Shown piece by piece: positions 1-64,000 of a stretch of DNA of 64,000 nucleotides. A model generated the notes under the pieces. That model ran no database searches. It saw nothing but the letters and a program-made list of their open reading frames with translations, and had not been told where the DNA came from. A program made the translations under genes and the position numbers. Origin of the DNA: Squalus acanthias (Eukaryota); the NCBI GenBank assembly GCA_030390025.1, contig CM059432.1, positions 4,960,001 through 5,024,000 on the forward strand. The letters run 5' to 3'. Each line of letters starts with the position of its first letter. Position 1 is the stretch's first letter.

Positions 1-239
1 GGATAAAGCTGGGAAAAGGGGGAGGGGATGAAAGAACAAAAGAAGGAGAGATTAAGAGATATTGAGAGACATTAAGAGATGATCAAGGCAAGAGGAGGTG
101 TTAATGTGACAGGTTGAGGCTAAATGAAGTGTGAAATGCACTGGCAGAATGAAGGACAGCTGCCAGCTTCAGGGAGGGAAAAAAAAGGGGGGGCCCAAAC
201 AAAAGCGTGGATGAAAAAATAAAATATAAATGTGATAGG

Positions 240-435
240 GGCCGAGGTTATGATCTAAAATTGTTGAACTCGATGTTGAGTCCAGAGGGCTTTAGGGTGC
301 CTAAACGAAAGATGAGGTGCTGTTCCTCGAGCTTACGCTGAGCTTCCGTGGAACAGTGTAATAGGCTGAGGACGGTGAGGTCAGAGTGGGAGTGGAGCGG
401 AGAATTAAAGTGACAGGCCACCGGGAGCTCGGGAG
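240..435 (-). mobile_element. Penelope-like GIY-YIG C-terminal fragment (second family)
   Basis: Reverse complement of 44217-44410. Its pLTR probably extends to the left edge of the window. Confidence 0.8.
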
Positions 436-929
436 TATTTTGCTATCATGTGAATTAGAAAGACAGGTTAAGGCTTCAAGCAAGACCCTTCATCAGCTCT
501 GACGAAGAGTCATCTCAAAACATTAGCATTTCACAGAAGTGAAGTGAACTTATTTCAACTGAGGAACAAGTAAAATGGGCATGTCTTCGTTCTATAAAAT
601 ACAGGGATAACATTAGAAACAAGTTATTTAACTTAAACTGTGAACACACACAGCTAGAAGGTACATGTACATAATTAACCAGTCCCAACTAAGATGTTCT
701 GTTGCATGAGCTGTTTTAATTAATTTGATGGGTCATGGAGATATTTCTGAGAGCTTCCAACTTCTTGGAAATTTGGTTAATGGCCTCTTTCAAAGAAACT
801 AAATTATTGATTATAATCTATAACATTGCAAACTTGACATGGTCTGTTGAAAATGGACATGATGGCTCATTTTTTTCCCCTCATTCCACACAGTTGTTTA
901 TTGATTTGACCAGCAGCTAGTGACCAAAG

Positions 930-1261
930 AAAAGAAAGATCTTACATAGCGCCTTCCACAACCTCAGGACGTCCCAAAGCGCTTTACAGCCAATGACATA
1001 CTTTTGAAGTGTAGTCACTGTTGTAATGTAGGCAAACGTGGCAGCCAATTTACACAGAGCAAGGCCCCACGAGTGAGATAATGACCAGATAATCTGTTTC
1101 AGCGATGTCGGTTGAGGGATAAATGCTGGCCAGGACACCAGGGATAACTCCCCGCTATTCTTTGAAATAGTGCCACGAGATCTTTCTCATCAACCCAAGA
1201 GGGCAGACGGGGCCTCGGTTTAATGTCTCATCCAAAAGATGGCATCCCTGACAGTGCAGCA
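930..1261 (-). mobile_element. DeuSINE (SacSINE1-like), 3' part; the 5' part continues at 16423-16530
   Basis: Deu-domain-like core and L2-type tail. Split by the LTR element. Confidence 0.85.
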
Positions 1262-1378
1262 TGTTGGGCTGCTTTCTGGTGCTTTTTCGTTTTGTTTCGT
1301 TTCGTTGCTTTAAATGTCAGATTACACACACACTCAGTTGTAGTAATGCAGGATCAGGTCTTTATTGAAACCTCATTA

Positions 1379-1710
1379 CAGGAAACTTTCGTTTATCCGG
1401 CACCGACGGGACCGGCGTGGTGCCGGTTGATCGAAAGTGCCGGATTACAGAGAGGTATACTTACCAAGGTACGAGAGCCCCGTACACGGCCACAGGCTGA
1501 ACAATTGGGACCCGGAGAGGGAAGGTAAACGAGACTCCGGCTTTTTCCTCCGTGGCGGCGACAGGTCAGAGTCGGAAGAACGTTGACCCCCCTTTCGTGG
1601 GGGCGAAAGGTCAGAATCGGGGTCTTGTCTGGATAATAAAACTTACCTGATTTTTGCCGGTTAAGCGAGAATTCCGGATATTAGGGTGCCGGATAAACGA
1701 AAGTTTCCTG
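1379..1710. mobile_element. Tc1/mariner-pogo-type MITE
   Basis: 26-bp perfect TIR CAGGAAACTTTCGTTTATCCGGCACC with a TA TSD. The empty site is visible in the other LTR (~15390). Confidence 0.9.
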
Positions 1711-2129
1711 TACTACACAAACCAGTATGAGCTGCTGAGACACACACTTTCCATGATTCCAGTGTGAGCTAGTTGTTTTTGAGACATACACGAGCCAATT
1801 CCAGTGTGTGCTACTAAACAGTGTTCCCTTACATTTCTTATACTAATTTTCCCCTTTGATCACTACATTCCATGCATACTATTAATAAATCATGGTACAT
1901 CAAAGGTACATACAAATGTCACAGAATAATATAAACTAAACAACCAGGCTCTCCGGTCTTTTAATTGTTTTATTGCCACAATAAAACCTCACTCCCTAAA
2001 CAGAGTTATCAAGTTGACACATTCAGATATGGCTGAAGGACTCTTACACATCCTACTATTATCTTTCCCCTGAAGACATCTTTTCCCCAAAATCCTCTTA
2101 GCCAATTTACAACCCGCGCTCAGCAGCAA

Positions 2130-4357
2130 GCTGTGAAGAGACGCTCGTTCACTCGACCAGGAAACACCAAGACTGGTTCAACGACAACAACCAGGAAATC
2201 CAGGAGCTAATAAGCCGCAAGCGCAAGGCATTCCTGATCTGGAAACAGCAACAGAGCTCGAGAGCAAGAAAGCAGCTGTACAGACGCCTGAAGGCCAAGG
2301 TCCAACAAAAAACTCGCGACCTAAAGAACAGATGGTGGGTGGAGAAAGCGCAGGAGATCCAGCAGCTAGCCGACAGCCACGATGTGCGTGGATTCTTTAG
2401 CGCAGTCAAGACCATCTACAGCCCAAGCACACAAGGCCCTACCCCACTGCGGGCCAAGAACAGAGAGGTACTCATCAAGGACAGAGAGGCAGTCAGTGCC
2501 CGCTGGAAGAAGCACTTTGAAGATCTCCTTAACCGCAACTCTGTCTTCGACGCGAGTGTCCTCAACTCCATCCCGCAGCATGCTACCCGCCACCATCTCA
2601 GCACAACCCCAGCCCAGCATGAGGTTGAAAAGGCCATCTGACAACTGAAGAACAACAAGGCCTCAGGAGCAGATGGAATCCCTGCCGAGGCACTAAAGCA
2701 TGGCAGAGAAGCACTACTGGCGCGAATTCATGAACTCATTTCTCTTATATGGAAGAGGAGAGCATGCCAGGAGATCTCAGAGATGCCGTAATTGTGACCA
2801 TCTTCAAGAAAGGTGGCAAGTCCGATTGCGGTAATTACAGAGGAGTTTCCCTGCTGTCTGCCACAGGGAAAGTCATCGCAAGAATCCTCCTCAATCGCCT
2901 TCTCCCAGTGGCCTGAAGAGCTCCTCCCAGAGTCGCAATGCGGATTCTGCCCACTAAGGGGCACAATGGACATGATCTTCACCGCGCGTCAATTACAAGA
3001 GAAATGCAGGGAACAGCACCAACTGCTGTACATGGCCTTCTTTGATCTCACAAAGGCCTCCGACTATGTCAACCGTGAGGGATTATGGAGTGTCCTCCGC
3101 AAATTCAGCTGCCCTCAAAAGTTTGTCACCATCCTCCGCCAGCTTCACGATGACATGCAAGCCGTGATCCTGACCAACGGTTCCACCACAGACCCAATTC
3201 ACGTACGAACCGGGGTCAAGCAAGGCTGTGTCATCGCACCAACGCTCTTCTCGATCTTCCTTGCTGCAATGCTCCATCTCACCCTCAGTAAGCTGCCCGC
3301 CGGAATGGAGCTAATTTACAGAACAAACGGGAAACTGTTCAACCTCCGTCACCTCCAGTCCAGATCCAAGGTCGTCCCATCACAGTATGCAGCCGACGCT
3401 TGCGTCTGCGCTCACTCGGAGGTCGAACTCCAAACCATCGTCAACACCTTCACCGAAGCGTACGAGAGCATGGGCCTTACACTAAACATCCGTAAGACAA
3501 AGGTCCTCTACCAACCTGCCCCCGCCACACAGTACTGCCCCCCGATTATCAAAATCCACGACAAGGCCTTGGACAACGTGAATCACTTTCCATACCTCGG
3601 GAACCTACTGTCAACAAGGGCAGACGTCGACGACGAAGTCCAACACCGCCTTCAATGTACCAGTGCAGCCTTCGGTCGCCTGAGGAAGAGTGTGTTTGAA
3701 GACCAGGACCTCAAACCTGGCACTAAGCTCATGGTCTACAGAGCAGCAGTGGACCATGTACAGCAGGCACCTCAAAGCACTGGAGAGGTACCACCAACGC
3801 TGCCTCCGCAAGATCCTGCAAATCCATTGGCAGGATAGGCGCACCAGCGTCAGTGTTCTCGCTCAGGCCAACATCCCCAGCATCGAAGCTTTCACCACGC
3901 TCGATCAGCTCCGATGGATGGGTCACATTGTCCGCATGCCCGATACGAGACTCTCAAAACAAGCGCTCTACTCGTAGCTCCGGCACGGCAAGAGAGCCCC
4001 AGGTGGGCAGAGGAAACGCTTCAAGGACACCCTCAAAGCCTCCTTGAAAAAGTGTAACATCCCCACCGACACCTGGGAATCCCTGGCCCAAGACCGCACA
4101 AAGTGGAGGAGAAGCATCCGGGAAGGCGCCGGACACCTCGAGTCTCTTCGCCAGGAGCAAGCGGAAGCCAAGCGCAGGCAGCGCAAGGAGTGCACTGTCA
4201 ACCCAAGCACCCCACCCACCCGTCCCTTCAACCACCGTCTGCCCCACCTGTGACAGAGACTGTAGGTCCCGCATTGGACTCATCAGTCACCTGCAAACTC
4301 ATTTTTAATGTGGAAGCAAGTCATCCTCGGTTCCGAGGGACTGCCTAAGAGAAGAAG
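2130..4357 (+). mobile_element. 5'-truncated RTE-clade LINE (RT pseudogene)
   Basis: ELLPESQCGF, FFDLTKA, GVKQGCVIAPTLF, YAAD, QLRWMGHIVRMPDTR and C-terminal zinc-finger-like remnants. Ends in a short GAA repeat. Absent from the other LTR. Confidence 0.9.
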
Positions 4358-4978
4358 TTTGAACTTTTAACCCAGCATGTGCTGGTCTCACAGACTGTGC
4401 TGAAAGAATAGCGAGGTATTCGGGTAATACGGGCTTTCACTCCCACATTCCCACCCGATTCCCCTCTCTGTCCTTTCTGCCCGGCATCATCTGTGTAATG
4501 CTACAATGTACTGTAATATCAAGTAATCATCGACTTAAAAGATTTCTCCAGCTCTCCTTACCATTATCCATCTTAAGGATATTCTTGCTAAGTATCATTT
4601 CCCCACTAGCTTTCAGTTATCCCAATTTCATTACTAACTCAAAGGAATTCAACCTGAATTTTAAAAATGCAAATTCTATATCCCACCTTACTTTTAATTT
4701 CAGTTCCTCTGATCGGTATGTAGCACCAGCTTTCTGGCCATTTTTATGAATCATACTTTATATCCAAAACCCCAAGAAAGAACTGTACTGTTGGGCAAGC
4801 TTGTGGGAGTGGCTTAGGGAATAGGATTGCAAGCCAGGCCAACCTGACTAAGGTGCATTCATATGCACATGACAGGCTGGGTGGAAGGGAACCCAGGCCG
4901 ATTGACGTCATCTAACATGATTACTGGGAACAATACCCCGAGAGGTAATTCAGAGACACGGTGCCCTCTCATCAATAA

Positions 4979-5215
4979 TGTGGAGATGCCGGCGTTGGAC
5001 TGGGGTGGACAAAAATGAGAAGTCGCACAACACCAGGTTATAGTCCAACAGATTTATTTAATTTTACAAGCTTTCGAAGCAGTTCGCTCCTTCGTCAGGT
5101 AAGTTAGCAATGAGAGAATCTCCCAGAATTCACAATTTAAACCCAGACCAAATCTATTCACATTATTCCCTACAACAAAGAGCACAGCCAAGACAATGAG
5201 ATGTGTCCCAGGGGG
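4979..5215 (-). mobile_element. Penelope-like pLTR fragment with hammerhead motif
   Basis: 12-bp TSD TCTCATCAATAA (4967-4978/5216-5227). Homologous to the 3' ends at ~13100-13399 and ~48830-49067. Confidence 0.85.
5064..5102 (-). ncRNA. Minimal hammerhead motif (family A)
   Basis: Minus strand TTAC-CTGACGA-A-GGAGC gaact GCTTC-GAA-AGCT-T-GTAA. Confidence 0.75.
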
Positions 5216-6938
5216 TCTCATCAATAAAGCACAGTCCCAACCGAAACTGGTGGAAGGCAGGAGATGGCCAGCCCATTGTCTTCCAGGGGATAAGCCAGTT
5301 AAGCAAGTTCGGTTTGAGACTGAAACCTGCTAATGGGGCCATCAACTCAGGAAATGACATACATCCAGTAATCAGCACTCATTGTCTCTCCAGGTGCCAG
5401 GCCTGGGAGCGGGGAAACGGAATATCATTTTTCACAAAGATTTCAAAGGTCATGAGCCACTCCAGGCCACAGGGGGGTCCAGACAGATCACCTGAGTCAA
5501 TACATCGATCAGTATTGGCGGGAGAAAAAGGTGATGGGTTTTGGGTATATAAGGAGCCATTCGGGGGCTGCTCTCTCTCTCTCTCTCTCTCTCTGTTCTC
5601 CTCGGCATCAATCTACAGCGAGTCTCCCAAGTGAGGCTCGGCTCGACGGAACACCGCCAGAAGCTGATCGCTGCTCTTCATCCCTCATCAACGGACCGCG
5701 ACTCAAACTGGAACTTGGATACCGTGTCGGCGGTACGGAACCAGGAGCGAGACGTACAGGAAGAAGCTGCAAGCAAGACAACGGGCAATCGGGGGTGAGC
5801 ATATTGCCTGCGCCTACACATCCACAAGACCACTTAGCTGTATGAGGGGGTGATTGTAAGTCCCAACCAAACCTTAGAGGGGTTTAGTGCTGGGGTCCCG
5901 TGTTAGTTCATTTCACCGTTGGGGGGGGGGGGGGGGGGGGGGGGTTCTTTTATTAGACCGTGGTAATTTAGCACAGTATGGCTTGTTGGACAAGCCAGGG
6001 TTGTATTGCTTTGTACTGTTACGAGTGTTATTGTTAATCCTATTAAACACAATACGGTTGAGCTCAAACGGGTGTCCGAGTCGGATCTGTCCATAGAATC
6101 CCTATCGTCCAGAACTTGTAGTAAGAGGTGTGTTTTCGGCGCGCCTGAGAAAACCACTTACAGGTACCAGTATGTTTAACTCTATATTGTTTAATTAAAA
6201 GTCAGTTTCGCTAGAGTATGTTATCAGTGCCTTTAAAAATTGTCTCACTCTCCTGAGCTACATTAACCATTTCATGTCGTGCTGTTTGTCAAATAACTGA
6301 GCATGTCTGAGGCCCGTTCTTCAGTGCATCTTCACCATGCATTTCCGCATGTAGTTGCCTCATGCGCAATACATCGCATTTTCACACACGGTATCCCAGT
6401 ATCATTCCACACTTGACATCAGTTACAAGCCATTCCTGGGATTTTAAGTTATCTCATCAAAAGATCGGAGGTCTTCTTCTCATCGCTCCCTGCATGGTCC
6501 CAGTGTCTCATGTAGTGGCCAGGCTATCATATACATTTTCCTCATTGTTCAGTATAGGTAAATATACAAACATCTCCAAGAGAAACCTAGAGTCATAACG
6601 GCACAGAAGGAGGCCATTCGGCCCATCGAGTCTGTGCCGGCTCACTGTAGAGCAATCCAGTCAGTCCCATTCCCCCGCTCTATCACCGTAGCCCTGCAAG
6701 TTTATTTCCCTCAAGTGCCTATCCAGTCTCTCCCAAAAACATTGAGTGTCTCCGCTTCCACCACTTCCGTCGGCAGCGAGTTCCAGGTCCTCACCACTCG
6801 CTGCGTAAAAAAGTTTTTCCTCACATCCCCCCTGTACCTCTTGCCCAAAACCTTAAATCTGTGTCCCCTAGTCCTTGTACCATCAACTAGTGGGAACAGC
6901 CTTTCCCCGTCAAGCCTATCCAAACCCATCATAATCTT

Positions 6939-7141
6939 GAGAAGTCGCACAACACCAGGTTATAGTCCAACAGTTTCATTTGAAATCACAAGCTTTCGGA
7001 GCTGCTGCCCCTTCGTCACCTGACGAAGGAGCAGCGCTCCGAAAGCTTGTGATTTCAAATAAAACTGTTGGACTATAACCTGGTGTTGTGCGACTTCGCA
7101 CTTTTGTCCACCCCAGTCCAACACCGGCATCTCCGCATCAT
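6939..7141. mobile_element. Palindromic non-autonomous Penelope-derived mini-element
   Basis: ~80-bp arms are inverted about position 7019. TSD CATCATAATCTT (6927-6938/7142-7153). Confidence 0.88.
7016..7052 (+). ncRNA. Minimal type I hammerhead ribozyme motif (family A)
   Basis: TCAC-CTGACGA-A-GGAGC agc GCTCC-GAA-AGCT-T-GTGA. Confidence 0.8.
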
Positions 7142-8035
7142 CATCATAATCTTATACACCTCTATCAAATCACCCCTCAACCTCCTTTGCTCTAATGAAA
7201 ACAAATCCAGTTTCTCCAACCTGTCCATTAATTAGCTTCTCAATTAATGATTCTCACCTACACTTTCCTGACTTTCAATAGAATGTACCTAGATAACAAA
7301 TTGAAAATTCTTTCATGAATCATGCCCATGTGTTTTATGTTACTCAGGGATGCACTCACCCATCTTTTGCTCACCCCTGTTTGAGTTCCTGAAATTTACC
7401 CATAATCACCTAGTAAAATTATTTTTTTTAAATTCCCCAATATATTACCATCGCATCTCATTCAGGAGCCCTGGAGAAACTTTAATGTCCAATACAATAT
7501 GATCATTACCACTTAACCTCTTCCCAAATCAATCCAAATTATAGAGCAAATTCAGTCTGCAAGATGAGGGATGTTCGTTATTTTTAACACAACAGCCTCC
7601 CCCCAAAAAAACTTTTTTCTGAATACACAGTTTAAACAGAAGCACATAGACTGGACCTTTTCAAAAATGAAATTTGATTATCCCCTTAAATTTCAGATAA
7701 GTTTCCCTTCCCGAGTGCTTGAGCAGCAACAAGTTAGCTAATCAATTTTAATTTCTCAAACAAATTATGTCCAGGCTTGTAATTTAACAAAAGAAAACAA
7801 AAGTATTTGCAATTGCATTTGCATGCAAGTCCTTTATCTTCCCTCTCGAACAATCTGTCTTGGAAGATAACACGACTCCAAATAGTTAATTCCAAGCATT
7901 AAAAAAGCAAAGTCCATTTTTGTCACCATACTGGGATATTAGAGATCCATCGATGTCTGCAGATAAGAACTTCAATTTTGAACATTACTGGAGCACTTTT
8001 CCAGCAAAGCTCAAGCTCCCTAACACTTTGAAGTC

Positions 8036-11000
8036 ATTCTATATCAAAGGGCAGGGAGCAATCTAGAGTAAAAATGTTTAATGGAAGGCCAATTTCAGCG
8101 GGATGAGAACGGATCTGGCCCGGGTAAACTGGAATCAAAGACTGGCAGGCAAAACTGTAATGGAACAGTGGGCTGCCTTTAAAGAGAAAATAGTTCAGGT
8201 ACATTCCCACTAGGGGGAAAAGACAGGTCAACTAAACTCAGGGCTCCCTGGATGACAAAAGAGATAGAGAATATGATGAAGCAGAAAAAGAGCGCGTATG
8301 ACAGATGCCAGGTTGTAAATACATCGGAGAATCATATATATATATAGAAAGGTCAGAGGAGAAGTGAAAAAGAGGGACAAAGAGAGGGTATGAGAATAGA
8401 ATGGCAACCAACATAAAAGGTAATCCAAAAGTCTTCTACAGGCATATAAATAGTAAAAGGCTGGTAAGAGGAGGGGTGGGGCCGATTAGGGACCAAAAAG
8501 GAGACCTATGCATGGAGGCAGAGGGTATGGCTGAGGTACTAAACGATTATTTTGCATCTGTCTTCACCAAGGAAGAAGATGCTGCCATAGACATAGTGAA
8601 GGAGGAGGTAGTGGCGATACTTGATAGGATAAAAATTGATAAAGAGGAGGTATTAGAAAGGATGGCTGTACTTAAAGTAGATAAGTCACCAGGAGCAGGT
8701 GGGATGCATCCTAGGATGCTGAAGGAATTGAGGGAGAAAATCACAGAGGTACTGGCCATAATATTCCAATCCTCCTTAGATACAGGGGTGGTGCCAGGGG
8801 ACTGGAGAATTGCAAATGTTACACCATTGTTCAAAAAAGGGTGTAAAGATAAACCCAGCAACTACAGGCCAGCCAGTTTGACCTCGGTGGTGGGGAAGCT
8901 TTTAGAAACAGTAATCAGGAACAAAATCAACAGTTACTTGGATAGGGGTGGATTAATTAAGGAAAGCCAGCACTGATTTGTTAAAGGCAAATTGTGTTTA
9001 ACTAACTTGAATGCGAGTTCTTTGATGAGGTAACAGAGTGGGTTGATGAGGGTAATGCAGTTGACGTAGTTTACATGGATTTCCAAAAGGCGTTCGACAA
9101 AGTGCCACATAATAAGCTTGCCAGCAAAGTTGAAGCCCATGGAATAAAGGACAGTGGCAGCAAGGATACGGAATTGGCTAAGTGATAGGAAACAGAGAGT
9201 AGTGGTAAACGGTTGATTTTCGGACTGGAGGAACATATACACAGTGGTGTTCCCCATGAGTCGGTTCTAGGACCACTGCTTTTCTTGATATATATTAATG
9301 ACTTGGACGTGGGTGTACAGGGCACTATTTCAAAATTTGCAGATGACACAAAACTTGGAAGATAGTGAACAGTGAGGAGGAGAGTGGTAGACTTCAGGAA
9401 GACAAAGACAGGCTGGTGAAATGGGCGGACACGTGGCAGATGAAATTTAACGCAGAAAAGTGTGAAGTGATACATTTTGGTAGAAATAATGAGGAGAGGA
9501 CATATAAACTAAATAGTACAATCCTGAAGGGGGTGCACGAACAGAGAGACCTGATGTGTGCACAAATCGTTGAAGCTGGCAGGGCAGGTTGAGAAAGCAG
9601 TTAAAAAGGCTTACGGGATCCTGGGCTTCATGAATAGAGGTATAGTGTGGAAATTATGACGAACCTGTATAAAACACTGGTTCGGCCCCAACTCTGTCCA
9701 ATTCTGGGCACCGCTCTTTAGGAAGGATGTGACGGCCTTAGAGAGGGTGCAGAAAAGATTTACGAGAATGATTCCAGGAATGAGGGACTTCAGTTACGTT
9801 GACAGACTGGAGAAGCTGGGGCTGTTCTTCCTTGGAGCAGAGAAGATTGAGAGGAGATCTGATAGAAGTGTTCAAAATCGTGAGGGGTCTGGACAGAGTA
9901 GATAGAGGGAAACTGTTCCCATTGGCAGAAGGGTCGAGAACCAGAGGGGACAGATTTAAGGTGATTGGCAAAAGAACCAAAGGCGACGTAAGAAAACACT
10001 TTTTTACGCAGCGAGTGGTTAGGATCTGGAATGCACTGCCTGAAAGGGTGGTGGAGGCAGATTCTATCACAGCTTTCAAAAGGGAGTTAATCATAGAAAT
10101 TTACAGCACGGAAGGAAGCCATTCGGCCCATCTTGTCTGTGCCGGCCGACAAAGAGCTATCCAGCCTAATCCCACTTCCCAGCTCTTGGTCCATAGCCCT
10201 GTAGGTTACTGCACTTCAAGTGCATATCCAAGTACTTTTTAAATGTGATGAGGGTTTCCGTCTCCCACCCTTTCAGGCAGTGAGTTCCAGACCCCCACAA
10301 CCCTCTGGGTAAAAAAATTTCTCCTCAACTCCCCTCTAATCCTTCTACCAATTACTTTGAATCTGTGCCCCCTGGTTATTGACCTCTCTGCTAAGGGAAA
10401 TAGGTCCTTCCTATCCACTCTATCTAGGCCTCTCATAATTTTATACACCTCAATCAGGTCTCCCCTCAGCCTCCTCTGTTTCAAGGAAAACAACCCCAGC
10501 TTATCCAATCTTTCCTCATAGCTAAAATTCCCCAGCCCAGGCAACATCCTCGTAAATCTCCTCTGCACCCTCTCTAGTGCAATCACATCCTTCCAGTATT
10601 CTAGCTGCGGTCTAACTAGTGTTTTATACAGTTCAAGCATAACCTCCCGGCTCTTATATTCTATGCCTCGGCTAATAAAGGCAAGTATCCCGTATGCCTT
10701 CTTAACCACCTTATCTACCTGTCCTGCTACCTTCCAGGATCTGTGGACATGCACTCCAAGGTCCCTCTGATCCTCTGCACTTCTCGGTATCCTACCATTT
10801 ATTGTGTATTCCCTTGCCTTGTTAGCCCTCCCCAAATGCATTACCTCACACTTCTCCGGATTGAATTCCATTTGCCACGGTTCTGCCCACCTGACCAGTC
10901 CATTGATATCTTCCTGCAGTCTAAAGCTTTCTTCTTCATTATCAACCACACGGCCAATTTTTGTATCATCTGCAAACTTCTTAATCATACTTCCTACATT

Positions 11001-11164
11001 CAAGTCCAAATCAGAGATGGATAAATATATGAAGGAAAGAAATTTGTAGAGCTACGGGGAAAGGGCGGGGGAGTGGGACTAGTTGAAGTGCTCTTGCAGA
11101 GAGCCGGCACGGGCTCGATGGGCTGAATGGCCTCCTTCCGTGCTGTAACCATTCTATGATTCTA
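8036..11164 (+). mobile_element. CR1 LINE (ORF2 pseudogene), interrupted by an antisense CR1
   Basis: [34 protein letters not shown]. 3' tail ATTCTATGATTCTA at ~11151-11164. Confidence 0.9.
10091..11010 (-). mobile_element. CR1 LINE 3' fragment
   Basis: 256-aa ORF with KFADDTKIG, LVRPQLEY and FFTQRVVGVWNSLP. Confidence 0.9.
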
Positions 11165-12209
11165 ACCACTCTTGGTAATCTTGCACCAACTCATCTGGCC
11201 TCCCTGCTTAAAAGAAAAAACAGAAAATCCATTGTGGCTTTCCTGCCAGCCCAATGGGTTAATTTGTCAATTCCTGATTCCCTCCCGTCACTGTGGGGAA
11301 ACATCCACTCAAATTAAAAACTTTAAAATTTAACAATGCCCAAAATGTTTATAAAGCAGCTTGTGGAATTAAAAACAGAGTTCACAGCTGCTTGTGAAAA
11401 GAGTTAACTCCTTTTTTTGCATTTCAAAAGACAAGCACAAACATCATCAATCAATGTCAGCTTGTGTCACACAGCTTCTGGCAGCTTTCAAATTTAAAAA
11501 ACTTTTGCCAAATAAAAAAACCTGTTACTTTTGCAAAGTCTTTGTGCCTTTAAAATTTGCAAAGATCCTGATCAATTCAATTCAGCAGGTAAAAACATCA
11601 GACATCATTAGTAACACTTTGTGAAACAACTCCCCACACAACAATAGCATTTCCCTTCTTTCCCCCTGGTCACACATACTTGAAATTTAATTTTTTTTTT
11701 TTAAAATGCCAATTGTTGATGTGATTGCCTCATGTCCAGAACGAGAGGCTTTCACACAATTTACACCAAGCAGAATTTCACCGTGGTCACAATAAAAGTC
11801 TGGTTTTAATAGGTTAATAGATCAATTTCTGATGTTTGATTGAATTCCATTCTGAACTGATTCAAAATCTTAAACTCACAGTCTGTGTCCTCAATCAAGC
11901 CTGTTACTTCCTACACAGTTCTTATCACTTTCCTCTGGTGTATGGGAGGAGTGTAATGACACAGAGTAAACGGTGACGGGAACGCTGAAGATTCAGTCGA
12001 GAGTCCCAATCCTTTTCTCAGTTCATCCTTCAGAACTGCCTCTCTCAACATTTTCAACATTCTAACTTCCATTCCATATCCCTTTAGATAATGTTTACAA
12101 CTCCCATATTTTAGCTTTTCACTGAACATCTCAATCAGTTCTGAGACAGCCCATTCCTACAGAAACTAAGTGCTTCTGGGCAAGCTTCTCCCACTGCTTT
12201 CATCTCTAA

Positions 12210-13399
12210 AGGAGGAACGCGATGGACACCTACGGACGCTGAAAAACGCCCTCGTAAGAACGGGATATGACGCTCGACTCATCGATCGACAGTTCCGACG
12301 GGCCACAGCGAAAAATCGCATAGACCTCCTCAGAAGGCAAACACGGGACACAACCAACAGGGTACCCTACGTCGTCCAGTACTTCCCCGGAGCGGAGAAA
12401 CTACGCCATGTTCTTCGCAGCCTCCAACATGTCATCGATGACGACGAACACCTCGCTAAGGCCATCCCCACGCCTCCACTACTTGCCTTCAAACAGCCGC
12501 CTAACCTCAGAAGTACCATCGTTCGCAGCAAATTACCCAGCTTTCAGGATAACAGCGACCACGACACCACACAACCCTGCCACGGCAACCTCTGCAAGAC
12601 ATGCCAGATCATCAACACAGATACCATCATCACACGTGAGGACACTACCCACCAGGTACATGGTACATACTCATGTGACTCGGCCAACGTTGTCTACCTC
12701 ATACGTTGCAGGAAAGAATGCACCGCGGCATGGTACATCGGCAAGACCATGCAGACACTGAGACAACGTATGAACGGACACCGCGCAACAATCACCAGGC
12801 AGGAGTGTTCCCTCCCAGTCGGGGAACACTTCAGCAGTCAAGGACATTCAGCCTCGGATCTGCGGGTAAGCGTTCTCCAAGGCGGCCTTAGAAACACAAG
12901 ACAACGCAAAATCATCGAGCAGAAACTGATAGCCAAGTTCCGCACTCATGAGGACGGCCTCAACCGGGACCTTGGGTTTATGTCACGATACATAACGTGA
13001 TCCAGACTCGAGACGTCGTTGGCTTGTTCACAGATGTGATTCCCAGTAAAAAAGTAAAAATTTTAAAGTTTATCGTTTCCCATACCGACTGCGGCTTTTG
13101 ACACATTGGACCCCCTGTGGCTCCACCTCATTGTCTCAGTTGTATCTTGCTATGTCTTTGATGTGGTACCTTCCTGGCTGACCTGATTGCCTTTTGTCAC
13201 ACCTCGGCAGATAAACAGTCAGGATGATTTAAATGTAGTCGTCTGCCATTGTAAGTTACACATGCATTGTTCTCTATCTATATATACTTTGTCGACTCTG
13301 TATTTCTTTACTTCACCTGAGGAAGGGGTGTAAGCTCCGAAAGCTTGTGATTTCAAATAAAACTGTTGGACTATAACCTGGTGTTGTGCGACTTCTCAT
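12210..13399 (+). mobile_element. Penelope-like element, 5'-truncated (linker, Zn-finger-like motif, GIY-YIG endonuclease, pLTR)
   Basis: PCHGNLCKTC, VVYLIRC..WYIGKT..LRQRMNGH and GLNRD. TSD TTTCATCTCTAA (12198-12209/13400-13411). Confidence 0.92.
13313..13350 (+). ncRNA. Minimal hammerhead motif (family A)
   Basis: TCAC-CTGAGGA-A-GGGGT gtaa GCTCC-GAA-AGCT-T-GTGA. Confidence 0.75.
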
Positions 13400-13411
13400 T
13401 TTCATCTCTAA

Positions 13412-15202
13412 CTGTTCAGTAATTGCTCCTCGCAGGTCTGGGGTGATGGGGTACTGTCTCTGGGGAGGGGGGTCCCCTTCCTCCAGGACCACCTCACCCT
13501 TCATTTGTCTGGCGGACCCTGTGTCGATTGAAGATATATCCCACTGCCCTTCCACTCATGCCTCGATAAGGGTATGACCACCCCTATCCTGAAGTAAGGG
13601 TCCTAAAGGAACGACGTGTGTGGTTGAGGCGCGGCCTCCCGATTGCGATTCTGCCTCACTTGCTGAATCTACCCCCGACCTCACCAACTGGATCGCGGTG
13701 TCATTCCCGTCTATGATTCTTGCTCCTTTTTCCCGATTCTTCAACTTTTCTTTTAACTTCTCTAATTCTTTACCCAATCCCTATCCCTGTCCTCTTATCA
13801 ACTGATGGGTCAGGACCCAGGTCCTGGCCCTGCTCCCCTCATGCGACCCCACTCAGGCCCTTCTGCCTTCCATCGCTGTAACCCCTGTCTCGCTTCCATG
13901 ACTGGGATACCTCCAGCTCTCTGATACAAGCTTTCTACCCTCGCCAAACATTTATCAAAACTCTCGTCCCCGCCCCAGGCAACTACTTCCAGAACTACTG
14001 AGAGGGGTAGAAGAGTCAAAATAATCTCTCTCTGTGTATCATCCCCATAATAACTGATACCAATCCAATTAGTTCCCACAACTGGAATATACGTTCCCCG
14101 GCTCCTTCCCCTGGTAATAATGCATGCCGTTTTATCAACTGTGGCCCTGAGTGAGCACCGAAGATTGCAACTATTATTCTACCAAGCAGCGACCTGGGAT
14201 TTGTTTCAAATGCTGCCACCTTTCCCCGGTGATTCCCTAAAGCTCGTAGATCGTATGAACCTTCTGTTTCTCCGATATGTCCCCTGACTGCCACCATCCC
14301 AGAATATTACACTGACATTTGGCAAACTTAAGATCCCACTTCACCAAGGATAGCTCTCACATCCTGTAACTTTACCCCTCCTCGCTCATACCAGGAATCC
14401 TCAAAACCACGAAAGGTAGTATTTCCTTCACGAGCTCCACAGGGAGTGGAAGATTAATGTTTATGCTCTCGCTTTGTCTGCCCGAACGTGCTTCCACCAC
14501 TCTCCGCATTACTGGAAGGTCGTGTGTACTGTTACGGGGCGACAAGCGTCTGAGGAGCCGAAGAGGCATCTAACTTCTCCGCCTCCGTACCCAACGTTGT
14601 CACTCGAACCACGCGGGTTCGGGGCGCCGAAGTCGGAGGAGGAGGCAGAGGGGGTGTGGAAGGGAACGGTGGGCGGAAGGGAACGGTGGGCATGCTCCTT
14701 GCCCCCTAATCTCCTTTTCAACTCTTGGATGTGGAAAATCCTCTGACCACCACCAGACTTCATCAATTTCTGTCTCCGCTGGGCAAGCTAATACCACCAT
14801 CTGTTGTAGCTTCAATATTCCTTTCTCTAAATCTTGATTACGGTTCTGTTCGTCCGCAAGATGCTGATCCAGCGTCAGAACAGTCCTGGCTGCGCCGAGC
14901 GCCTGGAATCTCCAGTTTTCGACCTCTTTACTGGCTGCTGCTCGCTGTTCTGTAAGTTCTGAGACTTCTCTATCTCTAGCCTCAGCCTCTTCTCCTAACT
15001 TTTGAATCCCCAGCATGAGACACTGTAACACTAATGCTTTTCTCTTTTTATCGCTTTTTAACCCTAACACCTTAATCTTTTTTAACTGGACACTCTCCGC
15101 TAAGGACTGCCGTGCCTCTCTCCATCCTCCTGTCATTGTTTCCTGCCCCGTAAGGTCCCCCTTTAGACTCAATCCATTCATTAAGAAATGGCCGAACCTC
15201 AA
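13412..15202 (-). pseudogene. Decayed gag-like region followed by vestigial protease (IDTGS) and RT N-terminus (PPPQRQYPI)
   Basis: A chain of frameshifted minus-strand ORFs starts just after the PBS. It has a coiled-coil-like N-terminus and an in-frame ...IEA*VEGQWDISSIDTGSARQMKGEVVLEEGDPPPQRQYPI. Confidence 0.65.
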
Positions 15203-15258
15203 CAGGAATATTCCCTGATCCTCCCATTGCTAACTGGAGATCCCTTTAAGTTGAAAAT

Positions 15259-15276
15259 ATCACGTCGGAGTCACCA
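15259..15276 (-). promoter_or_regulatory. Primer-binding site complementary to the tRNA-Trp 3' end
   Basis: Minus strand TGGTGACTCCGACGTGAT, 3 nt from the LTR. This is 17/18 identical to the tRNA-Trp PBS TGGTGACCCCGACGTGAT. Confidence 0.85.
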
Positions 15277-15279
15277 AGA

Positions 15280-16422
15280 TGTTGGACTGCTTTCTTGTTC
15301 TTTTTCATTTCTTTTCGTTGCTTTAAACATCAGATTACACACACACTCAGTTGTAGTAATGCAGGATCAGGTCTTTATTGAAACCTCATTACTACACAAA
15401 ACCAGTAGAAGAGTTTAGGTCTTTTCATACTACACAAACCAGCATGAGCTGCTGAGACACACACTTTCCATGATTCCAGTGTGAGCTAGCCGTTTTTGAG
15501 ACATACACGAGCCAATTCCAGTGTGTGCTACTAAACAGTGTTCCCTTACATTTCTTATACTAATTTTGCCCTTTGATCACTACATGCATACAAGTCCCGT
15601 TCACCCATCACCCCCTGTGCTCGCTGACCTACATGGGCTCCCGGTTAAGCAACGCCTCGATTTCAAAATTCTCATCCTGGTTTTCAAATCCCTCCATGGC
15701 CTCACCCCTCCCTATCTCTGTAATCTCCTTCAGCCCCACAAACCACCCCCACCCCCCCGGAGATATCTGCACTCCTCTAATTCTGCCCTCTTGAGCATCC
15801 CTCATTTCAATCGCTCCTCCACCGGTGGCCGTGCCTTCTGTTGCCTAGGCCCTAAGCTCTGGAATTCCCTCACTAAACCTCTCCGCCTCACTACCTCTCT
15901 TTCCTCCTTTAAGACGCTCCTTAAAACCTACTTCTTTGACCAAGCTTTTGGTCACCAGTCCTAATTTCTCCTTATGTGGCTCGGTGTCAAATTTTTTGTC
16001 TTTTAATACTCCTGTGAAGCGCCTTGGGACGTTTTATTGCGTTAAAGGTGCTATATAAATACAAGTTGTTCTTGTTATCAATAAATCATGGTACATCAAA
16101 GGTACATACAAATGCCACACAATAACAACATAAACTAAACATCCAGGCTCTCAAGTCTTTTAATTGTTTTAGCGCCACAATAAAACCTCACTCCCTAAAC
16201 AGAGTTATCAAATTGACACATTCAGATATGGCTGAAGGACTCTTACACATCCTACTATTGTATTTCCCCTGAAGGCATCCTTTCCCCAAAATCCTCTTAG
16301 CCAATTTACAACCCGTGCTCAGCAGCAAGCGGTTTGAACTTTTAACCCAGCATGTGCTGGTCTCTCAAACTGCGCTAAAAGAATAGCGAGGCATTCGGGT
16401 AATATAGGCTTTCACTCCCACA
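15280..16422 (-). repeat. 5' LTR (contains an L2 3' fragment at ~15587-16075)
   Basis: Direct repeat of the uninterrupted parts of 1262-4447. Minus-strand AATAAA at 15374-15379. Confidence 0.9.
15587..16075 (+). mobile_element. L2 LINE 3' fragment
   Basis: PVLADLHGLPVKQRLDFKIL, GGRAF..GPKLWNSL, (GTT)n tail. Confidence 0.88.
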
Positions 16423-16532
16423 CAGCACTCCCTCAATATTGCACTGAAGTGTCAGCCTAGATTATGTACTCAAGTATTTGCAGTTGAACTTGAAGTCATA
16501 ACCTTCTTACTCAGAGGTGGGAGTGCCATCAT

Positions 16533-17085
16533 GGTAGTACACTCGCCTCTGAGTCAGAAGGTTGTGGGTTCAAGTCCCGCTCCAGAGACTTGAACACATA
16601 AATCTAGGCTGACACTCCAGTGCAGTGCTGAGGGAGTGCCGCACTGTCGGAGGTGCCCTCTTTCGGATGAGATGTTAAACCGAGGCCCTGTCTGTCCTCT
16701 CAGGTGGACGTAAAAGATCCCATGGCCACTATTTCAAAGAAGAGCAGGGGAGTTATCCCCAGTGTCCTGGGCCAATATTTATCCCTCAACCAACATAACA
16801 AAAATACAGTTCTGACGAAGGGTCATCGACCTGAAACGTTGACTCTGTTTCTCTCTCCACAGATGCTGCCTGACCTGCTGAGTATTTCCAGCATTTTCTG
16901 TTTTTATAACAAAAAAAACAGATCATCTGGTCGTTATCACATTGCTGTTTGTGGGAGCTTGCTGTGCGCAAATTGGCTGCCGCGTTTCCCACATCACAAC
17001 AGTGACTCCACTTCAAAAGTACTTCATTGACTGAAAAGCGCTTTGAGATGTCTGGTGGTCGTGAAAAGCACTGTATAAATGCAAG
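16533..17085 (+). mobile_element. DeuSINE (SacSINE1-like)
   Basis: tRNA-like head (GGTTCAAGTCC B box), Deu core and L2-type tail. Confidence 0.85.
16808..16844 (+). ncRNA. Minimal hammerhead motif (family B) in a ~100-bp insert within a SINE
   Basis: AGTT-CTGACGA-A-GGGTC atc GACCT-GAA-ACGT-T-GACT. The insert is flanked by ATAACAAAAA. Confidence 0.75.
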
Positions 17086-17087
17086 TA

Positions 17088-17452
17088 CAGGAAACTCTTT
17101 ATTAACCGGCACCCAAATATCCGGAAATCTCTCTTAACCGGCAAAATTCTTGAGTAGGTAACCGGGGTTTTCCTTCATCTCTCGTTTAAAATTAACTTTA
17201 AAAAAAACCCCCGAGGCGTTTGCCTTGTATCGGAGCGTGGAGATTGGGAGGGGAATGTGCAGCCCGGGTAGGCAGCGGACACGACAGATGGTCAGCTGGC
17301 GGTCCCCGGGGAGACGGAGCTCCGAATGCAGGCGCATGTCAATGTGTACGGGGCTCTCGTACGTTGGGAGATATAACTCTCCGTTATCCGGACTTTTTGA
17401 TTAACCGGCACCACGCCGGTCCCGCCGGTGCCGGTTAATAAAGAGTTTCCTG
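17088..17452. mobile_element. Related Tc1/mariner-pogo-type MITE
   Basis: TIR CAGGAAACTCTTTATTAACCGGCACC with TA flanks. Shares internal motifs with 1379-1710 in the opposite orientation. Confidence 0.88.
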
Positions 17453-18026
17453 TATTTCTTCTTTTTTTCTTTCACAGCCAACATTTTTTATTATAAAAGT
17501 TTGTTGCATCTATAATTTTTCCCACCTAGGTCATTCCTGCACTATTAAATTCCTGTCAAGCTGAAGCTTTAAATGCACTTTCATGTTCAAGATTCACTCC
17601 CCAATCTGCAGTCAACAGAACACGTAAAAAAAAGGCCTCAGAACACTTTCTTCGGCCTTATGTTTTTCCTCAATAGAGTGGATAACTTTTAAAACATATA
17701 TAAAACTATTGGACAAGTTACAGAACTTACTCACATACACTAGGTTTCGAATCAATTAGTAAAGAGTGAAAACCTAATCCCCCCCCAAGATGCAATTTTG
17801 TAATGGGAGGAACTGACTATTTTGACACAGCTCATTTGCTTCTGCAGTTGTGAGGTGATAATCTAGCGCTATATGGCATGCTGTCTGGGAAGTGACATCA
17901 GTCCATAAATGGCCAGAGACAAGCACTTGCAGAACGTTCAGCCTATCCATATCAAATAGAGAATTGTGCAACCGCTACTCTCATTTTCAGAATAGGATAG
18001 CTTAAGTACTTCAACTTGGTTGATAA

Positions 18027-18500
18027 AAGAAAGACTTGCATTTATAGAGCGCCTTTCACGACCTCAGGACGTCCCAAAGCGCTTTACAGCCAATTTAATA
18101 CTTTTAAGTGTAGTCACTGTTGTAATGCAGGAAATGCAGCAGCCAATTTGCGCACAGCAAGCTCCCACAAACAGCAAATGTGTTAATGACCAAATAATCT
18201 GGTTTTGTTTTTAAAGTGATGATAATTGAGGGATAAATATTGGCCAGGACACCGGGGAGAACTCCCCTGCTCTTCTTCAAAATAGTAGCCGTGGGATCTT
18301 CTACGTCCACCTGAGAGAGCAGACGGGGCCTCGGTTTACGTCTCATCCGAAAGAAGGCACCTCCGACAGTGCAGCACTCCCTCAGTACTGTACCGGAGTG
18401 TTAGCCTAGACTTTTTTGCTCAAGTCTCTGGAGTGGGACTTGAACCCACAACCTTCTGACTCAGAGGCGAGGGTTCTGCTCACTGAGCCACAGCCGACAC
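18027..18500 (-). mobile_element. DeuSINE (SacSINE1-like), full length
   Basis: A box TGGCTCAGTG and B box on the minus strand, plus core and tail. Confidence 0.88.
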
Positions 18501-19642
18501 TTAATATTAACTTAATTAATATGGTCAAAAATCTGCTTTATAAAAAAAGCATACTTTAGCCACCCTATTTTGCTATTAAAATATACAAGTATTAAAAATA
18601 TGAAAACAAATTCAATGCAAAGTAAAGACTTAAAGCGAAGTACAAACTTAGTCCCACTTTGAAAAGACTGCACTTGGACTCCACTTTCATATTGTTTCCT
18701 CCTCGGAGATGTATACACGTTACCAAAAGGAGATACACCAAATACAGCAGCCACGGTATCACATGAAATCATTAAATTTCAAAAGGTTTTTACTTGTCAT
18801 GGCACGAGGCTTGTCATTTTCTGCTAGATACACAAAGGGTTATATACTGCAGTATTTGAGCACACTTCAAAAATTTCACTTTGCAATGAATCAGGCCCAC
18901 TTGCGATGCCAACTGGCCGCTGTGAAGAAGCGTCTTGGAGAATGTTAATCATTTTAGTGCAGCACAAAAACCTGCAGTAACAGATAGCAAACCAGCTAGG
19001 CGTACACGAAAACACACCAATCACCCCACAAAAACTGGTCTTCTATAACCTTTCAATAAATCCAAAATATATTTTTACAATCTCCTTCCTTGCACAACAC
19101 ACCATCTGACATTCCTCCCAATAGATTAAGAAATAAACAGCGAAAAAAGGTAGTGCAATAACTAGGGCCAATTGCTGCCTTGCCAGTTCAAAGAGAGCTA
19201 TTTAACAGGTGAGCACAAATCCAGAAAAATAACCATTAAGAATCGCCACATTATCTGCAAAAACATCAGATTGATTTGATTTCATAGCTGGATACAAATA
19301 AAATCATATGTTTCCCCTATAGTACAGTGCAACATTTAGTAACACTAAACATCTAGCAGCTATTTTACACAGTACTGTAAGTATTAGGATTAGCAAATCA
19401 TATGAATCTGACAAGAGAACTGATGACATTGAGGGAAATGGGCAATCCTTGTACACTGAGGGAATCATGAGCACTCAGTGTACAATCACACAGTCAGATT
19501 TCAGGTTAACAATCATTTTCAACTGCCTTTGCCCACCTAAATATTGTACCATTTTTTTTAAAAACTGACTTTTTTTTTAAATAGAAAAAAACTGCAAGCA
19601 CATGGATGATTAAAAAAACCATTTTGGGTCAAATCCTCTTAC

Positions 19643-19751
19643 CTATTCCGGGTGCCACATAGATGAAGTAAAGGCATGACGAAGACAAGGAGAAGAAGAA
19701 GATGAAGGCGAAGAAGGAACGGTTGGAAACACGCAGGACTTTCTTCAACAT
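19643..19751 (-). CDS. B4GALT6: Beta-1,4-galactosyltransferase 6, first coding exon (cytoplasmic tail + TM anchor)
   Basis: The minus strand reads MLKKVLRVSNRSFFAFIFFFSLSSSCLYFIYVAPGI plus 1 nt, then a G|GTAAG donor. This matches the recalled B4GALT6 N-terminus (RVSNRS...FIFFFSLSSSCLYFIYVAPGI) better than B4GALT5. Exon 2 was not found in the window. Confidence 0.93.
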
Positions 19752-20099
19752 TCTGGGGAAATGATTAAATTAACTTCTCACTCAAAAAGGAAATCCCTAC
19801 CCTTCCCTTCCCCCCCAATTTAAATCCTCGAAAGCTTGTTTTTTTTTTATATAAATAGATAAATAAAAGTGGAAGAGTTAAAAATGCAGAAGATGTCAAG
19901 GCTGCACTGGCAGCATCCTGCAGCACTGGAGGGCTCTCCTCTCCTCAGCTCCCCTCCTTGCTCAGAGACAACTCAGGCCAATGGAGGAGTGACCGAGTGC
20001 CACAGCCAAGAGATTTCCACACCAAATAACACCACAGCGATTTTCCAAAAGAAATAAAAAGATTAAATCATCTGGGGTTATTTTTTTTTTTAATCGTCC

Positions 20100-20730
20100 C
20101 ACACGCATGAAAAGAAAGCTCTTTTCCTCCTGCGCCTCCGCCAGCCGGGCTATGTGAGGAGGCCCTCAGGGGCTGGGGGCGGGGAGCGGGCTCAGGTTGC
20201 TGTGTGTGTTGTGGGGGGTGGGCGGGGAAGGGGGGGAGGGGCGGCTGAGACTGGGATCTGGGAGGAGGAGCGAGGGGGTGGGGGACGCGGCGGCGGCGGC
20301 GGCGAGGGCCTCTAGCTGGTCGCCATGGAGATCCCGTCAGCCGGTGATCTCACAGAGCAGGCGCGCAGCTTCTCTTCTCGTCTCGCCAAGCCCCGCCCCC
20401 TGACGTTGGAAGCCCGTTTGTTTTGAATGGAGCGGCGCGCGCGCTTTCAGGAGGAGGAGGAGGGGGGGGGGGAAAGTGCTGGATGTGGTGACGTCAGCGG
20501 GGGGGCGCGTGCTGGACGCGGTGACGTTGGATAAGGAGGAGGTGGGGCGTGTGCTGGACGCGGCGACGTTGAGGAGGGGGGCGCGCGTGCTGGACGTGGT
20601 GACGTTGGATAAGGAGGAGGTGGGGCGTGTGCTGGACGCGGTGACGTTGGGAGGCTGGCGGTTCGTCGTTGGCTGTCCGCTGCCATTTGGCGATGAACCC
20701 CGGCAGGCTGGCGTTTCGATCGCAATCTCT
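20100..20730 (-). promoter_or_regulatory. CpG island / promoter and 5' UTR of B4GALT6
   Basis: GC- and CpG-rich, with a (GCG)n run near 20287-20303, GC boxes and TGACGTCA at 20489-20496. Lies 0.35-1 kb upstream of the B4GALT6 ATG. Confidence 0.8.
20476..20651. repeat. Minisatellite of five GTGCTGGAYGYGGYGACGT units
   Basis: Five copies of the core are separated by purine-rich spacers, with a partial ~78-bp higher-order duplication (20507-20584 vs 20585-20650). Confidence 0.85.
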
Positions 20731-20952
20731 GGCTTGCAGGGTGAGGAAACCAAAAACCCAAATGAAAATCAAATCCTTTGTTGTTTTCAAGTGAGGTGAC
20801 AAAGCTGCTGCGATCGCATTTCTTCCATGTTAGCAATTGTGCTCCACATCAGCCTCCTTCTTCCAGCTCGCTTCATAATCAGCGGATCCTTCTACCCCTC
20901 TGGCCCACTGTGTCTGCCAGCGAGTTGGAGTCGGGCCTGGACTCAGGGCAGG

Positions 20953-23900
20953 AGTCATAACGGCATAGAAGGAGGCCATTCGGCCCATGGAGTCCGTGCC
21001 GGCTCTCTGCAGAGCAATCCAGTCAGTCCCATTCCTCCCCCTGTAGCCCTGCAAGTTTATTTCCCTCAAGTGCCTCTCCAGTCTCCCCTTGAAAACATCG
21101 AGTGTCTCCACTTCCACCACTTCCGTCGGCAGCGAGTTCCAGGTCCTCACCACTCGCTGCGTAAAAAAGTTTTTCCTCACATCCCCCCCCTATCTCTTGC
21201 CCAAAACCTTAAATCTGTGTCCCCTAGTCCTTGTTCCATCGAAACATAGAAGATAGGAGCAGGAGTAGGCCATTCGGCCCCTCGAGCCTGCTCCGCCATT
21301 CGATGAGATCATGGCTGATCATCCACATTCAGTACCCTGTCCCTGCCTTTTCCCCATGTCCCTTGATCCCTTTAGCTTTAAGAAATATATCTAACTCCTT
21401 CTTGAATATATTTAATGACTTGGCCTCAACTGCCTTCTGTGGTAGAGAATTCCACAGGTTCACCACTCTCTGGGTGAAGAAATTCTTCCTCATTTCTGTC
21501 CTAAATGACTTACCCCTTATCCTTAGACTGTGACCCCTGGTTCTGGACTCTCCGACCATCGGGAACATTCTTCCTGCATCTAGTTTGTCCAGACCTGTCA
21601 GAATTTTATATGTTTCGATGAGATCCCCTCTCATTCTTCTATACTCCAGCGAGTATAAGCCCAATCGACCCAATCTTTCCTCATATGTCATTCCTGCCAT
21701 CCCAGGTATCAGCCTTGTGAATCTTCGCTGAACTCCTTCCATGGCAAGAACATCCTTCCTCAGATAAGGCGACCAAAACTGCACACAACTCAAGGTGTGG
21801 TCTCACCAAGGCCCTGTACAACTGCAGCAGGACATCCCTGTTCCTATACTCAAACCCTTTCGCTATGAAGGCCAACATACCATTTGCCTTCTTCACCGCC
21901 TGCTGCACCTGCATGCTTACTTTCAGCGACTGGTGCACAAGGACACCCAGGTCTCGTTGCACTTCCCCTTCTCCCAATCTATTGCCATTCAGATAATAGT
22001 CTGCCTTTCTGTTTTTGACACCAAAGTGGATAACCTCGCATTTATCCACGTTATATTGCATCTGCCACGCTTCTGCCCACTCACCCAACCTGTCCAAATC
22101 ATCCTGGAGTTTCTCGGTATCCTCCTCGCAGCTCACACTCCCACCCAGCTTTGTGTCATCTGCAAGCTTGGAGATATTACATTTAGTTCCCTTATCTAGA
22201 TCATTAATGTATATTGTGAATAGCTGGGGTCCAAGGACCGATCCCTGCGGTACCCCACTAGTCACTGCTTGCCACTCGGAAAAAGACCCATTAATTCCTA
22301 CTCTCTGCTTTCTGTCCGCCAACCTGCCTTCTTAACCGCCTGCTGCACCTGCATGCTTACTTTCAGCGACTGATGCACAAGGACACCCAAGTCTCGTTGC
22401 ACTTCCCCCTTTCCCAATCTATTGCCATCAACTAGTGGGAACAGCCTTTCCCCGTCTAGTCTATCCAAACCCATCATAATCTTGTACACCTCTATCAAAT
22501 CACCCCACAACCTCCTTTGCTCTAATGAAAACAAATCCAGCTTCTCCAATCTGTCCTTGTAGCTAAGATCCCCCATCCCCGGAACCATTCTGGTAAATCT
22601 CCTCTGCACCCTCTCGAGGGCCTTCACATCCTTCCTAAAGTGTGGTGACCAGAACTGGACACAATACTCCAGTTGTGGCCTAACCAGTGCTTTATAAAGG
22701 TTCAGCATAACTTCTCTACTTTTGTACTCAATACCTCTATTTATGAAGCCCAAGATCCCATATGCTTTGCTAATCACTTTCTCAATATGTCCCACCACCT
22801 TCAGGGACCTATGCACATTAACTCCCAGGTCCCTCTGTCCCTGCACACTCTTTAAAACTGTGCCATTAAGTGTATATTGCCTCTCCCTCTTCCTTCTGCC
22901 AAAATGCATCACCTCACACGTCTCTGTATTAAATGCCATCAGCCACTTGTCTGCCCATTCTGCTAGCCTTTCTATGTCCTGTTGCAGTCGATTGGTATCA
23001 TCCTCACTGTTTGCCACACCTCCAAGTTTGGTGTCATCAGCAAATTTAGAAATTCTACACTGTATTCCAATATCCAGGTCATTTATATATATCAAAAAAA
23101 GCAGTGGTCCCAGCACTGACCCTTGGGGAACACCACTGTCTACCATCCTCCGGTCTGAAAAACAGCTATTTACCACAACTCGCTGTTTTCTGTCCTTAAG
23201 CCAATACCTTATCCAAGCTGCCACTGACCCACCTATTCCATGAGCCTCAATTTTGTTAACCAGCCTTCTATGTGGTACTTTGTCAAACACCTTCCTAAAA
23301 TCCATGTAGACAACATCCATTGCCTTCCCTTCATCAATCCTCCCTGTTACTTCATCAAAAAATTCAATTAGATTAGTCAAACACAATCTGCCTTTTACAA
23401 ATCCGTGTTCACTCTCCTTAATTAGCTTAAACCTCTCCAAGTGCCCGTTAATTTTTCCCTTGATTATTGTTTCTAAAACTTTACCCACCACTGATGTTAA
23501 ACTGACCAGCCTGTAGTTACCAGGATTGTCCTTACATGCTTTCTTGAACAATGGTGTCACATTTGCCACTTTCCAATCCTCAGGCACCTCCCCCGCATCT
23601 AGGGAAGATTGGAAAATTATGGCAAGCCCTTCCGCTATCTCCTCCCCCAATTCCCTTAGCAACCTGGGATGCAAGCCATCTGGACCAGGCGACTTATCCA
23701 CTCGAAGCATACCCAGCCTTTCGAGTACATCCTGTCTATCAATTTTCACCCCTTCCATTGCTTTTACCTTTTCCGCTTCTACCGATATTTTGTCAGCATC
23801 CACCTCCTTAGGAAATACCGATACAAAGTACTCATTGAGTATTCTAGCCTTGCCCTGCGCCTCTAAGCATGTATCACCTTCTTTGTCCCTAATAGGCTCC

Positions 23901-24474
23901 ACCCCGCCTCTTACTACCCGCTTACTGTTAACATGCCGGTAGAAGATTTTTGGGTTCCCTTTTATGTTAACCGCCATTCTACTCTCAGATTCTCTCTTTG
24001 CCAATCTTATTTTCATCTTCACTTCCCCTCTCAACTTAGTATTTGGTCTGGTTCTGCCTTAAAGAATTCACCTGACATTCATCATACACCCTCTTTTTTT
24101 GTTTCATCATCTTCTCTATCTTCCTAGTCATCCAAGGAGCCCTTGCTTTGGTTCCCTTACCCTTCCCTCTTGTTGGAATGTATCAAGCCTGTACTTGGAA
24201 CATCTCCTCCTTAAAGATCACCCATTGTTCCGTTACGGTTTTTCCTGTTAGTCTTTGGTTCCATTTTACCCTGGCTAGATCCTTTCGCATCCCATTGAAG
24301 TTAGCCCTATTCCAATTTAGAAGTTCCACTCTAGATTGTTCCTTGCTCCTCTCCATTGCTAATCTAAATCTTATGATACGATGATCACTCGTACTCAAGT
24401 GTTCTCCCATAGACACTTGGTCGACCTGGCCCACCTCATTCCCCAGCACCAGATCCAGCAATGCCTCCTTCCTA
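20953..24474 (-). mobile_element. CR1 LINE (endonuclease end + RT), interrupted by a second CR1 at 21241-22427
   Basis: [46 protein letters not shown]. Confidence 0.92.
21241..22427 (-). mobile_element. Nested CR1 3' fragment of a different subfamily
   Basis: Has its own RT C-terminus and 3' tail. The host CR1 resumes at CCATC|AACTAGTGGG. Confidence 0.85.
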
Positions 24475-25381
24475 GGACTCGCAGCAAACAGTCTATTTTA
24501 CAGCAAACAGGGTCTGCTTAAAAAGCAAACAGTCTACAGAGTCTATTTTAAAAAGAGCCTCTACGAACTGCAGCAAACAGAATCCGTGACCCAAACTGCA
24601 GCAAGGTCTCCCGATAAAAACAGGGTGATTTCTCCAGCAAAAATGCAGTGAGTGGAGGATAGTTGTACGATAGAAATTACGGCCTGGAATTTGCGGTCCG
24701 AATGACGGCGAACTGGCAGCGTTCACCATCATTCCACCTTTGAAACTGACCACAACTTGGAAATCCTGAAGTTGCGGTCTGTCATTGACGGGTCCAAAAC
24801 TGGCTGCGCTGTGGCCCCCAACAGAACCAGCTGGCTGTGTCCTGAAGGACATAACTGCCAGTCTGGGCCTGCGACAGGTGGTGAGAGAACCAACACGAGG
24901 GGAAAACCGACTTGACCTCGTCCTCACCAATCTACATGTCGCAGATGCATCTGTCCATGACAGTATTAGTAGCAGTGATCACCACACAGTCATAGTGGAG
25001 ATGAAGTCCCGTCTTCACACTGAGGACACCCTCCATCGGGTTGTGTGGCACTGGGCATCCATGAGGTGCTGTGGGCCATCGGAAGCAGCAGAATTGTATT
25101 CCACCACAATCTGTAACCTCATGGCCCGGCATATCCCTCACTCTGTCATGACCATCAAGCCAGGGGACCAACCCTGGTTCAATAAGGAGTGTAGAAGAGC
25201 ATGCCAAGAGCAGCACCAGGCGTATCTAAAATGAGGTGCCAACCTGGGAAGCTGCAACACAGGACCACATGCATGCTAAAAAGCAGAAGCAGCATGCTTT
25301 AGACAGGGCTAAGCGATCCCACAATCAACGGATCAGATCAAAGCTCTGCAGTCCTGCCACATCCAGTCGTGAATGCTGGTG

Positions 25382-26574
25382 TGTAGGGGGTGGTTTTGGT
25401 AGGGGTCAGCCTTTCCCCTGACTCAGTGAGCGGTTCGAATCGCTCCCACGCTCCAGGTTCAAAACTTGGACTTATTTAGGGTTGTGAATAAAGATGCAGT
25501 AGACAACAGGTTCCGATGAAAGAACTATAACTTATTAAGAATTAAAAGGTGACAAACTTAAACACACTTCACACTTAAATAGGTTTGGGGAACACACAGT
25601 TACAGGCGAGGCAGAATGACAGTATACAAGACAAAAAAAAACCTTTATCCCTCCCAAAAATCCCACTTTCTAGCTAGGTTTCGGTTTCAGGAGATCAGGG
25701 ATAATGCTCACCAAACAGGGGTATTAACAGTACGAAATCCAGCCAGGTAAGTTGATGGTGATTCTGGTCATCGAATGTCTTCCTTTACCATGTGGCTTCT
25801 GGGCAGAGCTGAGAGGGAGCGTTGTTCCAGCGTGGTCGGCGAGTCAAAAGAGAAAGAAATCTTGGGTCCTGCTGCAGATATAGTCCTTTTTCGCCCCCCC
25901 GCCCCACAAAACTCCTCACGAAAACTGGTTTCGTAATGCAGTGAGTTTTCAGGTGAGGCCTGTTCATTGTCTTGTTAAATTTTGATGGGCCTTCAGCTAT
26001 GCTAAACCAAATCAAATGGCTTACGTCCTGTTGAGCTGTTGTTCCATGGAAGCTTGCATTGTTCTCATGCTTTGGGTTCCTTGCTGGGCCTAGCATTCCT
26101 ATGGGCTCTGTGTTTTGGGTGGGGCGGCCTTCTCCCAGGGCCTATTGTCCAAATGTTAATAACAACAGAAAATGCTGGAAAAACTCAGCAGGCCAGGCAG
26201 CATCCGTGGAGAGAGAAAGAGAGTTAACGTTTCAGGACGATGACGAAAGGTCATCGACCTGAAACGTTAACTCTCTTTCTCTCTCCACGGATGCTGCCTG
26301 GCCTGCTGAGTTTTTCCAGCATTTTCTGTTGTTATTTCAGATTTCCAGCATCCGCAGTATTTTGCTATCGTCCAAATGTTAATGTTTGCTATCGTCCAAA
26401 TGTTAATGTTTGCTGGGCTTTGAATTCCCAGACAATGCAATCTCAAGCCTGCTATTCACAGAGGTAGATCCACGTGCTGTGCATGTCCAGACATGTTCCT
26501 TTAAAGTTCCAAAGTCCTTATTTTTTTCCCTCTAGATATTTTTTGGGGGATCTGCAAATTTTGGAAATTTTACA
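25382..26574. mobile_element. Solo LTR (4-bp TSD)
   Basis: TGTA...TACA ends, TSD GGTG. The uninterrupted site is seen in the sister LINE copy at ~40010-40030. Confidence 0.8.
26161..26369. mobile_element. Palindromic Penelope-derived mini-element (family B)
   Basis: ~75-bp inverted arms around a truncated hammerhead core. TSD GTCCAAATGTTAAT (26147-26160/26370-26383). Confidence 0.85.
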
Positions 26575-27424
26575 GGTGGACCATTAAACAACTAACTGGA
26601 GGAGGAGGCTCCATGAATATCCCCATCCTCAATGATGGTGGAGCCCAGCACATGAGTGCAAAAGACAAGGCTGAAGCGTTTGCAATCATCTTCAGCCAGA
26701 AGTGCTGAGTGAATGATCCATACCGGCCTACTCCTGAGGTCCCCACCATCACAGAAGCCACTCTTCAGCCAATTCGATTCACTCCACGTGATATCAAGAA
26801 ACGGCTGAGCGCACTGGATACAGCAAAGGCTATGGGCCATGACAACATCCCGGCTATCATGCTGAAGACTTGTGCACCAGAACTAGCCGTGCCTCTAGCC
26901 AAGCTGATCCAGTACAGCTACAACACTGACATCTATCCGACAATGTGGAAAACTGCCCAGTCCACAAAAAGCAGGACAAATCCAACCCGGCCAATTACCG
27001 CCCCATCAGTCTACTCTCAATCATCAGCAAAGTGATGGAAGGTGTCATCGACAGTGCTATCAAGTAGCACTTATCACCAATAACCTGCTCACTGATGCCC
27101 AGTTTGGGTTCTGCCAAGACCACTCGGCTCCCAACCTCATTACAGCCTTGGTCCAAACATGGGCAAAGGAGCTGAATTCCAGAGGTGTGAGGTGAGAGTG
27201 ACTGCCCATCAAGGCAGCATTTGACTGAGCGTGGCATCAAGGAGCCCGAGTAAAACTGAAGTCAATGGGAATCGGGGAAAAAACTCCAGTGGCTGGAGTC
27301 ATACCTAGCACAAAGGAAGATGGTTGTGGTGGTTGAAGGTCAATCATCACAACCCCAGGACATCACTGCAGGAGTTCCTCAGGGCAGTGTCCTAGGCCCA
27401 ACCATCTTCAGCTGCTTCATCAAT

Positions 27425-27800
27425 GGTAGGTCCATGGAATATGCTGCCACAAAAAGCTGTAGAAGCTACATCATTAAATAAATTTAAAACAGAAATAGAC
27501 AGTTTCCTAGAAGTAAAGGGCATTAAGGGTTACGGGGAGCGGGCAGGAATTTGGACATGAGTCTAGGTTCGGATCGGTCATGGCCCTGTGGGTAGTGGAG
27601 CGGGCCCAGGGACCGTGTAGCCTGATTCTGCTCCTATTTCGTGTGTGCAATTCTGTTAGATGCAGGAGATGGTTCTGTGATAGTAGATAGTAGATTGGCG
27701 GTTAGGATCAGATCAGCCATGATCTTATTGAATGGCGGAGCAGGCTCGAGGGGCCGATTGGCCTACTCCTGCTCCTATTTCTTATGTTCTTATGTTCTTA
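27425..27800 (+). mobile_element. CR1 3' fragment
   Basis: CR1 3' UTR hairpin and (TTATGTTC)n tail. Confidence 0.75.
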
Positions 27801-29602
27801 TGACCTTCCTTCCAACATAAGGTCAGAAATGGGGATGTTCGCTGATGACTGCACAGTGTTCAGCGCCATTCACAACTCCTCAGATAATGAAGCAGTCCAT
27901 GCCCGCATGCAACAAGACCTGGATGATGTTCAGGCTCGCGCCACAGAAGTGCCAGGCAATGACTATCTCCAACAAGCGAGAGTCTAACCACCTTCCCTTG
28001 ACATTCAATGGCATTACCATCGTCGAATCCCCACCATCAACATCCTGGGGGGTCACCATTGACCAGAAACTTAACTGGACCAGCCACATAAATACTGTGG
28101 CAACAAGAGCTGGTCAGAGGCTAGGTATTCTGCTGCGAGTGTCTCACCTGACTCCCCAAAGCCTTTCCACTATCTACAAGGCACAAACCAGGAGTATGTT
28201 GGAATACTCTCCACTTGCCTGGATGAGTGCAGCTCCAACAACACTCAAGAAGCTCGACACCATCCAGGGCAAAGCAGCCCGCTTGATTGGCACCCCATCC
28301 ACCACCTTAAACATTCACTCCCTCCACCACCGGCGTACCGTGGCTGCAGTGTGTACCATCTACAAGATGCACTGCAGCAACTTGCCAAGGCTTCTTCAGC
28401 AGCACCTCCCAAAACTGCGACCTCTACCACCTAGAAGGACAAGGGCAGGAGGCACATGGGAACACCACCACCTGCAAGTCACACATCATCATGTCTTAGA
28501 AGTTTATCGCCATTCCTTCATCGTCGCTGGGTCAAATCCTGGAACTCCCTACCTAACAGCACTGTGGGAGTACCTTCACCACACAGACTGCAGCGGTTGA
28601 AGAAGGTGGCTCACCACCACCTTCTCAAGGGCAATTAGGTGATGGGCAATAAATGCTGGCCTTGCCAGCGATGCCCACATCCCATAAACGAATTTAAAAA
28701 AATCTGTGTAATCCCTGAAATCAGGGAATCTGACGAAAACATCGGCTCTTCCGCAGTAATACTGCTATTAAATTCCCCACTAAAAGTTAGACCAAAGGGA
28801 TTAAGTGTAACTGATATTTAAGAGCATATTGACTGCTAAACAAAGGTTAAGGGACTGAAAAACGAATTTTAATTTTGTGTAGTGTGAAATTTATCTGTTT
28901 AAATAAAAATTAACATTTTTAAGAAACTTAAAAATTTTTTTAATGTATTTTTAAAGTTTGTTCATCTTTATTTCAGGTTTGCCCTTTCCCCAGGTGAGAG
29001 CCCCAATCTTTCTTTTGCTCTCTCTAACAGTTTTAAAAAGTTAGAATTTTAAGAGCTTCTTTGTTCGCTGGCTATGAGAATTCTGCCTTTTGTTTGGCTG
29101 GTTAGACAGCCTCTTGACATCACAGCAGTTCGCACAAGGGGATTCCCACTATACTATGTTGATTTGAATTGAACATCGGAAAACCCCAAATTCTCGACCG
29201 AGATTGTGAGATTCTTGTGCGCAGCGTACTTCGGGGCCAGCAGCGAACGCCTTCGCTTCGCCGCTGACCGCAAATTCCGGGCCAATGTGTGTAAAATCAA
29301 TTCCAGTCACTTACAGCAGTGCGGTCTCCAGGTGTGATTGAAGGGAGGAAATTGCACAATCATCTCCATTCTGGCCAAGAATAATGGTGTCACAATATGC
29401 AGCTATTCCTTACTTACTCATGTGTTTATCTAGCCTCCCCTTAAATGCATCTATGCGATTCGCCTGAACTACTCCATGTGGTAGCGAGTTCCACATTCTC
29501 ACTATTCTGGGTAAACCAGTTTCTCCTGAATTTCTTGTTTGGTGACTATCTTATATTTATGGCCCCTAGTTTTGGACTAAAAAAAAAATCAACAAAATTA
29601 AT

Positions 29603-30344
29603 GGCCCAAAAATTCGTGAGGAAGCCTTCGTGCGAGGGTAAGGCCTCCCCGCGATCTCTCACTCCGCGTTGGCTTTTTCAGTTCCAGCTCGCACGAACTT
29701 GATGTTCTGGACAGCTGCTGTGCTGGGCTTGCGTATCCCACCGGCGTAGTTAATTCGTGCGAGCTGTGGGATCACGTGACTCAGTTAGAGCCAATGGCAG
29801 CACACCATCTTCCATTCATAACTTTCACATAAGTGCTGTGAAAGTTATGAATACTATAGCCCCCCCAAAAGAACCGCTAAACCTCAATTAAATTTAAAAA
29901 AAAACATCACATTAATAAAATAAGTATAGTTAAATAAATTAACCATTTTAAATAAAAAATTAAATTTTTGAAAAAATTTAAAATCTTTTAAAAAGTTATA
30001 AAAATAAACTTACCTGTCTTTAAAGTATCTAAAAAAGATATACCTGTTAAAAAAAATCAAAATAATACTTAATTCACTACTTACCTTGTTAAAAGTGGGT
30101 CTTACTCCTCCTTTTTTTATGTGTAGAATCTTCCGTACTTACCTGCGCGTTGAAACCACTAAGTGCACAGTGTGCGCGCAGCCTGTAGCGCGCACGCGGT
30201 GCACCTAGGACCCGCCCCCTTTTCCATTCACCAAGTGCCGGTTTTCAGCGCATGCGCAGTGCATGCAGAAAACCGGCAATTGGAGACAGAATACGCGAGA
30301 GTACACAGTGCGTACTCTCGCGTAGCAAGACTAATTTTTGGGCC
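29603..30344. mobile_element. PIF/Harbinger-like non-autonomous element
   Basis: TIR GGCCCAAAAATT / AATTTTTGGGCC with a 3-bp TSD AAT and an AT-rich core. Confidence 0.7.
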
Positions 30345-30387
30345 AATAACTTTATTGTAAAATAACTTACTGTAGAGTCGTCTACTA

Positions 30388-30800
30388 ATGAGTCAGAAGG
30401 TTGTGGGTTCAAATCCCACTCCAGAGACCTGAGCACATAGTCAAGGCTGATGCTTCAGTGCCAATACTGAGGGAGTGCTACACTGTCGGAGGTGCCGTCT
30501 TTCGGATGAGACGTTAAACTGAAGCCCCATCTGCCCTCTCGGGGACATAAAGATCCCACGGCCACTATTTGAAGAAGAGCATGGGAAGTGTCCCTGGTGT
30601 CCTGGCCAATATTTATCCCTCAACCAACATCACTAAAAACAGATTATCTGGTCATTATCACATTGCTGTTTGTGGGAGCTTGCTGTGCGCAAATTGTCTG
30701 CCTCGTTTCCTACATTACAACAGTGACTACACGCCAAAAGTACTTCATTGGGATGTCCCGAGGTTTTGAAAAGCACTATGTAAATGCAAGTCTTTCTTTT
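30388..30800 (+). mobile_element. DeuSINE (SacSINE1-like)
   Basis: Homologous to the other copies. Confidence 0.85.
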
Positions 30801-31334
30801 ATTTCTGGTGTATTGAACTCTATTTCATACTAAGTGGCATTACCAACATGAAAGCTTAACGTTTTCCATTGATATATATTACTAGTCAATCTTCCATGGC
30901 ATTGCACATGAAGAGTCAGGACTCATGTGGTCTTCAGGTGAAGCAAGGTTAGATGGCAGAAGATAATTGGACCATGCAACTTATCCCCCATTTTAAGGTC
31001 AGACATTCTACCCTTATATATTCTGTCCTATGGTGCATTATCCCTCTTCTGCAGCCTTTGACACCGTTAATCACACCGTTCTCCTCCAGTACTTCTCTGT
31101 TTTCCAGCCCCATGGGACTGCCTTCACTTGGTTCCATTCCTACCTATCCGTCATAGGCAGAGCATCTCCAGCAATAGCTACTGATCCCATTACTGCATAG
31201 TCAACTTTGGAGTTCTCCCAAGGATCCATCCACCCTTGGCCCACTCTTCCTCATCTAAATGCTGCCCCTTGGCAACATCAGCAGCAGTCAAGTAGTTTGC
31301 CTACAAATGTAGACCGAGAGACCTCAGCTCTACC

Positions 31335-31795
31335 TGTCAGCTGCGGCTCAGTGGGTAGCACCCTCGCCTCTGAAGATTGAGGGTTCAAGTCCCACTCCAG
31401 AGACTTGAGCACAAAAACCTAAGCTGACACTCCAGTGCAGTGCTGAGGGGCCGCTGCACTGTCGGAGGTGCCGTCTTTCAGATGAGATGTCAAACCGAGG
31501 CCCCGTCTGCTCTCTCAGGTGGACGTAAAAGATTTCATGGCACTATTTTGAAGAAGAGCAGGGGAGTTAGCCCCAGTGTCCTGGCCAATATTTATCCCTC
31601 AATCAACATCACTACAAAAAACTGATTATCTGGTCATTATCACATTGCTGTTTGTGGGAGCTTGCTGTGCGCAATTGGCTGCCGCGTTTCCCACATTACA
31701 ACAGTGACTACACTTCAAAAGAAATTTATTCAGTAATTAGCTGTAAAGCTCTTTGGGATGTCCTGAGGTGGTGAAAGGGGCTATATAAATGCAAG
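31335..31795 (+). mobile_element. DeuSINE (SacSINE1-like), full length
   Basis: Homologous to the other copies. Confidence 0.88.
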
Positions 31796-34700
31796 GGTTT
31801 CACGTCTTTTTTTTAACAAGCCCCTCAGTCCTTGTTTTAATATAGTTCATATCCATCCTTTTATAGGCATTTGTTTTAATTGTAATTACCTTTCAGTCTT
31901 TTTATGATGGAAACAAGACACGGAGCACAACTAAAAGCTGACTTTTTGATCCATTTCTGCTTACTGCCAGTCCAAATTTAAATAGACTTCCTACCCAATG
32001 GAAAATATACCCTTTGTTTCTTGCCTGCAGGACAAGTCGCTGAGGCCAAGATTTGCCATATTAATTATACATTTAAAAGACACGATAGAAATAACTGTTC
32101 TGTTTCCCCATCATCAATATTTTATCGTGCATGTATTTACTTCATTATTAAAATATCTCATAAAGGCTGTAATGTCTTTATTAAAGACAGCAAGATGCCA
32201 TTCAACTTAACGTAAGTTCTGGCAGCCAAATTGCACAGGGAGTGTTTATTAGGTTGATTAAGGATCTTGGCTGAAAGAGGTGGAGCGAGCAGATAAAAGA
32301 AGCAGCCTGACGGCATAGATTATAAATATTTCAGGTGTGATACTGCACGATAGGCTGCAGCTCTGTGCTGAAGATTCCCCGCAGGGGAAGTTCCTGCTGT
32401 GAAGCAGGCTGTCAAAGAGAGATGAAGCACTTCCATGCTGTAGGAGAAGGAAAATTAACCCGATTCGACCTTTACCACTTGTGTACTTTCTAGTAGCTGT
32501 TCGAGAGCCCCGTTGGCAGACACCCCAGAATGGCTTATCTGCCAGGCCTGTTAAAGAATGTTGCCAAGTGCAGGATAGGGAAAAGCAAAGATAACCAAAA
32601 AATGAGCAAGAAAATAAATACTTTATTTAAAGAGATGCTCCATTCCAGGAGCCACTATTCTAACTGCTAAAAGTCATCGCTAAAACCAATGGTAGGAATG
32701 TTTCTAAACCTCAAGTTGGCAAAGATAAGCCACAAACCAAATTATGGTTGCAATGGAAAATCTTGTTACATCCAGTACCCGAATACAACGAACGAAGAAT
32801 TATCTCCCAAGTCCATATCATTTAATTGCCAGAGCTAAAGTTCTCTTCAGTGCAAAGTTGAAACCACTTGGCAATCTCGATATCTGTGACACCTCTTTTT
32901 CTTGTGAATCACTCAAGCGCTAAAGGGTGCTAGCTCTATTTAAGGCACAAATAACAGTTACTTAGGAACAGGAGGAGCCAACTCAGCCCCTTGAGTCTGT
33001 TCCACCATTCAATTAGACCGTGGCTGATCTGTATCTGAACTCCATCTACCCGCCTTATAGAATGATACAGCACAGAAGGAGGCCATTCGGCCCCTCGTGT
33101 CTGTGCCTTAGTTCCGTAGCCCTTAATACCCTAAGTTAGTTTGAAAATTGACTGACTTTTCTTTTGCTCTCATCATTTCCCAGTAAGAATATATTTAATC
33201 TTAAAATATTTTAGAGCATGTTTCAAACATGTTTGTCTCTAAAATGGCTACAAATGTCGAGCCATTACTACAATCTTCTTGACTTCAGCCACAGTTTTGT
33301 TTAGTCTCCACAGGCAGCAGAGTATTTAGTGTTACAAAACTTAATGGCACTGAACATTATAAGGAAGCACTAAACAGACACTTAAGGCTTTGAAGTAGCG
33401 CATTTTACTTCAATGCAGCTTTCTCCGATGTAATCTCAGTTTGGAAATGGACCCCAGGGCTCAGTCGTGATCTCCGACCCCAGGGCAGAGTCGCGATTCC
33501 GGGGTGGGGGGGGGGGTCTGATCCCCAACCCCAGGGGTGCAGGCTGCTGGTGAGGGAGCTTGGGGAATTCTGAGAGGAAGCACTCCTGCTCCTCCCGGCC
33601 CACAAGCATTGCTGCCCGAGGCTGTGGCCGCCTCGTTGCAGCCACCGGGATGCCCGGCCGCCTGCTGTAAAACCTGCAAAGCAGGTTAAAATAGAGGCTT
33701 CAGGCCTCATTATCATATAGCAGCGGGCGGGCTGGCTGCCCGCCCCCCCCCCCCCCCACCACGTCCCGCCTGAGTGAAAGGTGAAAGTGGGCGGGTTGGG
33801 GTCAGGGTTCACATTTTTTCAACTTTCACTTCCCCCCCACGCCTCCAACCCACCCGTTCTGACCTCTGAAAATTCCGGCCCATGTCTCCGGATCATTAGT
33901 CCAGGCCTCTGGATTACTAGTCCAGTAATATAACCACTATGCTACCGTACCCCCTGCTGATTCTCCCACTGATTTGCCGTAACTTCGGTGGAAGAACTGT
34001 GGTAACCCCAGAAAATTGGCGTAAAACCATTACGCACTGTTTTTCCGGGTTTTCCACAGCTCTTCCCCCTCATGTTATGGTGCACAAGGAAGTGAACCAC
34101 ATCCCGTGGAAATTCACCCCCATACCCCAACCTCCTGGAGTTAAGGTCGAAGATCAGCCATGATCTTATTGAATGGCGGAGCAGGCCCGCGGGGGCCGTA
34201 TGGCCCACTCCTGCTCTTATTTCTTATGTTCTATGGAAAATGAATTATTTAAATCAGAAGAAGCGCAGTGTGAATGGATTCCTGGAGCACAAGGCTCTCT
34301 CCTGGCTCCATGGGCTGCTGAACCAACTGAGAAGCCCCTTAACAGCAGAGGAGCACCATACCCTGTTAGCTCAGCATGTTTGCTGATCTTTGCCACCTCC
34401 ACCCTCAAGAAAAATGTGCCATGCAGCTCAAAAGATTGCATCCAAAAAGGGGAAAGGTTGTTTCCAGTGTTAGAAATGGTGGTCCGGATTCTTCCCCCAG
34501 TGGCGGTGTTCCAATAGGACGGGACTTCTGCCCGCCCCTCTGACCCCCGTCAGTACCATTACCCAGTTTCTTGGTTAGGTGTCATTAAGGATGCCAAGAG
34601 GGGAGCCTGCCGCTACAAGAGCACAAAGTTCCGGCCGTGGAACTGTTGCTGCAGCACCAGAAGTTAGCGGAGTAGTTGAGTCCAGAAGAGACAACCAGGT

Positions 34701-35129
34701 GTCCCACCGAAGGTCTCAGCCGGGACCGGGGCCTTCAGCCAGTAAAGGTTCGGGGTAGAATGAAGGGAGAGGAGGCCGCTAAAACGCCCTTCCCTTTCCA
34801 TGGATGCACCTCAGGGTCGTTACGGGGCCTGGGTCCCATTCCGCCCACCGCCATTTACATGCATTCCCAGTGGGGGGCTGGGAGGGAGAGTGCAGGTTGA
34901 GCAGGGAGGCTGTGTTAGGCTTTACCAACCAAATTTTCCACCAGTGTTCACGACTATCCCACCTGAAATCAGATGGAGTTGTGAGGGAGAATCCAGCCTG
35001 GTATTCCCCAGAGGGGTGAACATTCCAAATAAATGTCGGTATGTGCCATGCTTGATGAGCTCCACAATGAGCAACATTGAGGAGTACAGTTGCTTTTCAG
35101 GAAATGATGAACAGGCTGGGTCTCTTTTT

Positions 35130-35495
35130 TCCTGAAAGGTTTTGATAGAGTAGATACAGAGAGAGTGTTTCCACTTGTGGGGAAGAGCAAAGCTACAGGC
35201 CATCAATATAAGATGGTCACCAAGAAATCCAACAGGGAATTCAGAAGAAACTTCTTTACCCAGAGAGTGGTGAGAATGTGGAACTCGCTCCCACAGGGAG
35301 TGGTTGAGGCGAAAAGTATAAATGCATTTAAGGGGAGGCTAGACAAGCATATGAGGGAGAAGGGAATAGAGGGTTACGCTGATAGATTTAGATGAGGAAC
35401 AATGGGAGGAGGCTCAAGTGGAGCATAAACACCGGCATGGACTGGTTGGGCCGAATGGCCTGTTTCTGTGCTGTGTATCCTACGTAATCCTATGC
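35130..35495 (+). mobile_element. CR1 3' fragment
   Basis: [14 protein letters not shown] and 3' hairpin. Similar fragments lie at ~36700-36935, 37305-37565 and 46170-46860. Confidence 0.8.
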
Positions 35496-38114
35496 TTTTG
35501 CATTCCTGCTGATAAAAGCTAACTTCTTTCTCATAAGCAGCTAGGTACAAAGGCAGCTGGGCGACTACTTGACTTGGTTAGTGCCTTTCCTCCATGCAGT
35601 TAGCCCCTGTGCTTTTACTTGAGAGTGGCTATCAGCTGTAAATAGAACCACCACCCTTTGGTACACTTCCTGCAGTATGATCTCCCTTTCCTCTCCATTG
35701 ACCGCGTATCTCCGAGCGTCATTGTGAACCATTCGGCAGCTTTTCTGTCACCACACTGCTTTCCCGCTATGGTCAGCTTCAGACCTTGAAGAGCTGCCCT
35801 CTTGCTGAGTTTTGAGATTCCCAGCAATGCGTTCTGCAGGTCAAGCTCTCTGGGCGAGCTTTCCCTACGCCTATAGCCTATTCAAAATAAGAGCTGGAGC
35901 GTGTGTCACAAGATTCGATGTAGACCACCCCTGCATTAAGGGCATGGGTGCCCCCATACCATGGGCATGATTCAAAATTTTCAATTCCGCAAAATTGAGG
36001 CTTAAATGTACTTGACATAAATATACACATTTTTAAATATTTCAAAAATTTCAGGTTAAGGGGGAAGGGGGGGTCTCTGGATCTCACCACTTGCCTTTGG
36101 GAGCAGGGAATGGGAGGGGGAAGTAGATGGAGGGTCGAGAACTAGGTGAGTGTCAGCAGAGCAAGGAGGAAGACGGGTTGAGTGGGTAGTTGAAAGGGGA
36201 AGACGTGGTTATAGGACAGGGGAGTGGTAGCGGAAGTTGATGGGCAAGGGGATGCGATGGGAACCAGGCGAGAGGAAAGCACAAGTGATTGGGGGAAGAG
36301 ATGGGATGCTGATGCCCACATTTTTGCCACAACCACCCACCCAAAAGTATTGCAGTGACAAAAATAGAATGTACACATGTTTTTGACAGAGCATGAATGC
36401 TCATTGGCAGGTCTATTGCAGTGGAGCAGAAGGAGAAAGAGGAGAGGGGAACCTGATAGCACGAGGATATAGGAAGTATGCACAGCTTGCAACAGGTACT
36501 ATCCCAGGCTACAGAATTACCACAGCAGAGTCATCGACCTAGGAATGGTGGAGGAGCAGTGACTCAGACTTGGCAGAGAGGCTCCGACTGTGGTATGCCT
36601 CGTGGTCCATTAAGACCTGCAGGTGCAATCAGCCGACTGCAATGGAAGTGAAGGTTGCACTGCCCTCACCTTTAATACTACAGAACCAATCTATTGAGTA
36701 GATTCCGCCTATACTCTGGAGTTTAGAAGGATGAGAGGTGATCTCATTGAAACATATAAGATTCTGAGGGGGATTGACCGGGTAGATGCTGAGAGATTGG
36801 GCTGGAGAGTCTAGAACTAGGGGGCATAGTCTCAGGGTAAAGGGGATCAGCCATTTAAGACTGAGAGGAGGAGAAATTTCTTCATTCAGAGGGTTGTGAA
36901 TCTTTGGAATACTCTACCCCAAAGGGCTGTGGATGTTTACTATGGCCAGAAACCCGGCAGCTGCAGCAAGGTGAGGACAGCCTCGAGGAGAAGGTAAGAC
37001 CCCTCACAACACTCCTTTTGGGGCCCGGAGGAGCAGGAGTGCTTCCTCCTGGCTCCCCTACCATCAGACCACCCCCCACCATACAAACCCCCCCCCCCCC
37101 AGGATCAGACACCCACCCCCCGCACCCCCCCTCACCCCCAACCCCGCTGGAAGCCAAGCGTGTCAATGAGGCTGACTTCCGGGCGAGGAACCTATCGGGG
37201 CCAAAGGTCGCACTCAAGTCAAAGGTTAAAACACCACAGTATGCGGGGTAACCCAGACTTCCGGGTTTCCCGTCCGAAACGCCACCTCCCTGCCTACGCA
37301 ATGTGTCGGCCATTTAGGACTGAGATGAGGAGAAATTTCTTCACTCAGAGAGTTGTGATTCTTTGGAATTCTCTACCCCAGAGGGCCGTGGATGCTGAGT
37401 CGTTGAGTATATTCAAGACTGAGATCGATAGATCTTTGGAATCTAGGGCAATCAAGGGATATGGGGATCGGGCGGGAAAGTGGAGTTGAGGTCGAAGATC
37501 AGCCATGATCTTATTGAATGACGGAGCAGGCTCGAGGGGCCGTATGGCCGACTCCTGCTCCTATTCCAATCTTCAGTAAAAGAGTGGCAGGATCTTCCCG
37601 ATCAGGATCTCTTCACATCTGGCTTTAACAGCTGGTCCTGACAGCTGCTGTACCTAATACAACAGGTATAACCTACCTCCGGGGTGCCTCAGCAAATGCT
37701 TTACAATGTTTTTATCCCTCTAATTAGGAAGGGAATATAAAAAAAATTTAAAGCCTGAAGTACAAATTTTAAAAATTTATATCGGCATTCAGCTGGGAGA
37801 TGAAATGTGGCCGAGTGTCAGGAACAAAAGCATCAGCATCAGGAAGAAAAGCACCAGCACCACTCTCCCACGAACCAGGTCTTTACCACCTGGGGATTGA
37901 CAAAGCCTTAAAATGGGAACATCATGGCCTAGAAACTGATCCACGCAGCATCCGTCTGTCAGGCGCTACTCGGACTACTAAGGCCCCAATATGGCGAACA
38001 GGTAACGTGAGCACATCTTTGGCTGGAAGTGCGCCGCCCGCCATATTGGGTAAAGACAAATAATAGACGTCCTTTACCCATGCCTGAAACAGGAGTTGGG
38101 CCTTTTACATATGC

Positions 38115-40890
38115 AAGATTTTTTTTTGGTTTATGGGATGTGGGCGTCGCTGGCAAGGCCAGCATGTATTGCCCATCCCTACTTGCCCTTGAGAAGGTAG
38201 TGGTGAGCCGCCTTCTTGAACCGCTGCAGTCCGTGTGGTGAAGCTACTCCCACAGTGCTGTTAGGTAGGGAGTTCCAGGATTCTGACCCAGCGACGATGA
38301 AGGATCGGCGATATACTTCTAAGTCAGGATGGTGTGCGACTTGGAGGGGAACTTGGAGGTGATCGTGTTCCCATGCGCCTGCTGCCCTTGTCCTTCTAGG
38401 TGGAAGAGGTCGCAGCTTTGGGAGGTGCTGTCGAAGAAGCCTTGGCGAGTTGCTGCAGTGCATCTTGTAGATGGTACACACTGCAGCCACGGTACGCCGG
38501 TGGTGGAGGGAGTGAATGTTTAAGGTGGTGGATGGGTTGCCAATCAAGCGGGCTGCTTTGTCCTGGATGGTGTCGAGCTTTTTGAGTGTTGTTGGAGCTG
38601 CACTCATCTAGGCAAGTGGAGAGTATTCCATCACACTCCTTACTTGTGCCTTGTAGATGGTGGAAAGGTGAAATAACAAGAGAAAATGCTGGAAGCACAC
38701 AGCAGGCCAGGCAGCATCCGTGGAGAGAGAAACAGAGTTAATGTTTCAGGTCTGGGACCTTGTAGATGGTGGCAAGGCCTTGGTGAGTCAGGAGGTGAGA
38801 CACTCACCGCAGAATACCTAGTCCCTGACCTGCTCTTTTTGCCACAGTATTTATGTGGCTGGTCCAGTTAAGTTTCTGGTCAATGGTGATCCCCAGGATG
38901 TTGATGGTGGAGGATTCGGCAATGGTAATGCCGTTGAAAGTCAAGGGGCGGTGGTTAGACTCTCACTTGTTGGAGATAGTCATTGCCTGGCACTTCTTTG
39001 GTGTGAATGTTACCTGCCACTTATCAGCCCAAGCCTGAACGTCATCCAGGTCTTGTTGCATGCGGGCATGGATTGCTTCATTATCTGAGAAGTTGTGAAT
39101 GGCACTGAATACTGTGCAGTCATCAGCGAACATCCCCATTTCTGACCTTATGTTGGAGGGAAGGTCATTGATGAAGCAGCTGAAGATGGTTGGGCCTAGG
39201 ATACTGCCCTGAAGAACTCCTGCAACGATGTCCTGGGGCTGTGATGATTGACCTTCAACCACCACAATCATCTTCCTTTGTGTTAGGTATGACTCCAGCC
39301 AGTGGAGAGTTTTCCCCCCGATTCCCATTGACTTCAGTTTTACTAGGGCTCCTTGATGCCACACTCGGTCAAATGCTGCCTTGATGTCAAGGGCAATCAT
39401 TCTCACCTCACCTCTGGAATTCAGCTCTTTTGTCCATGTTTGGGCCAAGGCTGTAATGAGGTCGGGAGCTGAGTGGTCTTGGCAGAACCGAAACTGGGCA
39501 TCAGTGAGCAGGCTATTGGTGAGTAAGTGCCGCTTGATAGCACTGTTGATAACACCTTCCATCATTTTGCTGATGATTGAGAGTAGACTGATGGGGCGGT
39601 AATTGGCCGGATTTGTCCTGCTTTTTATGGACAGGACATACCTGGGCAATTTTCCACATTGTCGGATAGATGCCAGTGTTGTAGCTGTACTGGAACAGCT
39701 TGGCTAGAGGCACGGCTAGTTCTGGAGCACAAGTCTTCAGCATGATAGCCGGGATGTTGTCGGGGCCTTTGCTGTATCCAGTGCGCTCAGCCGTTTCTTG
39801 ATATCACGTGAAGTGAATTGAATTGGCTGAAGACTAGCTTCTGTGATGGTGGGGACCTCAGGAGTAGGCCGATATGGATCATCCACTCGGCACTTCTGGC
39901 TGAAGATGGTTGCAAACGCTTCAGCCTTGTCTTTTGCACTCACGTGCTAGGCTCCACCATCATTGAGGCTGGGGATATTCATGGAGCCTCCTCCTCCCGT
40001 TAGTTGTTTAATGGTCCACCACCATTCACGACTGGATGTGGCAGGACTGCAGAGCTTTGATCTGATCCCTTGATTGTGGGATCTCTTAGCCCTGTCTATA
40101 GCATGCTGCTTCTGCTTTTTAGCGTGCATGTAGTCCTGTGTTGCAGCTTCTCCAGGTTGGCACCTCATTTTTAGGTACGCCTGGTGCTGCTCCTGGCATC
40201 CTCTTCTACCCTCCTTATTGACCAGGGTTGGTCCCCTGGCTTGGTGGTAATGGTAGAGTGAGGGATATGCCAGGCCATGAGGTTACATATTGTGGTGGAA
40301 TACAATTCTGCTGCTGCTGATGGCCCAGAGCGCCTCATGGATGCCCAGTTTTGGGCTGCTAGATCTGTTCTGAATCTATCCCATTTAGCATGGTGGTCGT
40401 GCCACACAACACAATGGAGGGTGTCCTCAGTGTGAAGACGGGGCTTCGTCTCCACAATGACTGTGCGGTGGTCACTGCTACCAATACTGTCATGGACATA
40501 GGTAGATTGGTGAGGACGAGGTCAAGTAGGCTTTTCCCTCATGTTGGTTCTCTCACCACCTGTCGCAGGCCCAGACTGGCAGCTATGTCCTTCAGGACTC
40601 GGCCAGCTCGGTCAGTAGTGGTGCTACCGAGCCACTTTTGGTGATGGACATTGAAGTCCCCCACCCAGAGTACATTCTGTGCCCTAGCTACCCTCAGTGC
40701 TTCTTCCAAGTGGTGTTCAACATGGATGAGTACGGATTCATCAGCTGAGGGAGGGCGGTAGGTGGTAATCAGCAGGAGGTTTCCTTGCCCATGCTTGACC
40801 TGAAGCCATGAGACTTCATGGGGTCCAGAGTCAATGTTGAGGACTCCCAGGGCCACTTCTTCCCGACTGTATACCACTGTGCCGCCATGC
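38115..40890 (-). mobile_element. CR1/L2-group LINE, same family as 24820-28701
   Basis: LWVGDFNVHH, NYRPISLLS, LDIKAAFDRVWH, MFADD, and the same 3' tail. Confidence 0.9.
38669..38757 (-). mobile_element. Family B pLTR fragment inserted in a LINE
   Basis: Homologous to 26161-26236. Flanking duplication CCTTGTAGATGGTGG. Confidence 0.75.
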
Positions 40891-42626
40891 CTGTTTGAGG
40901 CCCCCTTTTCGAAGATTGGTTCGCCCTGCACGCTGGTTGCACTCGGGTCACCTGGCAGAGGCATCACCTGCGAGGCTCAACCTAGAAGGGTCGTAACTTA
41001 ACTGAATGTGGAGTCGGGAGGAGCAGGAGTTCTCTTCCTGACCCCACATTCAAACAACCAATCACTGCTGACTGACTGATGTTGCTATTGTTCCCAATGA
41101 CCAGCCATGAATGACTCCATTGCAAATATGTGGAAGGCAATTGTTAGCTCAGCTGCCAGTGGTCAGCAGTCTCTTCCTGGAAGCGCGGCTGCTGTTCGGT
41201 CACAGAGCTCTTGGACCACCTCTCTGGGAAATCAGAGCCTTTACGAGCACTCCTCCCCTGTCAGCTTGAGATGCCAATAGATGGGTAAGCCGGGTAGGTA
41301 CCCTCCTTGCCCTGCCTTCAGCTGCCTCGGCCCTAGGCTCCGGAATTCCCTTCCTAAACCTCTCTAACTCTCTCTCTCTCTGCCTCTCTACCTCTCTCTC
41401 CTCCTTTAAGACGCTCCTTAAAACCTACCTCTTTGAACAAGCTTTTGGTCGCCTGTCCTAATATCTCCTTATCTGGCTCGGTGTCAAATTTTGTTTGACA
41501 ATCGCTCCTGTGAAGCGCCTTGGGACGTTTTACTATGTTGAAGGTGCTACATAAATGCAAGTTGTTGTTATTTATTCTCTTTATGAGTCCGGAACAACCA
41601 ATTTTTCTTGACTTTTTTTTTGCAAATATGTTGCAGCATGGGAGCAAGACTCAGAGCAGTTGTGACAACGGAACTTCAATACTTGGTCTCTATCAAGCAT
41701 TTACTCGGGTTATATTTTTGTCAAAGCTTATTGAGGAAGATGTACTGCAGATTTCTGTTGAACTCAGCAACAGGAATGTGTTGGAGCAGCCATATATCTT
41801 CAGGGCCATTGCCTTTCATGGCACAGTGCTAGTTAGCTGCTCACATCACAGCTGCTTGTGCTTGAATTTAATGAAGTTGTGACCTCATTCCTTTTCACAA
41901 TTAACCCTGCCATCAGAGTCCATAATTAGAACAATAGCTTGATGCTGGCCCACAATAACTTAAAGGCCAAATGGAAAGCAATAAAAAAATATCTGGAAGT
42001 GTCGTATATTAAGCATCCAATCACTTTGAGTGTCCCACATTAATCATCAATTATTATACTTAAAATGCCATTGTAAACCTCAAATGCCTTTTACCTTCAA
42101 AATATAAAGGGAAGATTTCCTCTGGCAGATAAAGTCTGTCAACTTATTCTTTAGAAATGGGCTTGTGATACTTGATTTTCATCGCGCAACCATTGGCGGC
42201 CGTGCCTTCAGCATGCCAAGGCCCTAAGCTCGGGAATTCCCTGCCTAAACCTCTCCGCCTCTCTCTACCGCCCTAATATCTCCTTATGTCAAATTTTGTT
42301 TTATAACGCTCCTGTGAAGCGCCTTGGGATGTTTTACTACTTTAAAGGTGCTGTATAAATGCAAGTAGTTGTTGTGATTGTCCACAGAGAGAATCTTATG
42401 CCATTACCATAGAACTGAAGAATGTTACCACAGAGAAACACAAGCATCTATTGCCAACTCTTAAACATTAAAATTTGCCATTTAAATTAAGCTCTCCCGT
42501 ATTTTGTGCAAGAGCATTCTAGGCTGTGCAAAAACGCGGGCTAGAGACTCTCATGTAACGCGGTTCTAGCTGGGTTCCAGCCATATAGATCCCCCACCCA
42601 ATTTTCCAGATCTCAGATGAATGAAT

Positions 42627-43088
42627 GAAAGACTTGCATTTCTATAGCGCCTTTCACGACCAGCGGATGTCCCAAAGCGCTTTACAGCCAATGAAGTACT
42701 TTTTGAAGTGTAGTCACTGTTGTAATGTAGGAAATGTGGCAGCCAATTTGCGCACAGCAAGCTCCCACACACAGCAATGTGATAATGATCAGATAATCTG
42801 TTTTTTAGTGATGTTGATTGAGGGATAAATATTGGCCCCAGGACACTGGGGAGAACTCCCCTGCTCTTCTTCGAAATAGTGTCATGGGATCTTTTACGTC
42901 CACCTGAGAGAGCAGACAGGGCCTTTGGTTTAACGTCTCATCTGAAAGATGGCACCTCCGATAGTGCAGCACTCCCTCAGTACTGCACTGGAGTGTCGGC
43001 CTAGATTTTTGTGCTTTGGAGTGAGGACTTGAACCCACAACCTTCTGACTCCGAGGCGAGAGTGCTACCAACTGAGCCACAGCTGACA
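42627..43088 (-). mobile_element. DeuSINE (SacSINE1-like), full length
   Basis: Homologous to the other copies. Confidence 0.88.
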
Positions 43089-43660
43089 TATATTACTTAA
43101 ACTATGACTTAATTACACAACAGATACATAATTACGATAATTGGGAAAAGAACCAGCGGGGAGATGAGGAGAAATGTTTTCACGCAGCGAGTTGTTGTGA
43201 TCTGGAATGCGCTGCCTAAAAGGGCGGTAGAAGCAGATTCAATAGTAACTTTCAAAAGGGAATTGGATAAACACTTGAAAAGGAAAAATTTGCAGGGCTG
43301 TAGGGAAAGAGTGAGATAAACAACCAGATAATGTGTTTTGGTTTCTGTTGGTTGAGGGGTAAATGGTGGCCAGGATACTTTGAGAACTCAAATGCCCCTC
43401 TTCAAATAATGCCTTAGGATCTTTTACATCCACCTGAGTGAGCTAATAGAGCCTGGGTTTAACGCTGCATCTAAAGACAGTGCCTTAGATTATGTACTCA
43501 AGTCCTGGAGTGGTAAGAGCACTACCACTGAACCAAGGCTAATGTACATGGCAGGGAACTTTATTTAAAGAATGAGAAGGTTTGTACCTGCAGTAAGAAA
43601 TCTACCATTCTCCCTCATTTATTCAACAATAAGGAAATTAATGAAAGTAGCACAAAACAC

Positions 43661-44719
43661 TACTTCCTTTTTCCTCAACCGAGGATTCCCCTCTACTGTG
43701 GTTGGCATGGCCCTCGACCGTGTCCGTTCCATTTCCCGCACTTCTGCTCTCACCCCTTCTCCCTCCCAGAACCACGATAGGGTTCCCCTTGTCCTCACCT
43801 TTCACCCCGCCAGCCTCCACATTCAACGGATCATTCTCCGCCATTTCCGCCACCTCCAGCGTGATCCCACCACCAAACACATCTTCCCCTCCCCTCACCT
43901 TTCAGCATTCCGAAGGGACCGCTCCCTCCGCAACACCTTGGTCCACTCCTCAATCACCCCCAACAGCCCCTCTCCTCCCCACGGCACCTTCCCGTGCAAG
44001 CGCAGAAGATGCAACACCTTCCCTTTTACCTCCTCCCTTCCCACTGTCCAGGGCCCCAAACACCCCTTCCAGGTGAAACAGCGATTTACTTGTACTTCTT
44101 GCAATTTAGTATACTGTGTTCGCTGCTCATGATGCGGTCTCCTCTACATTGGGGAGACCAAACGCAGATTGGGTGACCGCTTCGCGGAACACCTCCGTTC
44201 AGTCCGTAAGGGTGACCCCGAGCTTCCGGTCGCCTGTCACTTTAATTCTCCGCTCCACTCCCACTCTGACCTCTCTGTCCTCGGCCTCTTACACTGTTCC
44301 AATGAAGCTCAACGTAAGCTCGAGGAACAGCACCTCATCTTTCCATTAAGCACTTTACAGCCTTCCGGACTCAACATCGAGTTCAACAATTTCAGACTGT
44401 AACCTCTGCCCCTATTTTTTCACATGGCAGCTGTTGATGATTCTACCATCCCCATTTGCAACATTTAATCTCTCCTGCCTTCCATCCTAGCACAGACCGT
44501 CCCTTTTGTTCTTCCCTCCCCTCCCCCCTTTCCCTGCCCCTACACTTGCTTAAAACCTGTTACATCTCTAAAACTTTTTCCAGTTCTGACGAAGGGTCAT
44601 CGGCCTGAAACGTTAACTCGGTTTCTCTCTCCACAGATGCTGCCTGACCTGCTGAGTGTTTCCAGCATTTTCTGTTGTTATTTCAGATTTCCAGCATCCG
44701 CAGTATTTTGCTTTTGTAT
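43661..44719 (+). mobile_element. Penelope-like element, second family, 5'-truncated
   Basis: RVPLVLTFHP, FPCKRRRCNT, LVYCVRC..LYIGET, GLNIEF. TSD TAGCACAAAACAC (43648-43660/44720-44732). Hammerhead motif in the 3' repeat. Confidence 0.92.
44582..44618 (+). ncRNA. Minimal hammerhead motif (family B)
   Basis: AGTT-CTGACGA-A-GGGTC atc GGCCT-GAA-ACGT-T-AACT. Confidence 0.78.
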
Positions 44720-47286
44720 TAGCACAAAACACCAGTGACCAGCTTCTGAAAAGCAGCCTGAAGCTCCTGCATGCCAATAACTTCATCGACACAATAACAT
44801 ACAACAGAACAAATGTATTGATGGGTTTGCGGGGGTGAGCGTTGAAAATTCAACAGTTCTATTAGAACAGTTTAACACTTCCTGTTAGATCCGCAATGGG
44901 GCCATAATTTGCTGTCAAAATAACGGTGAGGCTAATGGCGCTCGCCGTTATTTATGCGCAAATGCTACAGCAACTTCAGGCGAGGGGCAGATGCACGGTT
45001 AAACGTGGAAATCCAAAAGTTACTGTCCAGGTTGCGCTGCTCCGTCGTTAGCTTCGCGAGAACGGCATCTCGTCGTCTTCCTCAGCACTGAAATGCACTG
45101 AACGGTGTGAAGTTGCTGTGTTTGCGCAGCAGATACGAACTAAACTCGCCACAGAAAGTTAAGTCTTGTCTAAGTACCCTTTTAACGCCGTGATAAGTGT
45201 TAATTACTGCCACACAACCTCCCCGGCACTGAAGATGTACTATTACAAGTGTGGAGTCTCACTCCTTCAGGTTTTAATTGTTGGAGATTTTAAAAATGTA
45301 AAATTAAAAAAATACTTTTCCTTTCTGTTTCTTTTTTCTCTCTCCCTTAATCCAATCTTTCTTTCCCTCTGTTTATTCCCTTTCCTGTACCTGATTTGGC
45401 ATTGAATTCACCCCCTCTAACTTACATTTCCTTCTCAGTCCCTGCGCTGTTAATTTCACAATCCTTCGATCTGATTGGTTAAGGAGATACGCAGTTGCAT
45501 CTACTTCCTTAATTTTTCACTCGTAATATGTTACAATCTTGTGGAGATACAATAGGACCTGCTCGGCTCTGTAATATCTGTATACAACCATCTGTTCAGA
45601 CCTGTTTAAGGAGCCTTTAGGCGATTGTCACTAAAATCATTCCTGTAAAGTGCAAAAGTACAGACGCTGCGAGACTTCGGTTGACAATTAGTCTCGCTGT
45701 CCTAAATAAGAAGTGTGCTGGAATTAAAGTGAAGTGTTTTACACACTGAAAGTTAAAAATCTTTCCCTAAAATGCCATACTACATTTGCAAAATAACGTA
45801 GGAAGAAATATATAAAGGAGCAATGCCGGCATAAATAATTTACCAGGACACAATTGGTTTCTTTGTTTGGCAACCGTGGCTTGACATCTGTCAAATACTC
45901 TGGAGTGAATGCTTGCAGGTTTCCAGTATCTCTCGTTCACATTGCTGAAAATTTCATGGGGAAAAAATAACCAAACAAAGGAAATACTATACTTCTCATT
46001 CTTTGGTCTCACCAGAAGACACTAATTCCAGGTTATAACATTACTAATTGGAATTTCCAGTGAACTGCAGAATAACATCATGACTTAGCAGTGTAGAATG
46101 AGGAAGGTTTTCTCAAAGTCTAAGTGACCAGTGTAAAATTCCTTGCAAAGAAAATGCTGTTCAGTGTTACGAAGTATAACGAAGTATTTACAGCACAGAA
46201 ACAGGCCATTCAGCCCAACTGGTCCGTGCCGGTGTTTATGTTCCACACGAGCCTCCTCCCACCCTTCTTTATCCAACCTCATCAACATATCCTTCTATTC
46301 CTTTCTCCCTCATGTGCTTATCTAGCTTTCCCTTAAATGCATCTATGCCGGTCGCCTCAACTACATTCCACATTCTCACCACTCTCTGGGTAAAGAAGTT
46401 TCGAAGAAGAGCAGGGGAGTTCTCCCCGGTGTCCTGGGGCCAATATTTATCCCTCAACCAACATAACAAAAACAGATTATCTGGTCATTATCACATTGCT
46501 GTTTGTGGGAGCTTGCTGTGCGCAAATTGGTTGCCGCGTTTCCTACATTACAACAGTGACTCCACTTTAAATAGTACTTCATTGGCTGTAAAGCGCTTTG
46601 AGACGTCCGGTGGTTGTGAAAGGCGCTATAGAAATGCAAGTCTTTCTTTCCTGAATTCCCTATTGGGTTTATTAGTGACTGTCTTATACTTATGCCCCCT
46701 AGTTCTAGTCTCGCCCACAAGTGGAAACATCTTCTCTACGTCAAACCATTTCAAACGCTTTTAAAATTTTGAAGACCTCTATCAGGTCACCCCTCAGCCT
46801 TCTCTTTTCCACAGAAACGAGCCCCAGCCCGTTCAGCCTTTCCTGGTAACCTCTCAGTTCTGTGCCTAGGTTAAGTGACTTGCAGACAGCATGCACCTGA
46901 CTCAGCAAAAACCCGACAAACCTGCTTGGTGCGCAGAACCTCTGTGATTTATAGGCCTACGCAAACCGAGTGTCAAGAGTGAACGAAAGGTCAAACATTC
47001 TCAGAACTAAATGGATTTAGAAATCCGAATGGAGCAGTTGGTCAGTAATGGATCGTTCTGTTCCTAATCACAAGAGACGCTTTAATACACCAAAATAATA
47101 AGTACGGTAGAATGCCTGTCGGGGCTGAAGACACTTCAGGTTAAAGGTTTGTTCGGAAGAGCAATTCGTCAATCAGACTTTGACCTATGGCATGACTAAA
47201 GGAAACAGAGGAGTAGCAATTTAAATACAGTATGGGTTAGTCACACTCTCGGTGCCACTAGTTCTATGGACTAGTGTTCATTTCTA

Positions 47287-47700
47287 CAGTAGTATAGTGG
47301 TTATGTTACTGGACCAGCAATACAGAGGCCTGGACTAATAATCCAGAGACACGAGTTCAAATCCCACCACGGCAGCCGTGGAATTTAACGTCAATTAATT
47401 AAATCTGGAATAAAAAGCTAGTATCAGTCATGGTGACCATGAAACTACTGGACTGTCACTTAAAAAACCTTCCCCATATAGGGAAGGAAATCTGCTGCCC
47501 TTACCCAGTCTGGCCTATATGTGACTCCAGACCCACAGCAATATGGTTGACTCTTAACTGCCCCTCTGAAATGGCCTAGTAAGACACTCAGTTGTATAAG
47601 GTGGGTCACCACCACCTTCTCAAGGGGCAATTAGGGATGAGCAATAAATACTGGCCTTGCCAACGACGCCCACATCCCGAGAATGAATTAATAAAAAATT
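47287..47700 (+). mobile_element. tRNA-derived SINE sharing its 3' tail with the LINE family at 24820-28701
   Basis: A box TAGTATAGTGG, B box GAGTTCAAATCC and tail CACCACCTTCTCAAGGG..CAATTAGG..GCCCACATCCC. Antisense partial copies at ~33885-33950 and ~62010-62195. Confidence 0.8.
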
Positions 47701-47931
47701 CTAAACTCCAAAGGTATTTAATAGATAAAGTTCAATATTCAAGACTAATATATATATATTTATGTATATTGCATAGTCTACAAAATAAACCTCGCAAGTT
47801 GAGGAAAGACAGCACCAGTACCCGAGTGCTCTGCATAAATCTATGATGCGGAGATGCTGGTGTTGGACTGGGGTGGACAAAAATGAGAAGTCGCACAACA
47901 CCAGGTTATAGTCCAACAGTTTTATTTGAAA

Positions 47932-47968
47932 TTACGAGCTTTCAGAGCGCTGCTCCTTCGTCAGGTAA
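47932..47968 (-). ncRNA. Minimal hammerhead motif (family A; duplicate at 51426-51462)
   Basis: Minus strand TTAC-CTGACGA-A-GGAGC agc GCTCT-GAA-AGCT-C-GTAA. Confidence 0.75.
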
Positions 47969-48978
47969 AGTGAGGGAATACAAATCAGATACAAAGCATA
48001 TATAGACAGAACAATGTGTCTGCAGAGAAACAATCCGTCAGGGAGGCATTACATCAAAGACACAGCAGAATACAGCTAAGACAATGAGGTGGGGTCACAG
48101 GGGGTCCAACGTGTCAAATGCTGCAGTCTGCAGTTAAGCTTTTTACTTTTTTTAAAAACTGGAAATCACACCTGTGAACAAGACAACGACGACTCTAGTC
48201 TGGACTCTAGTCACGTCCTGTAGCGTGACATGAAACCGAGTAAAAAGTACCATCGTTCGCAGCAAATTACCCAGCTGTCAGGAGAACAGCGACCACGACA
48301 CCACACAACCCTGCCACGGCAACCTCTGCAAGACATGCCAGATCATCAACACAGATACCATCATCACACGTGAGGACACTACCCACCAGGTACATGGTAC
48401 ATACTTGTGTGACTCGGCCAACGTTGTCTACCTCATACGTTGTAGGAAAGAATGCACCACAGCATGGTACATCGGCGAGACCATGCAGACACTGAGACAA
48501 CGCATGAACGGACACCGCGCAACAATCGCCAGGCAGGATTGTTACCTCCCAGTCGGGGAACACTTTAGCAGTCAAGGACATTCAGCCTCGGATCTGCGGG
48601 TTAGCGTTCTCCAAGGCGGCCTTCGAGACACACGACAACGCAAAATCATCGAGCAGAAACTGATAGCCAAATTCCGCACCCATGAGGACAGCCTCAACCG
48701 GGATCTCGGTTTCATGTCACGCTACAGGACGTGACTAGAGTCCAGACTAGAGTTGTCGTTGTCTTGTTCACAGATGTGATTTCCAGTTTAAAAAAAAAGT
48801 AAAAAGCTTAACTGCAGACTGCAGCATTTGACACGTTGGACCCCCTGTGACCCCACCTCATTGTTTTAGCTGTACTCTGCTGTGTCTTTGATGTAATGCC
48901 TCCCTGACGGATTGTATCTCTGCAGACACATTGTTCTCTGTCTATATATGCTTTGTATCTGATTTGTATTCCCTCACT

Positions 48979-49015
48979 TTACCTGACGAAGGAGCAGCGC
49001 TCCGAAAGCTCGTAA
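48979..49015 (+). ncRNA. Minimal hammerhead motif (family A; duplicate at 52473-52509)
   Basis: TTAC-CTGACGA-A-GGAGC agc GCTCC-GAA-AGCT-C-GTAA. Confidence 0.8.
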
Positions 49016-49974
49016 TTTCAAATAAAACTGTTGGACTATAACCTGGTGTTGTGCGACTTCTCATTTTTGCATAAATCTAGACTGCACCACTACACCACCA
49101 CCTGGTGGAATAGAATGGTAACTGTAATTGAACTTGCCACTTCATCTGTAATTGTCACCAATTTACTAGTTGATTTCCTATGCAGTCAAGTCCAAGTGTG
49201 GTATTTAGGTCAAGCATGAGAGACTGCCCTTGACATCAAAGCAGCATAGCAACCTAGGAACCGGAATAGGTCATTCAGCCCCTCGAGCCTATTCAGTGAG
49301 ATCGTGACCGAACTCCATATACCTGCCTATGTCCCATAATTGACTGGCGCTTGACCGAGTTTGGCACCAAGGAGCCCCAGTAAAACTGAACTCAGGCGGA
49401 AAACGCTCCAGTGGCTGGAGTCATACCTGGGACAAAGGAAAGGTGGTTGTTGGAAACCAATCATCTCAAACCCAGGACATCGCTGTAGGAGTTCCTCAGG
49501 GCAGCGTCCTAGGCCCAACTCTCTTCAGCCGCTTCATCAATGACCTTCCCTCCATCAGAAATAGGGATGTTCGTTGATGAGTCCACGGCGTTCAGCTCCA
49601 TTCGCAATTCCTCAGATGATGAAGCAGTCCGTGCCCGTGTGCAACAAGAATTGGACAACATCCAGGCTTGGGCTGATAAGTGGCAAGTAACATTCGTGCC
49701 AGGCAATGACTCCAATAGAGAGAGCATTCCTCCCCTTGACATTGAATGGCATTACCATCGCCGAGTCCCCCACCATCAACATCCTGGGGGTCATGACTGA
49801 CCAGAAAATCAACTGGACCAGCTTCAGAGCAGGGCTGAGTATTCTGTGGCGAGTTGCCCACCTCATTTCTTCACCAGCTAGAAGGCACACTTCTCTCACC
49901 CCCAAAAGGCTGTGGATGTTGGGTTAATTGAAATTTTCAAGACTGAGAGCAATAGATTTTTTGTTAGGCTTGGT

Positions 49975-51295
49975 TAGGCCCTCCAATCAGGTTTCCGCCC
50001 CTGCCACAGTACCGAAACAGCTCGAATCAAAGTCACAAATAACATCCTATGTGACTGTGACCGTGGAAAACTATCCCTCCTCGTCCTTCTCAACCTGTTT
50101 GCAGCCTTTGACGTGGTTGACCACACCATCCTCCTCCAAATCCTCTGTCGTCCAGTTGTCTGAGACTCCACTCTGCTGGTTCCATTCTTAACTATGGTGT
50201 CGTTGCCAGAGAATCACCTGCAACGGCTTCTCTTCCTGCTCTTGCATCGTTACCTCTGGTGTCCCCCAAGGATCTATCCTTGGCCCCCTCCGATTTCTCA
50301 GCTACATGCTGCCCCTTGGCAACATCATCCGAAAACACAATGTCAGGTTCCACATGTACACTGACGACACCCAGCTCTACCTCACTACCACCTCTCTCAA
50401 GCCCTCCATTGACTCTAAATTGTCAGACAACTTGTCCGACATCCAGTACTGGATGAGCAGAAATTTCCTCCAACTAAATATTGGGAAGACCGAAGCCATT
50501 GTCTTTGGTCCCTGCCACAAACTCTGTACCCTAACCAGATTCCATCCCTCTCCTATCTGAGGCTGAACCAGACTGTTTGCAATTTTGGTGCTGTGCTGTA
50601 TTTGACCTCGAGATGAGCTTCCGACCACATATCCGCGCCATCACTAAGACTGCCTATTTCCATCTCCGTAACATCGCCCAGCTCCGCCCCTGCCTCAGCT
50701 CATCTGCTGCTGAAACCCTCATCCATGCCTTTGTTATCTCTAGCCTTGACTATTCCAACTCACTCCTGGCCGGCCTCCCATCTTCCACCCTCCATAAACT
50801 TAAAGCTCATGTAAAACTCGGCTGCCCGTATTCTAACTCGCACCAAGTCCCCTTCTCCCATCACGCCTGTGCTTGCTGACCTACATTGGCCGGTTAAGCA
50901 ATGCCTCGATATTAAAATTCTCATCCTTGTTTTCAAATCCCTCCATGGCCTCGCCCCTCCCTATCTCTGTAACCTCCTCCAGCCCTACGACCTTCCGAGA
51001 TCTCTGCGCTCCTCGAATTCTGGCCTCTTGAGCATCCCTGATTTTAATCGCCCCACCATTGGCGGCCGTGCCTTCAGCTGCTGAGACCCTAAGCTCTGGA
51101 ATTCCCTCCCTAAAACTCTCTTTCCTCCTTTAAGATGCTCCTTAAAATCTTCCTCTTTGACCAAGCTTTAGGTCTCCTGTCCTAATATCGCCTTACGTGG
51201 CTCAGTGTCAAATTTTGTTTGATAATCACTCCTGTGAAGCGCCTTGGGACGTTTTATTACATTAAAAGAGCTACATAAATGCAAGTTGTTGTTGT
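49975..51295 (+). mobile_element. L2 LINE 3' fragment (duplicate at ~53469-54788)
   Basis: [47 protein letters not shown]. Confidence 0.9.
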
Positions 51296-51371
51296 AAGGG
51301 TATTAATGAATATGGAGCAAAGGCAGGTAAATGGAGTTGAGGTACAGATCAGCCACAATCTAATTGAATGG

Positions 51372-52561
51372 CAAAAATGAGAAGTCGCACAACACCAGGT
51401 TATAGTCCAACAGTTTTATTTGAAATTACGAGCTTTCAGAGCGCTGCTCCTTCGTCAGGTAAAGTGAGGGAATACAAATCAGATACAAAGCATATATAGA
51501 CAGAACAATGTGTCTGCAGAGAAACAATCCGTCAGGGAGGCATTACATCAAAGACACAGCAGAATACAGCTAAGACAATGAGGTGGGGTCACAGGGGGTC
51601 CAACGTGTCAAATGCTGCAGTCTGCAGTTAAGCTTTTTACTTTTTTTAAAAACTGGAAATCACACCTGTGAACAAGACAACGACGACTCTAGTCTGGACT
51701 CTAGTCACGTCCTGTAGCGTGACATGAAACCGAGTAAAAAGTACCATCGTTCGCAGCAAATTACCCAGCTGTCAGGAGAACAGCGACCACGACACCACAC
51801 AACCCTGCCACGGCAACCTCTGCAAGACATGCCAGATCATCAACACAGATACCATCATCACACGTGAGGACACTACCCACCAGGTACATGGTACATACTT
51901 GTGTGACTCGGCCAACGTTGTCTACCTCATACGTTGTAGGAAAGAATGCACCACAGCATGGTACATCGGCGAGACCATGCAGACACTGAGACAACGCATG
52001 AACGGACACCGCGCAACAATCGCCAGGCAGGATTGTTACCTCCCAGTCGGGGAACACTTTAGCAGTCAAGGACATTCAGCCTCGGATCTGCGGGTTAGCG
52101 TTCTCCAAGGCGGCCTTCGAGACACACGACAACGCAAAATCATCGAGCAGAAACTGATAGCCAAATTCCGCACCCATGAGGACAGCCTCAACCGGGATCT
52201 CGGTTTCATGTCACGCTACAGGACGTGACTAGAGTCCAGACTAGAGTTGTCGTTGTCTTGTTCACAGATGTGATTTCCAGTTTAAAAAAAAAGTAAAAAG
52301 CTTAACTGCAGACTGCAGCATTTGACACGTTGGACCCCCTGTGACCCCACCTCATTGTTTTAGCTGTACTCTGCTGTGTCTTTGATGTAATGCCTCCCTG
52401 ACGGATTGTATCTCTGCAGACACATTGTTCTCTGTCTATATATGCTTTGTATCTGATTTGTATTCCCTCACTTTACCTGACGAAGGAGCAGCGCTCCGAA
52501 AGCTCGTAATTTCAAATAAAACTGTTGGACTATAACCTGGTGTTGTGCGACTTCTCATTTT
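51372..52561 (+). mobile_element. Duplicated copy of the Penelope-like element at 47844-49067
   Basis: Identical ORF translation at offset +3494. Confidence 0.9.
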
Positions 52562-54866
52562 TGCATAAATCTAGACTGCACCACTACACCACCACCTGGT
52601 GGAATAGAATGGTAACTGTAATTGAACTTGCCACTTCATCTGTAATTGTCACCAATTTACTAGTTGATTTCCTATGCAGTCAAGTCCAAGTGTGGTATTT
52701 AGGTCAAGCATGAGAGACTGCCCTTGACATCAAAGCAGCATAGCAACCTAGGAACCGGAATAGGTCATTCAGCCCCTCGAGCCTATTCAGTGAGATCGTG
52801 ACCGAACTCCATATACCTGCCTATGTCCCATAATTGACTGGCGCTTGACCGAGTTTGGCACCAAGGAGCCCCAGTAAAACTGAATTCAGGCGGAAAACGC
52901 TCCAGTGGCTGGAGTCATACCTGGGATAAAGGAAAGGTGGTTGTTGGAAACCAATCATCTCAAACCCAGGACATCGCTGCAGGAGTTCCTCAGGGCAGCG
53001 TCCTAGGCCCAACTCTCTTCAGCCGCTTCATCAATGACCTTCCCTCCATCAGAAATAGGGATGTTCGTTGATGAGTCCACAGCATTCAGCTCCATTCGCA
53101 ATTCCTCAGATGATGAAGCAGTCCGTGCCCGTGTGCAACAAGAATTGGACAACATCCAGGCTTGGGCTGATAAGTGGCAAGTAACATTCGTGCCAGGCAA
53201 TGACTCCAATAGAGAGAGCATTCCTCCCCTTGACATTGAATGGCATTACCATCGCCGAGTCCCCCACCATCAACATCCTGGGGGTCATGACTGACCAGAA
53301 AATCAACTGGACCAGCTTCAGAGCAGGGCTGAGTATTCTGTGGCGAGTTGCCCACCTCATTTCTTCACCAGCTAGAAGGCACACTTCTCTCACCCCCAAA
53401 AGGCTGTGGATGTTGGGTTAATTGAAATTTTCAAGACTGAGAGCAATAGATTTTTTGTTAGGCTTGGTTAGGCCCTCCAATCAGGTTTCCGCCCCTGCCA
53501 CAGTACCGAAACAGCTCGAATCAAAGTCACAAATAACATCCTATGTGACTGTGACCGTGGAAAACTATCCCTCCTCGTCCTTCTCAACCTGTTTGCAGCC
53601 TTTGACGTGGTTGACCACACCATCCTCCTCCAAATCCTCTCCTCTGTCGTCCAGTTGTCTGAGACTCCACTCTGCTGGTTCCATTCTTATCTATGGTGTC
53701 GTTGCCAGAGAAGCAACGGCTTCTCTTCCTGCTCTTGCATCGTTACCTCTGGTGTCCCCCAAGGATCTATCCTTGGCCCCCTCCGATTTCTCAGCTACAT
53801 GCTCCCCCTTGGCAACATCATCCGAAAACACAATGTCAGGTTCCACATGTACACTGACGACACCCAGCTCTACCTCACTACCACCTCTCTCAAGCCCTCC
53901 ATTGACTCTAAATTGTCAGACAACTTGTCCGACATCCAGTACTGGATGAGCAGAAATTTCCTCCAACTAAATATTGGGAAGACCGAAGCCATTGTCTTTG
54001 GTCCCTGCCACAAACTCTGTACCCTAACCAGATTCCATCCCTCTCCTATCTGAGGCTGAACCAGACTGTTTGCAACTTTGGTGCTGTGCTGTATTTGACC
54101 TCGAGATGAGCTTCCGACCACATATCCGCGCCATCACTAAGACTGCCTATTTCCATCTCCGTAACATCGCCCAGCTCCGCCCCTGCCTCAGCTCATCTGC
54201 TGCTGAAACCCTCATCCATGCCTTTGTTATCTCTAGCCTTGACTATTCCAACTCACTCCTGGCCGGCCTCCCATCTTCCACCCTCCATAAACTTAAAGCT
54301 CATGTAAAACTCGGCTGCCCGTATTCTAACTCGCACCAAGTCCCCTTCTCCCATCACGCCTGTGCTTGCTGACCTACATTGGCCGGTTAAGCAATGCCTC
54401 GATATTAAAATTCTCATCCTTGTTTTCAAATCCCTCCATGGCCTCGCCCCTCCCTATCTCTGTAACCTCCTCCAGCCCTACGACCTTCCGAGATCTCTGC
54501 GCTCCTCGAATTCTGGCCTCTTGAGCATCCCTGATTTTAATCGCCCCACCATTGGCGGCCGTGCCTTCAGCTGCTGAGACCCTAAGCTCTGGAATTCCCT
54601 CCCTAAAACTCTCTTTCCTCCTTTAAGATGCTCCTTAAAATCTTCCTCTTTGACCAAGCTTTAGGTCTCCTGTCCTAATATCGCCTTACGTGGCTCAGTG
54701 TCAAATTTTGTTTGATAATCACTCCTGTGAAGCGCCTTGGGACGTTTTATTACATTAAAAGAGCTACATAAATGCAAGTTGTTGTTGTAAGGGTATTAAT
54801 GAATATGGAGCAAAGGCAGGTAAATGGAGTTGAGGTACAGATCAGCCACAATCTAATTGAATGGCA

Positions 54867-54971
54867 AAAATGAGAAGTCGCACAACACCAGGTTATAGTC
54901 CAACAGTTTTATTTAAAATTACGAGCTTTCGGAACTCCGCTCCTTCTTCAGGTACAGGCATCTCCGCATCA
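54867..54971 (-). mobile_element. Penelope-derived mini-insert
   Basis: TSD TAATTGAATGGCA (54854-54866/54972-54984). pLTR sequence with a hammerhead motif. Confidence 0.85.
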
Positions 54972-56509
54972 TAATTGAATGGCAGAACAGGCTCAAGGGA
55001 CCGAATAGCCTACTCCTGTTCCTAAACCTGCATTCATATAGTACCTTTTACCACCTCAGGTCATCTTCACAGCCAATGAAGTATCTTTGATGTAGACAAA
55101 CATGACAGCCAATTTGTGCAAAGCAAGGTCCCACAAGCAGAAATGTGATAAATACCCAGATAATATTTTTTTAGTGATGTTGTTTGAGAAATAAATGCTG
55201 ACCAGGTCACCAGCAGTATTCCCTACTCCAGTTTGAATAGTACCATGGGATCTTTTGGACTTCCACCTGAGAGGGTTGAAGCATCCTCGATTTTGTCTCA
55301 CCCATTAAACAGCACTCCCTCAGTATAGCACTGAAGTGTCAGACTAGATTAAGTGCTCAAGTCTCTGGAGTGAGACTGGAACCCACAGCCTTCTGACTCA
55401 ATAGGCGAGTGCTACCATGTAAAGAAACTAAATGAAGAAGGTGGGTGGGTGCAAGGGGCGAGTCGTCTAGCAGAAATAAAACGGCAGATTTGGAAAGGTT
55501 GGTGCATAGAATGTGCAGACATCACAGGTACAATGGAACCCTAGTTTGGCGGGGGTCGGGTACAACACGGGAGGCGGTCGTCTTCAAATAGTGTTGTGGG
55601 ATCTTTTACGTCCGTCTAAGAGGGCAGAAGGGGCTTCAATTTTACATCTCATCCAAAAGACGGTCTTTAAATTAAGACGGACCACTGAATGGCCTCTTCC
55701 AGGCTTGAGATTTTCTGTTACTCTTCCAAAGACAAATCCAAACAATAGCATTGAGTCATTTCATACCATGTGCCAGGTGGCTGGCAATTCTCCTGACATT
55801 AACCAGTGAGGTGACCACAATTTGAGTTGAATTGAGTTTTTAAACTGCATTTCATGGTTCACAAGTTTATACAAAGCAAAACTCATCAAGCAACACATTG
55901 CTTAGCAGAGGAGGCTCCCTTAGCACCAAATGTTGTCTAGCTGCATGAAAATCCTTAACCCCAAGGTTTTTTTTTTAATGGGATAGCTGGTTTTTGTGGT
56001 GAAATTTCAGCATTGTAATCTCCTAAATGGAATTCCTAGACTGTAAAATTTCCAGACAAGGAGTTTAAAAAAAAACAATCCCATTCCAAATAAAACACCG
56101 TGCAATAGGTGTTACTCTGTTCAACAGCCATATCTTGCTTTAATTTAAAATATATATAATCCACATTAATATTTATTCTGCAACAGCTATGCAGGGCCAG
56201 GCATGGAACCAGTGGAGACAATACCTCATTAACGTCCATGAAAAGATATGGTGAATTGCAGGGAGGTGATGTGGGATGAATAGACTTGTGTTGTGTATGT
56301 ACTAGAAGATAAAATGCAAGGCCATAAACTGATACCCATAGTTTCTCTGAGTAAACAGATCTTAGTGCGCAGACTCGAAGTGAGAATACATCGGTACATT
56401 GCCATTGTTTTAGGGCACAATTACACACAAAGTTACAGACACTGGGACCTCTTCGAGTCTTGCTGAAGCTAAATTAAGCAGTTACTGATGATACACTTTC
56501 GATCTCCTG

Positions 56510-57352
56510 AACAGAGGAGCAGTAGTCCATTTAGCCCCTCGAGCCTGTTCCGCCATTCAATGAGATCATGGCTGATCTGCGACCTAGCTCCATATACCCG
56601 CCTTTACCCCATACCCCTCAATAACAAAAAATCAATCTCAGATTTAAAATTAATTGATCTAGCATCGACTGCCGTTTGCGGAAGAGTGCGCCAAACTTCT
56701 ACCACCCTTTGCGTGTAGAAGGGTTTCCTAATTTCACAACTGAAAGGTCTGGCTCTAATTTTTAGACTATGCCCCCGAGCCATAGAATCCCCAACCAGCA
56801 GAAATTGTTTCCCTCTATCTCACCTATCAGTTCCCCTTAATGACTTGAAAACTTTGATCAAATCACCACTTAACCTTCTAGATTCCAGGGAATACAACCC
56901 TAGTTTGTGTAATCTCTCCTCGTAATTTAACCCTTGAAGTCCGGGTATCATTCTGCTAAATCTATGCTGCACTCCCTCCAAGGCCAATATATCCTTCTGA
57001 AGTTGTGGTGCCCAGAACTGAACACATTACTCCGGGTGTAGCTGCAGCATAACTTCTACCCCCCTTGTATTCTCATCCTCGAGATATAAAGGCCAGCATC
57101 CCATTCGCCTTTTTGATTATTTTCTGTTCCTGTCCATGACATTTTAATGATCTATGTACCTGAACCTCCCAAGTTTCTTTGGACCTCCACTGTTTCTACC
57201 CTTTCACCATTTGGAAAGTCCCCTGTTCTATCCTTTTCACCATTTGGAAAGTGCCCTGTTCTATCCTTTTCAGGTCCAAAGTGGATGACCTCACACTTGC
57301 CCACATTGAAATCCATCTGCCAATTTTTTGCCCATTCACTTAATCTATTATC
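56510..57352 (-). mobile_element. CR1 3' fragment
   Basis: WAKNWQMDFNVGKCEVIHFG and CR1 3' end. Internal 33-bp tandem duplication at ~57202-57270. Confidence 0.82.
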
Positions 57353-58179
57353 TCTTTGAAGGGAGTCCCTGGTATGCAAGTTATAACACGATAATTGATA
57401 TCTATTATCGGTTTTATTATCTAATTGACTTGATTTAACAGAGTTTCAATGTTTCCTAGGCCTAGTATTAGGGCAATAGGGATATATGACAAAATCCAAT
57501 ACAAACCCAACATTGTGGATCCACTATGGAGCCTGAAACTTGATAAATTTTGGACAGAATTATTCATGTCTTAAATACATCAACTTTAAGGCCACAAGAT
57601 GGGATTGAGTAGTGGACACAAGGCCCAATTTTCCTGGTCCCTTGTGTGAACAGAGATTGTTCTTCTATAGAAAGGAAGAACTTGCATTTCGATAGCGCCT
57701 TTCACCACCTCAGGACGACCTAAAGCACTTCACAGAAAATGAAATACTTTTGAAGTGTACTCACTCTAGTAATGTAGGAAACGTGGCAGCCTATTTGCAC
57801 ACAGCAAGCTCCCACAAACAGCAATGTGATAATGACCACATAATCTGTTTTAGTGACGCTGATTGAGGGATAAACATTGGCCCAGGACACAAGGGAGAAC
57901 TCCCCTGCTCTTCATCAAAATAGAGCCATGGGATCTTCTGTCCACCTAAGGGGGCCTTGGATTAACATCTCATCCATGATTTTTAATCATGACAGATTTT
58001 TTTAAATCTATAAGACAATTAAAAAAAAGTGTTCACTGAATAAACTATGTTTGAGATTTTGAGCAGTAAATAATGCAACGTTGTTGGATTGAGAGTTATA
58101 GTATTGAGAGTTATAGCTGTAAGAGTACAAACCACATTCACGCTGATGTGTGGTAGTCAGAAGCAAACTCGGGAGATAT

Positions 58180-59140
58180 CTGGGTTATGTTTTATTCTAT
58201 TTACAGACATTAGCTATAAATATAATACATCATTTCTTGAAAAGACATTTGTTTTCATTTGAAGTCTGTCGATACATTAAATAACACATTGAATTTGCAA
58301 AGTTCCATCATAATGTAGCTAGCTGGGTCCAACTCTAACACCCCGTGGCTTTGGAAAAAAAAAACCCTTGGAAATTGAATTAAACCAAACCCAAAGACAT
58401 CAAATCAAATAGGTATATGCTTCATTATTCAGCTTTTTCTTTTAAACCTGAGATAGTGAGAAACGCATCAGTGTGTAAAAAGGGCTTAGTTCGAAGACGT
58501 GTAAAGCAATGTTTAATTTTATACCTCAAAGGTTGAACGTAAAAAGATTGCTTTCGAACAGTTAGCAATGAGTGGTTAGCTCGTGCAATTAATGCATATT
58601 CCCCCCGCCCCCCCCACAAACTACACAATTAGTGATCACGGTCTTTCGAGTTAGTAACCAAAAAATTGAGGATGAAAAAAGAAAAAGCCCAAAATTACAG
58701 TTTGGACATCCTCTCCGACAACTGCAGATGTTGGAACAATGTGCCGGAAAAGGGAACAGCAGTTTTAAACTGCATTACTCACACATGGCCCAACCCGCAC
58801 ATCTATACTGGATGCTTGCATTAAAAAAGGTCTAATTATAAGCAGAGATGAATGATAAATATATTCAAAAATCATTTTACATATGCACACCCAAGTCCAG
58901 AGTGCCTTTTATTTTGAAAGACATAAAATAATTTTAGGTCTGGTGTAGTTGTCATTTTCCCTTGCACGCCCCCCCACCCCCATTTGTTCTGTACAATTTT
59001 GTGACATTAGTTCTGAATTTGTTGTCGGTGCAAGGTACAATTGCAGGAAATTTCAACATTAGCTACAAAAGAAAAACGGTCGGTGTTTATGATTCCTTCT
59101 GAGATTCATGGTGATGAGCGGCGTCGCACTGCCTGCTCCG
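58180..59140 (-). other. TRAPPC8: Probable TRAPPC8 3' UTR with candidate poly(A) signals
   Basis: AT-rich, repeat-free stretch after the stop codon. Minus-strand AATAAA at 58908-58913 and 58191-58196. Confidence 0.55.
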
Positions 59141-59375
59141 TCAGATGTTGTTGATGATTATCAGGGCTGGTGTGGAGTTCTGCTGGCTGGTTTCACACTG
59201 CACGTTCTGGTCAGCGAGCCTGGCGAAGACTCTGGGCGTGCCAAGGTTATAGACGCCGGCGTGAACAAAACAAGCCTTCAGTGGAACCGTGTGAACCTCC
59301 TGCCCCTTCAGCTGAATTTTGTACTGGGTCTGTCCGAGCCAGGTGAAAGAACCATGGACCTCCAACATCTCTGGA
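59141..59375 (-). CDS. TRAPPC8: Trafficking protein particle complex subunit 8, terminal coding exon
   Basis: Polypyrimidine acceptor TTTTCTTTTCTTCCAG| followed by (S)PEMLEVHGSFTWLGQTQYKIQLK...GVYNLGTPRVFA...PALIIINNI*. This matches the recalled TRAPPC8 C-terminus. Confidence 0.93.
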
Positions 59376-59519
59376 CTGGAAGAAAAGAAAACAAACATTC
59401 ACAGATCGGCCATGATCTCACTGAGTGGCGGAACAGGTTTGAGGGACTGAACGGCCTCCTCCTGTTCCTATAATCATTAAAACAAAAAGTTTTCTCGTGT
59501 CATTTAGAGCCATCCTAAC

Positions 59520-59910
59520 TAAGAACATAAGAAACAGGAGTCGGCCATTCGGCCTCTCGAGCCTGCTCCACCATTCAATAAGATCATGGCTGATCATCGA
59601 CCTCAACTCCACTTTCCTGCACTATCCCAATATCCCTCGACTCCCTTAATATCCAAAAATCTATCGACCTCTGTCTTGAATATACTACTGAGCCTCCCAC
59701 AGCCCTCTGGGGTTGAGAATTCCAAAGATTCACCACCCTCTGAGTGAAGAAATTTCTCATCTCAGTCCTAAATGGCCGACCCCTTATCCTGAGACTGTGA
59801 CCCCTGGTTCTAGACTCCCCAGCCAGGGGAAAACAACCTCCCTGCATCTACCCTGTCAAGCCCTGTAAGAATTTTATATGTTTTAATGGATCACCTCTCA
59901 TTCTTCTAAA
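59520..59910 (-). mobile_element. CR1 3' fragment in the last TRAPPC8 intron
   Basis: [34 protein letters not shown]. Confidence 0.82.
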
Positions 59911-60079
59911 CTGTAATTAAGACAATAGACATTATGTATTAAGAGTAAAGATTATATTTTGGGTTAAGTGCACAGTCTCCCAGGGCTAAATAAGTTCTGA
60001 GAGATAGATGATATTTATCCCAAGTACTGTATTAAGTCTGAAAAGGAATGAAATAAAGTTAATTCGCGCAGGGAGGACG

Positions 60080-61325
60080 AGGCAGGCCAACGTGGTATCC
60101 GTTTTCAATAAGGTAACACGCAGACCCATTGACCTTGCATCAATGCCAGAGAAGTAATTGAATCAATTGCAGAGTAAACCCAAGGATTACTTGTGTGATA
60201 AACTTGTAAGAAGCAGCCAATATGGATTCAGAGAGTTCGATCCTGTCTGACCAACAGGTTAGGCTTCTTTGAGGAAGTCAAATCCCAAATGGACTTCCCT
60301 ACCTTCCAAAAATATTTGACAAATATCCACGCAAAGACTATTTAAGCTTCTGGGAATTCAGATTCAAAATCAGGAATGAGTAAGAAATTAGCTGAAAGGT
60401 ATAAAGAAAGAAAGACTTGCATTTCTATAGCGCCTTTCACGAACACCGAACGTCCCAAAGCGCTTTATAGCCAATGAAGTACTTTTGAAGTGTAGTCACT
60501 GTTGGGTATTTGTTAGAGGAATTGTGCGGGGTTGTGCCAATCACTCAGTGGGGTGCTCTGGGGAATTGATGTTGGGACCTTAAAAGTTGACACCAACAAC
60601 CTCGACTCAGAAGTTCACAGCAAAATACTCAAATTTTCAGACAATCCCATGTGATGCAGCTTGCGAACTACAAGATAAGTTATGACAAAATATCGGACAA
60701 CGGCAGATGAAATTAATACAGACAAGTGTAAAGTACGGCACCTAGAATAAGCACGGACATCAGTACTGCGTGATGGAGAAATGGATGAAGTTGAGAGAGA
60801 TCTAGGTGGGTGAGGTCAACACGGCACGTACAGCATGCAGTGTACATACTGACATCATATCAACATAAGGATTAGGAGCAGGTGTCGACCTCAACTCCAC
60901 TTTCCCGCCCGATCCCCATATCCCTCGATTCCCTTAATATCCAAAAATCTCTATCTCTGTCTTGAATATACTCAGCGACTGAGCATCCACAGCCCTCTGG
61001 GGTAGAGAATTCCAAAGATTCACAACCCTCTGTAATGCACATACACCCCTGGATACAATGTTCCTTTCTATCTATCTAATACAGATTACATATAATAAAC
61101 TGTATAGAAAAAAAGTAGATTCAGAGCACTACCTCCAACTAACCCACAGAGTACACACAAGGATGAAGGTTCAACTAGTAAAAGGCAAATTTAGGAGAGT
61201 CAGAAAACTCTGCACTCAGTGAGTGATTAACACATCATCTAGCTTCGAGTCACAGGGGAGAATCCCTGGAATAATTTAACAGTTGAAAGCTGTGTGGAGA
61301 CTTGTTTATAATGGGCTGCTGCCCT
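60080..61325 (+). mobile_element. Old, degraded CR1 LINE with younger insertions
   Basis: Decayed QYGF..SCLTN, KFSD and KCKV motifs in CR1 order. Confidence 0.55.
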
Positions 61326-61394
61326 AAGGCGACTAACCGATACAGTACAGGAGAGCACAACACCTGTGCAACTTTTGGCACAATTAGTTACCAT

Positions 61395-61848
61395 GTCAGC
61401 TGTGGCTCAGTGGGTAGCACCCTCGCCTCTGAGTCAGAAGTTTGTGGGTTCAAGTCCCATTCCAGAGACTTGAGCACAAAATGCAGGCTGACACTCCAGT
61501 GCAGTGCTGAGGGAGTGCTGCACTGTCAGAGGTGCCGTCTTTCAGGTGAGATGTTAAATCGAGGCATCGTCTCCTCACAGGTGGACATGAAAGATCCCAC
61601 GGCCACTATTTCAAAGAAGAGCAGGATGTCCTGGCCAATATTTATCCCTCAATCAACATCACAAAAATAGATTATCTGGTCATTATCACATTGCTGTTTG
61701 TGGGAGCTTGCTGTGCGCAAATTGGCTGCCGCGTTTCCTACATTACAACAGTGACTAGACTTCAAAAAAGCACTTCATTGGCTGTAAAGCACTTTGGGAC
61801 GTCCTGAGGTCGTGAAAGGCGCTATAGAAATGCAAGTCTTTTTTCTTT
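61395..61848 (+). mobile_element. DeuSINE (SacSINE1-like), full length, in the last TRAPPC8 intron
   Basis: Homologous to the other copies. Further partial copies lie at ~43320-43545, 46400-46650, 55027-55418, 57673-57975 and 60405-60503. Confidence 0.88.
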
Positions 61849-62307
61849 TACCAAACTCAGTGCTTCAGCGAATTTGTCGTTAGGTCTAATTGTTTATAAT
61901 TTGAGGCTGGCTATTAAATGCACATCAGCAGCGAGCAACGGCTACAATACATGAAGAAATCTTTACTGCAGCTGTTAACACAGACAGGGGACAAGGTTTA
62001 CTTCCCTAAAAGGAAGTTAGTGAACCAGTTGGGTTTTAACGACAATCCAGTGGTTTCATGGTCACTTTTAGTGCCACCAGCTTTCTACTTCCAGATTATT
62101 ACTGTATGTTTTTAATAAAACTGATTTCAAATTGCCAGGGTGGGATTTGAATTCGCATTCCCTGGATTACTAGTCCAGTAACATAACCACTGTAGTAATG
62201 CAATATTTTACTTACGCACCAAGTAAATCTCAAAGTGGAAACAAATATGCATAATGCTATTCTTGGTTAAGTTGATTTGTTAACAGCAGTTTTGGAATCG
62301 ACTTTAC

Positions 62308-62397
62308 CTTGTGGCCTTGTGTCGCAGATCAATGATAATATCCACTTCAATCTGACAGCAGTTGAAAAGAACGAGTGTAACGGGGACTAAACACAAA
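62308..62397 (-). CDS. TRAPPC8: TRAPPC8 penultimate coding exon (90 nt)
   Basis: CACAG| acceptor, (S)LCLVPVTLVLFNCCQIEVDIIIDLRHKAT(S), AG|GTAAAG donor. The phase joins correctly to the exon starting at 59375. Confidence 0.92.
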
Positions 62398-63179
62398 CTG
62401 TGGAACAGACAAAAAGGACATCAAAAAATGTTACAGATCCTTCATGTGCTCAAACATATCTATATTTAACAAACCTTTAACTCAATATGCTACAAGTAAG
62501 AATTGTGTTTATATCGGATTCAGTAATGATGTTTAGAAACAGACAAAGTCTTGCATTAATTCAACTTTGGCAGAAAGACCATGAATTAAACTAGTCAAAA
62601 ATACTTTTCCCCTCCCCCCAATTCTCTGAATGCAGGTGATCATAGAATTTTGCATTAGTCACTCAATGCAGCAGTGACACATGCAATCGAGTGTATAAAG
62701 AACATTAAAAAAAATCCCTCGAGGTACTCTCGGCACAGACACGATGGTCCAAATGGCCTCCTTCTGTGCTGTATCATTCTATGATATCCAACTTTTGAAT
62801 AACCCCAATATTTGTTAGCTCCATTAACTTGCTTTTTAGCTGAAGTTAAGTCCTGTTGCCTCACGAATCCTTTTGCTGTAATTTGACTTCCTGGGTTTCG
62901 CTCATAATTTATATTCTATCGACTACAATGTGTTTCCCCCTTTATCCAGCTTATTACTAGACAGTAAAGTATGTTAATCTGAATTTAAAGCAGTATTTTG
63001 AGCGGAACAGCAAGTGCCAATCATGCTGTTCAAGACTTTTCGTATAATGGAATATAATACAACTAATAATTGGAGAAAAGTAGTTCAGAGGCTCCGTGCA
63101 CAAGAGGAATTAAAAGATCACATCGTTCCACCAAAAATCTCAAACAAAAATGCCCTTAAGATTTAGTTAAAGCTATACA

Positions 63180-64000
63180 AGAACAATTTGTATTTATAGG
63201 GCGCCTTTACTGTAGAGAAACTTCTCAAAGTGTTTCACTGAATCGTAATCAGACAAAAATCTGCTCCTTTGGCTCAGCATTGATATCAGGAAGGCTGACT
63301 GACAGCTTGGTCAGAGACACAGGTTTTAAGGAGGGTCTTAAAAGAGGAGAGGCAGAGAGTTTTAGGAAACAAATTCCGAGATGTCTGAAGGCACAGCCGC
63401 CAATTGGGGGTGTGAGCGAAGGGAGCGGGAGAAGGACAGGAGGCCAGATTTGGAGGAACGCAGAGCTCTCAGGGTTATAGAGCTTGAGGAGGTTAGAGAC
63501 AGGGAGGGGCGAGGGCACGAAGGGATTTAAACATGATTGGAGAGTTGGGGCATGGAAGCCAATAAGCACAAGGGTGAGAACAGGATGAAGGGCCGCAGAT
63601 ATTTGAATAAAGTAACAGCGTGGAGAGAGAGAGAGAGGCCGGCTAAGAGAGTATTGCAATAGTAGAGTCTGGAGATGACAAAGACAGGGATGAGAGTTTC
63701 AGCAGCAGATGGGATGAGGCGGGGATATTATGGAGGATGAAGTAGGCGGGGTTTGTGATGGGAGAGGATATGGGATCAGAAGCTCAGTTCAGCGTCAAAT
63801 AGGACGCCGAGATTGCAAACAGTCTGGTTCAACCAGAGACAGTTGCCGGGGAAAGGGATGGAAGCGGTAGTGAGGGTAGGGAGTTTGTGGCGGGGGCTGA
63901 AAACAGTTTTTTGGTCTTCTGAATGTTTACTGGTGGAAAGTACAGCATTCCCAGGACTGGCTGTTGGACAAGCAGTCTGACAGCACCAAAGCAGTGGAGG
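63180..64000 (-). mobile_element. L2 LINE fragment, runs off the window edge
   Basis: Antisense similarity to 50440-51290. Confidence 0.75.

Follow-up and report, generated by a model that had tools for sequence, protein, structure and literature searches.

The eight minimal hammerhead motifs in the window (the whole 64,000-nucleotide stretch of Squalus acanthias DNA analysed here) are an ordinary example of the already described Penelope minimal hammerhead, here in a shark genome. Judging from sequence, we consider it likely that five 5'-truncated insertions of a shark Penelope-like retrotransposon left these minimal type I hammerheads, which belong to its pseudo-LTR, and that the motif cuts the RNA of the intact source element weakly, acting as a dimer that is probably assisted by protein. 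Ribozymes of this type have been reported from the fish elements Xena, Poseidon and Neptune (Cervera and De la Pena 2014, PMC4209133), in a paper whose main text yields no mention of shark hosts on a word search, and reviews credit Lunse et al. 2017 with a further report of dimer cleavage. With Penelope pseudo-LTR minimal hammerheads and the dimer model in print since 2014, the shark copies add little to the general picture.

All eight motifs of the initial annotation are present where it had placed them, with the arrangement CUGANGA-A-stem II-GAA-AGCU-H and a complete catalytic core (CUGANGA ... GAAA ... UH), and a structural descriptor returned 10 intact motifs in the window versus none in each of 40 dinucleotide shuffles. 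The minus-strand copy at 5064-5102 (core 5068-5098) combines UUAC/GUAA in stem I with GGAGC/GCUUC in stem II, loop GAACU and AGCU-U; the plus-strand copies at 7016-7052 (core from 7020) and 13313-13350 (core from 13317) both have UCAC/GUGA, with GGAGC/GCUCC and loop AGC in the former and GGGGU/GCUCC and loop GUAA in the latter. The copy at 47932-47968 (minus, core 47936-47964) carries GGAGC/GCUCU with a G10.1-U11.1 pair and that at 48979-49015 (plus, core from 48983) UUAC/GUAA, GGAGC/GCUCC and AGCU-C, and the motifs at 51426-51462 (minus, core 51430-51458) and 52473-52509 (plus, core from 52477) are their respective second-unit duplicates. The last copy, at 54919-54954 (minus, core 54923-54951), has a 3-bp stem I, GGAGC/GUUCC and loop GGA. 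All four stem II variants and all four loop II variants quoted earlier are thus present, although GGAGC/GCUCU of 47932 and its duplicate had been left out. The alternation of stem I between UCAC/GUGA and UUAC/GUAA holds only in part: 54919 has GUAC/GUAA and pairs over 3 bp because the 5' junction of its insertion cuts the arm (helix I has 4 bp in the other seven copies), while in 7016 the UCAC arm is part of a fold-back palindrome, formed at an inversion junction, and is therefore not a clean observation. Helix III is absent throughout and the palindrome at 15.2/16.2 reads AGCU in 8/8 copies; the extra A after A9 is equally constant, and the G10.1-C11.1 pair is found in six, with G-U in 47932 and its duplicate. 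Since position 11.1 is C in 91-99% of contig depth in all four runs examined, out of 20 listed runs that all consist of contigs, this C11.1U change is likely a private CpG decay. An Rfam search of the window gave six matches at E up to 1, all to below-threshold microRNA families and none to a hammerhead. The name "Family A" for such motifs does not occur in the reviews searched and is taken as the initial annotation's own label; we refer to these copies as family 1.

Target-site duplications of 12-13 bp show that the eight copies derive from five independent insertions, not six or eight. The first (4979-5215, minus strand, 12-bp duplication) is a 5'-truncated Penelope-like copy of 237 bp with a long 3' end, whose 5' junction lies 117 nt upstream of C3. 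The second (6939-7141, 12-bp duplication) is a head-to-head inverted pair with a minus arm of 80 nt that lacks C3 and has the short end and a plus arm of 126 nt with the long end, joined at the hammerhead's 5' edge, where they form a palindrome; a ninth, partial family 1 copy at 6939-7018 (minus strand) had been overlooked. The third (12210-13399, plus strand, 12-bp duplication) is a 5'-truncated copy of 1190 bp that contains the end of the RT region, a CX4CxxC linker, the GIY-YIG endonuclease (ORF remnant 12212-13000), the 3' UTR and a short-end pseudo-LTR. The fourth (47844-49067, 12-bp duplication) is another inverted pair, with the long end on its minus arm and a GIY-YIG remnant (48240-48734) and the short end on its plus arm, and the fifth (54867-54971, 13-bp duplication) is a short-end copy that starts 3 nt before C3 and is preceded by an inverted tail stub. 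The insertions that carry family 1 motifs are shortened and likely dead, and none of the copies in the window lies in an intact tandem element.

The host element is Penelope-like with a GIY-YIG endonuclease, and the family 1 hammerheads occupy its pseudo-LTR, 250-320 nt past the GIY-YIG stop codon and downstream of both ORF remnants. There they are accompanied by a Penelope tail, with two alternative 3' ends that are separated by about 40 nt and marked by loose contig ends at 47843 and 47874-47884; a weak hint suggests that the start codon could be situated at the long 3' end. The upstream ORF shares 89% identity with an RT-domain-containing shark protein and 61% with an 881-aa full-length relative; the RT core itself has been truncated away in the window copies, and the close relatives P0002 and P0005 carry RVT_1. 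A C-X4-C-X2-C linker is found in both ORF remnants, and the C-terminal endonuclease has a CCHH signature in VVYLIRC..C...WYIG...H...EH (residues assigned by eye); a Pfam search of the endonuclease remnants gave no hit. Downstream of the hammerhead we predict a hairpin (7066-7123, plus strand) with a 9-bp outer stem and its 3' arm in the optional tail, which is kept in the distant metagenome relative L001. Folding z-scores of whole pseudo-LTRs are unremarkable in 4/5 copies. L001 was the sole metagenome locus from a protein profile search and serves below in the cross-lineage comparison; elsewhere the search gave one genome locus, L002, which ends at the ORF, and no viral locus. An exact 24-nt pseudo-LTR anchor had no match in metagenome, viral and genome contigs, and a looser pattern none in genome contigs and 22 in viral contigs, none of which has a hammerhead core upstream. 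Four pattern matches in the genome carrying L002 were rejected, as they are without pseudo-LTR context.

Identification as Penelope-type minimal type I hammerheads was right, and it matches the description of the metazoan motifs (PMC4209133) in the absence of helix III, the extra base between 9 and 10.1 (here the A after A9), G10.1-C11.1, the 4-bp helix I, the palindromic 15.2/16.2, the pseudo-LTR location, the many solo copies and the opposite-strand pairs; helix II differs, with 5 bp in the shark copies versus 7-8 bp in the Schistosoma example. With Neptune/Nematis-type elements (Craig et al. 2021, PMC8557442) the shark element shares the C-terminal GIY-YIG domain, a CX2-5CxxC linker, 5'-truncated and inverted copies and an optional tail of 30-40 bp, but the window holds no full-length copy and the likeness is one of features, not of placement in a tree. 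The Poseidon element PAc of Anolis carolinensis (Frangieh et al. 2024, PMC11167929) likewise has, downstream of its hammerhead, two alternative 3' ends and between them a tail that lies in a predicted stem-loop, and its copies come from uncut RNA, as those of the shark element probably do; it differs in belonging to the Penelope/Poseidon clade, in lacking the linker zinc finger and in an ORF that begins inside stem II. The PAc hammerhead cut only with protein, was dispensable for insertion and had no RNA reads ending at its cut site (PMC11167929).

In the source element, two direct pseudo-LTRs would place two hammerheads on one RNA, where the AGCU of one could pair with the AGCU of the other as helix III, stem I would form across both copies and cleavage would follow AGCU-H. 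The inserted copies themselves were presumably made from uncut RNA, because no 5' junction among the nine insertions with target-site duplications falls at the cut site (+28/+29). Relative to C3, five of these nine junctions fall in the interval from -7 to +11 and the other four at -117, -276/-738, -925 and -1107; the pile-up at the hammerhead start is relevant to the question whether a cut RNA is ever used as template. It also favours a different reading, which we regard as possible yet rather doubtful, that the fold is retained chiefly because it serves as a structural landmark where the copied RNA begins (an RNA 5' end, a reverse-transcriptase stop or a template-switch site) and that cleavage plays a minor or dispensable part. 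Arms that range from 80 to 126 nt end at the same point, so that position rather than length decides, and each of the four strand-switch joints in run X1 has a side that falls within -7 to +16, although such joints need about 35 letters per side, which biases where they are seen; the Anolis element, moreover, inserted in vitro without need for cleavage (PMC11167929). Against this reading, the sample is nine insertions, and all catalytic bases and the self-complementary 15.1-16.1 tetramer are kept in three lineages, neither of which a plain hairpin needs. Landmark and dimer ribozyme are compatible and both can hold. Tentatively, the pseudo-LTR might even act as an RNA cassette in two parts that defines where the commonest insertion product starts and ends, with the conserved hairpin (its 3' arm being the optional tail) setting the start of copying and the 5' edge of the uncut hammerhead a stop, fold-back or template switch; if so, the hammerhead would shape the architecture of Penelope insertions apart from RNA cutting.

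The window also contains a second family with an ACGU palindrome, missed earlier, whose hammerheads are intact at 16812 and 44586 (both plus strand) and broken at 26241 and 38750. Its insertions are a 101-bp copy at 16805-16905 (plus) with an intact minimal hammerhead and a 5' junction 5-7 nt before C3, a copy at 43661-44719 (plus) in which a broken RT-end/GIY-YIG remnant accompanies the intact hammerhead, an inverted pair at 26161-26369 with its junction within the 5' half of the hammerhead, and a 94-bp copy at 38664-38757 (minus) that begins within stem II. Both family 2 and L001 have the extra A after A9.

Covariation within family 1, on which the initial annotation had based selection for self-cleavage, was overstated. 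Among seven copies (six non-duplicate and one partial), a single one of nine pairs changes on both sides, which is too thin for selection and is matched by 441 of 500 shuffles; no stem II pair (0/5) does so, and all stem II changes are one-sided single transitions to G-U wobbles. Core positions are constant (0/11 variable versus 12/23 other hammerhead positions, with loop II counted as three; Fisher p=0.003, post hoc), but this constancy is not special, being no better than that of the sequence downstream (6/50 variable in the next 50 nt, p=0.58; a 33-nt block invariant in 7/7 copies). Across the contigs, no core position differs in at least 3% of depth in any of the four runs, whereas H17 and stem I position 1.3 vary; the latter is G in 72-92% of depth and its partner 2.3 is without any listed variant, which may indicate a U-G wobble, although longer-loop subfamilies are clipped at this place. 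Contig depth falls upstream of the hammerhead, but because subfamilies diverge there this was not counted as evidence of truncation.

A comparison across three lineages (five family 1 copies, two family 2 copies and L001), with the structure derived from the same sequences, gives a different result: 6/9 pairs change on both sides and 70/71 cells pair, which none of 500 shuffles reaches. These changes include the centre of the palindrome, a two-sided switch from GC in family 1 and L001 to CG in family 2 (AGCU to ACGU), and they support, at the level of sequence, both the dimer model and the view that ancestral master elements were under selection. The AGCU helix III proposed earlier, which is the published model, gains from this switch; predicted fold energies speak against it, with two monomers more stable than the double hammerhead, and another dimer form ranked above it, in 8/8 copies, in nearest-neighbour calculations that ignore tertiary contacts of the core. 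As the window copies are truncated insertions, any selection acted on source elements; it would have favoured the fold while these spread, and the window copies would be passengers that now drift.

That the pairing pattern in the eight copies reflects neutral decay, whereby G-C and A-U pairs hit by a transition or by CpG loss often become wobbles by chance, is improbable. The single-transition nature of every stem II change, the CpG context of C11.1U (rare in all four runs) and the truncation of all copies agree with it, but all five changed stem II positions still pair (a chance of about 0.03 if half of transitions do, reckoned post hoc), non-core positions vary more than the core, and the two-sided changes between lineages are left without account; decay likely explains some private changes only.

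Host adoption of at least one copy as a cis-acting ribozyme, or a non-LTR retrozyme array, is barely credible: the tandem duplication does separate same-strand copies by 3494 bp, a distance resembling that within an intact element, but every copy belongs to an ordinary insertion that has a target-site duplication, each tandem unit also has an antisense copy to which the sense copy would pair, and the unit is mostly unrelated LINE sequence. Non-LTR retrozymes, reported from one chondrichthyan (bioRxiv 10.64898/2026.07.22.740005), have a type I hammerhead related to that of Penelope pseudo-LTRs but are short non-coding tandem arrays with a hammerhead per unit, whereas the shark copies are truncated insertions in dispersed positions, some of which retain coding remnants; none of the 13 tandem-repeat entries for the window is a short hammerhead array. 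The duplication itself (47878-54864; units of 3494 and 3493 bp that differ by 8 mismatches and 2 small indels) has both breakpoints in minus-strand pseudo-LTR copies, and 51426 and 52473 are its products, as annotated before. Lastly, the AGCU and ACGU families side by side form a natural test pair whose members should cleave as homodimers and not as heterodimers.

All eight family 1 motifs, marked by an AGCU palindrome (5064-, 7016+, 13313+, 47932-, 48979+, 51426-, 52473+ and 54919-), were recovered by a pattern scan of the window where the initial annotation had placed them, and its class for them, the Penelope-type minimal hammerhead, was correct: the motifs are real and belong to an already known kind. 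Our descriptor, built on the core and a minimal helix III and requiring 4 bp or more in stem II and 3 bp or more in stem I, matched ten times in the window and never in any of 40 dinucleotide shuffles. The two matches beyond these eight, 16812+ and 44586+, belong to a second family, whose palindrome is ACGU. When run on the window, a covariance model trained on seven window copies and L001, a metagenome contig with a distant Penelope-like relative, also picked up 6984-7025- as part of a family 1 copy, 26238-26274+ as a family 2 copy that is broken, and 493-530+ as a weak motif in decay (E=0.008, a rough value). An Rfam search of the window returned no hammerhead match. At 459-530, next to a family 2 remnant (235-447), two decayed hammerhead-like motifs (E=0.008 and 2.4) stand head-to-head and meet 1-2 nt short of either core. 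Hammerhead position numbers follow standard usage.

Selection on the fold, as initially proposed, is supported by covariation across lineages, whereas the covariation claimed within the window was overstated. Among seven family 1 rows (the partial copy included, the two tandem duplicates left out), a two-sided change is seen in one of nine pairs, and 441 of 500 shuffles show at least as many. All five stem II pairs change one-sidedly only, to G-U; the earlier list of stem II variants also lacked the G10.1-U11.1 pair of 47932- and 51426-, and position 11.1 is C in 91-99% of the depth in all four runs (contig sets compared with the window). Paired cells make up 96.8% in these rows, which 6 of 500 shuffles reach, and a high share can arise without structure among related sequences. 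At stem I position 1.3, G accounts for 72-92% of run-contig depth and its partner has no listed variant, which suggests a common U-G pair; because the longer-loop-II subfamilies are clipped before this position, the run contigs decide neither way on a two-sided stem I change. The family 1 core holds no variable position (0/11) against 12/23 in the rest of the hammerhead (p=0.003, post hoc), which counts for selection, though with caution since the core does not differ in this from the 50 nt downstream (0/11 versus 6/50 variable, p=0.58), which include a 33-nt block invariant in 7/7 rows.

L001 encodes a relative with 56% identity to P0005, a protein relative of the element's ORF, and carries the same hammerhead motif 3' of its ORF with differences in stem I and stem II. 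In a set of five family 1 copies, L001 and two family 2 copies, six of nine pairs are changed on both sides and 70/71 cells are paired (matched by 0/500 shuffles), so that cross-lineage covariation in the hammerhead stems is clear. Where family 1 and L001 have GC between A15.1 and U16.1, family 2 has CG, and the tetramer therefore remains self-complementary; this swap, seen across three lineages only, is the strongest support that sequence gives to an intermolecular helix III. A 9-bp stem is predicted downstream of the hammerhead in 7016+ and L001, with its 3' arm in the tail, and between the two seven pairs are invariant and two changed one-sidedly. Downstream of the hammerhead, L001 (1036-1063) and the window (7066-7093) are near-identical over about 20 nt despite 56% protein identity to P0005, and the element's protein may bind there.

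In the published model, the palindrome pairs two hammerheads of one tandem transcript, which is cut after H17. Weak cleavage by dimers and none by monomers is described in the consulted sections of PMC4209133, and those of PMC11167929 describe an Anolis motif that is cleaved only with the element's protein and is dispensable for insertion, with no RNA reads seen ending at its cut site. Predicted folding, in a model that omits tertiary contacts, makes the double hammerhead less stable than two monomers and favors a different dimer over it, each in 8/8 copies, which agrees with weak activity. Taken together, the published activity and the folding make it likely that hammerhead dimers would cut in source elements, and the copies in the window would be passengers. 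Hammerhead retrozymes are mentioned for one chondrichthyan in consulted parts of a preprint (bioRxiv 10.64898/2026.07.22.740005); further papers cited, likewise in part, are PMC6155905, PMC6765202, PMC5680766, PMC7761336 and PMC2377424.

Target-site duplications delimit five family 1 insertions (12-13 bp) and four family 2 insertions (10-15 bp). Across these nine, the 5' junction lies from -7 to +11 nt of C3, the first base of the core, in five and at the cut site in none; if the chance for each insertion is assumed to be 0.03-0.1, at least five of nine near C3 has a probability of 3e-6 to 9e-4. Two junctions are palindromes, consistent with the fold-back priming that the part consulted of PMC3846280 proposes for rotifer elements. 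All four strand-switch joints of run X1 place one of their sides between -7 and +16, a count to which a visibility bias applies. A junction pile-up at the hammerhead start was not found stated in the main-text passages covered by a narrow search. Four of the five family 1 target-site duplications (6927-6938, 12198-12209, 47832-47843 and 4967-4978) show CAT followed by an A/T-rich run, possibly a target preference.

The motifs 47932- and 48979+ are two arms of one insertion, and 51426- and 52473+ are their duplicates within a 3494-bp tandem duplication (47878-54864) with both breakpoints in minus-strand copies of the pseudo-LTR, the terminal repeat holding the hammerhead; its likely source is either misassembly or two Penelope insertions that crossed over unequally. 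A direct pseudo-LTR/ORF/pseudo-LTR arrangement was not found for any copy in the window. The closest-spaced copies are head-to-head pairs, and the sense and antisense of their transcripts would pair.

ORF remnants upstream of 13313+ and 48979+ encode a C-X4-C-X2-C linker and a GIY-YIG endonuclease. The longer remnant has 17 protein matches, mostly from sharks, with 89% identity to a Heptranchias perlo (shark) protein and 61% to an 881-aa relative, and an RT domain is present in these relatives. Because the linker, according to the consulted part of PMC8557442, distinguishes Neptune or Nematis from Penelope/Poseidon, its presence would mark the element as of Neptune or Nematis type. Family 2 has a separate GIY-YIG remnant (43632-44375). 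Window copies show two alternative 3' ends about 40 nt apart, as do run contigs, whose loose ends fall at 47843 and 47874-47884, and the segment between them is the Penelope tail. At the long end (47843, minus strand), the loose-end consensus continues ATG-A/G-C in 4/4 runs (agreement 0.39-0.43), a weak hint of an ORF start codon there.

Some 110-140 nt upstream of the hammerhead, beyond a variable spacer, lies a conserved block (48072-48106 and 5184-5217) that is a candidate promoter. In family 2, stem I is directly preceded by a pyrimidine stretch that ends in CAG (44560-44586, plus strand) and resembles a 3' splice site, and family 1 has no AG at the matching position; a Drosophila Penelope intron ends at helix I according to the consulted text of PMC4209133. 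Annotated shark isoforms of septin 5a, XRCC5, USP8 and others (P0007, P0010-P0012 and P0014-P0018) contain pieces of the element's ORF, either exonised or mis-annotated. L002, a contig recorded as belonging to a bivalve gill symbiont, encodes at 15-1271 a Penelope-like ORF with 60% identity to P0005, likely host contamination. Broken LINE-type retroelements occupy much of the window, for example at 2102-4300, 8051-9921 and 22298-24346, and about 5.6 kb (9%) of the window is Penelope-derived.
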